This document shows, one piece after another, positions 1-64,000 of a stretch of 64,000 nt of DNA. The stretch's first letter is position 1; each line of letters begins with the position of its first letter. Below the pieces are notes generated by a model, which was not told the DNA's origin, searched no databases, and was given only the letters and a program-made list of their open reading frames with translations. The position numbers and the translations under genes were made by a program. Source of the stretch: Lepidodermella squamata (Eukaryota > Animalia > Gastrotricha); assembly GCA_047495785.1 (NCBI GenBank), contig JBLDXI010000003.1, forward strand, positions 3,100,001 to 3,164,000, in the 5' to 3' direction.

Positions 1-29
1 CTAAAAAAATGTAGCAAGAAATAACTCAC

Positions 30-2647
30 CGCAAACCGGTGTTGGAACCGACCACCTGCCATCATCCCGGCAAGTTACCGTCGCCATATTATCGACCAAG
101 TTGTAACCCGAATCACAGGCGTAGACCAGGGCGTCACCGGCAGTTGGCCGGGCGCCAAGATAGCGCCGTTGCGAAACAAAGCCGTTTCGAACAACCGGCT
201 CAGAGTCGCAATATTTGACTGTTGCGATGCATTCGGGCAATCTAGACCAGGTCCCATCTGATTGGCAAACTGCGGTTGATAGTTCGCGGTATAATTCGTA
301 ACCAGCGTTACAGGTAAATGTCGCGACTGCGCCAACTTCCGGCCTCGATCCCGACCATTGCCGTCGGGTTAGTAACCCGTTCCGGATCATTGGATCCGGG
401 TCGCAATATTTTGGTAGGGAGATGCATTCGGGTAAACTCGACCATTTCCCATCTGATTGGCAGGTAGCAGTTGCCCGGTCTTGGTATAACTGGAAGCCGG
501 GGTTGCAATTGAAGGTCGCAATCGCCCCCACCCCAGGCTGTGAGCCAGTCCATTGACGTGTGACGAGTTTCCCGTTACCAATCCAAGGTTCCGGGTCGCA
601 GTATTTCGGGGCGATCGCGACACATTCGGGCAAAACTGACCAAGTTCCATCTGACTGGCAAGTTGCAGTTGATTCTCCTCGGTAGAGTTCGAACCCAGAG
701 TTACATCTGAACCTGGCTACGTCACCTGGGCCAGTTTGGGACCCAGACCATTGCCTGGTTTCTATTATTCCGTTTCGAATCACGGGGTCGGGTTGACACA
801 ATTTCCGACTTGGGACACATTCAGGCAAAACAGACCAAGTTCCATCCGATTGGCACGTCGCTGTTGATTCGCCTCGGTATAGCTCGAAGCCAGGGTCACA
901 TTTGAACCTAGCTACGTCACCTGGACCAGGTTGAGATCCGGACCATCGCCTAGTTTCTATGATCCCGTTTCGAATCACAGGTTCGGGTTGGCATGACTTC
1001 CGACTTGGGACGCATTCAGGCGATCTCGACCATTTGCCATCGGGCTGGCAAGTCGCCGTTGAAATGCCGTCTCGAAATTCGAAACCAGGCGCACAGGAGT
1101 AGTTCGCAACTGCGCCGATTTCCGGTAAAGTCCAGGACCAACGCCGTGAGCATAAAATTCCGTTCGGTATTTCTGGCTCCGGCCCGCATGACGGTGTGAC
1201 TTTCACGCATCTTGGAACCGGGGTTGACCATTGGCCATTACTACGGCAGTTAATTCGACCGGCTTTTGGGTTTTCGAGTTCGTAACCCGGGTTACACGTG
1301 TAGGTGGCAGAGTCGCCGATTTCGGGATCGTCTTCTCCACTCGATAACCGATATCGGCTATTTGGTACTGAGGGAAGTTGGGCGCATGTCGTTTTCGGAG
1401 GCTGAGGCTTTACTGCTGGCTGAGGTTTCGGCGGTGGAGCTGGATCTCCGGCAGCTATGAAATTTGCAAGCAAAATTTTAGGAAAATTAAACAAGAAATG
1501 ACATACGGATGCAAACTGGTAGAGCGCTCCAGATGGCATCAGGCTGGCAAACGATGAACATATTTTCCACCATGTTGTAGCCGGAATCGCATTCATAAAC
1601 TAATTAATGATAATGTACACAAAAATCGTGAAAATTAAAATTAAAATTATTTTACCAATAAAATCGCCTGCCGTGTTCCGGTCGACTGCCGATCCTGTGA
1701 CGGCTCGAGCATTCCTCACTTTAGGAGGTGCGCCACAAGACAAAGACCGATCAACTACAATTTAAAAAATTAGCAAAATATTACTAAGAAAATTCAAGAA
1801 AATTAAAATTATAAATTATCCAAATTGAAAATTATTTAAATTTTAAAATTTAATATAAATTCTAGCTCATTTGTTTTACCTTCAGGTGAAACTTTGGCGA
1901 TAAGAGCCGGAATTCTAGATTGAACCGTAACACCCAGTTCGATCGCATAGCGGAGCTCCTGAACTTGGCGAATATCAGGCAGCGATAGGAAACCAACATA
2001 GGTCGGAAAAGTTTCACTTCCACGCGTGTAATTAGTCTGGTATGGCACCACAGTTTCGCTTTCAACCGCATCCCAAAAATCGTAGAAAATTCCAAATACA
2101 TGGAATGTCTCTACGCGTAGCCTAAATAAAAAGTATTTTATTATAGAGAGAAATCCCAGATTTTTCTGATTTTCCTTACGGAGGTTTCCAGCCAGAATTT
2201 GAAGCAAGTTGAACAGTTTGCCAGCCAACTTTCGTCGGATCTGGAACGGCGACTTTAACGTAATTTACCAGACGAAATGAGCCTCTTCTCAAGGTTATCG
2301 GCTCGAATATTGCAAAGTAGAAAGATTTCGATGCCGCAGGAGCATGGTTGATGAACGTGACTGTTCTCAAGATGCCGCCACATGGTGACCTCATCCAGGC
2401 GAAAATCTGTAGTATGCTCGATCGCTCGTTAAATTTTTCGCCGATTGTTGGCGCGTACACCTGGCCAAGTTGACAGCCACCAACTAATTTTAGAAAAAAT
2501 AAAAAATAAACATTAAAATAATTAATAAATGAATAAATTTATTATTTGGTCGAATCAAGTACCATTTCTCAAATCTCTGTCGTCCTCTCCGTTCGCGGCA
2601 ATAGTAAAAATCACGCAAAAGACCCAGAAAACGAGTTTAAATCTCAT
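30..2647 (-). CDS. Secreted Sushi/CCP-repeat protein A: signal peptide, unrecognised ~170-aa domain, at least 8 CCP domains; 3' end runs off the window
   Basis: ATG 2647 gives MRFKLVFWVFCVIFTIAANG (signal peptide). GT-AG exons approx. 2647-2563, 2483-2180, 2121-1880, 1754-1656, 1599-1509, 1454-30 join in frame. Repeated C-x2-P..NG...(F/Y)xCxxG(F/Y)...C..DG.WS..P.C Sushi pattern. Confidence 0.9.
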
Positions 2648-3079
2648 TCCTAAAATCGAAAAATGATTTAACAGCTATGATTAATTGACGAAAATCTCGA
2701 AATTATTATTTCAATTAATGTTAATATAACAGAATTGCCCTAAGTTTGTTATTCTATTCAACTACGCCGAGACTGGATTGATGCCGAGGCTATTCATGTT
2801 GCCAGGTTTTGCTTCTTTTCAAATGTCCCTCAGTACCAAAGAAAATCACAGGACATTTCTGGTGCGTCCCGCGTAAATAAGCCTCCATCAGGACATTATC
2901 CAGGACTGAAATGATAAACAGCACCGAAAAAAGCAATCAACAAGCTCTAGGTATTCTTTATTTTACTACTTTTATATGGGAATAAACACGCCAAACCGGT
3001 TTCGTCTGTAGAAAGAAGTTCAAAATGTTAAGGAAGCATTATTAGTTTCGAAGAAATTCCTTATTCTAAATGATTTTTT

Positions 3080-5510
3080 TCACCAGAATTGTCGAACGCA
3101 TTGAGGCGTCGGAGTGGACCATTTGCCGGTGATGTGATGGCACGAAATTGTGACAACGTTGTTGAGGGGTCGGTATCCCGGGTAGCATTTGAAGGTGACA
3201 GCGTCGCCCAATTCCGGATAGGCCTCGCCATCACTCGTGAAGCCCATCACCATAGACCAAACAGCGGCGTTGGCAATTCTCGGCAGCGGGTCGCAGCGAT
3301 CAGCCTGCGGGTCTTCGTAGTCCATTTGCCGGCGTTTCGTTGTAGTCGGCATGGGCGGATCCGTCGGCCAGGCCCAGATTTTGTTGCTCGGCAGCGAGAT
3401 GACAATATTTTTCGTAGTTGTGGACGTAGTTGTCGATGGGGTGGTTGGAACTAAATCTTGTCTGGACGGATCTCTTAGGAAGCCGTGGAGAGCTTTTCAA
3501 TAAAAACTTTTAAAATTTTTAAACTATTTTTTTTTATAAAATTACGTTGGCAAGTGGGTGGCGTGGTCCAACGCGAGCTGGTTTGACAGACTGAGAATGT
3601 AATTTGGGTGATTACATAGCCGGGATCGCAGCGATAGTCTAAATATAGGGGGAATCTTCAATATGTTTCGTTTGATTGCTGAACAAAATTTCTTACAGAC
3701 TATGGTACCAACTTCGTTTCTTGAAATTGATCCTGAAAGAGCTTGGCCGTTGGGGACGACAGGCGGAACACCGCAGTACAGTGACTGCTCAACTAGAGAA
3801 AATAAAACACAAGTATATTGCAGCGTGTCCCAGAAGTTACGCAACTATTGTTTAATTTGTCACATTTTTGCAGGAAACTTAAAGAATTTTTCTAAATTAA
3901 ACCTACCGAGAGAATATTCCATCTTTAATCCGAGGTTTAACAAAAGAAATAAAAAATGGAGAAAACCCGGAAAACCCCGACGGTAACTGGTTCGGTAATT
4001 TTCGGTATTTTACCCGGTTGGACCAAATTTATCCGGACTTATTTAATTCCATTAACAAGATTAACAAGTGACATACTTGATATCTATTTTCGCGATTTTT
4101 TGAATTTTTCTAAAATTTGTCTGGCCATGAGATGAGGGTCGAGGCGCGAATCTCTCGATTTTTGAACGAATTATTACCACAGATTTTGAGCAAATATCAG
4201 ACTTTTCATGCCAAAATTATGGTAAAATATACCGTTATGAAGATATTCAGAAACCAAGTTTCCACAATCTAAAATTAAGCTGGATTTTCTAGGCAGATTT
4301 GTTTATTCTGGTTGCCAACTTCTGAAGCTCACCTTGAAACCTAAACAGATTAGCAACCTAACTTTATTTTACACGAAAGTGATAACCTCTGGCAATTTCA
4401 GGTGACCAGCCTTCTTAGCCAGGAAAAAATGAAAAACGCCCATACCCGTAGGCTGGCTGGAAAGTTTACGTGTGTCAACCGGTACTGAAAATTGGGGAGA
4501 ATACAGCAAAAGCTTTTAGTTTACACAAAGCCATGTTTTTCGGGTCTAGAAAATCAGTAAAAAATTATAAAAAAAAATTGAAATTGGCTGTGAACAATTT
4601 TTGGAATTTTCAAATTCCGCCTCGATTTTAGAAAAATGGCTCAAGGTATGGGTAAATTTGTATATTACCGGGGTGTTAAGTTTGGACACCTCATTAGCGC
4701 ACACGCGCTCATTAGAATACTCCGCCCTAATTTCGGAGATTTTTTGGGTGGTTTCTACCAACCAGGGGAATTTTTGAAAATAAAAATACGGCGAATACGG
4801 GATTCTATGTATAGGAGTTCTTGGGCTATCGAATGCCGGTATCCGCAAGTCCGGAAGATTTTACCTTGATTTGTGGCTAATTTGTTAGTCACCCAGACAC
4901 GTTGGAATAAGGTAACAGGGTGTTCTAATTTCGGCCACCTCATCCAATTACACTAATACCTTAAGTTTGGTATCGCTGGATTCGTCTTGATAGGCTGAAT
5001 TTGGAAATCGCCTCTGTTGCTTTACCTGTGTGCTTTTCTTAGAAGACCTGATGCATGAACCTGTTTTCTTACGGTAAAAAGCGCTTGCGGATACGACGTT
5101 AGCCCGTTAGTGAATCTTCGCGCCCATATAAAATGAGAACTTGGTGTCCAAATTTTGAATTTAGGACGGAGTACTCTAATTACTGGGATGTTCATATTTC
5201 TTGATAAACCCAGGTCATGATTTTGATCAAAATTCAGGTATGAAAAGGCCGGCCACTCACGTTCATTAGTGATTTTCGAAACTAGGCTACGAATTACACC
5301 GTTCTGATTTTGATTCTGTCCCACTTGCGAGTCCTGTTGCGGGCCGCCGTAGTACGGAATGTTGTTGAAAGTAGGCAAACTAGGCATTCTATCGCCCCAT
5401 AGGTTGCCGAACCAGTACTGGTTGTCATTGTCATTGTTCTTGCTCTGAGCTGATACGCCATCAATCGAAAAAGCAACGAAAACAGCCAATACCACAATGT
5501 AGCACGCCAT
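3080..5510 (-). CDS. Small secreted protein: Asn/Gln-rich leader, two Sushi/CCP domains separated by a Thr/Pro-rich linker
   Basis: ATG 5510 MACYIVVLAVFVAFSIDGVSA signal peptide. Downstream exons encode YCGVPPVVPNG..YYRCDPGY..CQTSSRWTTPPTC and RCDPLPRIANA..FKCYPGY..WSTPTPQC, stop at 3080. The exon-1 donor (~5300) is weak, so linkage of exon 1 is less certain. Confidence 0.7.
3821..4037. repeat. DNA-transposon terminal fragment (family X), inverted homologue of 63610-63843
   Basis: cagcgtgtcccaga...acctaccgagagaatatt...ggtaactggttcggtaattttcggtattttacccggttggac matches the reverse complement of 63610-63843. Confidence 0.7.
4690..4998. repeat. Interspersed repeat (family Y), inverted relative to 54555-54845; partial third copy at 13773-13884
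   Basis: gctatcgaatgccg..ccgcaagtccgga.gattttaccttgattt.tggctaattt.ttagtcacccagacac..ctaatttcggccacctcatcca..tacactaatacc.taagtttggtatcg is the reverse complement of the 54.6-kb copy. Confidence 0.75.
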
Positions 5511-6773
5511 TTTCTTCAGCAATGAAGGTTCAGTACGCTTTTCTGTATTAGCTGTATATACCTATTCTGCTAGAATTTATACCACTGACTTTTTGCTCTT
5601 TGATCTCTGAAAGCTCTGAAAATTGCAGGTTAAGCTGACCTACTATCGCCACTGGTCAATAGCCGCAGCCACTTGTTGCATGGAGACGTCAAAATTACAT
5701 ACTCGCCACCGGCAGCGCGTCTTATTTGTTCCAACTACACACACGAGCGCGCCCGATTATCAACGCACCAGCGCGCCCATGTGAAAGGCGAGCATTCACC
5801 GCAGCAAGAAAACGACGGTGGCTGAACAGAGATTACACGAAAAACCTAAATTCATTGACTAAAAGTTGAAATTTCCTAGCGATAAATGTCCGTTTATATT
5901 CTCAATAGATTTCTCGAAATAATGAGATTTTTGTGCTCAATCATATTGTTTCTTCTCAAGTTTTTCCTGCGTTCGACAACGAAAAGTAGGACTAGAAATT
6001 AAACCGCGATAACCAAAATATAAAATCGATCACATCGAAAAAATCGAACTAAAAACTGTTATCGGCTACGAAATCGATTATCGATTATCGGAAATCACTT
6101 TAATGTTGAGCTGAAAAACAAATTCAAGGTCTTTCACTGCCGAGATCTGATATGGTGCGAATTTATTGATGATTTCAATTGATCAATTGAAGCTGATTTT
6201 ATTGATTATTGGAAATCGCTCTGATTGATATCATCAAAAATATATTGTACAATAAAACACTAATTCCTTATTATTCTAACTCTAATTATTAAACTCTATA
6301 GTCTGTGCATTGAGATGAAATCAGCCTGTCGATCATGCGTTCATTGAAAATGTTCTGAATCAATAACTTCGAACACCATCAGCAGCTTGGCGTAGTATCA
6401 CCACCAATCTAATCGAGTTTTCTGTTGATCTGATCAAGCCGAAAATAAATATTGCCAGTATTAACCTCAGAGATTGTGATGATTGGGAGCAGTAGGTCGC
6501 TAGAAAACTCGAAAACTCGATTTTATGATTATGCAGCAGATTATTTGGTATGAATCAGAAAATTAAAAATTAGCATCAATTTGTTTTCTTCCGGTCGCAA
6601 TAATCAGGTCGTTTGTGATGACATTTTAAAACCATCGATTAAGGTGGGTGCAAGGGTTTCCAGGTTAAATTTTCTGGTTGAAAATTGGAACGAGACAAGC
6701 TCGCGATTTCGGTAAAAAAAACAAGCACGTGGAGAAATTAAATGGAGTTGCATAACAGCCCTACCTACCGGCC

Positions 6774-6781
6774 TATATAAA
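6774..6781 (+). promoter_or_regulatory. TATA box of cationic gene type 1
   Basis: TATATAAA ~90 nt upstream of ATG 6869. Confidence 0.6.
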
Positions 6782-6868
6782 CTGCGCTCAGTAAAATCAT
6801 TTTCATCAAGCGTCTTCTATTGTATTCTCAATTCATCAAGTGAATATATTTTCCGAAACTAAGTGAAC

Positions 6869-7539
6869 ATGCGTGCTATTTTGGTTGTGGCCGTTGTCGC
6901 CCTCTTCTGCATCAGTAATATCCTGAAATTCGCATCCTACTTTCAAAAATTGTTTTCACTCATTTAGTCGCCACCTCGGCGAACCTTGGCAAGCGTGGAC
7001 GTGGTGGCAACAATGTTTCCGCCTCGGTGAACAAGCGCTCTGCTTCCGCCTCGGCCGGTGACAACCGTCGTGGTGGTCGCTTCTTCGGCCGCAAGGGTCG
7101 TCGCGGCAACTTCGCCTCTGCCTCGGTCAACCGCCGCTCCGCCTCAGCTTCTGCCGGCAACAACCGCGGCCGTCGCGGCTTCTTCGGTCGCCGTCGCGGT
7201 GGCAACTACGCCTCGGCCTCCGTCAACAAGAACTCCGCCTCGGCGAGTGCTGGTGACAACCGTGGTCGCCGTGGCCACTTCATCGGCCGCCGTGGCTCCC
7301 GCTCGTCCCTGTCTGGTTCCTTCCGCGGCCGTCGCCACGGACGCGGTTTCTATGGCCGTCGCCATGGTGGTCGCTTCGGTCGCCGCGGTTTCGGATACGG
7401 CCGTCACGGTCGTCGTGGATTCTACGGCCGTGGTCGCCATGGCTACGGCTACGGTCGCTTCGGCCACCGTGGATTCTACAGCGGCTCGTCCTCGTCCGGC
7501 GACTTCTACGGCCGTCGCAATGGCTGGTTCTGGCATTAG
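6869..7539 (+). CDS. Secreted Arg/Gly/aromatic-rich cationic protein, type 1 copy a (205 aa)
   Basis: Exon 1 6869-6914 MRAILVVAVVALFCI, phase-1 intron 6915-6967, exon 2 6968-7539. Three ASASVNxxSASASAG repeats plus GRRGFYG-like repeats. Strong C/G third-position bias; near-identical paralogue at 43201-43876. Confidence 0.9.
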
Positions 7540-7678
7540 ACGTACTCTTGAAAGAACTTATTTGCTCAAGTTTCGATTTTACGTCGAAATGTTAAATCTA
7601 TTTATTCAGAGGGTTGCAAATAAGAGCGTAATCTATGAGCAATTTCTCTTTCAATTAGATATTCTTTAATCTAAAATA

Positions 7679-8754
7679 ATGCGAACTGTCCTGGTTTTGG
7701 CAATCATCGCTCTGGGCTGCATTGGTAAGTCTTCACAGTTATTCTCTTCGGCTAAATTCATAAACAATTTCTTTTAGCCCTCAGCTCAGCTGGCGGCTAC
7801 GGTGGCCGCAAAGGCAAGGGTGGCCGCCGTGCCTCTTTCTCCGCCTCGGTCGACCAACGCGACACCTACGACCGCAAGTCGGCCTCTGCTGAGCAAGAGA
7901 ACGGTGCCGTCGACTACGCCTCTGCCGATGCCTCTCACAACAAGCGAACCAGCGACAAGCGCAAGCTGATCAAGACCCGATCGGCCAGCGCAGAACGCGC
8001 CTCGGCAAACTACGAATCTGCTGGCAAGCGTGACTCCGCCTACGACCAGAAGAAGTCCAAGGCCGGCAGCAAGCGCCGTGGTCGCAAGATCCGTGAAAGC
8101 GCCGAGGCCGCCCAAGCCCAGCACGCCAACGCCTACGCCGACTCTGGCGCCGCCGCCGCTGCCCAGAAGCACCGCCGCAACAAGAAGCACGGCCGTGCTG
8201 ACCACAAGCGCAAGGCTGCTTTCCACAAGGACCAGGCCCGCGACAAGAAGGGCGAGGTTATCGAGTTCAAGAAGAAGACCTTCGCCGACAAGGGCCACAA
8301 CAAGGTCAACAAGTTCAGCTACGAATCCGGTGCCAAGAACTTCGGTGCCTACGACTCAGACGGTGCTGCCGCTACTACCAGCCGCAAAAAGACCGCCAAG
8401 AAGGCCCATGGCAAGAAGTCCCGCAAGGCCCACTCTGCTGCTTACGCTTCCCGCGACTCGAAGGCCTCGGCCGCTGCTGCCTCGAAGAAGGCGAAGCGCA
8501 ACAAGGCCCACCACCGCCGCGCCTCGGCCTCCGTCGCCCGTGACTCGCGCAACTCCCGCAAGTACAAGGCCAGCAGCAAGAAGACCTCCGTCTCCGACTC
8601 TGCCCACACCCGCAAGGCTGGAGCCAAGTATGGCCGCAAACGCGCCAATGCCTCGGCTGAGCGTGCTACCCACGACTTCCGTGCAGGTGTCTCTGCTAGC
8701 TATCGCGATGGTGGCTATGGCAAGAAGGGCGGCAAGCATGGCTACTACTATTAA
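7679..8754 (+). CDS. Secreted Lys/Arg/Ala/Ser/His-rich cationic protein, type 2 copy a (340 aa); not present in the ORF track
   Basis: Exon 1 7679-7724 MRTVLVLAIIALGCI, intron 7725-7777 (gtaagt..ttttag), exon 2 7778-8754 open: ALSSAGGYGGRKGKGGRRASFSASVDQRD...KKGEVIEFKKKTFADKGHNKVNKFSYESG...GGKHGYYY*. Paralogue at 41926-43062. Confidence 0.9.
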
Positions 8755-9407
8755 AAACTTTGATATGAGTTGATGCGTCAGATTTCGAGATTTTCTGCGC
8801 GTTGCAGTGATGACGTTACATTATTTATTTCAAGTAATCATCGAAATGCCAATTCCAAATAAAGAGCATCAAGTTTTCATCCATAATTGTTTGCTTTTTC
8901 ATATGCGCAGCAAACAGGTTTATATATCCACAGGCCATTGGGTATCGAGAGGTCATCTAAACATTTCGGTGTATACCATCAAATGTACTTCGAAACAGTT
9001 CGAAACTTGAACCAGAGACGCCACCCCAGCAGTTCCCTTTAACCTCGTAGAGCGGCCCGAGGAAACCACCGCAGATCGGTGTACTTTTTAAAACGACCTC
9101 TGGCAAAGCCAACCGAGTTAGAACAATGACATATATCCGCCAACAAATTCGCAAGTAAAGCCCATTAAAAATGTTTCGCAAATTATCACCCACAAGGATA
9201 CCCATGGGTCCTTTAGTAGAGTGCCGTTTCTGGTATTTATGAGCTGGAAATTGTGATTGGGAACATATAGCTAACATAAAGTGCTCCGTAAGGGCTGTTA
9301 AAGAGTGAGCGATGAATCATGAGTGAATAGCCTAGTTTTTTGTCAGTAGTAACTCAGTAACAAGGCGAAATTTCATTTTCCTATCCTGCTAGTCCTATAA
9401 TATCGCA

Positions 9408-10746
9408 ATGCTGGCATTCAGGCCTATATTCTACAGCATGAAACTTGTAGGTTTAGCCCCTAACTGGTCAATGCTGTCAAGTGGCTTCTCGGACAAAAAT
9501 GACTATACATCAAATCACGGAGCTTCATTTAAAATTTACCATGCCTACTGCTATCTGTTGGTTGTGCTAGGCTGGTGCAATGTTTTCAGGATATTGGCTT
9601 CCTTTTACTGGATCGTAGACGATGCAACACTTTCAAGCATTATGCACCTTTTCAGTATAAGCGCTCTCTATGTGGCAAGTGCTGCTACTAGAACCGCTCT
9701 GGTTCGCGGATCGCTGCGACTTAAACTGCAGCTTCACGCCTCAGAACACGGAGCTTCCGAAGACTATGGGATAACTCTACTATCCTCATTTCGAACAAAA
9801 CGAAGCGTCATGTTCCTAGTTTGCTTCATTGGAGCGTGGTCTATCTATCTAACAAACACAGCCCTGCTATGCACTGCATTGGTAGTGAAACGGGAACAAG
9901 TCTACGGCTGGGCTAATCCGATAGACAGAATTTTGCCGCTAAACGATACGATTTCCGATCAGTATTTAGTTTCTGGATTCGTAGCTATGGCTTTCGTGTC
10001 TGATATAGCTGTCTGTCACGGTTTGATGTTGTGCGGAGGCCTAACCATCAATTTAGCGTGGAAATTCCAACTTTTAGCCGATTGGATCTCAGAAAAGACG
10101 AAAACAGATATTCCAGCTTGGCAAGAAGACTCTATGCTAGATCAAGAAGATTCTCTGCTAGATTTTATAACTAAACAATGCCGTTTATTGAAGAGGGATG
10201 CTGATGATTTGGACAAAACACTAGGACCAGCTACCGTCACCCTTTGCTCCTTCGGCTTCGTAGCTACGTTAGTACACCTTCACCAGACGATTGAGGCTAA
10301 AGGGACGATGATGGTATATTTCGAGGCGACTTGGACTTTTTTCTCGTCTTGCTGCCTTTTGGCCGCTTTACTTCCGTCTGCCTATCTCGAACACTGCGCC
10401 GAGGAAGTTGCCAAGAATGTGAAACGTTTGAATTTCCAATCGACCGCAAATTCGACTATAATCAAGGTTAGCATGATCCGTTAATTGAATACAGCTAATT
10501 TATTTACTGGCTTTCAAGCTTACGTTACTGACGAATGAGCTAAGTGGCGAGCCTGTAGCGTTGAGTCTTTTTGAAATGGCTCATTTGCGCAGGAAGACTG
10601 TCATCGAGCTGTTCGCGGCTATGTTGACGTATTTTCTGATTCTGATCGACTATACGTCAAATGATAACAGCAGAAAAGCTGTTGCTGCAAGTAGCGAAGG
10701 CCAGAATTCTATATCAAATAACAACACATTCAATGCAACACAATGA
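9408..10746 (+). CDS. Gustatory receptor-like 7TM chemoreceptor (GR/GRL, 7tm_7 superfamily)
   Basis: 358-aa hydrophobic exon plus phase-0 intron (~10467-10518) and a final exon LTLLTNELSGEPVALSLFEMAHLRRKTVIELFAAMLTYFLILIDY, matching the GR C-terminal TYhhhhhQF region. Confidence 0.8.
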
Positions 10747-10748
10747 GA

Positions 10749-11682
10749 CATTGGCAGAGGCTTTCGTGGAAATCATTTTTTATTATTCTGAGCCGTTAGA
10801 AATAAATTATTGCAAAATCATTCATGCTTATTTAAAGCCCCAATCTTGGCTCAACTTATTTTCATTTGAAAGAGTTATTTGCTGGGAGCAGCTCCAGTTT
10901 CGACAGCGACCGAGTAGGAGAAGTTGTTGGAAGCAGAGTAGCTGCCGCTCTTGCTGCCCTTGCGACCCTTGCCGTGCTTGCCGCCCTTCTTGCCACCAAA
11001 CTTCTTGCCACCGAACTTCTTGCCACCGTGGCGCTTGTTGCCACCCTTCTTGTTGTAGCCGCCGAAGGAGCCCGATCGCGAGTACGAGCCGGACATGGAT
11101 CCGCGCTTGTGCACGCGCATGAACTTCTTGGTGGAGACCTTGCGGGTGTGCTTGTTCGTGCGGGCCGACACCGACGCGGACACGGACTTGGAGAACGAGG
11201 CACGGCGGTGCTTGCGTCCAGCGACGAAGGCCTTCTTAGCCGGGCGCTTCTTCATCACGTGTTTCTTCGGCTGCCGGTTGTAGGACACGCTGATGGAGAC
11301 GCTCTTTGAAACGCTCTTGCCCTTGTTACCTCGGCCAGCGTCGACCTCGGAAAAAGCTGAAATTGAATGGGCCAGTTAAATGGTACGTCAAGTCGGGAGT
11401 ATCAGTCTAAATTCACCAAGTCCAAGCAGGACGACAGCAGCAATAACAAACGCAACGCGCATTTTATTGAAGATTTCGAATTTCGATTTGAAAAATGAAA
11501 AAACGCTGAATCGATAACTTGATAATTCGACTCATCTCATCATCCGTTTTATACCCTAAATTGAATGCGATGGCGTAATTCATTAGCATGATTATGTCAT
11601 GATTTGAGAGACCCCTAATTTGAAAAATGACGCACAAGTAACTATAGAGAAGATTCAATTATTCGAAAGCTCGAGATGCAAT
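10749..11682. repeat. Direct segmental duplication unit (copy 1) carrying cationic gene type 3; copy 2 at 14470-16134
   Basis: 3' flank, CDS, intron and promoter align closely with 14470-16134 once the insertion in copy 2 is removed. Confidence 0.9.
10875..11462 (-). CDS. Secreted Lys/Ser/Gly-rich cationic protein, type 3 copy a (175 aa)
   Basis: Exon 1 11462-11417 MRVAFVIAAVVLLGL, phase-1 intron 11416-11357, exon 2 11356-10875 AFSEVDAGRGNKGKSVSKSVSISVSY...GGKKFGGKKFGG...ETGAAPSK*. TATAAAA at 11553-11547. Confidence 0.88.
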
Positions 11683-12474
11683 CACCCAACAGTGTGCGAA
11701 GTACGGCGAAGTATCGTCCACCGAGAGAGGTCACTGACCGAGAGAGCACTGACCGAGAGCGCTTGCAATGGTTAGCTCTCCATGCTGGTTCGAAACATTT
11801 CAACTCACATTCCAAGCTAGCTGAACAATTTTCGGCTGGTGAAATAATTGAATATCTGAAACATGAGGTTGAATAACTTTTGAGCTACGCTTCCATTCTG
11901 TTTTATACCGGAAATCCTGATATTATTGTCCCAACTCCAGGAAGCGAGGCTTTTTCAAGATCGTTCAGCTGGAATTGTTCGAAATCATGGAGATTTCCAA
12001 GCAGTTCGATTTGGACGGATCCTCAAGTTGAAGCTTCGGTCTTTGCAAGAAATTAACACACTTTAACTTACGCTGTTTTGCTGGCACGTGAACGATCAGC
12101 TAAAACGTTTATAGGCGATTGGTATAGAATAACTGATTTTCTAACCTCTATAATGATAGCTTTCATGAATTTAGGTTCATGACTGTAGTGTTAATCCATT
12201 TTGCGAATTTTTGGTTTTAATTTATTCATTTGAGAAAACCATACACCATACACCATACGGTTTCTTTTTTTACTATTAATAAAGAGTTTTTGAGAAATCG
12301 CTTGCCAGTTAAGTATTCATCCGCTTTTGATTTCTGAAAGAACTTAAAAGCGTTTATAAAGCTGCGTCATAACAATATCGCAGCCAATTATCGCATGATC
12401 CGGACTGACAACTCGCGCTGAGAGGCATCGATTTCAAATTATTCATATTTTCAATTATTGACTGTTCTAATAGG

Positions 12475-13475
12475 ATGAGACTACTCATTTTATTCGGCGC
12501 CATCTTTTTAGGTTTCTTTTACATAACGTGTGTTCATCCTTGAATAAGTGTTGACATTTTCACAGGCATTGCCTATTCCGAAGCGGGATCTCCAACAGGC
12601 AGACGACAGCATAAATTCAAAAAATGGCGCCGTGTTGCCCTCGGCGAGGATTTGAATGCCAACTCGAATGTGAACAAAGTTACGGCTGATGAATTTTTCT
12701 ACTATGCCGTTGATGAAAGTGGCGAGGCCGCGCCTTGGCAGCTACCGTGGTGGATCTATTACTATCACCATCCGAAAACCACTACTACGACAACAACTAC
12801 AACCACCCCCACAACAACAACACCAACGACAACAGTAGCTTTGGTGAGAAGAAGAAAAAATTAACCAGACTTCAAAGATGTTTCAGATTAGAGTTAAAAG
12901 ATCAGGGTCCTGGAATTATTTGATAACTTTTTGGAATGGTTTAGGAGGTCTTGTCAATTATTTGATTATTTTCTGACCAGGCTGCTTATCGATGTCTTGG
13001 ACCAAGCGGACCGAATGGCCAAGTGATAACTTGCCGAAGTGGAGCTTGCCTGGCCACCGAAACGACATATCCAGCGACACCTTTCAGTAGCGTTTCGGCA
13101 TGTCAAAACGCTGTCAAAACAATCAAATTTTTCCCGGAGGATTATGCGAATCGCCGAGTGGCGATCTCAGTTTGTGCGAATAACGGCGGCCAGTTAGCTC
13201 TACTGAAGACTCAGGCTGATCTCGACATAGCTTCCCAGCTGATCGGTACGCGAGAAGCCCACATTGGCCTGACGAACGGGGCTGTTGATGGAAGCGTGTG
13301 GACGTGGGGAGACGGCTCGCTGTATGCCGGCTTACCTCCCTTTCGTTCCGGTAGACCGTACAACACGCCGAATTACTGCGGTTTGCTCGCCAATATAGCT
13401 GGCGAGGGCGCCGTTATCGATGACAATCCCTGCAGCAACACCTATAATGGAGTTTTATGTGAAGTCTATGCTTGA
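12475..13475 (+). CDS. Secreted C-type lectin with a Thr-rich stalk and a 4-Cys module
   Basis: Exons 12475-12511 (MRLLILFGAIFL), 12566-12843 (poly-Thr), 12981-13475 (C..GGQLA..HIGL..WTWGDGS..C..IDDNPC..LCE, C-type lectin fold) join in frame. Confidence 0.85.
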
Positions 13476-13930
13476 TGGTTTGAAACAATGCGAATTCAAT
13501 TATTATCCATGTGGTTTTCTGAGCAATAAATTAAACAATAAATATTATGCATAAGTCATAAACGCTGTCAAGTCGGTGTTAACCTGACTGCGGCGAGGCA
13601 ATCCGTCGCTTTTTGGCCGACTTCGGCTTGCAGAAATACCTAATTTCGGCTACTGTGACTAAACTTCGGCACTTCTGGGTTGCCTATCCAACACATTGCA
13701 TAATGCTCCCTGGGCCATTTGAGTATATAAAATTCGGCCGTCTCTAAGTCTATAGCGATGACCCAGAGCTCAATTCGATAGCCCGAGAACTACGCTATAA
13801 TTCTGTATTTGCCAAATTTTCTAAACTTTCACCTGGCTGGCAAAGTAGGAAAACCCAAAAAAGTGACCGAATTTAGGGCGGGATGATCTACGAATCATGG
13901 TCATAATTATAAGATAGGTATAAGGTGTTA

Positions 13931-14106
13931 CCGTATTTGTTCCTATAGCAGCCCGGGCTACTGAAATTTCAACCTCGACATTTTGAAAATAATTGTTAGC
14001 GAATCGTTCATTTTTGATGTTTACGAACCGACTTGACCCCTCAACCCTGGGCTACTTTGGGGATGGGTGATTATTAGTGGATGGGCTTCTATTGGAACAA
14101 ATACGG
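13931..14106. mobile_element. MITE, Tc1/pogo-type
   Basis: Terminal inverted repeats CCGTATTTGTTCC(T/A)ATAG(C/A)AGCCC; preceded by TA. Confidence 0.65.
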
Positions 14107-14594
14107 TTACTGTTTTCAACTGTTATTATAGTTGTAAGGCGATGGTAGGTAACAAGTGGTTAATCAGCTTTATGAACTCCCGCGAGCCCTTTTTGTCGCA
14201 TGTTGTTTTCTCCAAGACTTGAGCGCGCGTGTTTTCAAGTAATAAAAACAAGGAGCGCTGTTCAGCCGAAAAAGCGCCGATTAGAGCATACAATAGTGGG
14301 TTTCATCTATCTCACAAATTTGTTCTGTACGTATTAGACAGTGATTAGCTGACCGTGATAGTAAAAACCAAAAAATTGCAGACACTGCAGGTAATTATTC
14401 GGGTTTTTCAAGATGTAATTGCGAGCTAAAAACCGGTCAAGTTTTACACCTCACGGAGACTTTAGAATGCATTGGCAGAGGCTTTGGTGGAAATCATTTT
14501 TATTATTCTAAGCCGTTAGAAATAAATTATTGCAAAATCATTCATGCTTATTTAAAGCCCCAATCTTGGCTCAACTTATTTTCATTTGAAAGAG

Positions 14595-15907
14595 TTATTT
14601 GCTGGGAGCAGCTCCAGTTTCGACAGCGACCGAGTAGGAGAAGTTGTTGGAAGCAGAGTAGCTGCCGCTCTTGCTGCCCTTGCGACCCTTGCCGTGCTTG
14701 CCGCCCTTCTTGCCACCAAACTTCTTGCCACCGAACTTCTTGCCACCGTGGCGCTTGTTGCCATGCTTCTTGTTGTAGCCGCCGAAGGAGCCCGATCGCG
14801 AGTACGAGCCGGACATGGATCCGCGCTTGTGCACGCGCATGAACTTCTTGGTGGAGACCTTGCGGGTGTGCTTGTTCGTGCGGGCCGACACCGACGCGGA
14901 CACGGACTTGGAGAACGAGGCACGGCGGTGCTTGCGCCCAGCGACGAAGGCCTTCTTAGCCGGGCGCTTCTTCATCGCGTGCTTCTTCGGCTGCTTGTAG
15001 GACACGCTGATGGAGACGCTCTTTGAAACGCTCTTGCCCTTGTTACCTCGGCCAGCATCGACCTCGGAAAAAGCTGAAAATGAATATTAGGCCAGTTAAA
15101 TGGTATGTCATATCAGGAGTATCAATCTAAACCAACCCAGTCCAAGCAGGACAACAGCACACTAGAAAAAATTAACCCCTGATCAGGGGTCAGCTGTTTA
15201 AACCATTTTGCTGATCAGGACGAAAAAGGGACAACCCCTGATAATCAACTGTCGCCAGCTGATAATCCATGTCATTTCAGGCTGATCAGCATGACTTTGC
15301 TGATCAGGGGTCAAAAGTGTGCATTCGCTAATTAGCCAAGCGTGCATATGCAAATTAGGCTGCATGTTCAATTCAGGCTTGCGTCGGAAGGTCCATATTT
15401 TCAAAAAATAGTATTGTTTCACACGCGAACTCTATTACTTCATCTGTTAACTTAGCTGTAGTCCTTCTCTCTGTAACAAGTGGCTCTACCAAGTGCCAGC
15501 ATGAGACCCTGCCATATGTTTAGGTAGTTGCCGCGTCCGGTGGCATACCATACCACCGATGGCACGGATGGCACCAGGGTGGGCGGATCTTGATCAACCG
15601 GCTATTCAAAAAAATAATATAAAAATAATAAATGAGAAGGGCTGCCATTTTCCTAAAAAATTTTACTGAATTTGCTGATCAGCAGCTGATCAGGGGCGCT
15701 ACAGGTGATTATTATCAGCAAATATTGGAAGCAAAATGACCCCTGATCAGGGTGAGCTGATTAGGGTTCATTTCAATATAACCCCTGATCAGGGTGCATA
15801 TTACCCCCTGATCAGCTATAGTAATGACTAGGAGCTATGACCCCTGATCAGCCCCCTGATCAGGGGTTATTTTTTTCAAGTGCAGCAATAGCAAACGCAA
15901 CGCGCAT
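14595..15907 (-). pseudogene. Cationic protein type 3 copy b; signal-peptide exon interrupted by a transposon
   Basis: Exon 2 intact and nearly identical to copy a; exon 1 (ATG 15907) is split by the element at 15160-15882. Confidence 0.8.
15160..15882. mobile_element. Non-autonomous CACTA/EnSpm(CMC)-like element, 723 bp
   Basis: TIRs CACTAGAAAAAATTAACCCCTGATCAGGGG / CACTTGAAAAAAATAACCCCTGATCAGGGG; 2-bp TSD CA shown by comparison with the empty site in copy a; subterminal palindromic CCCCTGATCAGGGG repeats. Confidence 0.85.
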
Positions 15908-16467
15908 TTTATTGAAGATTTCGAATTTCGATTTGAAAAATGAAAAAATGCTGAATCGATAACTTGATAATTCGACTCATCTCATCATTCATTTTATACC
16001 CTAAAAATGATGCGAATGCGTAATTCATTAGCAAGATTATATCCTGATTTGAGAGACCAGTAATTTGAAAAAAATTCGGAGACGCAAAATTCATTATAGA
16101 GAAGATTCAATTAATCGGAAGCTCGAGATGCAATGACTCTGGACTGCGAAGTGGAGGCTAGGGGGGTACCCTTACCATCGTACCCCTCCCCTCCCTCTTC
16201 TCCCAATTCGAGAGGTTAAGCTCGTATACCCCAACCTCCCTCCTCCCTTCCCCACCTCGATGAACCTACATCGTCGATTTTTACCCTGAAACAGGCTGTT
16301 TCTCAGATTTTGGAATCGATTGAGCATGCAATTCTTTATTTTACCATCATGATGCAATGTTCGCAGTGATTAGATCACAACTCATCACTAGTGCTACGTG
16401 CAATCAATAAAAAATAATATCACATATCCATGCAATTTAAAATTGCTGCAATTGAGCATTGTTAAGG

Positions 16468-19400
16468 TCAAACACGGCCACACATAAAATTGAGGAAATT
16501 GTCATCGTTGAATAGCGGCGATCCTGATAGGAAATCGTCCATTGTAGCATAGTGGCGGAAGAAACTTGGCTTCGACGCGACATTCCGCCTTAACGCTGTT
16601 ATCTGGCTCTCGTCGTAAGCTATCGACTCGCCGAATCCAATAGCGAAGATCTTGGTGTTATCAAGATGTCTCAACTCATTTAGGTCACCCTCAGCTAGGC
16701 TGTAGGACGAAACTCGAGGGGCTGTTGTAACAAAAATGAATCTAACCGCTGATTGAGATGCTAGCTCTGGCATCAAAGTAACTCGCGCTGTTTTGAACAG
16801 TTTCGCTAAATCATCGGGTAGTTTGTTTTTGAGCGGCACTACAGTCGTATTCAACCAGTTGGGACTGAAAGGCGCTATCGCCCAGACCTCCTGCCGTTCA
16901 AAAGCGGCAGCATAATCCGAAGCTACTGGTTTGTTCTTCAGAGCAAGAACTGCTACGTCAAGACTTGAATTTCCAGACACCACCTCCCATTTCGAAGCGG
17001 CTGATTGGATGAAACTAGCAAATTTAGCCGCCGAATTCTCGGCGAACTGTGGCGTTTCAAGTAGATCAACGATGAAAACAAGGCTGATAATCTTCGGGCA
17101 GTGGGATAGATCGGGCTTGCAAGTTGGTACTGCAGACCAAACTCCTTGTGGCGTGCAGGACGTACCAGGGTAGCCTGTCATGATAAAACCAGCCTCGCAT
17201 TCCCACCAGATCGTATCACCGACTAAGCTTCTAGTTTTGTTAGTCGGCAGTGATGTGAAGTCGATGAATCCGTTTTCGACGATTGGCGGGATGCCGCAGG
17301 TGATCCCGTCAGACGGGCGGCTAGCACAACGCGGTATTGGGGTAGACCATTTCCCGGTTTCGAGACATTCAATTCTAGCAGGACCCTGGAGGAAATACGG
17401 CTCTTGGCACGTGATAGTTACAAAACTGCCATAAGTGCTTTGGTCTCCAACAAAATTACGATCCGTCTCTTTTGAATTAAGTACCGTAGGGACTGGTCCA
17501 CAAGTTTGATCTAAAGAGAAAAATTCAGTAAAACAACAAGCAAATAATTCCACTTTAAAACTTGCCATATGCGATCCTTGTGCATATAGGAGGTATAGAC
17601 CAATCGCCTCCTTGGAGACAGGTTATGTCTTTCGAGCCAATCAGAGAGTAACCAGGTGAGCAAGTGTAGGAAACTTGAGTTCCCGGTACCCGAACCTTCG
17701 GGAAGCTACCAGATATCACACCATTAGCAATTGCGGGAGGATTTCCACAATTTCCAGCTGTCATGGAATAAATTTAGTCAAATGCAAAATGGCCATTAAT
17801 TGCTTACTTCTGATCTTGATAACGCAATAGGGTAGAGCTGACCATTGGCCATCAGGCTTGCATATCACTGCAGAGCTTCCCACGATTTCGAAAAGATCCG
17901 CCAAGCATTCGTACCAAGCAACATCCCCTACAGCACTGATGTCACCCTTCATCGTCGATAATACCATGCGGGTGTTGATGATGAATGGAATAGGCCCGCA
18001 GCCACCAGTGCGTTGAATGCATTGGGGTGGCGTAGACCAAGTTCCAGCCACCGTACAGACGACCTGATCATGTTTGCTATCCATTAAATAGCCATCAACG
18101 CATTTGATACGGATGTAATCGCCAGGGATCGGCGATGCAGAGCCGTAAGACTTCATGACAACAACGGAATTGTTGATTTTAGGAAACTCGGCACAAGCAA
18201 ATTTATCTGAAAAGCAAGTCTCGGTACAACAATAATAGAAGAAAGGATAGATAGACTTTACTTGGTACACATCGAGGCGGAGAAGTCCAAAGACCATTGA
18301 GGCACATGACAGTTGAGTTACCAGTCATGGCGTAGCCGGGTAGGCAGGAAAATAGAGCGAAATTTCCGTCAACCGGCGTAGCATTGTCGGCAAAGTTCTT
18401 AAAGAGAATCATCGCATGGACAACATGCGGAGTACCCTCACAAGTAGCCTCTGTAAGATATTTATATCGAGAGAATTGACAAGCACCATCCTCTTTCAAA
18501 TTAACTTACGCTTCCTTGAGCATGTCGGAATGCTAATCCATTTTCCGTCAAGGCCACATTGAGCTGCAGGGCTTGCACTTTCCATTTCGTACCCATGAAG
18601 GCATTCAAAGATCACCTAGTTTGGAGAAGTTTCTTTCTAATCCCAAGTTCAAAGCTCACACTTACCTTGTCTCCAGGAGATGCAGAGGATCCTGCAAATG
18701 TTCTGTCCTTGATCCTTGCGTTCTCGATCGCAGGTAGGAATTTACAAAGCTTGACTGGCACACATTCGGGAGCTGCAGTCCATTTTCCATCCGCTCCACA
18801 TTGAATGTAGTTCTGGCTCTTGGCATTACCTGATCCAAGCTCGAAGCCAGCCCTGCACTCAAAAATCGCTACCGAGCCAACGGGAGGTTTCGATGCCTTT
18901 TCAGACGGGAAACTTGAGAAAACAATCTCAGCATTTTCAACTTCAACAACGGGCCCACAGCTTGGGACATCAAAATTTGAGGTTGCTTCAATACAACGCG
19001 GTCCTTCAGTCCAAGTTCCACCTTTCCAGCACTGGGAGTAAGGTTTCGACCCAGTTGACAGGACATACTTATCCATGCATCGATAAACGACGATACTGCC
19101 TAAAACACTAGATGCTTCGTGGAAATTTTGAGAGACTATCACGGCATTGTCAACAACAGGAGCTTCGCCGCATTTCGTAACGGCTGAAAAATTGAAAATT
19201 ACATCGTTACATTTCTAGCACACCCGAGAATCTTACTTTCGTCTTTAATGCATGAAGGGACTGGAGACCATTTCCCGTCGATGCAGGTTACATCCCGGTT
19301 ACCATCAAGAGTGTAACCATGGTAACATGCGTACTTCACCCGGTTCCCTCCGTAAGTTGTATAGTTGCCAACAAGCCTCTCCGAGACGAAACCGTTCACA

Positions 19401-22400
19401 ATATTGGGTGGATAGTCGCAAACATAGGAAGTTGAAGGTATGCAAGATGGAGGTTGAGACCAGGTGTTATCCGGCATGCATACAATCTGCGTGATACCAT
19501 TAGGCGTGAAACCATCCATACAGCCATAGGTGACTTTTGTCTCTGTAGCTTGGACGACTGTGCCGAATTCGATCTCAGGGAAAGACCCACAGGCACCTGG
19601 TGAATCAAAGAATTTACCACTTGATTGAGGAGCTTTCTTCACATGGTTTGAAACAGGGCTGGTTGGCACACATTGCGGGGCTTTTGACCACTTGCCGTTG
19701 TGCTGGCACGTTGAGCTAGTAACACTCGAGTCTAGGAATTTGAAACCTTGCCGGCATTCAAATCGGACTTCATCACCCTCGGACGCACTCAGTTGCCCTG
19801 GTGCAACAGATGCCCAGAGAATCTGCGCGAATTCAACGACTGGCATGGGTCCGCAGAATGCCCAGACGCATTTTGGCAACTGCTTCGACCAAGATCCTGA
19901 GGAGCAAGTTACGATTTGGTTTGAAGTTCCCGGGGCTAGGTCGTAGCCATTCTCGCATTGGTAGATGATTTCTGTATCGGAAATTCGCTTTGTAAGGACT
20001 GCATTTTTGACAACGGGTGGGCGTCTACATGGCGATTTTTCTGCCAATTCTGATAATTGAAATTCAAGATTTTAAAATTAGATCAAACATTAAATTGATA
20101 AAATTAATAAATTAATTAATAATTGATAATAATAATAATAATAAATTAATGATTAATAAGTTCAATAATTAATTAATTAAATAAATAGAAATTATAGATT
20201 CATGGAAAACAGCCAACTTACCATCAGAAATGATGATGCATCTCGGCAAAACTGACCATCCATCGTCCCTGCAGACTACAAGGCCATTTATGTTAGAATG
20301 TTCGTCGAATTGCGACCCGGGTAGGCATTCAAAGCGGAGGACAACGCCAATTTTGCTAACCCGGCTTGGTTGCGAGAATCCACCGTCATCCGCGAGTCGC
20401 CCGTTAGCAATCTGCGGAAGCTCGTCACATCGCATCGAAGTCTTTTTCAACACATTAATGCGGTTCGCAATCGATGCGTCACTTTCAGACGACCATTTCG
20501 ATGAAACTATCCAAATTTCATCGTCGCCGTAGCTTGAAATCTGCCGCATTGGAACTCGCTGGTTTTTATTTGAAGGCGTTGAAGGTGAATACGGCTTATT
20601 GAAATCGTCGGATCTAGGTGTATGGGGCAGTTTCATAGTACTCAACGGAACGATTTCATGCCAATCTTCGTCCCACACCAGCCACATTTCCTCTGTTACA
20701 GTCCGGGAATAACTTGCTGGTGTAGTTGTCTTGTCGATCTTTTTCGAAGTTGAGGTAAGTTCGCTGACCTTAGAATCGATGACTTCCAACACCTGAGTTA
20801 CGTTAGTCAGATTTCCGAACTCGATGATGTTGGTCGTAAAACCCGATGAAGTCGAATTATCCGAGTTCTCACGGCTCAATTCAATCCTCTCGGCAACGAC
20901 CTTCAAAACAGCGACATTCAACGAATTTATCGCCTCTGACCCACTTGTTGAAATGATCGAATTCTCCGAAATTATGATCGAATCGTTTTGCGAGTCGATT
21001 TCACCCATTGACGTCAGCAATTCATCGACTTGAGTTTTGTTTACCGAATCACCCAGAGATAACATAAAGGCCGGGTTTTGATCAACTATTTCCTCCTCAA
21101 TCAAATTTTCGGCTAAATTGTCTTCGGTGTTATGCTCGAGTAGTAGACCGTCGAATACTGAGTTGTTTGATTTTTTCGTTGAGATTCTGAATGTGATTGC
21201 TTTCGGTCGGCAAATAGGCATGAGAAGGAGGGGCCATTGACCTGATTCTGGACACGTTATGTCTTGCGCTTCTTCGACTCCCATGTACGTGTGACCCTTG
21301 TGGCATCGATACTGAATGATGGCCCCAGGGGTGCTGATATCATCCTTGCCGAACGATTGGTACGAAACATAACCGTTTTCGAGAGGTGGCGGAGGCCCGC
21401 ATGTAACTAGAAAAAAGTATTTTAATTATAATAAAAAGTTTAATTAATTTTCGAAATTTTGAAATTTGCGTCACATCCCATTTCGCTAATAAAATCTTGA
21501 AATTTTTGAATTTTGAAATTCGAAATTTTATAAAATCTTGAAATTTTTAATTTTTAAATATTATTAAATTTCAAAATTTTTGAATTTTTAGAAGTTGAAC
21601 ATTCAAGAATCTGCAAAAACCTTTAAAATGTGCTGCGTCTTTAATAAAAAAAATTTACCCAAGCAAAGTGGGACATCAGTCCATTGAAGCGTGTCAGGAT
21701 CACACGTAGCCAGCATTTCTTGCATCGATGAAGCGTAACCCTTGGCACACTCATATTTCGCCCGATCACCCGGTCGGCTGTAATAGCTGCTAAAAGTAGT
21801 CGAGACCACGTGACCATGATCCACTTTAGGCGGCGGGCCACAGGTTGCCGATACGCACTTAGGTGGCTCTTCCCATTGGCCGTTGATGCACATGACGCCT
21901 TCGGGCCCATCGAGGGTGAAACCAGGGTTGCATTGATAGGTGACGATGTGGCCATTTTTAGGCAAACCATTTTCAACAGTCCAAGACAGTATTTTCCCGA
22001 AATCAACCTGAGGTGGCTGGCCACAATGTTGGGCTGAAAAAAATCAAAATATTTAAAAAGGAAAAATCAGGAAAAATTACGACTCACGAATGCAAGATGG
22101 TATGGGTGACCAAACCATGCCAGGCGTGCATACCGAAGTTGGATCATTTCCATCAATTATGAAGCCACTGTAAAATAATTATTTTCGAAATTTCCTACTT
22201 CAAATAATTTTACCTACCTTTCGCAGGTGTAAGTAATTCGGTCGCCAATTACTCCCTTTTCTTCATCATCGGTCGCAAAACTCGCAGAAACAATGTAACC
22301 ATGAAGGACCATCGGAGCCGCGCCACAAGTTTCTATAATATATTAAAATAATTCCAGCTTAAAATTAATTGGAAAAGCTTTACCTTTACATGACGGGACA

Positions 22401-25400
22401 TTCGACCAGTCGTTTCCGTTGCAAAACATCTCATTTCTCCCGCCCTGGAAAACGAAACCCGCCTCGCATGAGTAAATAACGCTGTCACCCTTCGTTGGCT
22501 GCTGATTTGTCTCGAGATCGAAGGTCGCCGATAACACGAACCCATGCTCGATCTTCGGCGGCTTCGGGCAGTTTTCATTCGCTATCCTGCCGATTAGCCT
22601 ATCCATTAAGGTCGATTTCGTCAGAACGCAGTCGACCTTATCCTGCCAACGGCCATTTTCTTGACACCGTAATTGCTGGACCCTTGTCATGCCGCTGCTC
22701 AGGCTATAACCATCGAGGCAAGTGTAAGAAACAGTTGAACCAGCAACGCTGTTTCTAACAAATGACTGATCGGTGATTCGAGAATTAGCGACTCTGGGTG
22801 GCTCGCCGCAACCTGGGACACAGGCTGATAACGCCGACCAGCGGCCTGTTGCAGCCTCGCAGACTGTTGTAGTCACCGGGCCATCGAACGCGAAACCTGA
22901 GTCGCATTCGTAGCGAACATAATCACCAGCCCGGCCGTCTAGAACTGTTTGAGCAGGCCGGCCGTTAGCAATTCGAGGCGTCTCGCCGCAAGTTCCAACT
23001 CTACTGCACTTCAGGCCCTCCTTAGGCTGCCATTCAGTCCCACTGCAGCGTATTGTGATTGATTTGCCTTGGTTGCTGGCGTAGCCGCTTCGGCATGTCA
23101 GGATGATGACGTCACCATCGCGCCCGTTCGAGCCATCTGTGAACGACTTGTAGGTGACCTCGGCGTTTTCAACAGCGGGAGGAGCGGCGCATTCTGGGGC
23201 GCATCGTTTATCGCCGGGTTCGCATTTATTCGGCACCGCAACTTCCTTACACTGCCGCTCAAAGACAACTAAATGAAAAAAACCACAAATTAATTCCTAC
23301 ATGAGGTCTAAAATTTTTAAAATTATGATAATAAAACTTGAAAAAAATTTAAATTAAATTAAAAAATGAAATTTCGACATTTCAAAAATTTTAAAATTTT
23401 AAAAGTTTCAAATATTTCAATAATTCAACAATTTCAAATTTGCAAAGTATTTTTCCCTCCTATATGATTTTTCGATTTTCGATTTTAGCAGCATCAATCC
23501 TATTAAAATCAGTTCACCAGCCGGCAAGGCCAGCATTCGTTTGAATATTCAAAATTCAGGGATATTACGGACAAAAATTCAACTGACGTTGAGGTTCGCG
23601 CCTTGGCCTAGTTGGGTCGGATGGATCGCATTGCAAGGCTTTGTCCCGAAATATCCATTGAGTGCCATTGCATCTTATCGATATGGTTAAACTCCTCGGG
23701 CTCTGGCATACGAAATTCACAATATCACCTTCACGCCCGTTTTCACCCTCAAAGGTTCTGAAGTCGATAGAGGCGTTATCAATGGTCGGCGGTGGCCCGC
23801 AAGCGATACATTTCTTCTCAGTAGGTTCAGTGCATTTTTCTGGTATTTCGCATTTTCTGACGTAAGGATCTGAAGAAAAAAATTAAAAAATAAAATATAT
23901 AATTATTTTAGACTAATTAAAAAATTAATAAAATTAAAAAAGACCCACATTGATTTGATTTTGACGGCACAGATGGCAAGCAAACAGGTAGTTCACTCGG
24001 CCATTTCCCATCTTGGCCACACGTGACCTCCATAGGGACATATCGCCTCGGGTTGTAGCCACGGTCGCAAAAGTACCGAACAATGCTCCCCGGTCTCGAA
24101 TCTGCGTTAGCAAAGCTCTGATAGTCAATCTGGGCGTTCTCAACCTTTGGCGCCGCCCCACAACTCGGTCCTAAAATATCAATAATTCAAAACATATTTT
24201 TTTCCGAAATTTCAAAAAATTACGGAGTGTTCTGTCCGGCCTAGGGCCTGTTGCTCCAGCCTCCGTGCAGGAAGGAATTGGCGTGCTCCACTGTCCGTTT
24301 GTTGCGCAAGTTGTCTTGTCATTTTCAGTGTCCAATTCGTAGCCGTTCTTGCATCGATACGTCACGGTTGACCCGACCTCGCTCATCGAGCCGGTAAATG
24401 AGGCCTGCGCATCGGCATTAGCCACCGTAGGCGCCGCTCCACATCGAATTACCGACATTATTACTGAAAAAATGGAATAAATTTTTTTTTTCAAATTATT
24501 TTGTTAATTTTACCGGGCGATAGAGAGCAACGGGGTAGCAAGCAATTGTCAGGCCATTGACCGTTTGGTCCGCAGGTGATGATCTTTTGACCGAATGGGT
24601 ATGCGATGTAATAGCCAGCGTCGCATTTGTAGGTCACTGTTGATCCAGGTATGCTCTCGTCATCGTTGAATGATGCGGTATCGACGGATCCGTGATCAAT
24701 TTTAGGCGGGGCACCGCAAGATACTAATTTTAGAATCATCGGTAAATTTAGCGAATGAACAAATAAATAGTCCGTTGAGGATATACCTACGCACGGCGAA
24801 AGCGGTGACCATTTCTCAGCCATACCGTTGCATACTGAAATTCTGGCTGTTCCATTAAATCGAAATCCGCTAAAAAATGGTAAAAATAATTATAATTGAA
24901 AAATAAATTAATTTCATAGTATAAATTTTATACAATTTTAATTTTAAAATATTAGGACAAGTGGAATATTGAATTATTTTTTTTTATTTGTTAATTATTT
25001 GTTAAACCTTTCATTAACATTGTATTAAAGCTACAACGCTTAATTAGCGCTTTGAGGGGTAATTTTACTTCGGCCTGCAGAGCCCTTATCGATTATTACT
25101 ATCGATTTTACAAATCAGTGATTTTTCCGTTATCAGAAGTTTTGAAAGCCAAGATTGAAAATATTTCTAACTACAGTGAAAGTTGTTTAAACCGGACCGG
25201 TCTAAACCGGACGATTTCGGGTGGCTCGATCCGAAAGTGTGGACTTCACATTATAATTTTATTGTCTAAACCGGACTCTCTAAACCGGACTGGTGGTATA
25301 AACCGGACGGATTTGGGGCTCAAAGTCCGGGTTATGCAATAAAAAGGCCAATTTTCTATATAATTTTGAAGAAAGTGCCAGCCCCTGCCTGACAAGAGTA

Positions 25401-27087
25401 GCCTCAAAATTTCGAAAAAAATTCAACTTCCAAATTTTTGCGAATATAGCTGAATATGTTGATTATTTATATTAAAATTGTCGATTCCGTACTCAAAAAG
25501 TATTACTTAGCTTGTAAAACTTAAAAATTCCATGAATTTCACGTGCTATTTCCTATACCGGACTCAGTCCGGTTTAAAATAATTCGGACTTTCTCTAAAC
25601 CGGACGATTTTGCCTGGCACGACCTTAGTCCGGTTTAGACAACTTTCACTGTAGCTGATCTAAAACGAAGCTAAAATAAAGATCCTAGAGTTACGGACCA
25701 CAACCCTGGTTTAGACTTCGGTTTAGATCCTATTTCATATTGGATTGAGAGCAAGTTCACTTACGGATTGCAAGCGAATCTAACAATGTCTCCATCTCGA
25801 CTTTCATCCTGGGTTATAGCCGTTTCCAGAACACGTCCGTTGGCCGGTGGGGCGGGGATAGGGCCACACGACGCCATGTAACGACACCGCGGCATGGGTG
25901 ACCAAACTTTACCCAGACATCGGACGTAATCCTGCCCAACAATCTCGTACATTTCATCACATTCGAATTTAACAATCGCCCCGGCTTCGGGCCATTGATT
26001 GCGCGGGTATGATTGCGAAATAATTGTCCCATTCGATAAATCAGGCAGCGGAGGGCAGTGAGGGTAACCAGGCAAATCTAAATAAATTAAGGTAGATTTT
26101 TTTATTGTATAATTTACGAAATTCTTACTAGTGCAGTAAGGAAGGGTTGTCCAATGACCATCAGGCTGGCAGACAATATATCTGTTCTGGAGCATTGAAT
26201 AGCCCTCGTCACATTCGTACTCCAAAACCACCCCGGGTACAGCGTCCGATATCATACTCTTGCCCTCGCAGCTGGTTCTCGAGCCGCATTCTCGATTGAT
26301 AACCTTAGCGTTCGGAATGTTAGGAACAGGACCGCAAGATTTCTCCCGATCAAGCTTCGGCACTATCGAAACGAAAAACGCCGGCAGTCTGTAATGGACC
26401 TGGGCGTCAAGTTCGATAGCGAAATCGAGTTCCTGAACTTGATTGATTTCCCTAATCGCAAGATTGCCAACATAGGTCGGGTAATTTTTCGGGTCAGCCA
26501 TGCGTATCGAGTAAGGAATAAGCGTTTCCTTCTGCATAAACATCCGCGCGTCGTAGAAAATACCGAAACAGGTCGTATTTCCGACTCGAAGACTTGAAAA
26601 AAAATCAATTTCGAGAATTTTGAAATATTTATTGGGAAAATTATTTACGGAGCTTTCCAGCCTTCATTTGGCGGAATTGCGACTGTCTGCCATCCAACAG
26701 CTGTTGGCGTATCGACATTGATGCGGATGAAATTGACGAGCCGAAACGATCCGGGATGGGCATCGATATCCTCGAAAAAGCCAAGGTAAAGATGCTTCCT
26801 TGAGTTAGGCTCGAAATTGTAAAACGTTATCGAGCGGACAAGGCCCTCGCACGTGGGTCGCATCCATGAATAAATATTCAACAAAGACGAAAATTGGTCG
26901 AAATTTTGCTTGCTCAGAAAATTAACGTCGCCAGTTTGACATCCGGCTGGAAAAAATAATTGAAATATCAAAAAATGCCAATATTTTTTAATTTACCGTA
27001 GACTGATGTCTCGTTCCAAGCTTGAACAAAGCTAATCCTAAAACCGGTTAGCAATATAATGATAAGGGAAGTTATCAAGCTTCCCAT
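16468..27087 (-). CDS. Large secreted Sushi/CCP protein B: signal peptide, unrecognised N-terminal domain, ~29 CCP domains, acidic spacer, C-terminal vWA domain
   Basis: ATG 27087 MGSLITSLIIILLTGFRISFVQA; more than 20 exons encode CCP modules. C-terminal SLVFIVD...AVRFIFVTT...KIFAIGFG...RNVASKP vWA pattern; no transmembrane helix seen. Confidence 0.85.
25174..25651. mobile_element. MITE, Tc1/mariner-pogo type, inside an intron of Sushi protein B
   Basis: TIRs CAGTGAAAGTTGT(T/C)TAAACCGGAC with TA on both sides; internal TAAACCGGAC repeats. Confidence 0.85.
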
Positions 27088-28446
27088 TTCTCGAATTTGC
27101 AATTAAGTTCCGCCGCACTAAAATGGCACCAATTTTTTCATGTTTATAACTCGAGTTTATATGCCGAGAAATAACAAACTTTGTTTTTCGAGTTGTATTC
27201 CGCGTTGCCTAGTATCGCGTATTTATCATTGAAGTTATCATTGCTGGCTGCTTTGAAATTTCAAAAAACGTAACCACAACACTGCTGCGGTCGAAAAATA
27301 CCTAGCCGCCGCCTCCTTAAAGTGGGCGCAGCTTTTCTGAGCGCCGCACTATATGAAAACGTGCGCATGAATGCAAAATTAGCGGTCAAATATGTCGCCT
27401 TATTTATGTGTTTGTTCTTTTTATTCATTTATATCACTATTCACGTGCGATTATAACTCAAGTGCCATCCCTTGCCCCAAGCCAGGATACCGCGGGATGG
27501 CGTCATAATGACTCGCCGAGAATAGTAACAAATGGCGAGTTGCTTTTGATGTGCCGAAAAAACTGGCGTTCAGTTTTTCCGAGCGATGGCCAAGGCACGT
27601 GACTGACTTGGCGGAGATGCAAAAAGTTGGTTTTACGCCGTTTGTTTCTGGAAAGCGAGTCGTTATGGCGCCCACGACATAGATTTTACGAGCTTTTCAA
27701 GATTTCAAGGTGATAATGCTGGAAATAAACTCCGCAATTATTAGTTACCATGAAAGCAGATGTAGACTCAGACGTTCGTCAATCATTTGCCCTGAGTCAT
27801 AAGTCGAAACTACAGGATGATTGCTAATTACAATGTGTGAAATATTGGGATTAGCACGTCTTTGACAACATGTGCAGACTTACTATAAGATGATAACTGA
27901 TACCAAGTTGTTTGTCGTTTTTACCCTATTTTTATTTAGTGATTCTCGGAATCTTCGAGAAGTCACGAAATCGACCCAAAAAGAAGGTGAACATGAATTT
28001 TGCTGAAAACTAAAATTGTATTGAATGAGCTTCATCGATTCGGCAAAATTCGGAAAGCTAAGCCTTGATAGCTTAGCAAAATCTTCCGTCATAACAACAA
28101 TATTATGTGCCATCCAAGATTGTTCAAGCTTCCTTTATGCATCACAAAATTCAGGTCGGTTATTGTGTTAGTCGCGAAAGGATTGCGCTACATCCAATAT
28201 GCTCCCTTTCACGGAGCTGACCAAAAGTTTCTTTCAAAGCCTCGGAAAAACAAATAATAATAAATAATAATAAAGTAAGTTTGCTTAAAAGAAACTCATT
28301 AACCCCTTCGACATAAGAGTTTATAGCTAATTACCAAGAACGTTGATTTTCACTATGTTCTCTCATAGACTTCAGACAGCAGACATGCTTGGAAAACATC
28401 GTTAAAAAAGTTTATTATTAACTTGAAACACGACAAATAGCAAATA

Positions 28447-30867
28447 TTAGTCACTAATTCCGCCGCGAGCCAGATCGATTTTTAGATTAGATCGACAAAA
28501 TGCCCGCAAATGCTTGCACGAAGCTACAAAATCGGTGTTAGAAAATTGTTGGTAGAAAATTAGAACACTGCTAACGAAAGATAACAACAATATACTGATA
28601 GAAATGGTCAAATCAAGCATCAAACTGGACTTCGACATGAAGCTTACCGCAAGTGAAGCGAGGAATAAGCTGGCTGAGAAGAGAAAAGTCGACAAAAGAA
28701 ATTTCGCTTCTGAGTACAGTTTGAACCGTCGAGAATTTTTCAATAATAGTGAAAGCGCAGCACCGCCTAACAGGGAAATGCAGTTTAGGCCGATCAACCC
28801 TCCGATCCATTTCAGAGAATCACCCGAGTTGCATACAATGGATTTCTGGTAGATAACAGCATCGATGTCTTCGACGTAGTACTGACTATTCTCCCTTTCA
28901 TTCGACATAGCTCGTAATGGGTTGAAAATAAGCCAACAAATCCAGATGAAAAACCCAACTACTGTTATCAATAACGGGAATTTAAGCAAATGGCCTTCTT
29001 TCAGTCTGAATTTAGGGATTCCATTAGATTGATTCTTTTTTGCAACGACTCTTCGAAGAACGGAAGCGGCCGGTGTATTGGGTTTGGCATCTTGACAGAT
29101 TTTATCATTTGCCTTTCGTCTGTGAGGCAGTCCTTTCTTCCTAATTCGCACTGTCTTAAGGAATCGGAAAGCAGCATATTGGCGCATACATAATGCACTT
29201 GTATACGACGTCAAGCCGGTTACGATAAAGAAAACGCCAGCTTGACAAGTTGCATCTGTACGCAGAGTAGATGGCATTGTATTAAATACTACAGCTGCAA
29301 AGTTCAGAATGTAGCTGGATAGAAACATCGAATCCATCAGACTTCTCCTTCTAGGAAGATTTCGTCCAATTCGCTTCCATCCTATGAACCAGATTTGAAT
29401 GACCAATATTAACAGGGCTGCGAGAGATAGTCCGATGAAACTAGGAAGTTGAACACCTCCGTCGTGGACTATTTCCACCGCCGAATCCCGAGGGAATCGC
29501 AAAATGGGAGAAATTTCTTGTACCAAAAAAGAGCTCATATTCGTGACGTCAGTCTTATTGCCCGCTAATTGTACTCTGTACCTCGCATGTAAACTCCGAT
29601 TTCGATCCCACATTGCTACAAATTGCGCCTCAGAATCAAGCTCCAGGCGTTTTGAATACTGAAATGTGCCATGTCTAAGGTTGTTATATACCAACGTACT
29701 CGCACTTTTGTTCACAGCTTGCATTACAGATTCCCGATTCACAGTTTGGTAATCTCTGAGGCTCAAATTCTGGTGCGAAAGAAGTCTTTCAGCTTTGTCT
29801 AGGATCAAAACACTTTGTAAAGCAATGTCATAGCACAGATGCCGGAATTGAAGGTCGTTTGCTTTAGGATCCGCAACAGTAGAATACAGCCTTTCGAAGT
29901 CGGCGATAGTATGGCCTAATGCAGTTTGAACCGTCGGGTTGGGTACTAGAGCTTGATAAGGCGCTCCGATGAAATATGATATTCTCATTTGTTCATAAAA
30001 AATGGCTCGGGTGCAACCATCTGGAAGTCTCTCATCCGGTAGGAAACTTGGTTCGTTAAAAAGTGTCATTGGTAAAAGGAACCCATATTTAGAACCTGAG
30101 ATCCCAACAAGGTAGGCCTGGCATAAAAAACTAGGTAGCGAGTTGAACTCTCCGGAGTCGAACGTGAAAATTCGATAATCGTCTGATTTCAAAGTTTCCA
30201 AGATTTGTCGACTCGATTCGGCGATGCTTTCAAATGCTCCGATATCAATGCCTTCAGCAGACGCTTGTTCGTAGAACCTATTAGCCAACTCAAAGCCAAA
30301 ACCACTTCCATCCAAATAGACCAAGCTAGCAATCCTACGCCATTGCGCGACGCTTTTAATGAAACGAACTCTGGCAGTGATTGCTAGATCAACGGGGCTC
30401 CGGGTTCTGTAAAAATTCGGAAACATCTCACGGTTCGCAGTTTGAGAAGGGGATGTGCAACTCAGCCCTATAGTTACCATATGAAAATGAGCCACTGTTC
30501 TTCCCCAGTTTATGCATCCCGTGGTGTAGAGCGGTCCGAGGGACAAAGGCGAAGCATAGAGCCCTGGTTCTGTTGGAGCGTAATATTTCCTCAAGAACTC
30601 GATTCCTCGAAGGACAGACAGGGAAGAAACCGAGCCTTCATCCAACCACTCAACTTCCAAGTGATAGCCGGGTAGAAAGTCAGTCCTGTTGTTCACAATG
30701 TCGATGACCATTTTTTGCGTCGCCTGACAAGTTCGAAAAGTTATTGGCTCTGAACCGGTGAAGGGCAGCAACGACAAAATCTTCAGCCTGTTCAGCTGGG
30801 GCCTGTCACATTTTAATATCGCCACCAGGCAGGGAAGAAGGATTATGCTTAAGGTTACGCGCTTCAT
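28447..30867 (-). CDS. Intronless class C GPCR (GABA-B-like: Venus-flytrap domain + 7TM, no Cys-rich domain)
   Basis: Likely start MKRVTLSIILL; LKILSLLPFTG..VNNRTDFLPGYHLE..FPNFYRT ANF-receptor motifs; seven hydrophobic segments. Confidence 0.88.
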   Translation of the reverse strand: MKRVTLSIILLPCLVAILKCDRPQLNRLKILSLLPFTGSEPITFRTCQATQKMVIDIVNNRTDFLPGYHLEVEWLDEGSVSSLSVLRGIEFLRKYYAPTEPGLYASPLSLGPLYTTGCINWGRTVAHFHMVTIGLSCTSPSQTANREMFPNFYRTRSPVDLAITARVRFIKSVAQWRRIASLVYLDGSGFGFELANRFYEQASAEGIDIGAFESIAESSRQILETLKSDDYRIFTFDSGEFNSLPSFLCQAYLVGISGSKYGFLLPMTLFNEPSFLPDERLPDGCTRAIFYEQMRISYFIGAPYQALVPNPTVQTALGHTIADFERLYSTVADPKANDLQFRHLCYDIALQSVLILDKAERLLSHQNLSLRDYQTVNRESVMQAVNKSASTLVYNNLRHGTFQYSKRLELDSEAQFVAMWDRNRSLHARYRVQLAGNKTDVTNMSSFLVQEISPILRFPRDSAVEIVHDGGVQLPSFIGLSLAALLILVIQIWFIGWKRIGRNLPRRRSLMDSMFLSSYILNFAAVVFNTMPSTLRTDATCQAGVFFIVTGLTSYTSALCMRQYAAFRFLKTVRIRKKGLPHRRKANDKICQDAKPNTPAASVLRRVVAKKNQSNGIPKFRLKEGHLLKFPLLITVVGFFIWICWLIFNPLRAMSNERENSQYYVEDIDAVIYQKSIVCNSGDSLKWIGGLIGLNCISLLGGAALSLLLKNSRRFKLYSEAKFLLSTFLFSASLFLASLAVSFMSKSSLMLDLTISISILLLSFVSSVLIFYQQFSNTDFVASCKHLRAFCRSNLKIDLARGGISD

Positions 30868-31930
30868 AAACTTCGAAGATCTCTGAATGTCTCGAAATAT
30901 TGTCAAATGTGTTCGCGCTGGGCATGCAGGGAGGATCAAGTTTCAATGGTTGACGCACGGTACAGACGGCTGTCGATTAATTATCAGCAAGGTATCTCTG
31001 CAAGCGCGGTTTGTATGATTCAGTTGTGCCCATTTTTCCTCTTTCAAATTACTCTTACTTACCATAGATGTAAAAAAATTGATCAGGGCATTGCTAAGTG
31101 CACGCATTCAACAATGCAAGATCAAGACAGATGAAATTACCCGATTCCACATACGAGAACACTCCATGTAAATAGAGGTTGTCGAACGGCGTTCAACGAA
31201 AATTAGCTCGAGGACACAACGCAGCCCCCTGTAGGATGGCGGTGCCCCCTAGTTCGTCTCGAAGGACCAGGGGCTGGCGAGAGGAAGCGATGATTTCGCT
31301 TTTAGAGGCATCAAACTGCTGGCGCCAAAAGCAGCTATTAACGGCAGCTGCTTGCCGATATAATTGCCGAGGTTGTAGTTTCCTAATTTGATTGAGCCTA
31401 ATCCTTCCGTGAATTATATCGATTCAAGTGTCAGAAATGCGATTTGTTGACTCGAGTTTGCTAAACATTTTGGTGGTTATGGAACAAAGAAACAATTTTC
31501 GAATGCGCGACAGATTTACCGCTTTACCCCTTCCTCTCATTACAAAAGGACAGAATCTCCAGAACGTTCTGATTCACAACTGACTGATCTGACTGATTCA
31601 TAAGTTCTATATCTCGAGTTAGACAGTTATAGAAAGCGTCACTCAGAAGCTTATTTAGCAAGATGCGTCTTCGTCGTCATTAGCAAACCGTAGCTGCAAA
31701 TTATGTTGTTGCGATCTTATACTCTATGCGCAATGTGTGAATGAGCAGGAAATTAATGAGCTGAAACTAAGAGCGGAAAACTTGGTCCGTGAGACGTGCG
31801 ATTCAGTACTTCAGTAATCGACACGCAATCCACGCGATTTAACCCCCGCGCGAATCTGCACAGGAACGTTTCGCGATTTTTCCAACATTTCACGATATCT
31901 AAAAGGTATAACTTTGCAGCTTTGCAGCCG

Positions 31931-34279
31931 ATGAAGCGCGTAATAGGTTCAATTTTTCTGCTTTCAATCCTGGTACCGATAGCAAGATGTAACAATTCCC
32001 AGCCGTACAGGCTAAAGATTTTGTCATTGCTACCCTTCACTGGTTCGGAGCCAATAACCTTTCGAACGTGCCAGGCGACTCAAAAAATGGTCATCGACAT
32101 TGTGAACAACAGGACTGATATTCTACCCCGCTATCACTTGGAAGTTGAGTGGTTGGACGAGGGCTCGTTTTCCTCTCTGGCCGTGCAGCGAGGTATAGAT
32201 TTTCTGAGAAACTATTTCACCCCTTCTGAACCGATGCTCATCACGTCACCGTTATCTATTGGACCGCTCTACACTCCAGGCTGCATCAGCTGGGGAAGGA
32301 TTGCGGCTTACGCTGGGATGGTGACTATAGGGCTGAGTTGCACAGCCTCGTCTCTAACGGCGAATCGCAAGGTTTTTCCGAACTTTTATCGAACCCGAGG
32401 TCCGGTAGACCTGGCGATCCTTGCACGAGTCCGTTTCATCAAAAGTGTCACACCTTGGCGTAGAATCGCGCTTCTAGTCCACCTCGATAGTAGTGGATCA
32501 GGCTTTGAGTTGGCTAATAGATTCTACGAACTAGCATCTAATGAAGGCTTAGATATCGGAGCTTTTGAGAGCATATCTGAATCTTCTGGTCTACAAGTTA
32601 TGCGAAATCTGAAATCAGTGGATTTTCGAATTTTCACCTTTGACTCTGGGGATTTCAACTCGTTACCTAGATTTCTTTGTCAGGCCTATAACGCAGGTAT
32701 CACAGGACCGAAATATGCATTTGTAGTACCAACTATAATCTTCAACGAACCGACCTCCCTACCAGATGATAGCTTTTCGAAAGAATGTACAAGAGCTATT
32801 TATTACGAGCAAATGAAAATAACTTTTATCATCGGCGCGCCGTATCGAGCTCTTGTAACTATTCCAGAGTTACGCACTGCCTTGGGCCATACCACCGCTG
32901 ACTTTGAAAGACTGTATTCCGCGATTGCCGACGTGAAAGCAGCTGATTTTCAATTCCGTCATCTCTGCTATGACATCGCCCTGCAAAGCGTTTTAATTCT
33001 CGATAAAGCCGAGAAACTTCTTTCAGCCCGAAACTTGAGTCTAAGAGATTACCATACTGCAAGCAGGGAAATAGTTCTGCAAACTGTAAATACAAGCGCT
33101 GGTACCATCAGGTACCAAAATCTCAGACATGGAACATTTCAGTATTCTAATCGTCTTGAAATTGACACCGAAGCTCAATATGCCGCGATGTGGGACCAAA
33201 ATCATGGTTTACACGCCATGTATAGACTGCAACTACCTGCAAACTCGACGGACGTCACAAATATGAATTTCTTCGTGGTCCAAGAGATTTCACCAGTTCT
33301 TAGGTTCCCGCGAGATTCTTCGCTAGAGATCACCTATGATGGGGGTGTAAAAATGCCGGGTTTTATCACTTTCACCGTTGTAGCCTTCTTGGCAATAACC
33401 ATCCAATTGTGGCTCATAAGCTCGAAGCGGATCACACTCAAATTGGGTAGGGAAAGTGGGGTGGATACAACTTTTATAGCAAGCTATATTCTCATGTTGG
33501 CAGCTGCAATTATAAAGTCTTTGCCGTCGTCTTTGAGGACTGATGCGTCTTGCCAGGCTAGCACCTTTCTCATCATAACTGGCTTGGCAGGGTACTCGAG
33601 TGCTTTATGCATGCGCCAATATGCTGCTGTTCGATTCTTGAAGGCCATTCGAATAAGTACACCAGTGCCAAATTCAGGCTTTCACATAAGGGATCAACCA
33701 ACGCCCAACTCAGGTATTCTTCCTAAATTTCAATTGAAAGAAGGCCACTTGATCAAATACCCGATATTGCTAGCGTTAATTGGAGTTTTGTTCTGCATTT
33801 GTTGGCTTTTCACCGACCCATTACGAGCTGAGTTGAGTGAAAGAGAGAATAGCCAGGAGTACGTCGAAGATATCGATACTGTTATATACCATAAGTCCAT
33901 TGTTTGCGTCTCGGATGATTCTTGGAAATGGAGTGGAGGGATGATCGGCATCGTCTGTATTCCTCTCCTAGGTGGAGCGGCACTTTCGGTTTCATTAAAA
34001 ACGTCACAATGCTTCAAATTCTATCCCCAAGTGAAGGCTTTGTTTCGTGTGTATATTTTCACTTCTACCTTATTCCTCGCTTCAATTACGCTGACCTTCA
34101 TTTCGTTGTCCAGTTTGATGCTTGATTTGACTTTTTCTATTAGCTTATTGGTATTATCCTTTGGCAGTTGCGTTCAGATTTTCTATCAAAAATTGTCTAG
34201 CATAAAAGCTTCGTGTAAGTATGTGCGCGTATTTTTCTCAACGAGATTCTTCTCTGATTCACGAACAAGTAACCACTAG
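31931..34279 (+). CDS. Intronless class C GPCR (GABA-B-like), paralogue 2
   Basis: Likely start MKRVIGSIFLL; collinear with the 28447-30867 and 35578-37938 proteins. Confidence 0.88.
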   Translation: MKRVIGSIFLLSILVPIARCNNSQPYRLKILSLLPFTGSEPITFRTCQATQKMVIDIVNNRTDILPRYHLEVEWLDEGSFSSLAVQRGIDFLRNYFTPSEPMLITSPLSIGPLYTPGCISWGRIAAYAGMVTIGLSCTASSLTANRKVFPNFYRTRGPVDLAILARVRFIKSVTPWRRIALLVHLDSSGSGFELANRFYELASNEGLDIGAFESISESSGLQVMRNLKSVDFRIFTFDSGDFNSLPRFLCQAYNAGITGPKYAFVVPTIIFNEPTSLPDDSFSKECTRAIYYEQMKITFIIGAPYRALVTIPELRTALGHTTADFERLYSAIADVKAADFQFRHLCYDIALQSVLILDKAEKLLSARNLSLRDYHTASREIVLQTVNTSAGTIRYQNLRHGTFQYSNRLEIDTEAQYAAMWDQNHGLHAMYRLQLPANSTDVTNMNFFVVQEISPVLRFPRDSSLEITYDGGVKMPGFITFTVVAFLAITIQLWLISSKRITLKLGRESGVDTTFIASYILMLAAAIIKSLPSSLRTDASCQASTFLIITGLAGYSSALCMRQYAAVRFLKAIRISTPVPNSGFHIRDQPTPNSGILPKFQLKEGHLIKYPILLALIGVLFCICWLFTDPLRAELSERENSQEYVEDIDTVIYHKSIVCVSDDSWKWSGGMIGIVCIPLLGGAALSVSLKTSQCFKFYPQVKALFRVYIFTSTLFLASITLTFISLSSLMLDLTFSISLLVLSFGSCVQIFYQKLSSIKASCKYVRVFFSTRFFSDSRTSNH

Positions 34280-35577
34280 CATCCGTGAGACCTGCAGGTA
34301 GAATGTATAATAAAATTAGAATTAATTAGAGAGAGAACCGAATTACCAAATTACCGAATACCGTAACCAGGGTGCGATCTTCGATCCCCGAGCTCCCGGG
34401 GATGGAAAAAAATTTTTTGCTGTTTTTGCCAAAATGACGAGTCATTTCCGCTAATAACCGAGCGAAGCGAGAAAATTTTGGAGATTTTTCCACTGTAACG
34501 CGCCCCAGAACCTTTCAAAATTAACAAAACAGTGGGATAAATTCTCATTTTGTTGTCTGGCCCGGCCGAGCTGGGGGGATGATCCCCCCTCCCCCCCCCC
34601 CCCCCCTGAAAGTCGCACACTGACCGTAACGCTTGGTGATTGTGGACAGGGTAACTTTGGACACTGTTTCTTTATATTTGAATAGCTTCGAAACGGCAAA
34701 AGACAAAATTACGGGATTTATTGCATAAAATGTTCCGCCTTACGAGCTTTCAAATGCTGTAAGGCCGATGATTATTGGGTTAATAATTGATTTTAGAGAA
34801 ATGTTATAATCAGTATCTGCTATGTCGATTTGGCACCCCCTCGTATCTTCCTAAACAAGATCAGCTTGGGTCAAAATTTGGCATGGGCGTTTCAATACCA
34901 TTAATCACTTGAATGAAATAAACACATTCGAAAATAAAATGAAAATCGGACGATTAGCTTCTGCAAGGCGTTCAGGTGCCATAAATATGGTAATTTTGCA
35001 CTGAAAAAAGAGGCGGCGTCGCAACAAAAAATTTTCTTGGAATAACGGATGGTGCGCCATATGTTCCTGATTTTTTTCTAATTCGGACCGAAAAGTCAAC
35101 AGAAATATAGAAGCACATAATGCTATTGCATATGCAAATGAGCGTCAAACATTACCATCTAATTGTCTGCCAAAGGACGGTACCTATTTCAAAATTATTT
35201 TAGATGAGCTCGAATTTTAACACACTATTGAACGCTGGGTAATTTCATGTCTTATTCCTTGGGTTGTCAGTCGCTCAAATCATCGGACAACTTTTTCCAG
35301 CATCAAGCGTCTCCATGAGAAAATGTCATGCTGCAGGTAATCAGCATTGTACATTCATCTACGCCACCTTGAGCAATATCATGTGGTCGGAATGGGCAAT
35401 AAATTAACGAATCAGACTAACCACGCCTGCAGTAATATATTTGTCTGATAATTAACCGTAGATTTGTATTCCGTGCTTAAGCCGTTTTGAAACTTAATCC
35501 TCCCCGCGCGAATCAGCGCGGATAATTATCGTGATTTTCGCAACATTTCGAGACATTAAGACAACTCAAGAGTTCGA

Positions 35578-37938
35578 ATGAAGTGCAAAGTCCTTTCCGC
35601 TATTCTTCTTCCCTTCTTGGTGGTACCAGCAAGATGTGACAGGCCACCACTACAGAGGCTGAAGATTTTATCGTTGTTACCCTTCACTGGTTCAGAGCCA
35701 ATAACTTTTCGAACTTGTCAGGCGACGCAGAAAATGGTCATGGACAATGTGAACAACAGAACTGATATCCTACCTGACTACCATTTGGAATTCGAATGGC
35801 AAAACGAAGGCCCGTTTTCTTCCCTGTCCGTGCAGAAAGGAATCGACTTTTTGACGAAGTATTACGCTCCAACAGAACCAGGCCTATATGCTTCGCCTTT
35901 GTCTCTCGGACCGCTCTACACCCCGGGTTGCATCAACTGGGGGAGGGTTGCGGCCTATGCTCAGATGGTGACCATAGGGCTGAGTTGCACAGCCCCGTCT
36001 CAAACAGCGAACCGTGAGATGTTCCCGAATTTGTACCGAACCAGAGGTCCGGTTGACCTCGCAATCACTGCCAGAGTCCGTTTCATTAAAAGCGCCACAC
36101 CATGGCGTAGGATTGCTAGTTTGGTCCACTTGGACAGCAGCGGATTTGGCTTTGAGTTGGCGATCAGATTCTACGAACAAGCAACTGATGAGGGCATTGA
36201 CATCGGAGCTTTTGAAAGCATCACCGGATCTAGTCGACAAATCTTGGAAACTTTGAAATCAGACGATTATCGAATTTTCACGTTTGACTCCGGGGATTTC
36301 AACACGCTACCTAGTTTCTTGTGCCAGGCTTATCATGTCGGCCTCTCAGGTCCTAAATACGCGTTCCTCTTACCGACAACACTTTTCAACGAACCAACTT
36401 CTCGCCCTGATGAGAGTTTTCCAGAAGGATGTACCACAGCTATTTATTACGAGCAAATGAGGATATCGTATTTCATCGGAGCGCCCTATCGAGCGCTTGC
36501 GCCTAACCAGAAAATCCGCACTGCTTTAGGGCATACCATTACTGATTTCGAGAGACTGTATACCGCTCTTGCTGATCCTAAAGCAAACGACTTTCAATTC
36601 CGGCATCTGTGCTATGACATTGCGTTACAGAGTGTATTGATCCTAGACAAAGCCGAGAAACTTCTATCGCAACAGAATTTGAGCCTGAGAGATTACCAAA
36701 CTGGTAACCGTGATGCTGTCATGCAAGCTGTGAACAAAAGTGCGAGTACGTTAGTATATAACAACCTTCGACACGGCACTTTCCAATATTCAAAACGGCT
36801 AGAGCTCGATAGTGAGGCGCAGTTTGTAGCGATGTGGGATCGAACTCGAAGTTTACACGCCAAGTACAGAATAAAATTAGAGGGCAATAAGACTGATGTG
36901 ACGAACATAAGTTCTTTCATAGTAGAAGACATTTCTCCCCTCCCGGGATTTCCTCGCGATTCAGCGGTTGAGATAGCCTACGACGGGGGCGTTCAACTAC
37001 CTGGTTTCATCGCACTATCTCTCGTCGTCCTGCTGGTATTGGCCATTCAATTATGGTTCATAGGCTGGAAGCGAATTGCACGAAATATTAGCAAGAATTC
37101 TTCGGCGGATTCTATTTTTCTTTCAAGCTACATTCTGAACTTGACAGCTGTACTTTTGAAATCGACGCCATCTACTTTTCGGACGGATGCAACTTGTCAC
37201 GCTAGCGTTTTCTTCATCATAACCGGCTTAACGTCTTACACGAGTGCTTTATGTATGCGACAATATGCTGCTTTTCGGTTCTTGAAAACTACTCAAATTA
37301 AGAATCAAGCTGGTACACAGGGGTCCGTTTCAGTGGTTCACCGCACCGGTACCATGAAGGATCAACATCCGCCCAACTCTGTTACAATCCCTAAATTCAG
37401 ACGGAAAGAAGGACATTTGATCAAATACCCGATATTTATAACGTTAATTGGCGTTTTAATCTGGATTTGTTGGTTTTTCACCGATCCTTTACGAGCAGAG
37501 TCTAGTGAACGGGAGGCAAACCATTACTACGTCGAAGAAACTGACGCTGTCATCTGTCAGAGATCGATTGTATGTGGCTCGGATGATTTTTGGAAATGGA
37601 TTGGAGGATTGATCAGCCTGAACTGCATTCCACTCCTAGGCGGTTCAGCGCTTGCTGTCTTATTGAAAAACTCACAACGGTTCAAAATGTATCCAGAAGT
37701 GAAATTTCTGCTTCTGGCGCATCTTTTCACCGCTACTTTATTCCTCGCTTCAATTGCTCTAATATTCATCTCGACGTCAAGTTTAATGCTTGATTTGACC
37801 ATCTCTATCAGTATGTTGTTACTGTGCTTCGTTAGCAGTGTCCTAATTTTCTATGAACAATTTTCCAGCACCACAGGCTCGTGCAAATCCGCGCTGGCAT
37901 TTTTCTCTTCTTTTCTATATGGTTCAAGGCAGCATTAG
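35578..37938 (+). CDS. Intronless class C GPCR (GABA-B-like), paralogue 3
   Basis: 786-aa ORF with signal peptide, Venus-flytrap domain and 7TM region. Confidence 0.9.
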   Translation: MKCKVLSAILLPFLVVPARCDRPPLQRLKILSLLPFTGSEPITFRTCQATQKMVMDNVNNRTDILPDYHLEFEWQNEGPFSSLSVQKGIDFLTKYYAPTEPGLYASPLSLGPLYTPGCINWGRVAAYAQMVTIGLSCTAPSQTANREMFPNLYRTRGPVDLAITARVRFIKSATPWRRIASLVHLDSSGFGFELAIRFYEQATDEGIDIGAFESITGSSRQILETLKSDDYRIFTFDSGDFNTLPSFLCQAYHVGLSGPKYAFLLPTTLFNEPTSRPDESFPEGCTTAIYYEQMRISYFIGAPYRALAPNQKIRTALGHTITDFERLYTALADPKANDFQFRHLCYDIALQSVLILDKAEKLLSQQNLSLRDYQTGNRDAVMQAVNKSASTLVYNNLRHGTFQYSKRLELDSEAQFVAMWDRTRSLHAKYRIKLEGNKTDVTNISSFIVEDISPLPGFPRDSAVEIAYDGGVQLPGFIALSLVVLLVLAIQLWFIGWKRIARNISKNSSADSIFLSSYILNLTAVLLKSTPSTFRTDATCHASVFFIITGLTSYTSALCMRQYAAFRFLKTTQIKNQAGTQGSVSVVHRTGTMKDQHPPNSVTIPKFRRKEGHLIKYPIFITLIGVLIWICWFFTDPLRAESSEREANHYYVEETDAVICQRSIVCGSDDFWKWIGGLISLNCIPLLGGSALAVLLKNSQRFKMYPEVKFLLLAHLFTATLFLASIALIFISTSSLMLDLTISISMLLLCFVSSVLIFYEQFSSTTGSCKSALAFFSSFLYGSRQH

Positions 37939-38321
37939 CCAATACCTAATTACTAGCATTTGTCTTGTTTCACTTTCAACCTTCACATAATAATAAATAA
38001 TTTGTTCTTCGATATTTTAATGAGGTACTTCAGTTTACCACGCGTGTCTGATATGTCTCGCCGCATGAGAAACCTTTCCGAGATTTAGCGTTAACGGTAA
38101 TTAGCTACACTGATGCCGAAGGAGTTGGATTTCTTTAGAACATCTGTCTGTCTAACCACGAGATTTTCAGAAAAACTATGTCAGCAGTAACGCGGTATCT
38201 AGCGCCATTCTTTTTCTCACCTCGACATCTACTGGGGCTAATTATTTGCTTGAATAATCGCATCGCCAACGCATTGCTTTTGATAGGAACAAAAATAAGT
38301 TTTTTATTCCAATCAGAAATC

Positions 38322-41300
38322 TCAATCATTCGTAATGTTATCAAGCAACAAGGGTTCATCCATTTCGCCTGGTTCCATTTTGTCGCTGCCAGCTGTTGAA
38401 AATCCGTTCCCGCGCTCGCTGAATTTTCCAAAATTAGACGCCAAATAATCTGCTATCAAAGAATGGCCATTCTCCTCAGCAAATCGTAACGCATCCCGCT
38501 GGGATTTATTTCGCATTTTGACTCCGGAAATCAGGGCTTCACTCGGCTGTTCAACGACATCTCCGCCACAAATCACCTTGACAACTTCGAAATGCCCCAT
38601 TCTCGCCGCCACCATTAGTGCCGTAGTCCTATGTCGATCCGTTGAAAACTTGGTAGCTTCGTCCGGGCATTTTTGACACAGAAATCGGACTATATCCACC
38701 TCATTGCGCTCACAGGCGAAATCTAACGCAGTCCTGCCGTCGTTCGTTTTGTTCGCGAAAGCTGCAGGCTTATCGAGGTCGTAGAGGAATTCTACAATGT
38801 CTAAGAAACCTTGACTAGCGGCGTAGATCAAAGCTGTTCCACCTCTGCAGTCACGCTGATTGATCGAGGCTTTCATTTTGCTATGGCATAGATACTTGAC
38901 GATCTCAAATCGGCCATTCATCGCTGCGAACATCAGAGCAGTTTGCTTGTTAGAGTCAACCATTTGATCGTGCTCAACCTCGGTCTTTTCGGCTAATAAT
39001 TTGATGACATTGATATGGCCGAAGCGAGCTGCCCGAAGGAAAGCTGTTTTCCCAGATTTATCTGCATTGTTGACAAGAGTTTTGTCTTTACTGAGAAGAA
39101 AATCTACTACATCTGCCGCACCGTTGATCGCAGCAAGTAGAATAGGAAGTCTGTGCTTTTTGTCACAATGCTTCAAAAGATTAGCTTGATTCGAAGACTT
39201 TTCATAGAAAAATTCAACGATTTTGAGCTGGCCAAAATGGCAAGCGACATGAAATGCTGTTTTGCCCCGAGCATCGCAAGCCATGACGTGATTATCACTT
39301 GGATCGAGCTGGTACAGGTAAGTCACAATGTCAAGATGGCCCATCAGAGCAGCGGCGATCATAGGCGTTTCTGCCAACTCATTGCGGCTCATGACGAGTG
39401 ATTGTGAGTTTTCAGTCAATAATTTGACACGATCGAAATCTCCACGAGCTGCAGCTAGGAAGAGTTCGTTCACCTTTTCAGTCAGTCCGTCGTTTTTAAG
39501 GGCTTTGAACCAGTTGAGCTGTTGATATTTCCGAAAGAGTCCGTCTATGGGATTCAGGAATCGAACTATCTTCCTTCGATTAAGTTTATGAGCCACCTTA
39601 GACTCGTCATAGAATAGCTGTAGCAGTAGACAATTATTTTCTTCATCCATAACAGTCATCAGGTCAATAATGTCGATTTTCTCGTTTGAGTTAACGATTC
39701 TCTGGAAATAGCGGAGTAATAACCGGTAAGAGTGATTCACCCCTATCATTGTTTTAGACCCATTGTCTGACCATTCGAAGTTGTACAGATAATGGATGAA
39801 ACTTTGTGATCTCAAAGAACCGGAAACCTTTATCTTGCCGATGTAAGCCAAAAACTTCGGCTCAGCTTTCTGGAAGATTGTCTCCAACAGGCTCCTTCGC
39901 TCGTTATCGACAGCTTTTTTCAAGATATCGGCAGATACGACCGGGTCGTTGGTAAAGTTAGTGAGGAGTTGTGATCTTAATTCTGTCAAATCCTTTGCAA
40001 GCTTGTGGGTTTTAACTGCATTATCCACCGCAGCCTCATGAAGAATTTGATGTACTAGAAATAGGTCTCCTGATTTATTCGTCCCTGTCGCAACAGGCCT
40101 GGCAAGACTCTTTTTGGCGATTTGCCGACATTTCACCAAAGCTCGATGGGGATTAGCACATCGCCAGAGAATCGCCAAATCTTCAATGTCCACCGGCTCA
40201 GCTGGGTCGAAAAGTAAGAAAGCATAATACATCTTCCTTAAATCTTCATCAAGCTGTTCAATGCTGAACTCGAAGAGCTTGGAGACTGTGCTGTATGGAC
40301 CTGCCAGCTTCATGTCTTTCACTTTAACCTCCTCGATGACCAACTCGTATTCGGCGGAGAAATCACGAGCTGTTTCGCAGTCCTGAAATTTCGCAGCTAT
40401 GAGGCTAACAACTATAGGAAGACCGCAGCATTGCTTAGCTAGTTCTTTGAGTTGGGAGTGACTCAGCTTCCCCTTAAGTCTGTAAGCAGTTTCAAACATC
40501 GACACAATCTCCTCTTCGTCAAGCTCGTGGAGACGGTAGACATCGCTTATCAATCCATGCTTTGACGAAAGGATATCTACATCTCTAGTGACGACCAAAC
40601 ATGCGAAACTGGAACAGTTCTCGCGAGCAAACTCCAAAACTTGAACATCGAAAACATCGTCGAGAACCAGTAAAACTCTTTGATTCAGCCTATCCAAGTT
40701 ATCGCATGCTTCTTTCAAGTTGTCGAACCCTGAATCTGCCGCCTTTTCCGCTAATTCAACCAAAGATCGGTTTAATTCAGCTTCGTCGTAACCATTCCCA
40801 GTCCATTTGAAGCAATTGAGCCATAACACCGAAGTAAGACCGCAGTCTTCTTTTAAGAAAGTCGCGTGGTTGTGAATCAGTTGAGAGACTAGAGTTGTTT
40901 TGCCAGTGCCACCACCTCCGCAAATCACTAAAGCACCATCATTAGTCAAATCAGTTTGTTTCATGATCAATTCACAGATTTTCGCCTCGTCAGTTCGTTT
41001 TTGGTACTTCCCGAACTTCGGCACTTTGATAAGCGTGAATCTTGAATGTTTCCGAGGAATGGAAGTGCCATTGTTAGACGGATTGAGAATACGGTCTATG
41101 TGCTTCTCAATCTCCTCTGCAGGATCAGGGAATTTGTAGAGGTCGATGAATATTGAGCTGCTGATGATTGGTGCAAACCATGCTTCATATTCACATTTGC
41201 CACGTTGAACTTTCACGAAAACCATAGGTTTGCCGTTACGGTCGGCTGATTCGGCCTCCTTCCGACAGTCTCGGCTTTTTTGATAGTCATCGCTGAAGAA

Positions 41301-41565
41301 AATTATGACGACATCAGCTTTTCGGATACCCTGGTTTTGAAAGGTTTAAATTTGAAGTTTCAAGATAGGTTATTCTGACCTCTTCCATTCGCTCATTTTT
41401 GTCGCCATACATCTCAGCAGTGTCTATCCAGACGATGTATTTCCGCGTTGAGCTGAGTTTGCTCGCGATAGCTCGAACTTCTTCTTTGGTGTCATTCCAG
41501 CGATAGCTGATGAAAATATTAGCCACGGCTTTTGACTTGCTAACGTCTGCTATATCTTGTGGCAT
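38322..41565 (-). CDS. TIR - NB-ARC - ankyrin repeat protein (NLR/STAND-like)
   Basis: Exon 1 41565-41380 (IFISYRW..VWID), intron 41379-41331, exon 2 GIRKADVVIIFFSDDYQKSRDCRKEAE..; Walker A GGGGTGKTTL, Walker B LLVLDDV, VVTRD, GLPI, LVHQ; about 10 ankyrin repeats. Confidence 0.92.
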
Positions 41566-41925
41566 TATTGTAGAACGTGCAAATGATGCGCACTGTTTTT
41601 ATATGTGCAAATGCTCGCATTATCCTTCAGTATGCATAAAATCAATGGTAAATTAATAATTGAATGCAACTACCTATTCGCTGCATCCCGTATGTGAATA
41701 CAGGTGAGTGCTCCATGATGGCATATGGTATGAATAAGGAATCGGACCGTAAAAACTCACTCAGCTCCGCCTTGTTCATGAATACATCGTGAAATGTTGT
41801 CAAAAAGTTACTTTTAATCGAGAATTGATAAGTAATTTTATTCCGAAAATATATCGATATTATTGACACGCGGCTTTTCACAAATAATTTGATATCACTG
41901 GGAAGAAAGAGTCAAATCAAAGTTT

Positions 41926-43062
41926 TTAGTAGTAGTAACCGCCGTGGCGACCACCATAGCGACCATCGCGATAGCTGCCTGAGACAGATCCGTGGAAGTC
42001 ATGGGTACGGCGTTCAGCCGAGGCGGAGGCGCGTTTGCGGCCGTACTTGGCTCCAGCCTTGCGGGCGTGGGCAGAGTCGGAGACGGAGGTCTTCTTGCTG
42101 CTGGCCTTGTAGTCGCGGGCGTTGCGCGAGTCACGGGCGACGGAGACTGAGGCGCGGCGGTGGTGGGCCTTGTTGCGCTTCGCCTTCTTCGAGGCAGCGG
42201 CGGCCGAGGCCTTCGAGTCGCGGGAGGCGTAGGCAGCAGAGTGGGCCTTGCGGGACTTCTTGCCGTGGGCCTTCTTGGCGGTCTTTTTGCGGGTAGCAGT
42301 GGTGGCAGCGCCGTCAGAGTCGTAGGCACCGAAGTTCTTGGCACCAGATTCGTAGCTGAACTTGTTGACCTTGTTGTGGCCCTTGTCGGTGAAGGTCTTC
42401 TTCTTGAACTCGATCTCTTCACCCTTCTTGTCGCGGGCCTGGTCCTTGGTGAAACCAGCCTTGCGCTTGTGGTCGGCACGGCCGTGCTTCTGGTTGCGGC
42501 TGTGTTTCTGAGCAGCGGCGGCGGCGCCAGAGTCGGCGTAGGCGTTGTCGTGCTGGGCGAAGGCAGCCGAGCCGCTGTGACGCTGCTTGCGGTTACGACG
42601 CTTGCTACCGGCCTTGGACTTCTTCTGGTCGTAGGCGGAGTCACGCTTGCCAGCCGAGGCGTAGCTGGCCGAGGCGCGTTCGTGGCTGGCCGATCGTTCC
42701 TTGATCAGCTTGCGCTTGTCGCTTGTTCGTGCGTTGTGGGAAGCATCAGCCGAGGCGTAGTCGACGGCAGCGTTTTCTTGCTCAGCAGAGGCGGACTTGC
42801 GGTCGTAGGTGTCGCGTTGGTCGACCGAAGCGGAGTAGGAAGTACGGCGACCTCCCTTGCCATGGCCCTTGCCATAACCACCCTTGTGACCATCATATCC
42901 CTTGCCGTAGCCGCCCTTGTGTCCGTCCTTTTTACCGTAGTCGAACGTTGCTGAGCTCAAGGCTGAAAAGAAACAACATGGATATCAATGCTCATTCAAA
43001 ACTGGGTAAATCCTACCGATGCAGCCCAAAGCGATGATTGCCAAAACCAGGACAGTTCGCAT
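41926..43062 (-). CDS. Secreted cationic protein type 2 copy b (360 aa)
   Basis: Exon 1 43062-43017 MRTVLVLAIIALGCI, intron 43016-42963, exon 2 to 41926; carries extra N-terminal DGHKGGYGKG repeats. Confidence 0.9.
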
Positions 43063-43200
43063 TATTCTAGATTAAAGAATATCTAATTGAAAGAGAAATT
43101 GCTCATAGATTACGCTCTTATTTGCAACCTCTGAATAAATAGATTTAACATTTCGACGTAAAATCGAAACTTGAGCAAATAAGTTCTTTCAAGAGTACGT

Positions 43201-43876
43201 CTAATGCCAGAACCAGCCATTGCGACGGCCGTAGAAGTCGCCGGACGAGGACGAGCCGCTGTAGAATCCACGGTGGCCAAAGCGACCGTAGCCGTAGCCA
43301 TGGCGACCACGGCCGTAGAATCCACGACGACCGTGACGGCCGTATCCGAAACCGCGGCGACCGAAGCGACCACCATGGCGACGGCCATAGAAACCGCGTC
43401 CATGGCGACGGCCGCGGAAGGAACCAGACAGGGACGAGCGGGAGCCACGGCGGCCGATGAAGTGGCCACGGCGACCACGGTTGTCACCAGCACTCGCCGA
43501 GGCGGAGTTCTTGTTGACGGAGGCCGAGGCGTAGTTGCCACCGCGACGGCGACCGAAGAAGCCGCGACGGCCACGGTTGTTGCCGGCAGCAGCCGAGGCG
43601 GAGCGGCGGTTGACCGAGGCAGAGGCGAAGTTGCCGCGACGACCCTTGCGGCCGAAGAAGCGACCACCACGACGGTTGTCACCGGCCGAGGCGGAGGCCG
43701 ATCGCTTGTTCACCGAGGCGGAAACATTGTTGCCACCACGTCCTCGCTTGCCAAGGTTCGCCGAGGTCGCGACTGCACAAGAACAAATGTGAAACGTGCG
43801 CAATAATTGACGAAAAAGTGGATCAATTACCAATGCAGAATAGGGCGATAATAGCCGCGAGGAAAATGAAACGCAT
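43201..43876 (-). CDS. Secreted cationic protein type 1 copy b (205 aa)
   Basis: Exon 1 43876-43831 MRFIFLAAIIALFCI, intron 43830-43773, exon 2 43772-43201 nearly identical to copy a. Confidence 0.9.
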
Positions 43877-44347
43877 TTTGAATTGAAAAATAAATATATA
43901 AATTTAATAATTCGGAAAGCTGATGATTAGAGCAAATTCAAAACCGCTCTTTTAAAGCCACAAATGGGATTGTTGAATAATTTCCGCCGCATAAGCACCT
44001 GCCTGGTTTGATGATCGCGTGCGGAATTTGTATTGTTTTTCACCCTGTTTTGAAAAAATTGTTTTTCTTCGATATAAACAGGGTCACCACTCACCGCACG
44101 CGCCGGAAAATCGAAACACGCGGAAGCCACGCCAGATTTTTTGAGAAAGCAACCAAAACATTCCACCATGTCCCCAAACATGCCACTATCAGAAAATCTC
44201 ATGGAATTTGTGAATGAGAATTTTTCTTCAGGGTTCAGGGCAGCGCGCTGTGAAGGCGTTCAAGTCTTCAACTTGAAGGTTTCTCATTACTTTCACCCTT
44301 GTAAAAACTTCGACATAGGCTCAGCAGAAACGCTAAGTTTTATTTTT

Positions 44348-46816
44348 TCAAAAAGCTATATCGAGACCATTTCCAGTCACTTTTCGCACTGTATCCAAAC
44401 TATTCTTAGCCTTCAGCGGCGCATGACGAAGTGAATCCAAGCTATTCTTAGCTTTCAGTGGTGGGTGACGTATTGTATCCAAACTCCCCTTAGCTTTCAG
44501 CGGTGAGTGATATTTCGAGGCCAGAGGCGAGACTTGGATTCCATTCTCAGCTCGAAGGAAAAACATGATGGTCAGAAAGCAGCCTGCAGATAGCAGCAAA
44601 CAAGAAACCGAGAGTAAAATACTCTGAGCAGTGTAGGATGGTAAAACAGCGTAGAGCAACATACTGCCGATCAAAATCGCCAATACGTAAATCGCTACCA
44701 CACTAACAGCTTGAAAAATTGTCAAAGCCCTAACCCAAAGCTTTTGATTCAGCAAAAATATGATGACACCAAATACAAGAATAGCAACACAGTTAATACC
44801 GGATAAAGACAGAGACCATATGAGATATGTTGATGAATCACAAACTGATGAAGTCGGTAGAATGAAAATATCTTCGAGTGATTCATAGATCAGACGCTCA
44901 ACTAATATCGGTTTAGTGGACACAAAAGGCGGATCACTGAGCAGCCACGCAGTCAACAGAACTGCAGTTATCAAGGTTGGTAAAAGGCAGTTGAACTTCT
45001 TGAATTTTCTGGTCCAAAAGTCTTCGTTCGGAGCGTGAAACCCTTCGTGCTGCGACATCCGATATGTTTTAGCATGCCCAACTGCTTTAGTTGTTGACGA
45101 CTTGACATTCCACAGAAATTGCAGAGAAGTGCTTAGGAAAGTTTGCAAAAATCCGAAAGCTAACGCTACAGATATTGGCCTCAAGTAGCAAAGAAGATAC
45201 GATGAAGGTTCGTTGCTGATCGAGAACAAAATACAGGACGCGTTGAAGAAAAGCATCGAAGAGAAAATGAACCCCATAGCCAGTCGAACAGGAACACCGC
45301 CCCTTACACTTTGTTTCAGAGTGTAGAAGAATCCGAAAAATTGGCTTATCATCAAAAGGCAAGCAACTAGCGAGATAGTGATCGAAAAGACTTGGTCAAC
45401 CTTCTCGAGAACATCTACGACTACTGATCTATCACGTTGGGGCCTTCCGTTTTTCGTGAACCATTTAACTGGGGTTAATTTCTGGAAATAGTGACTATCT
45501 AAGTTGAACGGATCACTTCCATTGTGAATCTTGCTGCGGTAATGGAAAACAAGGCCTGTCTCGTGGGTCCATCGTGATATTGCCTGCACTTCAACTTCAT
45601 CCATTTCCAAGGTCTTTTGGTCGTAATGGAAGCCCTTCAAACGCAACCCGTCAAAGCTGGAGAGAGCCACTGATTCATTTACGATTTTCATGACAAATTC
45701 TGGTTCATTCACATAGTCACGAAGGGTAAGGTTGTAGTTGCTTAGCACATGCTCAGTCCTGTTAAGGGCTAATAGACCCTTCAGTGCAGTGTCATGGCAA
45801 AACAAGCGTTGTCCGTAATCTGCAGGCACTATGCCCTGCGTCTTCTCTGAGAAGCGTTTTTCGAAAAAATCCAATGAGTAGCCGGCTGTAGTTACCTTCG
45901 TCGGGGTCTCAGTATCGACCGGTTGCCATCCCGTCCAAAAGCAATACTTGAGCTGCTCCCTTACGATGTCTCTTGTGCACCAGGGTTTGCCATTGATTTT
46001 CTCTGGCAATACGTGAGGTTCGAAGTAGCTTTCGTAAAGAAATAGGATAGTATATCTCGGTCCTGTTAACCCGTACTTGTACGCCAGACATAGAAAATCG
46101 ACAATCAAAGGCGGTACAGCGATTTGAAAATCTATGACTCGGGGATCACTGGCCAACAAAGCTTCGATTGTTTGCTCAGTTATGTCGTGAACTATGTCGA
46201 AGTGAGAAATCGTCATGTTTGCTTGCTTAGCTTCTTCCTCGATTTTAAAAGCCAATGTGTAGTCAAAAGAATTGTCCGCATAGGTCAAAATCGCAAGCCT
46301 GTTCCATCTTCCGACTTCTTTGATGAATTTGACGTAAGGATAAGCGAGTAAAAGGGCAGACGATGCACTTCGATAAGTATTAGGGTAGAGGTTTCGTTTT
46401 TGAATGTAGGCACCCGAGTTGCACCCAAAGGTGAGTTGAACCATGTTGACGTACTTAGCAGTCATCGCGTAAGCCCCGCATCCAGCAGAATACCACGGTC
46501 CTAGGGTAATAGGTGCTGGGAATTCGTTTTCACCGAGTCGATCGTAATTTCGGACAAAATTCATGACCCGCCTTGTTAGCATAAACGCTCCGCCACCTTC
46601 GTCCTTGTAATCAGGGGTGACCCAGTAATCGCGGAGACCATCCGATCTAGCGTTGAATGAGTCGATTGCGATTTGGACACCGATTTTGCACCCTACGCCG
46701 GTTCTTGGCTCATCCCCGGTCTCAACGAGTGTTACAAGCATTGAAAGGTTGTAGCGCTTGGTTGATGTAGCGATTGACATCAAATTCAAAAAGGAGATCA
46801 GTCTGCTCAGGATCAT
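44348..46816 (-). CDS. Intronless class C GPCR (GABA-B-like), divergent paralogue 4
   Basis: 822-aa ORF; LGPWYSAGC..YPNTYRS..WNRLAIL Venus-flytrap motifs, 7TM region, repeated C-terminal tail. Confidence 0.88.
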   Translation of the reverse strand: MILSRLISFLNLMSIATSTKRYNLSMLVTLVETGDEPRTGVGCKIGVQIAIDSFNARSDGLRDYWVTPDYKDEGGGAFMLTRRVMNFVRNYDRLGENEFPAPITLGPWYSAGCGAYAMTAKYVNMVQLTFGCNSGAYIQKRNLYPNTYRSASSALLLAYPYVKFIKEVGRWNRLAILTYADNSFDYTLAFKIEEEAKQANMTISHFDIVHDITEQTIEALLASDPRVIDFQIAVPPLIVDFLCLAYKYGLTGPRYTILFLYESYFEPHVLPEKINGKPWCTRDIVREQLKYCFWTGWQPVDTETPTKVTTAGYSLDFFEKRFSEKTQGIVPADYGQRLFCHDTALKGLLALNRTEHVLSNYNLTLRDYVNEPEFVMKIVNESVALSSFDGLRLKGFHYDQKTLEMDEVEVQAISRWTHETGLVFHYRSKIHNGSDPFNLDSHYFQKLTPVKWFTKNGRPQRDRSVVVDVLEKVDQVFSITISLVACLLMISQFFGFFYTLKQSVRGGVPVRLAMGFIFSSMLFFNASCILFSISNEPSSYLLCYLRPISVALAFGFLQTFLSTSLQFLWNVKSSTTKAVGHAKTYRMSQHEGFHAPNEDFWTRKFKKFNCLLPTLITAVLLTAWLLSDPPFVSTKPILVERLIYESLEDIFILPTSSVCDSSTYLIWSLSLSGINCVAILVFGVIIFLLNQKLWVRALTIFQAVSVVAIYVLAILIGSMLLYAVLPSYTAQSILLSVSCLLLSAGCFLTIMFFLRAENGIQVSPLASKYHSPLKAKGSLDTIRHPPLKAKNSLDSLRHAPLKAKNSLDTVRKVTGNGLDIAF

Positions 46817-47349
46817 TTTTTAAATATTGTCATCCACGCATGCCGAAGTTGTAGAGCTTTTATAAGCAACTTGTCGGTAGGCGTTTATTGATTCTTTGAT
46901 ATGGTTAATCATCACGTTCTTCTATTCGAAGGAATTTCCTGACAAAATGTGTAACCCGGGCTTCATTAGCTATTATCGCTTATGTCAATGCACTTGCCCG
47001 GTCGATTCCAGCTTCAAATATATCGAGTTGCGAGTTGTGATGCTCCTTAAAAGGAAAATTAACCACAAAAAAGATTGCAAGGGTCAAATTTCTTGGGCTT
47101 GCCTTGATTTGACAGCTTTGTGCACCCATTCTATCCACCTCGCAAATAGTTTCACACTATGCATGACATAATAGGCTTGCGTCGAATTTCGCGTGTATTT
47201 TAAACTTAAAGTTTAACAAATTTACGCGTGAGCAATGACGGCATTGAATTCGTACAGATTAACCCGGGAATACAGTGGGGCGGGGGTGTGATGTTGCTGA
47301 CTCGGATGGATGAGAAGGCTGAAGAAAATGTTGACAAAAATCAAATTGG

Positions 47350-47620
47350 AGTAGGCTATACATGTTTCTATCATTTTGAATCCAGGGTCGATCCCGCCGA
47401 ATTGTGAAAAATAATATTGTCAGAGAATCATTTGAACTAAAAGTACCTTCATTTCTATTGCCGCAAAGATGAAACAATGGCGCTGGTAAATTTTGGAAGG
47501 GTTACTTTGAACACTTCAGGTTTCCAGGTCGATAGCTTTGCAAGACTGATTGATAGAAAACAGGGTTTGTTGTATAAAATTCTCCGGCATTTCAGCTTAT
47601 TCCAATAATGGCGTAAGGCC
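47350..47620 (-). pseudogene. Possible decayed CUB-domain fragment
   Basis: YWNKLKCRRI / CKAIDLE / HLCGNRNEGTFSSNDSLTILF / GIDPGFKM appear in CUB order, but need three frameshifts and contain a stop. Confidence 0.3.
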
Positions 47621-47863
47621 CCAAGGGATTGGGTCAATATTTGATTTTGAAGAAATATTATCAGCAGTGCCACTAGTGGGTGTTGATTTAGAACCCAAAG
47701 GCCCCAAAGGATTTGACCAGCGTTGAAAAAGAACTTGGAATGGGCATTCCCATAGCTTTGCTCTCTCAATATCGAAAGGAAAATGAAGATCCGGTGAATA
47801 GTTTATTGCAGGGCAATTTTTCCGACATTTGACCTAAGGGTCAATAAAAACTGAACTCAAAAT

Positions 47864-50355
47864 GGGTGTGCCAACTGCACCTACTAAAAATAAGGTTCCA
47901 GCACTAAATTTAAGGTTCCAGCACTAAATTTGAAAGTCACTCGCACTAATCCTATTTACGACTAAATCAACAACTCCAGCACTAAAAATGCGTAGCCACC
48001 ACCTAATTTTGCTTTAATTAGAACTGAGAATACCATCAAGAGATCATCATTTATTAGTTTACAAAATTACGAAATCATTGCTTTCTTTTACAGCTGAGCT
48101 ATCCGACTCGCTACGGATGAATGGCTCATTAACAAATTAAAAATAAATAGCTCAGTCTTGGACCACCAGGGCGGGTTGAGCTTTTCGTTTGCGGCCTCGC
48201 TTAGCTTTAGGCCCAAGCGGCAGCTGCTCGGCAAGTTCGACCGGGAAAGAAACGTCGCCCAGGCGCATCTGTATACCAAGGACGTGGTAACAGTGGTCAG
48301 TTTTGAGAAAATTCCAGCAATTGCACACTTGCTGCTCACCGTCGATCAAAACCATCCTATTAATACAAATAACCTATTAATACGCCATAAAAACTTGAAA
48401 GAATTCTCACCCGAAACGCTTATTGAACTTGGAGAACGAGTCGAAATCAGGCCACGAGAATTTCGAGAATATTTCAACCACCTGAGGGCCAACATCTTTG
48501 TCTAGAGGCTTGTTTCTTGCCAAGAGAGCTTCCCAGACAGCTTGAGACAGCTCGTCCTTCGGTGGATTCGACTTCGGCGGTCGACCACGGGCTCGCTTCG
48601 CTGGCGGGGGTCCCTTCGGGACAGCGGCAGCAGCAGCAGTAGCAGCAACACCTTCTGCCAAAGCTGACTGCTTCGTCCACACGTACAGAGTTCCATTGCC
48701 GCTCGGCTGCGATCGAAGACCGGTGCCAACATCTCGAGCCCAGACACGCGCCTTTTCCCAAACTTCGTCCTTGATTGTTGGCGCTGTGAAGAACTTCTTG
48801 TAGTTGACGCACTTCTTGTTCCGCTCCCACGACCAGCGACCGAGCATCTTTTTCGCAACTTCAAGCAGCTGCATGACGGGCAGACGACTCCGAAAGGTGT
48901 AATCGGTCTTGATGCGGCCGTTCTTGCCTTCTTGGCCGTTGTTGTTGACCATTGAGCCGATAGCGTAGCCTTGGTACCACGTGTTGTTCTTGTCGTTGGT
49001 AGATACTCTTGCTTGAGATTTTTCGTGACATGAAACCAGCAGATGGCGTGCTTCACTTCGGCAAACACTGCTCGGATCGCCCTCTTAATCGCCTTAGCAG
49101 CGTCTGAGACGGCGAGCGCCGGAAGCCATTCGGACAAGTGGTCTTTGACCGCTCTCAGCACGAACTCGTAGTCGTCCTCAGCCTCGCCGGTGCACACCGC
49201 CACCATAATCGGGTGAAAATGTCGGTCCTAATGAGGAAATTGTAAAAAATTAAAAAAAATTGATAAGAATCGACAGCAATACGAACCTTGTCACTGAAGC
49301 CAACCAAGATGACCGGGTAACCGTTGACGTTGGTCTTGTACGTCGCGTCGATGTGAAGGTCGTGTGCGCCGACCTTCTTGGCGTATTTACTGAGCCGGCG
49401 CGTCGTTAGTGCGATTCGACACACGCTTTTCTTCTCGTCGATTTGATCATAGTTGAAGTAGGAGGACACTACGAAAGGGTCATCCCTTGACGTTGTAGAC
49501 TCCTTGGAGTGCTCCTCAGCAAAATGGCGTAGCGCGGCGATGCTGACCTTCGTCGGGCCGTGGTGTTTCTTCCGAAGGGTGGCCAAGTAACTCGAGAGTT
49601 GCGAATCCTTCGGCTCTGGAATTCCTTTTTCCCTGAACGCCATTAAAATCGAGAGAGGCTTTGTTTTAACGTCAAGGAAAAGCTTATCGATGATGCGCCG
49701 AGTTGCTGGGGGCAAACCGCGTTGTTTTTCTTTCTTCGGTTGCGAATGATCATGGTTGACGTCGTTTTCTTCCAGCGACACGTACAGCGAATCGGCATGA
49801 ATAACTTTTCGGAGCTTACTTTCGCAGCCAGGGTGTGAGCAGTCGAAGTAGTGCATCATGCCACGGTTGGTGAGGTACGAGCGGCCGTTATTCCACCACC
49901 AAGCTGTGCCGGTGTCCGCGACGTGATCGTCGGCAGCCTCCTCGTCCTCAAACTGTTGAACACACGTCCAGACCTGCTCCTTGCCGCGTCGACGACTGGC
50001 TGGTTGCGGCGGCAGCAGATTTTCGGCCGTATCGATGATTAAGAGGGGCACTTCCTCCATTTCAGAATAATAACTAAGAAATAATAATGACGAGATGATG
50101 ATGATGCAGTTGATGATATGATGACTGAGCCGCCTTAAATATTGCTCGGTGGCGCGCCTAAGCTATTATTTAGTGCCACACCGATTATTTAGTGCTGGAT
50201 TCATTATTTAGGTGGCGCGAAGATTTAGTGCCGCCTGTTTGCATTTTAGGTGGACGCACCATAGACATAATATCAGTACTGATATTATGTCTATGGGACG
50301 CACTCACAAATTTAGTGCTGGAACCTCATTTTAGGTGGTGCACTTATTTAGACCC
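47864..50355 (-). mobile_element. Mutator-like (MULE) DNA transposon, 2492 bp
   Basis: Perfect 9-bp TSD ACTCAAAAT (47855-47863 / 50356-50364); imperfect TIRs GGGT..TGCACC..CTAAAA..AGGTTCCAGCACTAAATTT; transposase inside. Confidence 0.92.
48152..50060 (-). pseudogene. MULE transposase (Zn finger, DDE core, AT-hook, SWIM), frameshifted
   Basis: HIDATYK, VSDAAKAI, CWFH, NNNGQE, RGRPP, CNC..HCYH motifs; introns near 49229-49286 and 48357-48410; frameshift near 49000. Confidence 0.85.
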
Positions 50356-50848
50356 ACTCAAAATATATGAAAGCGAACGTCTATTGTCCAATTCCATTAT
50401 GATTTCGATACCCAAAAATCAGATAAAAATCGTAAAATCATCATAATTCGCAGATGAATCTGAAATCTCTTTGTACACCTCTGTGTTGAATATCGCTAAT
50501 TTCTGAATAAGGACAGATTTATAAACCTTGGTTATGTCGAAAGCTACCCCACCCCGCGGCAAGGCCCTTTAATCATGGGCGAAATCAGTATAAATTCTGG
50601 TGTCTTTTTAAAAGGCTATTGTTTTGACTTTTTAAAAGTTTGGCGTCTGAAGCATCGATCAGGCGCGTGCTATTTTTCGGTTGTATCATGACAAATCGGG
50701 CTGCTCGGTACGAAACACGCGCCCCATCAAGTGTTTTTCCATGTTTTCTTTTCGTTTCATCTGACAGATTGGTGATTTTAGCTAAGGGTAATTTAGGCCG
50801 AATGATTATCGATCTCGGTCCCTAATACCAAATTCCGAATATACGAGG

Positions 50849-53800
50849 ATGCATTTACGCGTATTGTTCGTTATTTTGTGGTTAACGAACTCTGCTGGGG
50901 TTCAGGCGATCCCTGCGGCTGCTCAACTATGGCCAGACGTGGTGAATTTCATTGTCGATATCAATAAGCTTGGTAAGTCCTAATTATCTTACGGTCTTAA
51001 TTTTAGCGGAGCCATATTTTACACAATTTATTGGCCAAAAATTGCGCTTCCAACATTTTCAACAATTTTTAAAAATTCAAATTAATTTCCTCAAAATGTT
51101 GCGTGTGCCTGGCCATCTTTTCGAGAACTTGGCATTATTATGATTTCACACAATTATTCGATAACTGTGTCGCGTTTGGTGCCACGTTTTGAAATTTGGC
51201 TTCGCAATACAGGACATTTTTTTGTGTCGCTCAAATTAATTTTAATATTTTAACAAATTTAAGGTGCGTCTACCTATGATAATATCAGAGCGGCGATGGG
51301 CATGTGGCAGGGAAGCACCTGCATTACCTTCACAGACTTGGCTGTCCCGTATTCGAGCTTCGACATACTAACTCCTAACGTCATGATATTTGCGCCGGGT
51401 TCAGAGTAAGAACACTTTCTATTTTATTAAGAAATGAAATACTTTATTTTTTGCCTCTAGTTGTTTCACCAAAGTCGGCATGACCGGTCCGCCTTTTTAC
51501 ATCGTATTAGCTCCGTATTGCTCCAATCGGGTATGATCTGTTGCAAGGAGATATCCCATACAGTTTTAAACTATATTTTAAGATTCCCACTATTGCTGCT
51601 TTGATCGGACGAGCGCTTGGCTTGGTTAACTTTTTAGTCCAATGATTTTTTATTATATTGATATATTTTTTTATTTTCGCAGAACTATGAACACGTTAGA
51701 ACAGATCGTGACCAGTACATCACAGTTAACCCAAGTGCCGCAGTAGTGTAAAGTTTTTGTCAGCTGATTTTCTTTTTTATTTCCGGCTTTATATTTTCAG
51801 GTCATCTCAAGCTTTGTTTGACATTGACCCGACCGATAATAACTACGGCACGCCTTATGACTACGAATCGATTACTCATCCAGAATATAATTGGCAAAGC
51901 AACAATGGCAAGACTCCAACAATGAAAACTAATGACATCAGACTTTTCCATACCTTGGGACAACGGCAGTTTGTCTCCTTTTTAGACTTCAAGAAAATCA
52001 ATCTTCATTACAAGTGTATAGGTATAATTGTTAAGCTTTTTTGCCCTAATTTCGGACAAAAGCACTGTTTTGAAAGTTTACATACCAGGTTTTGCTCGAA
52101 AAATTTCGAAATTCAAACCAAAGATATATCCTATTTCTTCCAGAATTAATTGGAAATTCTTCATTTTTTACTTGATTTTTCGCAATTTTCCGGCTAACTT
52201 TGGCCTATTTAATCGATTTACAAGGGATTTTAATTTAAAACGGTCAATGTATTTTCAGAGAAGAAGTGTGCTGGCATTAGCAAGCAATGTTTAAACAACG
52301 GGCACCAGAACCCGAGGCTGTGCGACTCGTGTCTTTGCCCGTTTGGACTTACTGGAGATTCGTGTCAGACAGTAGCTACCGGAAATTTAACATGCGGTGG
52401 CTCGATTGAGATGGCGCCTTGTTCCACGATTACCTACACCTTGCCAACACTTACTTATAGCCCTGGCGCTTGTTATTGGAACATCACTACAGTAATAGAA
52501 TTTAGCCTTTAAAGAATCGATATTCAGCAAATGTTATGTTTCGCAGACTGGCAACGGCCTGGTACTGGCGTTTGACGGCCCGCCAGAAGTCTTAGGCTAC
52601 GACACTGGTAAAATAATTTATTTAATCACATTATTTTCAAGCTATATTTCTGTTGCAACAGATTTGTGCTGGAGCTATCTCGAGATGCGAACCGATGATT
52701 TTTCGGTGCCAACGAACAAGTTAGTTAACGCCTGTGTTTCCTATGTTAACCAATGATCGACCACCCTGTAACTCCCGCAGGGTGGCCGCAATCCCCGCGC
52801 GCTTGGAAATCGTATAATTTCGGTGAAAACGGATCAATAACTAGTGTCTAGTTTGTAATTAGCGATGAGCTAGGATCTGCTTATGGGTTTATTTTTGTCA
52901 CCAAACTGCACTAAAGCGTCCACTAAATTGATTTTGCACCGGTGACCTAATAGATTGCAGTTTGAAGTAGATCTCATCACGCTGAGGAACTTCTTCTTTG
53001 AGAGCGGCTTCCTAGCTAGCACCGTTCTCGAGATAACCGCTCAGGTGTGACATCAGGTAAAGTCACGTGACCAACTTGACCCTGGAATTTCTCCGTTTTC
53101 AATTTCCGATTTCCGATTTCTGGCCTTCAATTGATTAATATTGAACACCCTATGTTGAGTTTCATGATATTTAAGTATTCCTTGTTTTTTGGCATAATGA
53201 TTTTCCTTTTTTATTTTTATTGACATTTAATGACACGAATAGCAAATTATTGGAAACTCAATTTTGCTGGTTCTGATATTTTTAATAATTTTTTACTAAT
53301 TTATAGAATGTGCAAGACGACCGTGACTGCCGGGCGCATGTTCGAAACGGCTAACCAGTTTGCTATTCTGGGATTCCGACATCTCCCGGCAGCCACTGAT
53401 CCATTCATTAAGCGGATGGCCGGTTTCACATTCGTCCTATACTCACCCTGTGGCGGTCCACCGGCGACCGCGCTGACTCGGGAATGTCGACTAACCAAAT
53501 CGGGCTACGACTACGAAGGCAGCGCTGCTACAACCGCCTCTGGGAAAGCGTGCATTTCCTGGACGCTGATCCCTGGGTTGAAGATGATAAACTTTCCGAA
53601 AATGGACATTGCAGCATCGGCTAGGACTTGTAGAAACCCTATAAAACGCTTGGATATGTACTGCCATACTGCTGTACCTGCTACTAATATGCCGAGCTGG
53701 GAGGTATGCCAGCAGGTGCCTACATGCGGTAGGTTGGACAGTTTCATCGTTTGAAATTCATTTCATCTATGTCTCGCGGGGAAAAAATAGAACCATGGAC

Positions 53801-56800
53801 AAGATGCATCGACAAAACATCGCTGGCATTCAACGGATGTCGACAAGTCAACAGACCGGGATGTTACCAAACTGAAACAGAAGTGAGTTAGAAATTGAGA
53901 TGGCCGTTGTGATAGAGGAGGGAGCCCTTATTTCGGCCACTTCCTAATTCGGCCGCTGCGTCCCAACTTCGGCCACCGGCCGAAATTTGGACACGAAGTG
54001 CTGTGCAGCAGTTTTATTTGTACGCAATTCAAGAACTTTGCATTGTTAAGCCCATCTGTTTCATGATTTTTCAAGCACGTGATCGTAAAAAAAAATTCAA
54101 ATGCGAGCGAGCGGGCTTATGTCGCTTCTCGAGTGCTCTATTACCGTTACTTTGCAGGTATAATTTACCTGAAACTGGCTCTTTGAAATTTACTGCTTTC
54201 ACCTCAATATTTACCAGCTAAACGCCAGCTTCATTTTGGTATAAAATATTCTATCTAAAACCGCCCAGGCGAAGAGATCGAGAGGGCCAATTTTAGGGTT
54301 TTCGAGGGTTCGATTCCAAAAATTAGCAGTCAATAGGGGAATTGAATTCGGGAAAACAAAATCGATACTCTCATTCTACAGGAGGCAAGGGATTTTTTAG
54401 ATATTTTTCCAGAATTTTAGAAAGTCAACCGCAGTTAGGCTATTAGGTAGAAAACAAGTTATCAAACTTGTATCTGTCAAAACAAGTTTGAGTTTCAAGC
54501 ATCACGTCGTCAAGGAAAAGCTCACAGGTGAAGCAACAAAGGCGGTTATTATAGTCAGCGTTTTGAGGCAAATCTAACGATACCAAACTTATGGTATTAG
54601 TGTACCTGGATGAGGTGGCCGAAATTAGGGCACCCCGCTCCCTAATTCCGGCCGGGTGTCTGGGTGACTAAAAAATTAGCCATAAATCAAGGTAAAATCG
54701 TCCGGACTTGCGGAAAGCGGCATTCGATAGCTCAATAACGCCTGTTTAATTCTGCTTATGCCGAATATTTTCTGAAAATTTACCTGGCTGGCAAAGTAGG
54801 AAAAACCTGAAAAACGGCCGAAATTAGGGCGGGGTGCTCTAATTGGGATTTGGCGAAATTTGTAAACAACGAGAGATGTTGATGCCGCTTTCAAGAGCAA
54901 TTAAAAAGGCTAATAGCCATCGGGGTTGCTGAAATAATTCGAATTTTTTGAAAATTCTCGATGAAAAATCTGAATTTGTAGCCAGAGTTATTTATCCGCC
55001 TCACTTCGCTTACTTTTTTGTTCTCACACACTAATTACGAATTATTTTTATTTTTATTTTTTATTTTATTTTTGGGAAATTTTAGGATGAAAAATCTATT
55101 TTAAAAATGTGGATAAATTTATTGGGCGATACCCCGAACAAAAATTCCATTTAGTTTTCTGACCATTTTTTGAAATTACCCAAAATATCCCAGATATTAG
55201 CAATGAAAATACTAATAATAATATATATAAAATAATATATAAAATCTGGTTCAGTCCATGAGGAAAAACAGGAATCAATATTATATTAAGCACATTTTTT
55301 CGATTTTTTAAATTACCAAACTCAAGATGTCACTTGATAACGGTCAGCTGTAACATGATTAATGATCGGTTATTTCCTTATAGTTGGCAACTATCGACCC
55401 CACCGTCAGGGTACGCTATTACCCGAGATCAGCCGACTGTTTGGCAGGCGTTAGTTATACCATGAGTGAATTTTTTAAAATAATGAAATTCCTAATTATA
55501 TCCGTTCAGAATGCGCGTTGCTGCTTAGACAAAAACAGCAATACCTATCAAGTCCAGTCTGCCGAATACGATTGTGGAGATGAAGCCAGCAAAATTGATG
55601 TTTGTTTTTACCGCTTTTAATTTGTTTTCAAAAAATTGAAACTTGTTCATCAGCTCGGAATTTTCAATACGTTCAGCGATTTCGGGTCTAATTACAAAGC
55701 TGCGATAAGTGTCTGCAGGGAAAATGTTAGTTTGCTCCTTATTTTTCGATGAAATTCTAGACATTTTAATCATCAGGTCCCTGTGAAGCGCTGCATCGAT
55801 GCCGACATGTACAACCCGATTTGCATCCCTGATACTTCCCCGTGTCCTGCACAATACGTAAAAATTTTCAAATTTTTTTCAAAAATTCAAAAAAAAACAA
55901 TTACCAATTTTTAGAGCCTTGAAAGCACGTTTAGCACAATTGAGAATTGCACAATTGGAGTAAGTGATGACGACGCGCTAAAATATATTGCGACAATAAC
56001 TTCTAATATTTTTTTTAAGGAGGTGCGGTACTGTGCAATGAAATCGGGAGGATTCCGGTGCATTACAGCCTCATGCGATCCAGAACTGGAAACTGAAGTC
56101 TGCAGTTTTTTTTACAATAATTACCTATAATGGCGTTTAATTTTACGTTTTTAGATGGAGGTCTTCTTCAACTCTCCATATTTTGCAACCAATTACGAGC
56201 GTTGTCTGAATTACGTAAGGGTCTAAATTTTTCTATCACTGAAATGAAGGTTTTACAGCATTTAAGTAAAGCCGATCCTGGCATTGCATTTTCGGACGTT
56301 TGCTGAAATTGTAAATTCGATTTTTCTAAAAAAATTATTTGAAAAAACGAATGCCCTCTGATTTTAGGTTTACCCTCCGTATATGGGCCAATTTTTAATA
56401 TTGTCTTTGCAGGCTATTGATATCCGAAAAATCACAAAATTTAGTGCTGGAACCCCAATATTATGCAAATTTGAGAATCATCATTAGGCTATTTTATTGA
56501 CGGCTTGAAACTAGGTTGGCTATGTTCGTTGTGCCGCTGGCGGAGGTTCTACTTGTCGGCTGGCTGACTCAGGTCTTGGCTCTCTTGAAAATTTTTAATT
56601 TCCACCTTGAATTTTCGAAAATTTAGGGTGTCTTAGAGGTATCGAAAAACAGCTGCCGCCATTTAGGACTTTCCTGACGAGGGCAGACTGCGTGGACGCC
56701 TCGAAGCAATACTTTGCCATTTCATTCTCGAAGCCGATCGGTACTTGGGACGAAGCTGCCGTATTATGCGAAGCCGCCAATGGCCAGCTGGCTACTGTCA

Positions 56801-59800
56801 AGAATGGAGACGAGAAAAACTTGCTACGCGACGCTATGAATGCGAAAGGCCTGACGATGGGCTGGGTTGGACTGCAAGCTGGTGTTGACATGTTTTTCAG
56901 CAAATGGGTCGACTCGTCGCCATTCGAGCCGTACGTGGGCCAGTGGCTGCCTGGGTCTCCACTCAGCCAGCCCGGCTATCAGTGTGCCTTCTATGTGGCA
57001 CAGGGCGGTGATGTCTTCATGAATAACACTTATTGCTACGATACGAAAGTCCGTGATGCGTTTTGTGAGACTTACGGCGGCCCGCAACCGGTCGTGAGCA
57101 GTAATGGAGATCATATACGCTGCCTTAAATCAGTTGATGGCTCTGTTCGATGCGTTCCGAAAACACAAGGCTTGTTTTTTCATTGATTTTACAGTAACGT
57201 AGGGTAACCTTGGATGGAACCATATTTTTTCGTGAATTATAATTCAGTCAATTTTTATATTCAAAGCCGAGGTTCGGAAGGTTATTTCCGACCGGCCTGC
57301 TAATTTTGGCGATTTTTTTAATTTCACCTGATTTTCGGCTATTTGATATACTTACATGTCGTACCGTTATGAGCTATCCGCCCCAATTGGCAATTGGGTT
57401 ACCCTAAAGAGAAATTGCTCTAAAAATCCACTTTTTAAGCAAATTAATAATGCCCAAAATGATTATTGGGATATAGTGAAATCGTTACCAAATTATTGAA
57501 TTCAGTACCAAACGTCATTGAATTCTGTACCAAATTTTTCCAAACAGTTCCAAATCCCCAATTTGAAGACTCAGTCTTCAACCCTAACCTAACCCTAACC
57601 CTAACCAGTTAAAAAACGAATAAAATGGTTAGGTATTGAATTAAATGAAATTTGGTACCGGCGTAAGATTTTCCCATAATAATTTCCCAAAACGATACAT
57701 CGATGACCGATAATCGTGGTATTTTCAATTTATTCATAACTTCTTATTATCATTTTTCGGCATTAATGGCTGGAAATGTCAAATAATACTCAAATTTATA
57801 TTTTCTTAAAGGATGTCAACCCTAGCAGTCTCAATTCCGGTTCCCCAGTTCTAGTAAGTGGTTCACCTAGCTTGACATTTCGGATTCCTTTTTTCCACAG
57901 AAGTTGATCCTAGAGACTCTTTCAACCTCTATGAAATCCGATTTATGTGAACTAAGGGGGTTGGGTTTACTTTTTAGACTGATCAAATGCTTCAGATGAC
58001 GAAATTAATCAGTCGGAACTAAGATCATTATCTTTAACCCAGGTTCAGCAAAAGTTTCAGCTGCCAACTATGATCTATTTGTCGGTTTTTGGCGCTTGAA
58101 CTTCGGGAAAGCTTCATAATATCTCTATCAACCCACTGAGTTAGGAATTTAACCAGTGAGCAACCTTTTTAGCTACAGGAGAAAATATTCGGAGAGTTTC
58201 TAGATACTGTCAATTATTGTCCTTATAGCGATATCTGATATCTCCATCTTGGGCATATTGCCTCATGGGTTATCCCAATTGCCTTTTGGGAGGATCGCTT
58301 AAAACGGTACGACATACATATGTCATTTCATTAGGAAACAGCCTGGCCCATAAGGTTATTTAAAAGCAATTGATCAATTTTTCTGAAATTATACCTCCTC
58401 GAAGGTTCGACCAACCTTTATCTGCAATTTTACAGAAGAGATTTAATATTTGCCTGAAGAAAACCGAAACTATCCAAAAACTTTTAATGGTTCGGTTATT
58501 TTCGTATTTTACTCGGCTGGGCAGAATTTCTTCCACATATTTTGATCTTAATTGCAAGTTATATTTTTATAAGTTGGGACTTTGCCTCTCACGTTAGACT
58601 TTCCGATCCATCCTTGTGTGTTTCATAAGAAATTTGAAATTTTGCAAAATTTTATTCTTATCCCTATTTGGCTTTTCATAACAGCAAGAAAGGTTGACGT
58701 TTATCCGACAAATTATTTGAAGCATTCGATAATTTCTAGGCTGTGCTACTGGCGAAGTTCAGATGCCGAAAAAGTCTTTCCTGTCGAAATCCGACTGCGA
58801 TAATGCTGTGAAACGGTTCTACGCAGTGAGCGACGACGCTTTCTCGATCGACACCTTCGGCGTGGGTATGTAACATACTTACTTGTATCAACGTGAACGA
58901 GTAGTAATTATGACGAAATTCAAGCTCAAAACCGATGCTTGTCTGGGGGCGGCCAATTAGCGACTATTAAAAGTGCCGCAGAACTGGAACTGGTGCGTGT
59001 CATTATTAATGCCAATACGTTACTTGGTATCGGTTACGCATCGGGCTGGATCGGCTTAAATAATGGCAGCTGGATTGACGGAACAGAATTCACGCTATTC
59101 GACGGTTTTATCGGCCGTGATGTGAACCGTATGTTTGTTCTTGAAGGAATTCAAATGTTACTTCAGATTTTCTTGAAGATGACGGGAGTGTAATTAAGCC
59201 ATGTGCTGCAATGACGTTTTTTGAGCCTTACTATGCGTTCCCTGCTGACTTTTACATGACCGATATATCATGCACGCCGACGCCTGGTATTTATTATGGA
59301 GCAGTATGCGAGACATTCGATGCCCCTTTGAATGTGAGAAATATTTTATGATGGATTTTTTTTACAAAAAATGATTTCAGGTCACGGGTTTTGTTAGGTG
59401 CGTCAACTCTCCGGTTCCAGGCGGATCTCGATGCGTAACTGCTGGTTCGGGTAAAAAATGGGTTTACAAACTTTGAAGTTGCTACATATCACGGAACTGT
59501 GTTAGGATGTTCGGAACCGGGCGAGAATCAAATGCCGGTTGGGGTGACGTACGATAGTGTACACGACTGCGATGCAGCAGTGAAAACTTACTACGACGTT
59601 ACTCCACCAGTAGCTACTATTACCTCTCTCGAGGCCGCTTCGATGCTTTGTTACGCGACCAACGGCCAACCGGCAACTATTCATGATGCCACTGAATTGG
59701 GGACTCTTCGTAACTATATAGTAGCGAAAAATATGAGCCGATTAACTGGATGGGTTGGCCTTATAAGACCGAATGGCACTTACAATTGGATAGATGGATC

Positions 59801-62800
59801 TGCTTTCAACTCAAATTTCAATATTTGGGGTCCCACAGAGCCGAATGGTAATAAAAAATTGAATTATTTTTATTTAATATCATTTTTATTGATATTATTT
59901 CATGATCTTATAACGCAAAATAAAATTATTTTTTTAACGAAATTTTGAAATTTTCCTACGTTTCAATAATTGTTAGTCAGTCATGATTAGTTGGATCTTG
60001 TGTCGCAAACATGGATAGGAATCTCGATTCAGAATCATGCGAAAATCAAATAATGCCGCATTTTGTCCGACTTGGTTAGTCATTATCCGACATATCGTCC
60101 GCAAACCAAATATTTAAGGGTGTGCCAAGTGCGCACCCCAAATTTAGGGTTCCAGCACTAAATTTGAGACTCACACACTAGAATCTCAAATTTTTTGTTA
60201 TTATGCCTAACCGATAGACCTTCATATTTCGCGTATTTCGCGCTAAAAGCGGTCAATTTACGAATTATACTTCATCTTATATAGCCGATATCGATTCCAA
60301 GGGGTCCTCCTGTTAGCGGAACCAAATTTGCTGTATCGGAACCAAATATGCTGTAGCGGAACCAAATTTTAGACTTTTCTAGTGGCCTGAAATCGCTTTT
60401 CGGATATTTCTTGCATGTCAAGATTGGCCACAATAATTCTAGAAAATTCACTAGTGAATTCAACATTCTCTATCAGACGGAGTGTTCAATTCAGAATTCA
60501 TGCTTAGCCTACAATTCTTATAAATATTCAAAAATGACTCTTATTGGCATATTTCGACTTTGGTTCCGCAAAAAGCACATTTGGTTCCGCTACAGCATAT
60601 TTGGTTCCAATACAGCAAATTAGGTTCCGCTCACCGTAAATTTGGTTCCGCTAAAAGATATTCCGGATTCCAAGTATCGATTTCACACATCAGTGATTTT
60701 CCCGAAATCAGCCGTCTTGGAACCCAACATCGAAAGTTTTTCTACGTAGCATAGGGCACCATTTAGCTGAAATAAAAAATCCTAGGATCAGGGTGGACAT
60801 CAGTATCGTTCAAAAGCCGAAAACGTCCAAATCGCGAAGAATCTGGAAAATTTAGTGCTGGAACCTCATTTTTAGTGGTGGAAATATTCGGATCCAAAAT
60901 TCAATTAAAATTCCAATTTTCGGTTTTCGGACGAAAACGTCTTCATTTGCATCCAATCGTTATAATGATCCCTGAAATCAATTTGTATTTAAATTATCTT
61001 ACATTTATTTATTATATTTATATTTTATTATTTACGATTATTTATTTTCAAATTTTCAGGTGTTCCGCCTGATTTTTGCGGTAATGTGCAGTATTACGAC
61101 CCGCCGGGCAATTATTTTCTGAATGACGCGCCTTGCACCAAAGCTGGGTTCTATCGCGCAGCTCTTTGCGAAACCTACCCGCCACCGCCCAAATCATCCG
61201 GTTCCGGCGCTTCCTCTACTATCAACATCAATGCTTCCGGATGGGTTCGTTGCGTGGACAAAACTAAGGGTTCTGTCAATTGCAAGTCGGCGTATCAAGT
61301 GCAAAGTAAAAAAAACAAATATTCGAAACTGATGATAATCATTCAATTCGAAATAATTTTATAGCTTCAGGATGCGACTATCAGCTGCCTAACGGCCAGT
61401 CGTTTTTGACCATCAACCACTGCGCAAATGCGGATAAGACTTTCGCAATAGTCCGAGCGACTCAAATCGCTGCCCAAATGAATCCAGACGTTGAGGCGAT
61501 TTGCCGCTCGGGTGGCGGCGAATTGGCGTCAATCAAGTCTGCTGTCGAAATGGTACGCCTGCAGCGGGTTACGAAAGACGTCATGCTAGGCGAAGGCTTC
61601 TGGGCCGGTGGTATCAAGCGTCCCGATGGCACTAATTACTGGTTAGATGGAACTGGAATATCCGGAATAGAAGGTCTCTGGGCGAAGTTGGGGAACGGCC
61701 GATTCGAACCTAATGGTTGATTTTTTTGTTATGAAAATTGTGAAATCAATCTATTCTGATTACGATCAAGGTGGATTGGGCGAGCCTTGCACGGCATTTT
61801 CGAGGTACCCGACCGTCCCGCCATACCTCAGCGAAGTTCATTTAGGCGATGTTTCTTGTTCATCATTCCAAAAGGGAGCAATCTGCTCAAATTTCGTATA
61901 TAAGAGGGTATGAAAACTGGATTATTATTATCTCAAAAGAACATTGTTTCTGTTACGCAGAGTGGATGGGTGAGGTGCCAAAATGTGCCCAATCGTAATG
62001 TGATCTGCCGACCAATGAGCACAGGTAAGGTTCTCTACCAAATTTCTAGGGTCTAAAATATATTAAGGGCTAGTGTAGAAGATGGAAATGTTGCCGAAAG
62101 GGGGATATAGGTAAGGGTCTCCCCTTATATCGCTCAAGTTTCCGCAGGGGCCAGGGAAAAAATCATAAGGGTCCCCCCTGTGGTTAGGCTTCGAGCCCGA
62201 GGGCTCGAAGCAGGGACAATCCCCCCCCGTCCCCCCACCATCTTCGGCACTGTTAAGGGCGCCCTAAATTATATCAAAAAATTATATAAAAGGATCAATG
62301 TCGAGTTCCTAGACAGTTGATATCGGAAAAATCCCTGATTTTTTCGTAAAATCGATACTTGTAATCGATATCGGCCCTGCTGGCTGACACTCATATCGAT
62401 AAGAACGCGAAACATCGAGATCTATCGGTTGGGAATGATAAAAAATGACATTTTAGTAAAGACATGAAACGTTTACGTTGGGGAAATTTAGAGCTGGAAC
62501 CCTAATTTTGGGGTGGGCACACCCGCATTTCAACCTTCTTTTTCTACAATTCAGAGTTCCAAATCATTGGCTTTGGGGTTTCTATTTATCATTTAAATCT
62601 CACTGCTTCGATTATTCGAAATCTCATTGATAGATCTTTTTGCCATCCTTCATAGGCTGCGATGCTAGCTCCGAGAGTGCAATGCCGTTGGATAAAAGCT
62701 TCCCTACCAGGCTAGCATGTCAAAAGGCTATAAAATCGTTCTTCATCGTCAACATGACTGAATCTATCTTGAACTTCGACGAAGCTAACCGGCTTTGCAT

Positions 62801-63167
62801 TCAATCATTCGGCCAGCTCGCCACGATAAAAACAGCGCAGGAACAAAACACATTGAGGGGAATGATTTCAAACTACGGCTATCCCATTCAAGGCGGCTGG
62901 GTTGGGCTTAAACTGGTTGCAAATCTCCAGAAATACGGCTGGGTTGACGGGACATTTTTCGGCGACATCACGGATCGCCAATGGGGTGGAACTGATGCGG
63001 CTGACGAACCGACCAACCTTAAACCGTGTGGCGTCTACAGATTCTACCCGCCATTCAAAACATTCCCACAGGGCTACTACCTCGACGACGTAGATTGCGC
63101 CCTGCCGGGGCCGAATATCGCATTCTGCGAGACTTTTAACGCGGGTTTTAAGAATAATGAGCACTGA
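50849..63167 (+). CDS. Secreted multidomain pseudo-astacin: inactive astacin domain - EGF-like - CUB - kringle - Cys-rich modules - five C-type lectin domains
   Basis: ATG 50849 MHLRVLFVILWLTNSAG..QLWPD; exons encode WQGSTCITF, CFTKVG, TIAALIGRALGL|NYEHVRTDRD, PYDYESITHP, LGQRQFVSFLDFKKINLHYKC, CLNNGHQNPRLCDSCLCPFG, a CUB domain, kringle YEGSAATTASGKACISW..CRNP, and CTLs at ~56.6, 58.7, 59.5/61.1, 61.4 and 62.7 kb. Single-gene status across 54-56 kb is inferred. Confidence 0.78.
54555..54845. repeat. Interspersed repeat family Y copy (intronic)
   Basis: Reverse-complement match to 4690-4998; direct match to 13773-13884. Confidence 0.75.
57355..58316. mobile_element. Non-autonomous TIR element, with a nested element carrying CCCTAA repeats (~57468-57677)
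   Basis: Ends ATGTCGTACCGTT..GGCAATTGGG.TA.CC are inverted copies of each other. Confidence 0.6.
60118..60895. mobile_element. MITE derived from the 47864-50355 MULE family
   Basis: Left end GGGTGTGCCAAGTG..GGTTCCAGCACTAAATTTG and right end AAATTTAGTGCTGGAACCTCATTTT match the MULE TIRs. Confidence 0.75.
60302..60665. mobile_element. Nested MULE-type MITE
   Basis: 9-bp TSD GATTCCAAG; inverted arrays of GCGGAACCAAAT. Confidence 0.75.
62071..62252. mobile_element. hAT-type MITE nested in another MULE-family MITE (~62049-62524)
   Basis: 8-bp TSD TTAAGGGC; TIRs TAGTGTAGAAGATGG / CAGTGCCGAAGATGG. Confidence 0.75.
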
Positions 63168-63609
63168 GCGAGTAACTGTTCTAAAGATTTTCCAAATGTT
63201 ATTATTATTTATTTCTCGTGTTATTCGCGAGTAAAATTTGAAGGACATTTTTTCGTTTCTTTCCATATTACCGTAATGCGGGGTAAAAGAATAGGTATTA
63301 TCTCTGATAATCCCAATTTTTCCGAGGAATATTTTAACTTTCAGCTAATACATTTTTTGTCGGTCATCAAATTGTTCTGGCTTTCCACGGCTGCCTACAC
63401 CATCAAATATATGCAGTTCGGGTTATCACAAGGTTATCACATTTGATTCAGGCTCAGTTGAACATGTGAGAAGATTCGTCATGATGATGCAGGATGCAGG
63501 ATGCCTGAAAGACGAATTTACGTCTCATGGCCAGAAAGTTTTTAGAAAAATTCACAAAATCACGAGAAGAGTAATCAAGCATGTCACCCTGTTAATGGGA
63601 TTAAAGCAA

Positions 63610-63843
63610 TCCGGAGAAATTCTGTCCAACCGGGTAAAATACCGAAAATTACCGAACCAGTTACCAGCGGGGTTTAACCGGGTTTTCCTGAAATTTTTTT
63701 ATTTCTTCGGTTAAATCGCAGATATTCTCAGATCGCAGATATTGAATATTCTCTCGGTAGGTTTAATTAAAAAAATTAATTGAATTTTCTACAAAAATTT
63801 CCAAATTAAAAAATAGTTGCGCAACCACGTCTGGGACACGCTA
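63610..63843. repeat. DNA-transposon terminal fragment (family X)
   Basis: Inverted homologue of 3821-4037, ending ..TCTGGGACACGCTA. Confidence 0.7.
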
Positions 63844-64000
63844 TATTCTAAAGACTCTTATGCCATCGACAATATCAATATTAGGTAATGGGGCAATTTA
63901 TTGCTATTTGAAATATTTTTTGATGATTAATGGCGATGATTAACATATTTTCGTTGAATCACCAAAATCGAGTGACAAGTAAGGTTGGGGCCCTTAAGCT

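Follow-up and report, generated by a model that had tools for sequence, protein, structure and literature searches.

Cements of the sandcastle-worm Pc-1/Pc-2 type and mussel foot proteins contain Gly/Tyr/Lys/His-rich basic blocks and carry an extreme positive charge. Mlig-ap1/ap2 of Macrostomum lignano are said to be very large, multi-domain proteins with recognizable domains, and they reportedly include a Lys/Arg-rich secreted adhesion protein proposed to bind negatively charged surfaces. H-fibroin is likewise a very large protein, with conserved termini. In C. elegans, clustered Gly/Tyr/Arg-rich genes encode epidermal antimicrobial peptides. Caddisfly silk contains (pSX)n units, where X is aliphatic or Arg and n is 4-5 (for example VSISRSVSI), with Ca2+ bridging the beta domains (PMC4929942); barnacle cement proteins are built of Arg/Lys-rich stretches interspersed with S-X and Gly/Ala/Ser/Thr blocks (PMC5099703).

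The 64,000 nt of DNA analyzed here (the window), from a small freshwater invertebrate, carry genes for three protein types, A, B, and C, arranged as duplicated pairs. We interpret them as orphan secreted, largely disordered, polycationic low-complexity proteins whose most likely role is to make up the bulk of an extracellular material, a reading to which we give about an even chance of being correct. The leading candidates for this material are an adhesive secretion and an egg envelope, in no particular order.

By analogy, the block design of types C and A parallels that of known underwater silks and cements. As in caddisfly H-fibroin, C1 shows (Ser-X)n tracts lying between basic Gly-rich blocks, where n is 4-6 and X is usually Val, Ile, Ala, Lys, or Arg, and the S-A-E endings of B resemble the [(SX)nE] units found in that silk. 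However, no sequence homology was found (Pfam, word search, exhaustive HMMER, and PDB), and the present proteins are of 16-36 kDa instead of >300 kDa, far more cationic, and non-arthropod. Barnacle cp19k and GSrCPs also alternate low-complexity Gly/Ala/Ser(/Thr) or S-X blocks with Arg/Lys-rich 'complex' blocks, and they too are small and secreted, with internal triple repeats (as in A1) and no relatives beyond their own lineage. Again there is no detectable homology; charge density is much higher here (K+R 22-29%), there is little Thr, and His/Tyr/Phe-Gly blocks stand out. The N-terminal GGYGKG and DGHKGG repeats of B2 and a charge suited to complex coacervation resemble features of the sandcastle-worm and mussel proteins, although there is no homology and the window showed no separate gene for a polyphosphoserine partner. 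With Mlig-ap1/ap2 the likeness is that of a Lys/Arg-rich secreted protein in a micro-invertebrate, but the proteins described here are small and domain-free.

Gene organization and paralogue evolution

The original prediction was of six genes with one shared architecture. Five of them (A1, B1, C1, B2, and A2) do share it: a 46-nt first exon encoding MR and hydrophobic residues, an intron (53, 53, 60, 54, and 58 nt, respectively), and one exon open to the stop codon (Table 1). The sixth, C2, is disrupted. A scan of the whole window revealed no further members.

Table 1. Coordinates of the gene features within the window.
Feature	Position	Strand	Remarks
A1 exon 1	6869..6914	+	46 nt; signal peptide start MRAILVVAVVALFCI; joint in run X1
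A1 intron	6915..6967	+	53 nt, GT..AG, phase 1; joint 6914>6968 in run X1
A1 exon 2	6968..7539	+	single coding exon; RNA depth ~1e4 (run X1)
B1 exon 1	7679..7724	+	46 nt; MRTVLVLAIIALGCI
B1 intron	7725..7777	+	53 nt, GT..AG, phase 1; joint 7724>7778 (listed 7723>7777, cut +1)
B1 exon 2	7778..8754	+	RNA depth 6e4-1.7e5 (run X1)
C1 exon 2	10875..11356	-	coding exon to stop
C1 intron	11357..11416	-	60 nt, GT..AG, phase 1; predicted, from the model alone
C1 exon 1	11417..11462	-	46 nt; MRVAFVIAAVVLLGL
C2 exon 2	14595..15073	-	frame open; DNA 96% identical to C1
C2 intron	15074..15136	-	63 nt
C2 exon 1, 3' fragment	15137..15159	-	23 nt
Transposon within C2 exon 1	15160..15882	.	723 bp, non-autonomous DNA transposon, CACTA-like
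C2 exon 1, 5' fragment	15883..15907	-	25 nt, from ATG
B2 exon 2	41926..42962	-	DNA 88.5% identical to B1
B2 intron	42963..43016	-	54 nt, GT..AG, phase 1
B2 exon 1	43017..43062	-	46 nt
A2 exon 2	43201..43772	-	1/189 residues differs from A1
A2 intron	43773..43830	-	58 nt, GT..AG, phase 1
A2 exon 1	43831..43876	-	46 nt; MRFIFLAAIIALFCI; 33/46 nt identical to A1

As predicted, the three protein types are dissimilar: pairwise BLASTP comparisons of the mature chains gave E values of 0.46 at best (range 0.46-2.5). The common origin proposed for them is not borne out, as the mature chains are unrelated and what the types have in common is the 46-nt length of the first exon, with signal-exon similarity between A and B only (30/46 nt alike, as compared with 33/46 nt between A1 and A2). 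Moreover, a dissimilar secreted gene (12475-12864) starts with a 37-nt signal exon followed by a 54-nt phase-1 intron; because this unlike gene has one too, a signal exon with a short phase-1 intron is a general design here. These observations fit the view that A, B, and C are not one system but independent orphans, alike in composition and in the common signal-exon design only, with separate functions and expression programs. It is also in keeping with the distance of 2.1-2.8 kb that separates A1 and B1 from C1 and with the unrelated ORF lying in that interval. We consider this view unlikely, though a serious contender: first exons are exactly 46 nt in all three types, signal exons are about as similar between A and B as between A1 and A2, and every type combines an extreme codon bias with polycationic chains that lack Cys and contain alternating-Ser tracts.

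The A and B genes are more closely tied to each other. The tract 6966..7727 takes in A exon 2, B exon 1, and the 139-bp spacer between them; it shows 98.2% identity to its inverted counterpart, 43774-43014, and its flanks are far more diverged. The A-B unit was probably homogenized by recent gene conversion, and A and B form one closely linked, jointly homogenized unit. A1 and A2 differ by nine synonymous and one non-synonymous changes (dN/dS 0.04) and dN/dS is 0.29 between B1 and B2; judging from these sequence comparisons, both paralogue pairs are under purifying selection. A1 and B1 may also form an operon (139-bp spacer, no AATAAA noticed by eye).

Transcription

RNA evidence comes from one RNA-like run (X1), in which the A1 and B1 splice joints were directly observed; no C1 joint was listed. 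In this run, depth (which is summed over contigs at least 90% alike, describes families instead of single genes, and is a poor measure of expression) was of the order of 1e4 for A and 6e4-1.7e5 for B, versus 3-7 on a neighboring ORF and zero in flanking intergenic DNA. The run also contains 54% of the words of B2. For type C, depth was 30-90, that is, 100-1000 times below A and B. The expectation of spliced, highly expressed genes is thus upheld for A and B, but not for C. Co-regulation of all three types, which had also been put forward, is doubtful given the low depth of C in this one run, and a k-mer search of the four independent promoters recovered only three AT-rich 6-mers common to all, which is not significant. 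Both the low depth of C and the lack of a common promoter motif are in line with independent orphans, and type C may belong to another material or life stage than A and B. TATA-like boxes were noticed upstream of the genes, by eye only.

Relatives with 90-95% DNA identity are transcribed in other labeled organisms, and one contig has the same exon 1-exon 2 junction; the aromatic C-terminus of B is kept. In the DNA run X5, exon depth is 20-250 times flank depth, which may point to a large gene set.

Third codon positions are C/G-rich, as the original prediction had it, with a GC3 of 0.69-0.82 versus 0.44-0.55 in ten neighboring ORFs. AAG accounts for 94% of Lys codons, versus 36% in the neighbors. 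This bias is extreme in all types and of the kind expected of highly expressed genes.

Protein composition and alternative functions

The proteins are 159-344 aa long, and their mature chains proved to be Cys-free and strongly cationic, as anticipated (pI 10.3-12.0, net charge +40 to +54). The A1 mature chain (24% Gly, 22% Arg, 14% Ser; pI 12, net charge +42) consists of three repeats of ~33 aa (SASV..SASASAG..RRG-FF-GRR) followed by a Gly/Arg/His/Tyr/Phe tail. B1 (20% Ala, 15% Lys, 13% Ser, 10% Arg; pI 10.6, net charge +54) ends in YYY, and B2 has an additional N-terminal Gly/Tyr/Lys/His/Asp block. C1 (19% Lys, 18% Ser, 15% Gly; pI 11.7, net charge +40) carries a KKFGG repeat and four (Ser-X)5-6 tracts of 9-11 residues (SVSKSVSISVS, SFSKSVSASVS, SMSGSYSRSGS, and SKSGSYSAS) with Lys/Arg/His blocks between them.

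Alternating Ser/Ala motifs between basic blocks had been described for the whole family. They are well supported in C and A: C1 has 15 SxSxS windows versus 0.55 in shuffled sequences (a count reached by 0/5000 shuffles) and A1 has four versus 0.32 (reached by 3/5000). In B1, alternating-Ser tracts are not clearly enriched, their count being reached by 485/5000 shuffles. B1 is enriched in S-x-E instead (five versus 1.27 expected; reached by 12/3000 shuffles).

AlphaFold gave no confident beta structure for B1 or C1 that would back the putative beta-sheet or coacervate material of the original prediction. The B1 model (pLDDT 54) has long low-confidence helices (residues 28-144 and 212-265), while that of C1 (pLDDT 57) is coil. 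Neither model supports the beta-hairpin ribbon that was considered for type B.

Mainly for type A, the proteins could instead be polyprotein precursors of small cationic antimicrobial or amidated signaling peptides, in which cutting at dibasic sites that follow Gly would set free a number of short Gly/Arg/aromatic peptides, comparable to nematode NLP/CNC peptides or the Gly/His/Arg-rich antimicrobial peptides of arthropods. A1 contains seven sites made of an aromatic or aliphatic residue followed by Gly-[K/R][K/R], versus 0.37 expected (reached by 0/3000 shuffles), and 12 G-[KR][KR] sites versus 2.5 expected. However, these counts may merely reflect the RRG-FF-GRR repeat, and the furin-type R-x-[KR]-R motif is not enriched. 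The A genes have a signal peptide, clustered duplicates, and high expression, and the C-terminal half of the A chain is rich in Gly/Arg/Tyr/Phe/His, as in NLP/CNC and arthropod Gly/His/Arg-rich antimicrobial peptides; yet those peptides are shorter than ~100 aa and A additionally has Ser/Ala tracts. Furthermore, the pattern is absent from types B and C, and the chains, at 160-340 aa, have none of the acidic spacers that are common in precursors of this kind. Finally, the A chain is conserved near-perfectly throughout, Ser/Ala tracts included, which suggests that the entire chain is functional. We regard peptide precursors as improbable.

Type B, mainly, raises another alternative, that of extracellular hydrophilins, that is, LEA-like protectants or space-fillers that would guard membranes or matrix in drying, freezing, or dormancy instead of building a load-bearing material. 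Hydrophilins are operationally defined by high hydrophilicity and more than 6% Gly, and under this definition, which is a compositional criterion only, the present chains qualify (GRAVY -1.1 to -1.4, Gly 9-24%). B is very hydrophilic (GRAVY -1.4), rich in Ala/Lys/Ser/Asp, and Cys-free, and the long low-confidence helices of the B1 model are the usual picture for LEA-type disordered proteins. The very high expression of B is compatible with such a role, but it was seen in an ordinary RNA sample. In addition, neither a Pfam LEA family nor any other matched even at E 1, and both the net charge of B (+49 to +54) and its Tyr-rich ends are atypical of LEA proteins. A hydrophilin function is, in our judgment, distinctly improbable.

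Homology searches

The original prediction named no known family, and none emerged. A and B had no Pfam match at E up to 1, LEA families included, and type C had just a sub-threshold match to GRP (11.7 bits versus a cut-off of 30). No relatives were recovered by a word-indexed search of 5.8 billion proteins (A1, B1, and C1), by an exhaustive HMMER search of 1.84 billion representatives for type B (B1), among metagenome contigs (B1), or among PDB sequences (all three types). In the ESM Atlas, B1 yielded a sub-threshold lead alone (arthropod DUF4779, score 0.85) and C1 nothing. Six peptide strings from these proteins had no match in full-text literature, and searches of the literature on rotifer adhesive, egg-shell, or hydrophilic proteins brought up no description of such proteins. 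As far as these sequence searches extend, A, B, and C are three lineage-restricted (orphan) families. Some of an animal's most abundant transcripts can be without a detectable relative among billions of known proteins.

A candidate extracellular material

The genes are transcribed and spliced, A and B being very abundant. In the proposed mechanism, each chain would be directed to the secretory pathway by a cleavable signal peptide, most of which lies in the 46-nt first exon. After release, Lys/Arg blocks would condense with an anionic partner. Candidates for this partner are an acidic polysaccharide, a surface with negative charge, or phosphoserines carried by the (Ser-X)n and S-x-E tracts of the proteins themselves. 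The Ser-X or Ser-Ala tracts and the Gly-Tyr/Phe/His blocks would then hold the material together as 'stickers', by pairing of beta-strands, by cation-pi contacts, or by cross-links between oxidized Tyr residues.

A bolder version, which we consider speculative and rather doubtful, is that of a large orphan polycation toolkit evolved de novo, with many clusters on one chromosome region, whose products set by self-coacervation of phosphorylated (Ser-X)n and S-x-E tracts with Lys/Arg blocks, to form a one-component phosphoserine-polycation glue or egg coat. If so, this chemistry would be one also reached independently by caddisflies and sandcastle worms. If the material is a glue or egg coat, the genes would for the first time list the molecular components of such a material in this poorly studied group of micro-invertebrates, and the combination of (Ser-X)n tracts with polycations known from underwater silks and cements would have been invented independently once more. 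With their short (16-36 kDa), Cys-free chains, the proteins are simple enough for recombinant production, which suits biomimetic adhesives and coatings.

The transposon in C2

The signal exon of C2 (14595-15907) is split after 25 nt by the 723-bp insert. The target duplication is ambiguous, at 2, 3, or 5 bp. The element has 30-nt terminal inverted repeats starting with CACTAG and many CCCCTGATCAGGGG subterminal palindromes.

Gene models and a disrupted copy

All six gene models (two copies each of protein types A, B and C) were rebuilt from the window sequence. In the five intact genes, exon 1 (the signal exon) is 46 nt long and codes for Met-Arg followed by 13 hydrophobic residues; a 53-60 nt GT..AG phase-1 intron separates it from a single exon, encoding the mature chain, that runs to the stop. 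The shared architecture originally described for six genes is thus found in five of them, but C2 is disrupted by a 723-bp element. Small residues occupy positions -3 and -1 a few codons into exon 2 (ATSA/N, LSSA/G, LAFS/E, read from the sequence), which would match expectation for signal-peptidase sites.

Coordinates of the genes, elements and repeats in the window
Feature	Positions	Strand	Description
A1	6869-7539	+	intact gene
B1	7679-8754	+	intact gene
C1	10875-11462	-	intact gene
Dissimilar secreted-type gene	12475-12864	+	between C1 and C2
C2	14595-15907	-	not intact; exon 1 interrupted by putative transposon
723-bp element	15160-15882		inserted in C2
B2	41926-43062	-	intact gene
A2	43201-43876	-	intact gene
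Sushi-repeat arrays	1-1596; 16468-26543
Mucin-like ORF segment	3083-3496	-
Class C GPCR paralogues (five)	28447-37938; 44348-46816		some inverted
MULE transposase domain remnant	48407-50162	-	overlapping ORFs
Dispersed repeats	3822-4132/63523-63842; 4813-5062/54491-54743; 13773-13890/54722-54841		both orientations

The insertion interrupts C2 exon 1 after 25 nt, the 63-nt intron and exon 2 being otherwise intact. Its 30-nt terminal inverted repeats, which start with CACTAG and are 93% complementary, and about ten CCCCTGATCAGGGG subterminal palindromes make it look like a non-autonomous DNA transposon of the CACTA/CMC type. Which bases were duplicated at the target (CA, GCA or CAGCA) is ambiguous, since the insertion target is itself a CAGCAGCA repeat. 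No second copy of the element was found within the window.

Scanning the whole window for the exon-intron design, and separately for GC3-rich basic ORFs, yielded no other family member. In the dissimilar gene between C1 and C2 the signal exon measures 37 nt and the phase-1 intron 54 nt, so the general design is not specific to A, B and C genes; the product of this gene (about 111 aa, its N-terminal part basic) is unlike types A-C and its GC3 is ordinary (0.44). The exact 46-nt signal-exon length is common to all three types.

Copies, probable conversion and origin

Comparison of the window with itself shows that the A-B unit occurs as two inverted copies, some 34 kb from each other, and that C1 and C2 are a tandem pair (96% identical). 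A sharp-edged tract at 6966-7727, comprising A exon 2, the 139-bp spacer and B exon 1, matches 43774-43014 at 98.2% identity, and both of its edges lie close to exon-intron borders. Outside it, A exon 1 is identical at 33 of 46 nt, A introns and promoters are unalignable, and B exon 2 is 88.5% identical. Such a tract within far more diverged surroundings would fit the A-B unit having recently undergone gene conversion. The paralogue pairs are under purifying selection: dN/dS is 0.04 for A1/A2 (9 synonymous and 1 non-synonymous differences), 0.29 for B1/B2 and 0.39 for C1/C2, the last on eight differences only.

The three types are as dissimilar as originally described, the best BLASTP E-values between their mature chains being 0.46-2.5. 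A common origin is therefore not borne out: the mature chains are mutually unrelated, and what is shared is the signal-exon length and a likeness of A and B signal exons (30/46 nt identical, with AIIAL-CI in common, against 33/46 between A1 and A2). The C signal exon is less similar to those of A and B (22-27/46 nt).

Transcription

Four public sequencing runs, here under coded labels, were mapped over 6600-11700. One of them, X1, behaves as RNA, with zero depth in three bins between genes (6600-6770, 8823-9335 and 11388-11700). Spliced transcripts are present, as X1 contains exact joints at 6914>6968 (A1) and 7724>7778 (B1), both GT..AG. Similarly, one contig of run X2, followed upstream of 6967, runs into the final 15 nt of the A signal exon, showing that splicing occurs there too; a loose end in X2 carries a type B C-terminus (..KHYY-stop), which indicates that the aromatic C-terminus of this type is conserved.

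X1 depth is about 1e4-2e4 for A, 6e4-1.7e5 for B, only 30-90 for C1 and 3-7 for an unrelated ORF (9408-10484), these values being sums over all contigs at least 90% alike, so that they refer to families and not to individual genes, and the tool itself cautions against their use as expression levels. A difference spanning three to four orders of magnitude is nevertheless hard to explain other than by expression. High expression, as originally predicted, thus holds for families A and B, with C1 reading far lower. More than half (54%) of B2 words are present in X1; runs labelled as other organisms (B, C and E-H) and freshwater metatranscriptomes contain 4-19% of them, or contigs 90-95% identical at the DNA level, and the small shares in freshwater metatranscriptomes are the one hint of habitat. 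In X5, a DNA run, exon depth is 20-250 times flank depth, which, with depth again summed over contigs, suggests that the genome contains many similar copies.

No significant motif common to the four independent promoters was found. Together with the far lower RNA depth of type C, this leads us not to endorse a co-regulated family of common origin, and both observations favour the alternative that A, B and C might not be one system.

Only 139 bp (7540-7678) lie between the stop of A1 and the start of B1; no AATAAA was noticed there by eye, and RNA depth stays above zero in the bins spanning it. A two-gene transcript (operon) is possible, as is a very tightly packed UTR and promoter.

Protein composition and codon use

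Composition of the mature chains
Type	Length (aa)	pI	Net charge	Main residues	GC3
A	189	12.0	+42	24% Gly, 22% Arg, 14% Ser	0.69
B	324-344	10.3-10.6	+49 to +54	17-20% Ala, 14-15% Lys, 13% Ser	0.76-0.77
C	159	11.7	+40	19% Lys, 18% Ser, 15% Gly	0.82

Cys is absent from every mature chain, Lys and Arg make up 22-29% of residues, and all chains are very hydrophilic. Compared with ten neighbouring ORFs, the family genes have a high GC3 (0.69-0.82 vs 0.44-0.55), a high AAG share of Lys codons (94% vs 36%) and a high CGT+CGC share of Arg codons (95% vs 22%). This bias, found in no neighbouring ORF with measured codon use, is the signature expected for very highly expressed genes.

Alternating-Ser tracts are enriched in C1 (15 SxSxS windows vs 0.55 in shuffles, a count reached by 0 of 5000) and in A1 (4 vs 0.32, reached by 3 of 5000), with no clear enrichment over shuffles in type B; B1 has five S-x-E motifs (1.27 expected; 12 of 3000 shuffles reach five). 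Type A consists of three repeats of about 33 aa followed by a Gly/Arg/His/Tyr/Phe tail. A1 (6970-7536) also contains seven aromatic/aliphatic-Gly-dibasic sites, against 0.37 expected (0 of 3000 shuffles reach seven). Sites of this kind are the classic amidation-plus-cleavage signature; on a rival reading, cationic or amidated peptides could accordingly be cut from a type A precursor.

The AlphaFold model of B1 (mean pLDDT 54) shows long helices of low confidence at residues 28-144 and 212-265, and that of C1 (pLDDT 57) is essentially without secondary structure. As modelled, both appear typical of intrinsically disordered chains, and neither model backs a beta-hairpin ribbon or any defined fold. 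On another rival reading, type B could be an LEA-like extracellular hydrophilin.

Relatives and best reading

As low-complexity sequence is hard for every search method used, the following results mean that no relatives are detectable. Pfam (E up to 1) returned nothing for A, B or C except one sub-threshold GRP match for C. A1, B1 and C1 had no match in a word-indexed search of 5.8 billion proteins, nor did B1 in an exhaustive HMMER search of 1.84 billion representatives. None of 394 pattern matches in a JGI metagenome contig scan was confirmed, PDB sequence searches with A, B and C gave no match, and the Atlas returned no more than a weak lead below threshold. Literature searches, also with literal peptide strings, turned up no account of such proteins, and the view that they match no named family stands.

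The reading that fits best is that A, B and C are bulk secreted building blocks, given their secretion signals, the transcript abundance of A and B, codon optimisation, whole-chain purifying selection, the lack of Cys, the Lys+Arg content, and ordered Ser-X or Ser/Ala tracts alternating with basic Gly/aromatic blocks. The original view of the chains as secreted and block-copolymer-like also stands. They would belong to a known kind, the low-complexity secreted structural or adhesive proteins. Caddisfly H-fibroin has a parallel design, with Ser-X tracts between other blocks: its (pSX)n tracts (X aliphatic or Arg, n = 4-5) are phosphorylated and Ca2+-bridged into beta domains (PMC4929942), and another report describes a repeat unit in which a Gly-rich spacer comes after [(SX)nE]m (PMC13267644). 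Barnacle cp19k and Gly/Ser-rich cement proteins are parallel in alternating low-complexity S-X and Gly/Ala/Ser/Thr blocks with Arg/Lys-rich blocks (PMC5099703).

By analogy, which is our only guide to function, the polycationic blocks would condense with an anionic partner, which might be phosphoserines on the proteins themselves, an acidic glycan or a surface of negative charge, and the Ser-X tracts and Gly-Tyr/Phe/His blocks would supply cohesion. As the material, an adhesive secretion is just as plausible as an egg envelope.

Other contents of the window

Each of the class C GPCR paralogues (ANF_receptor + 7tm_3; some of them inverted, at 74-82% DNA identity) is one ORF of about 800 codons and apparently intronless, although a 42-nt exon and a 45-nt intron may lie upstream of two of them. 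NB-ARC/ankyrin, kringle and C-type lectin genes are also present. Close to the first Sushi array, an ORF segment with raised GC3 (0.62) contains a Thr/Ser/Pro-rich mucin-like run (PTTPSTTTSTTTK). The MULE transposase domain remnant, in a GC-richer stretch, is probably a decayed Mutator-like element, and the dispersed repeats (78-82% identical) are probably unclassified mobile-element fragments.
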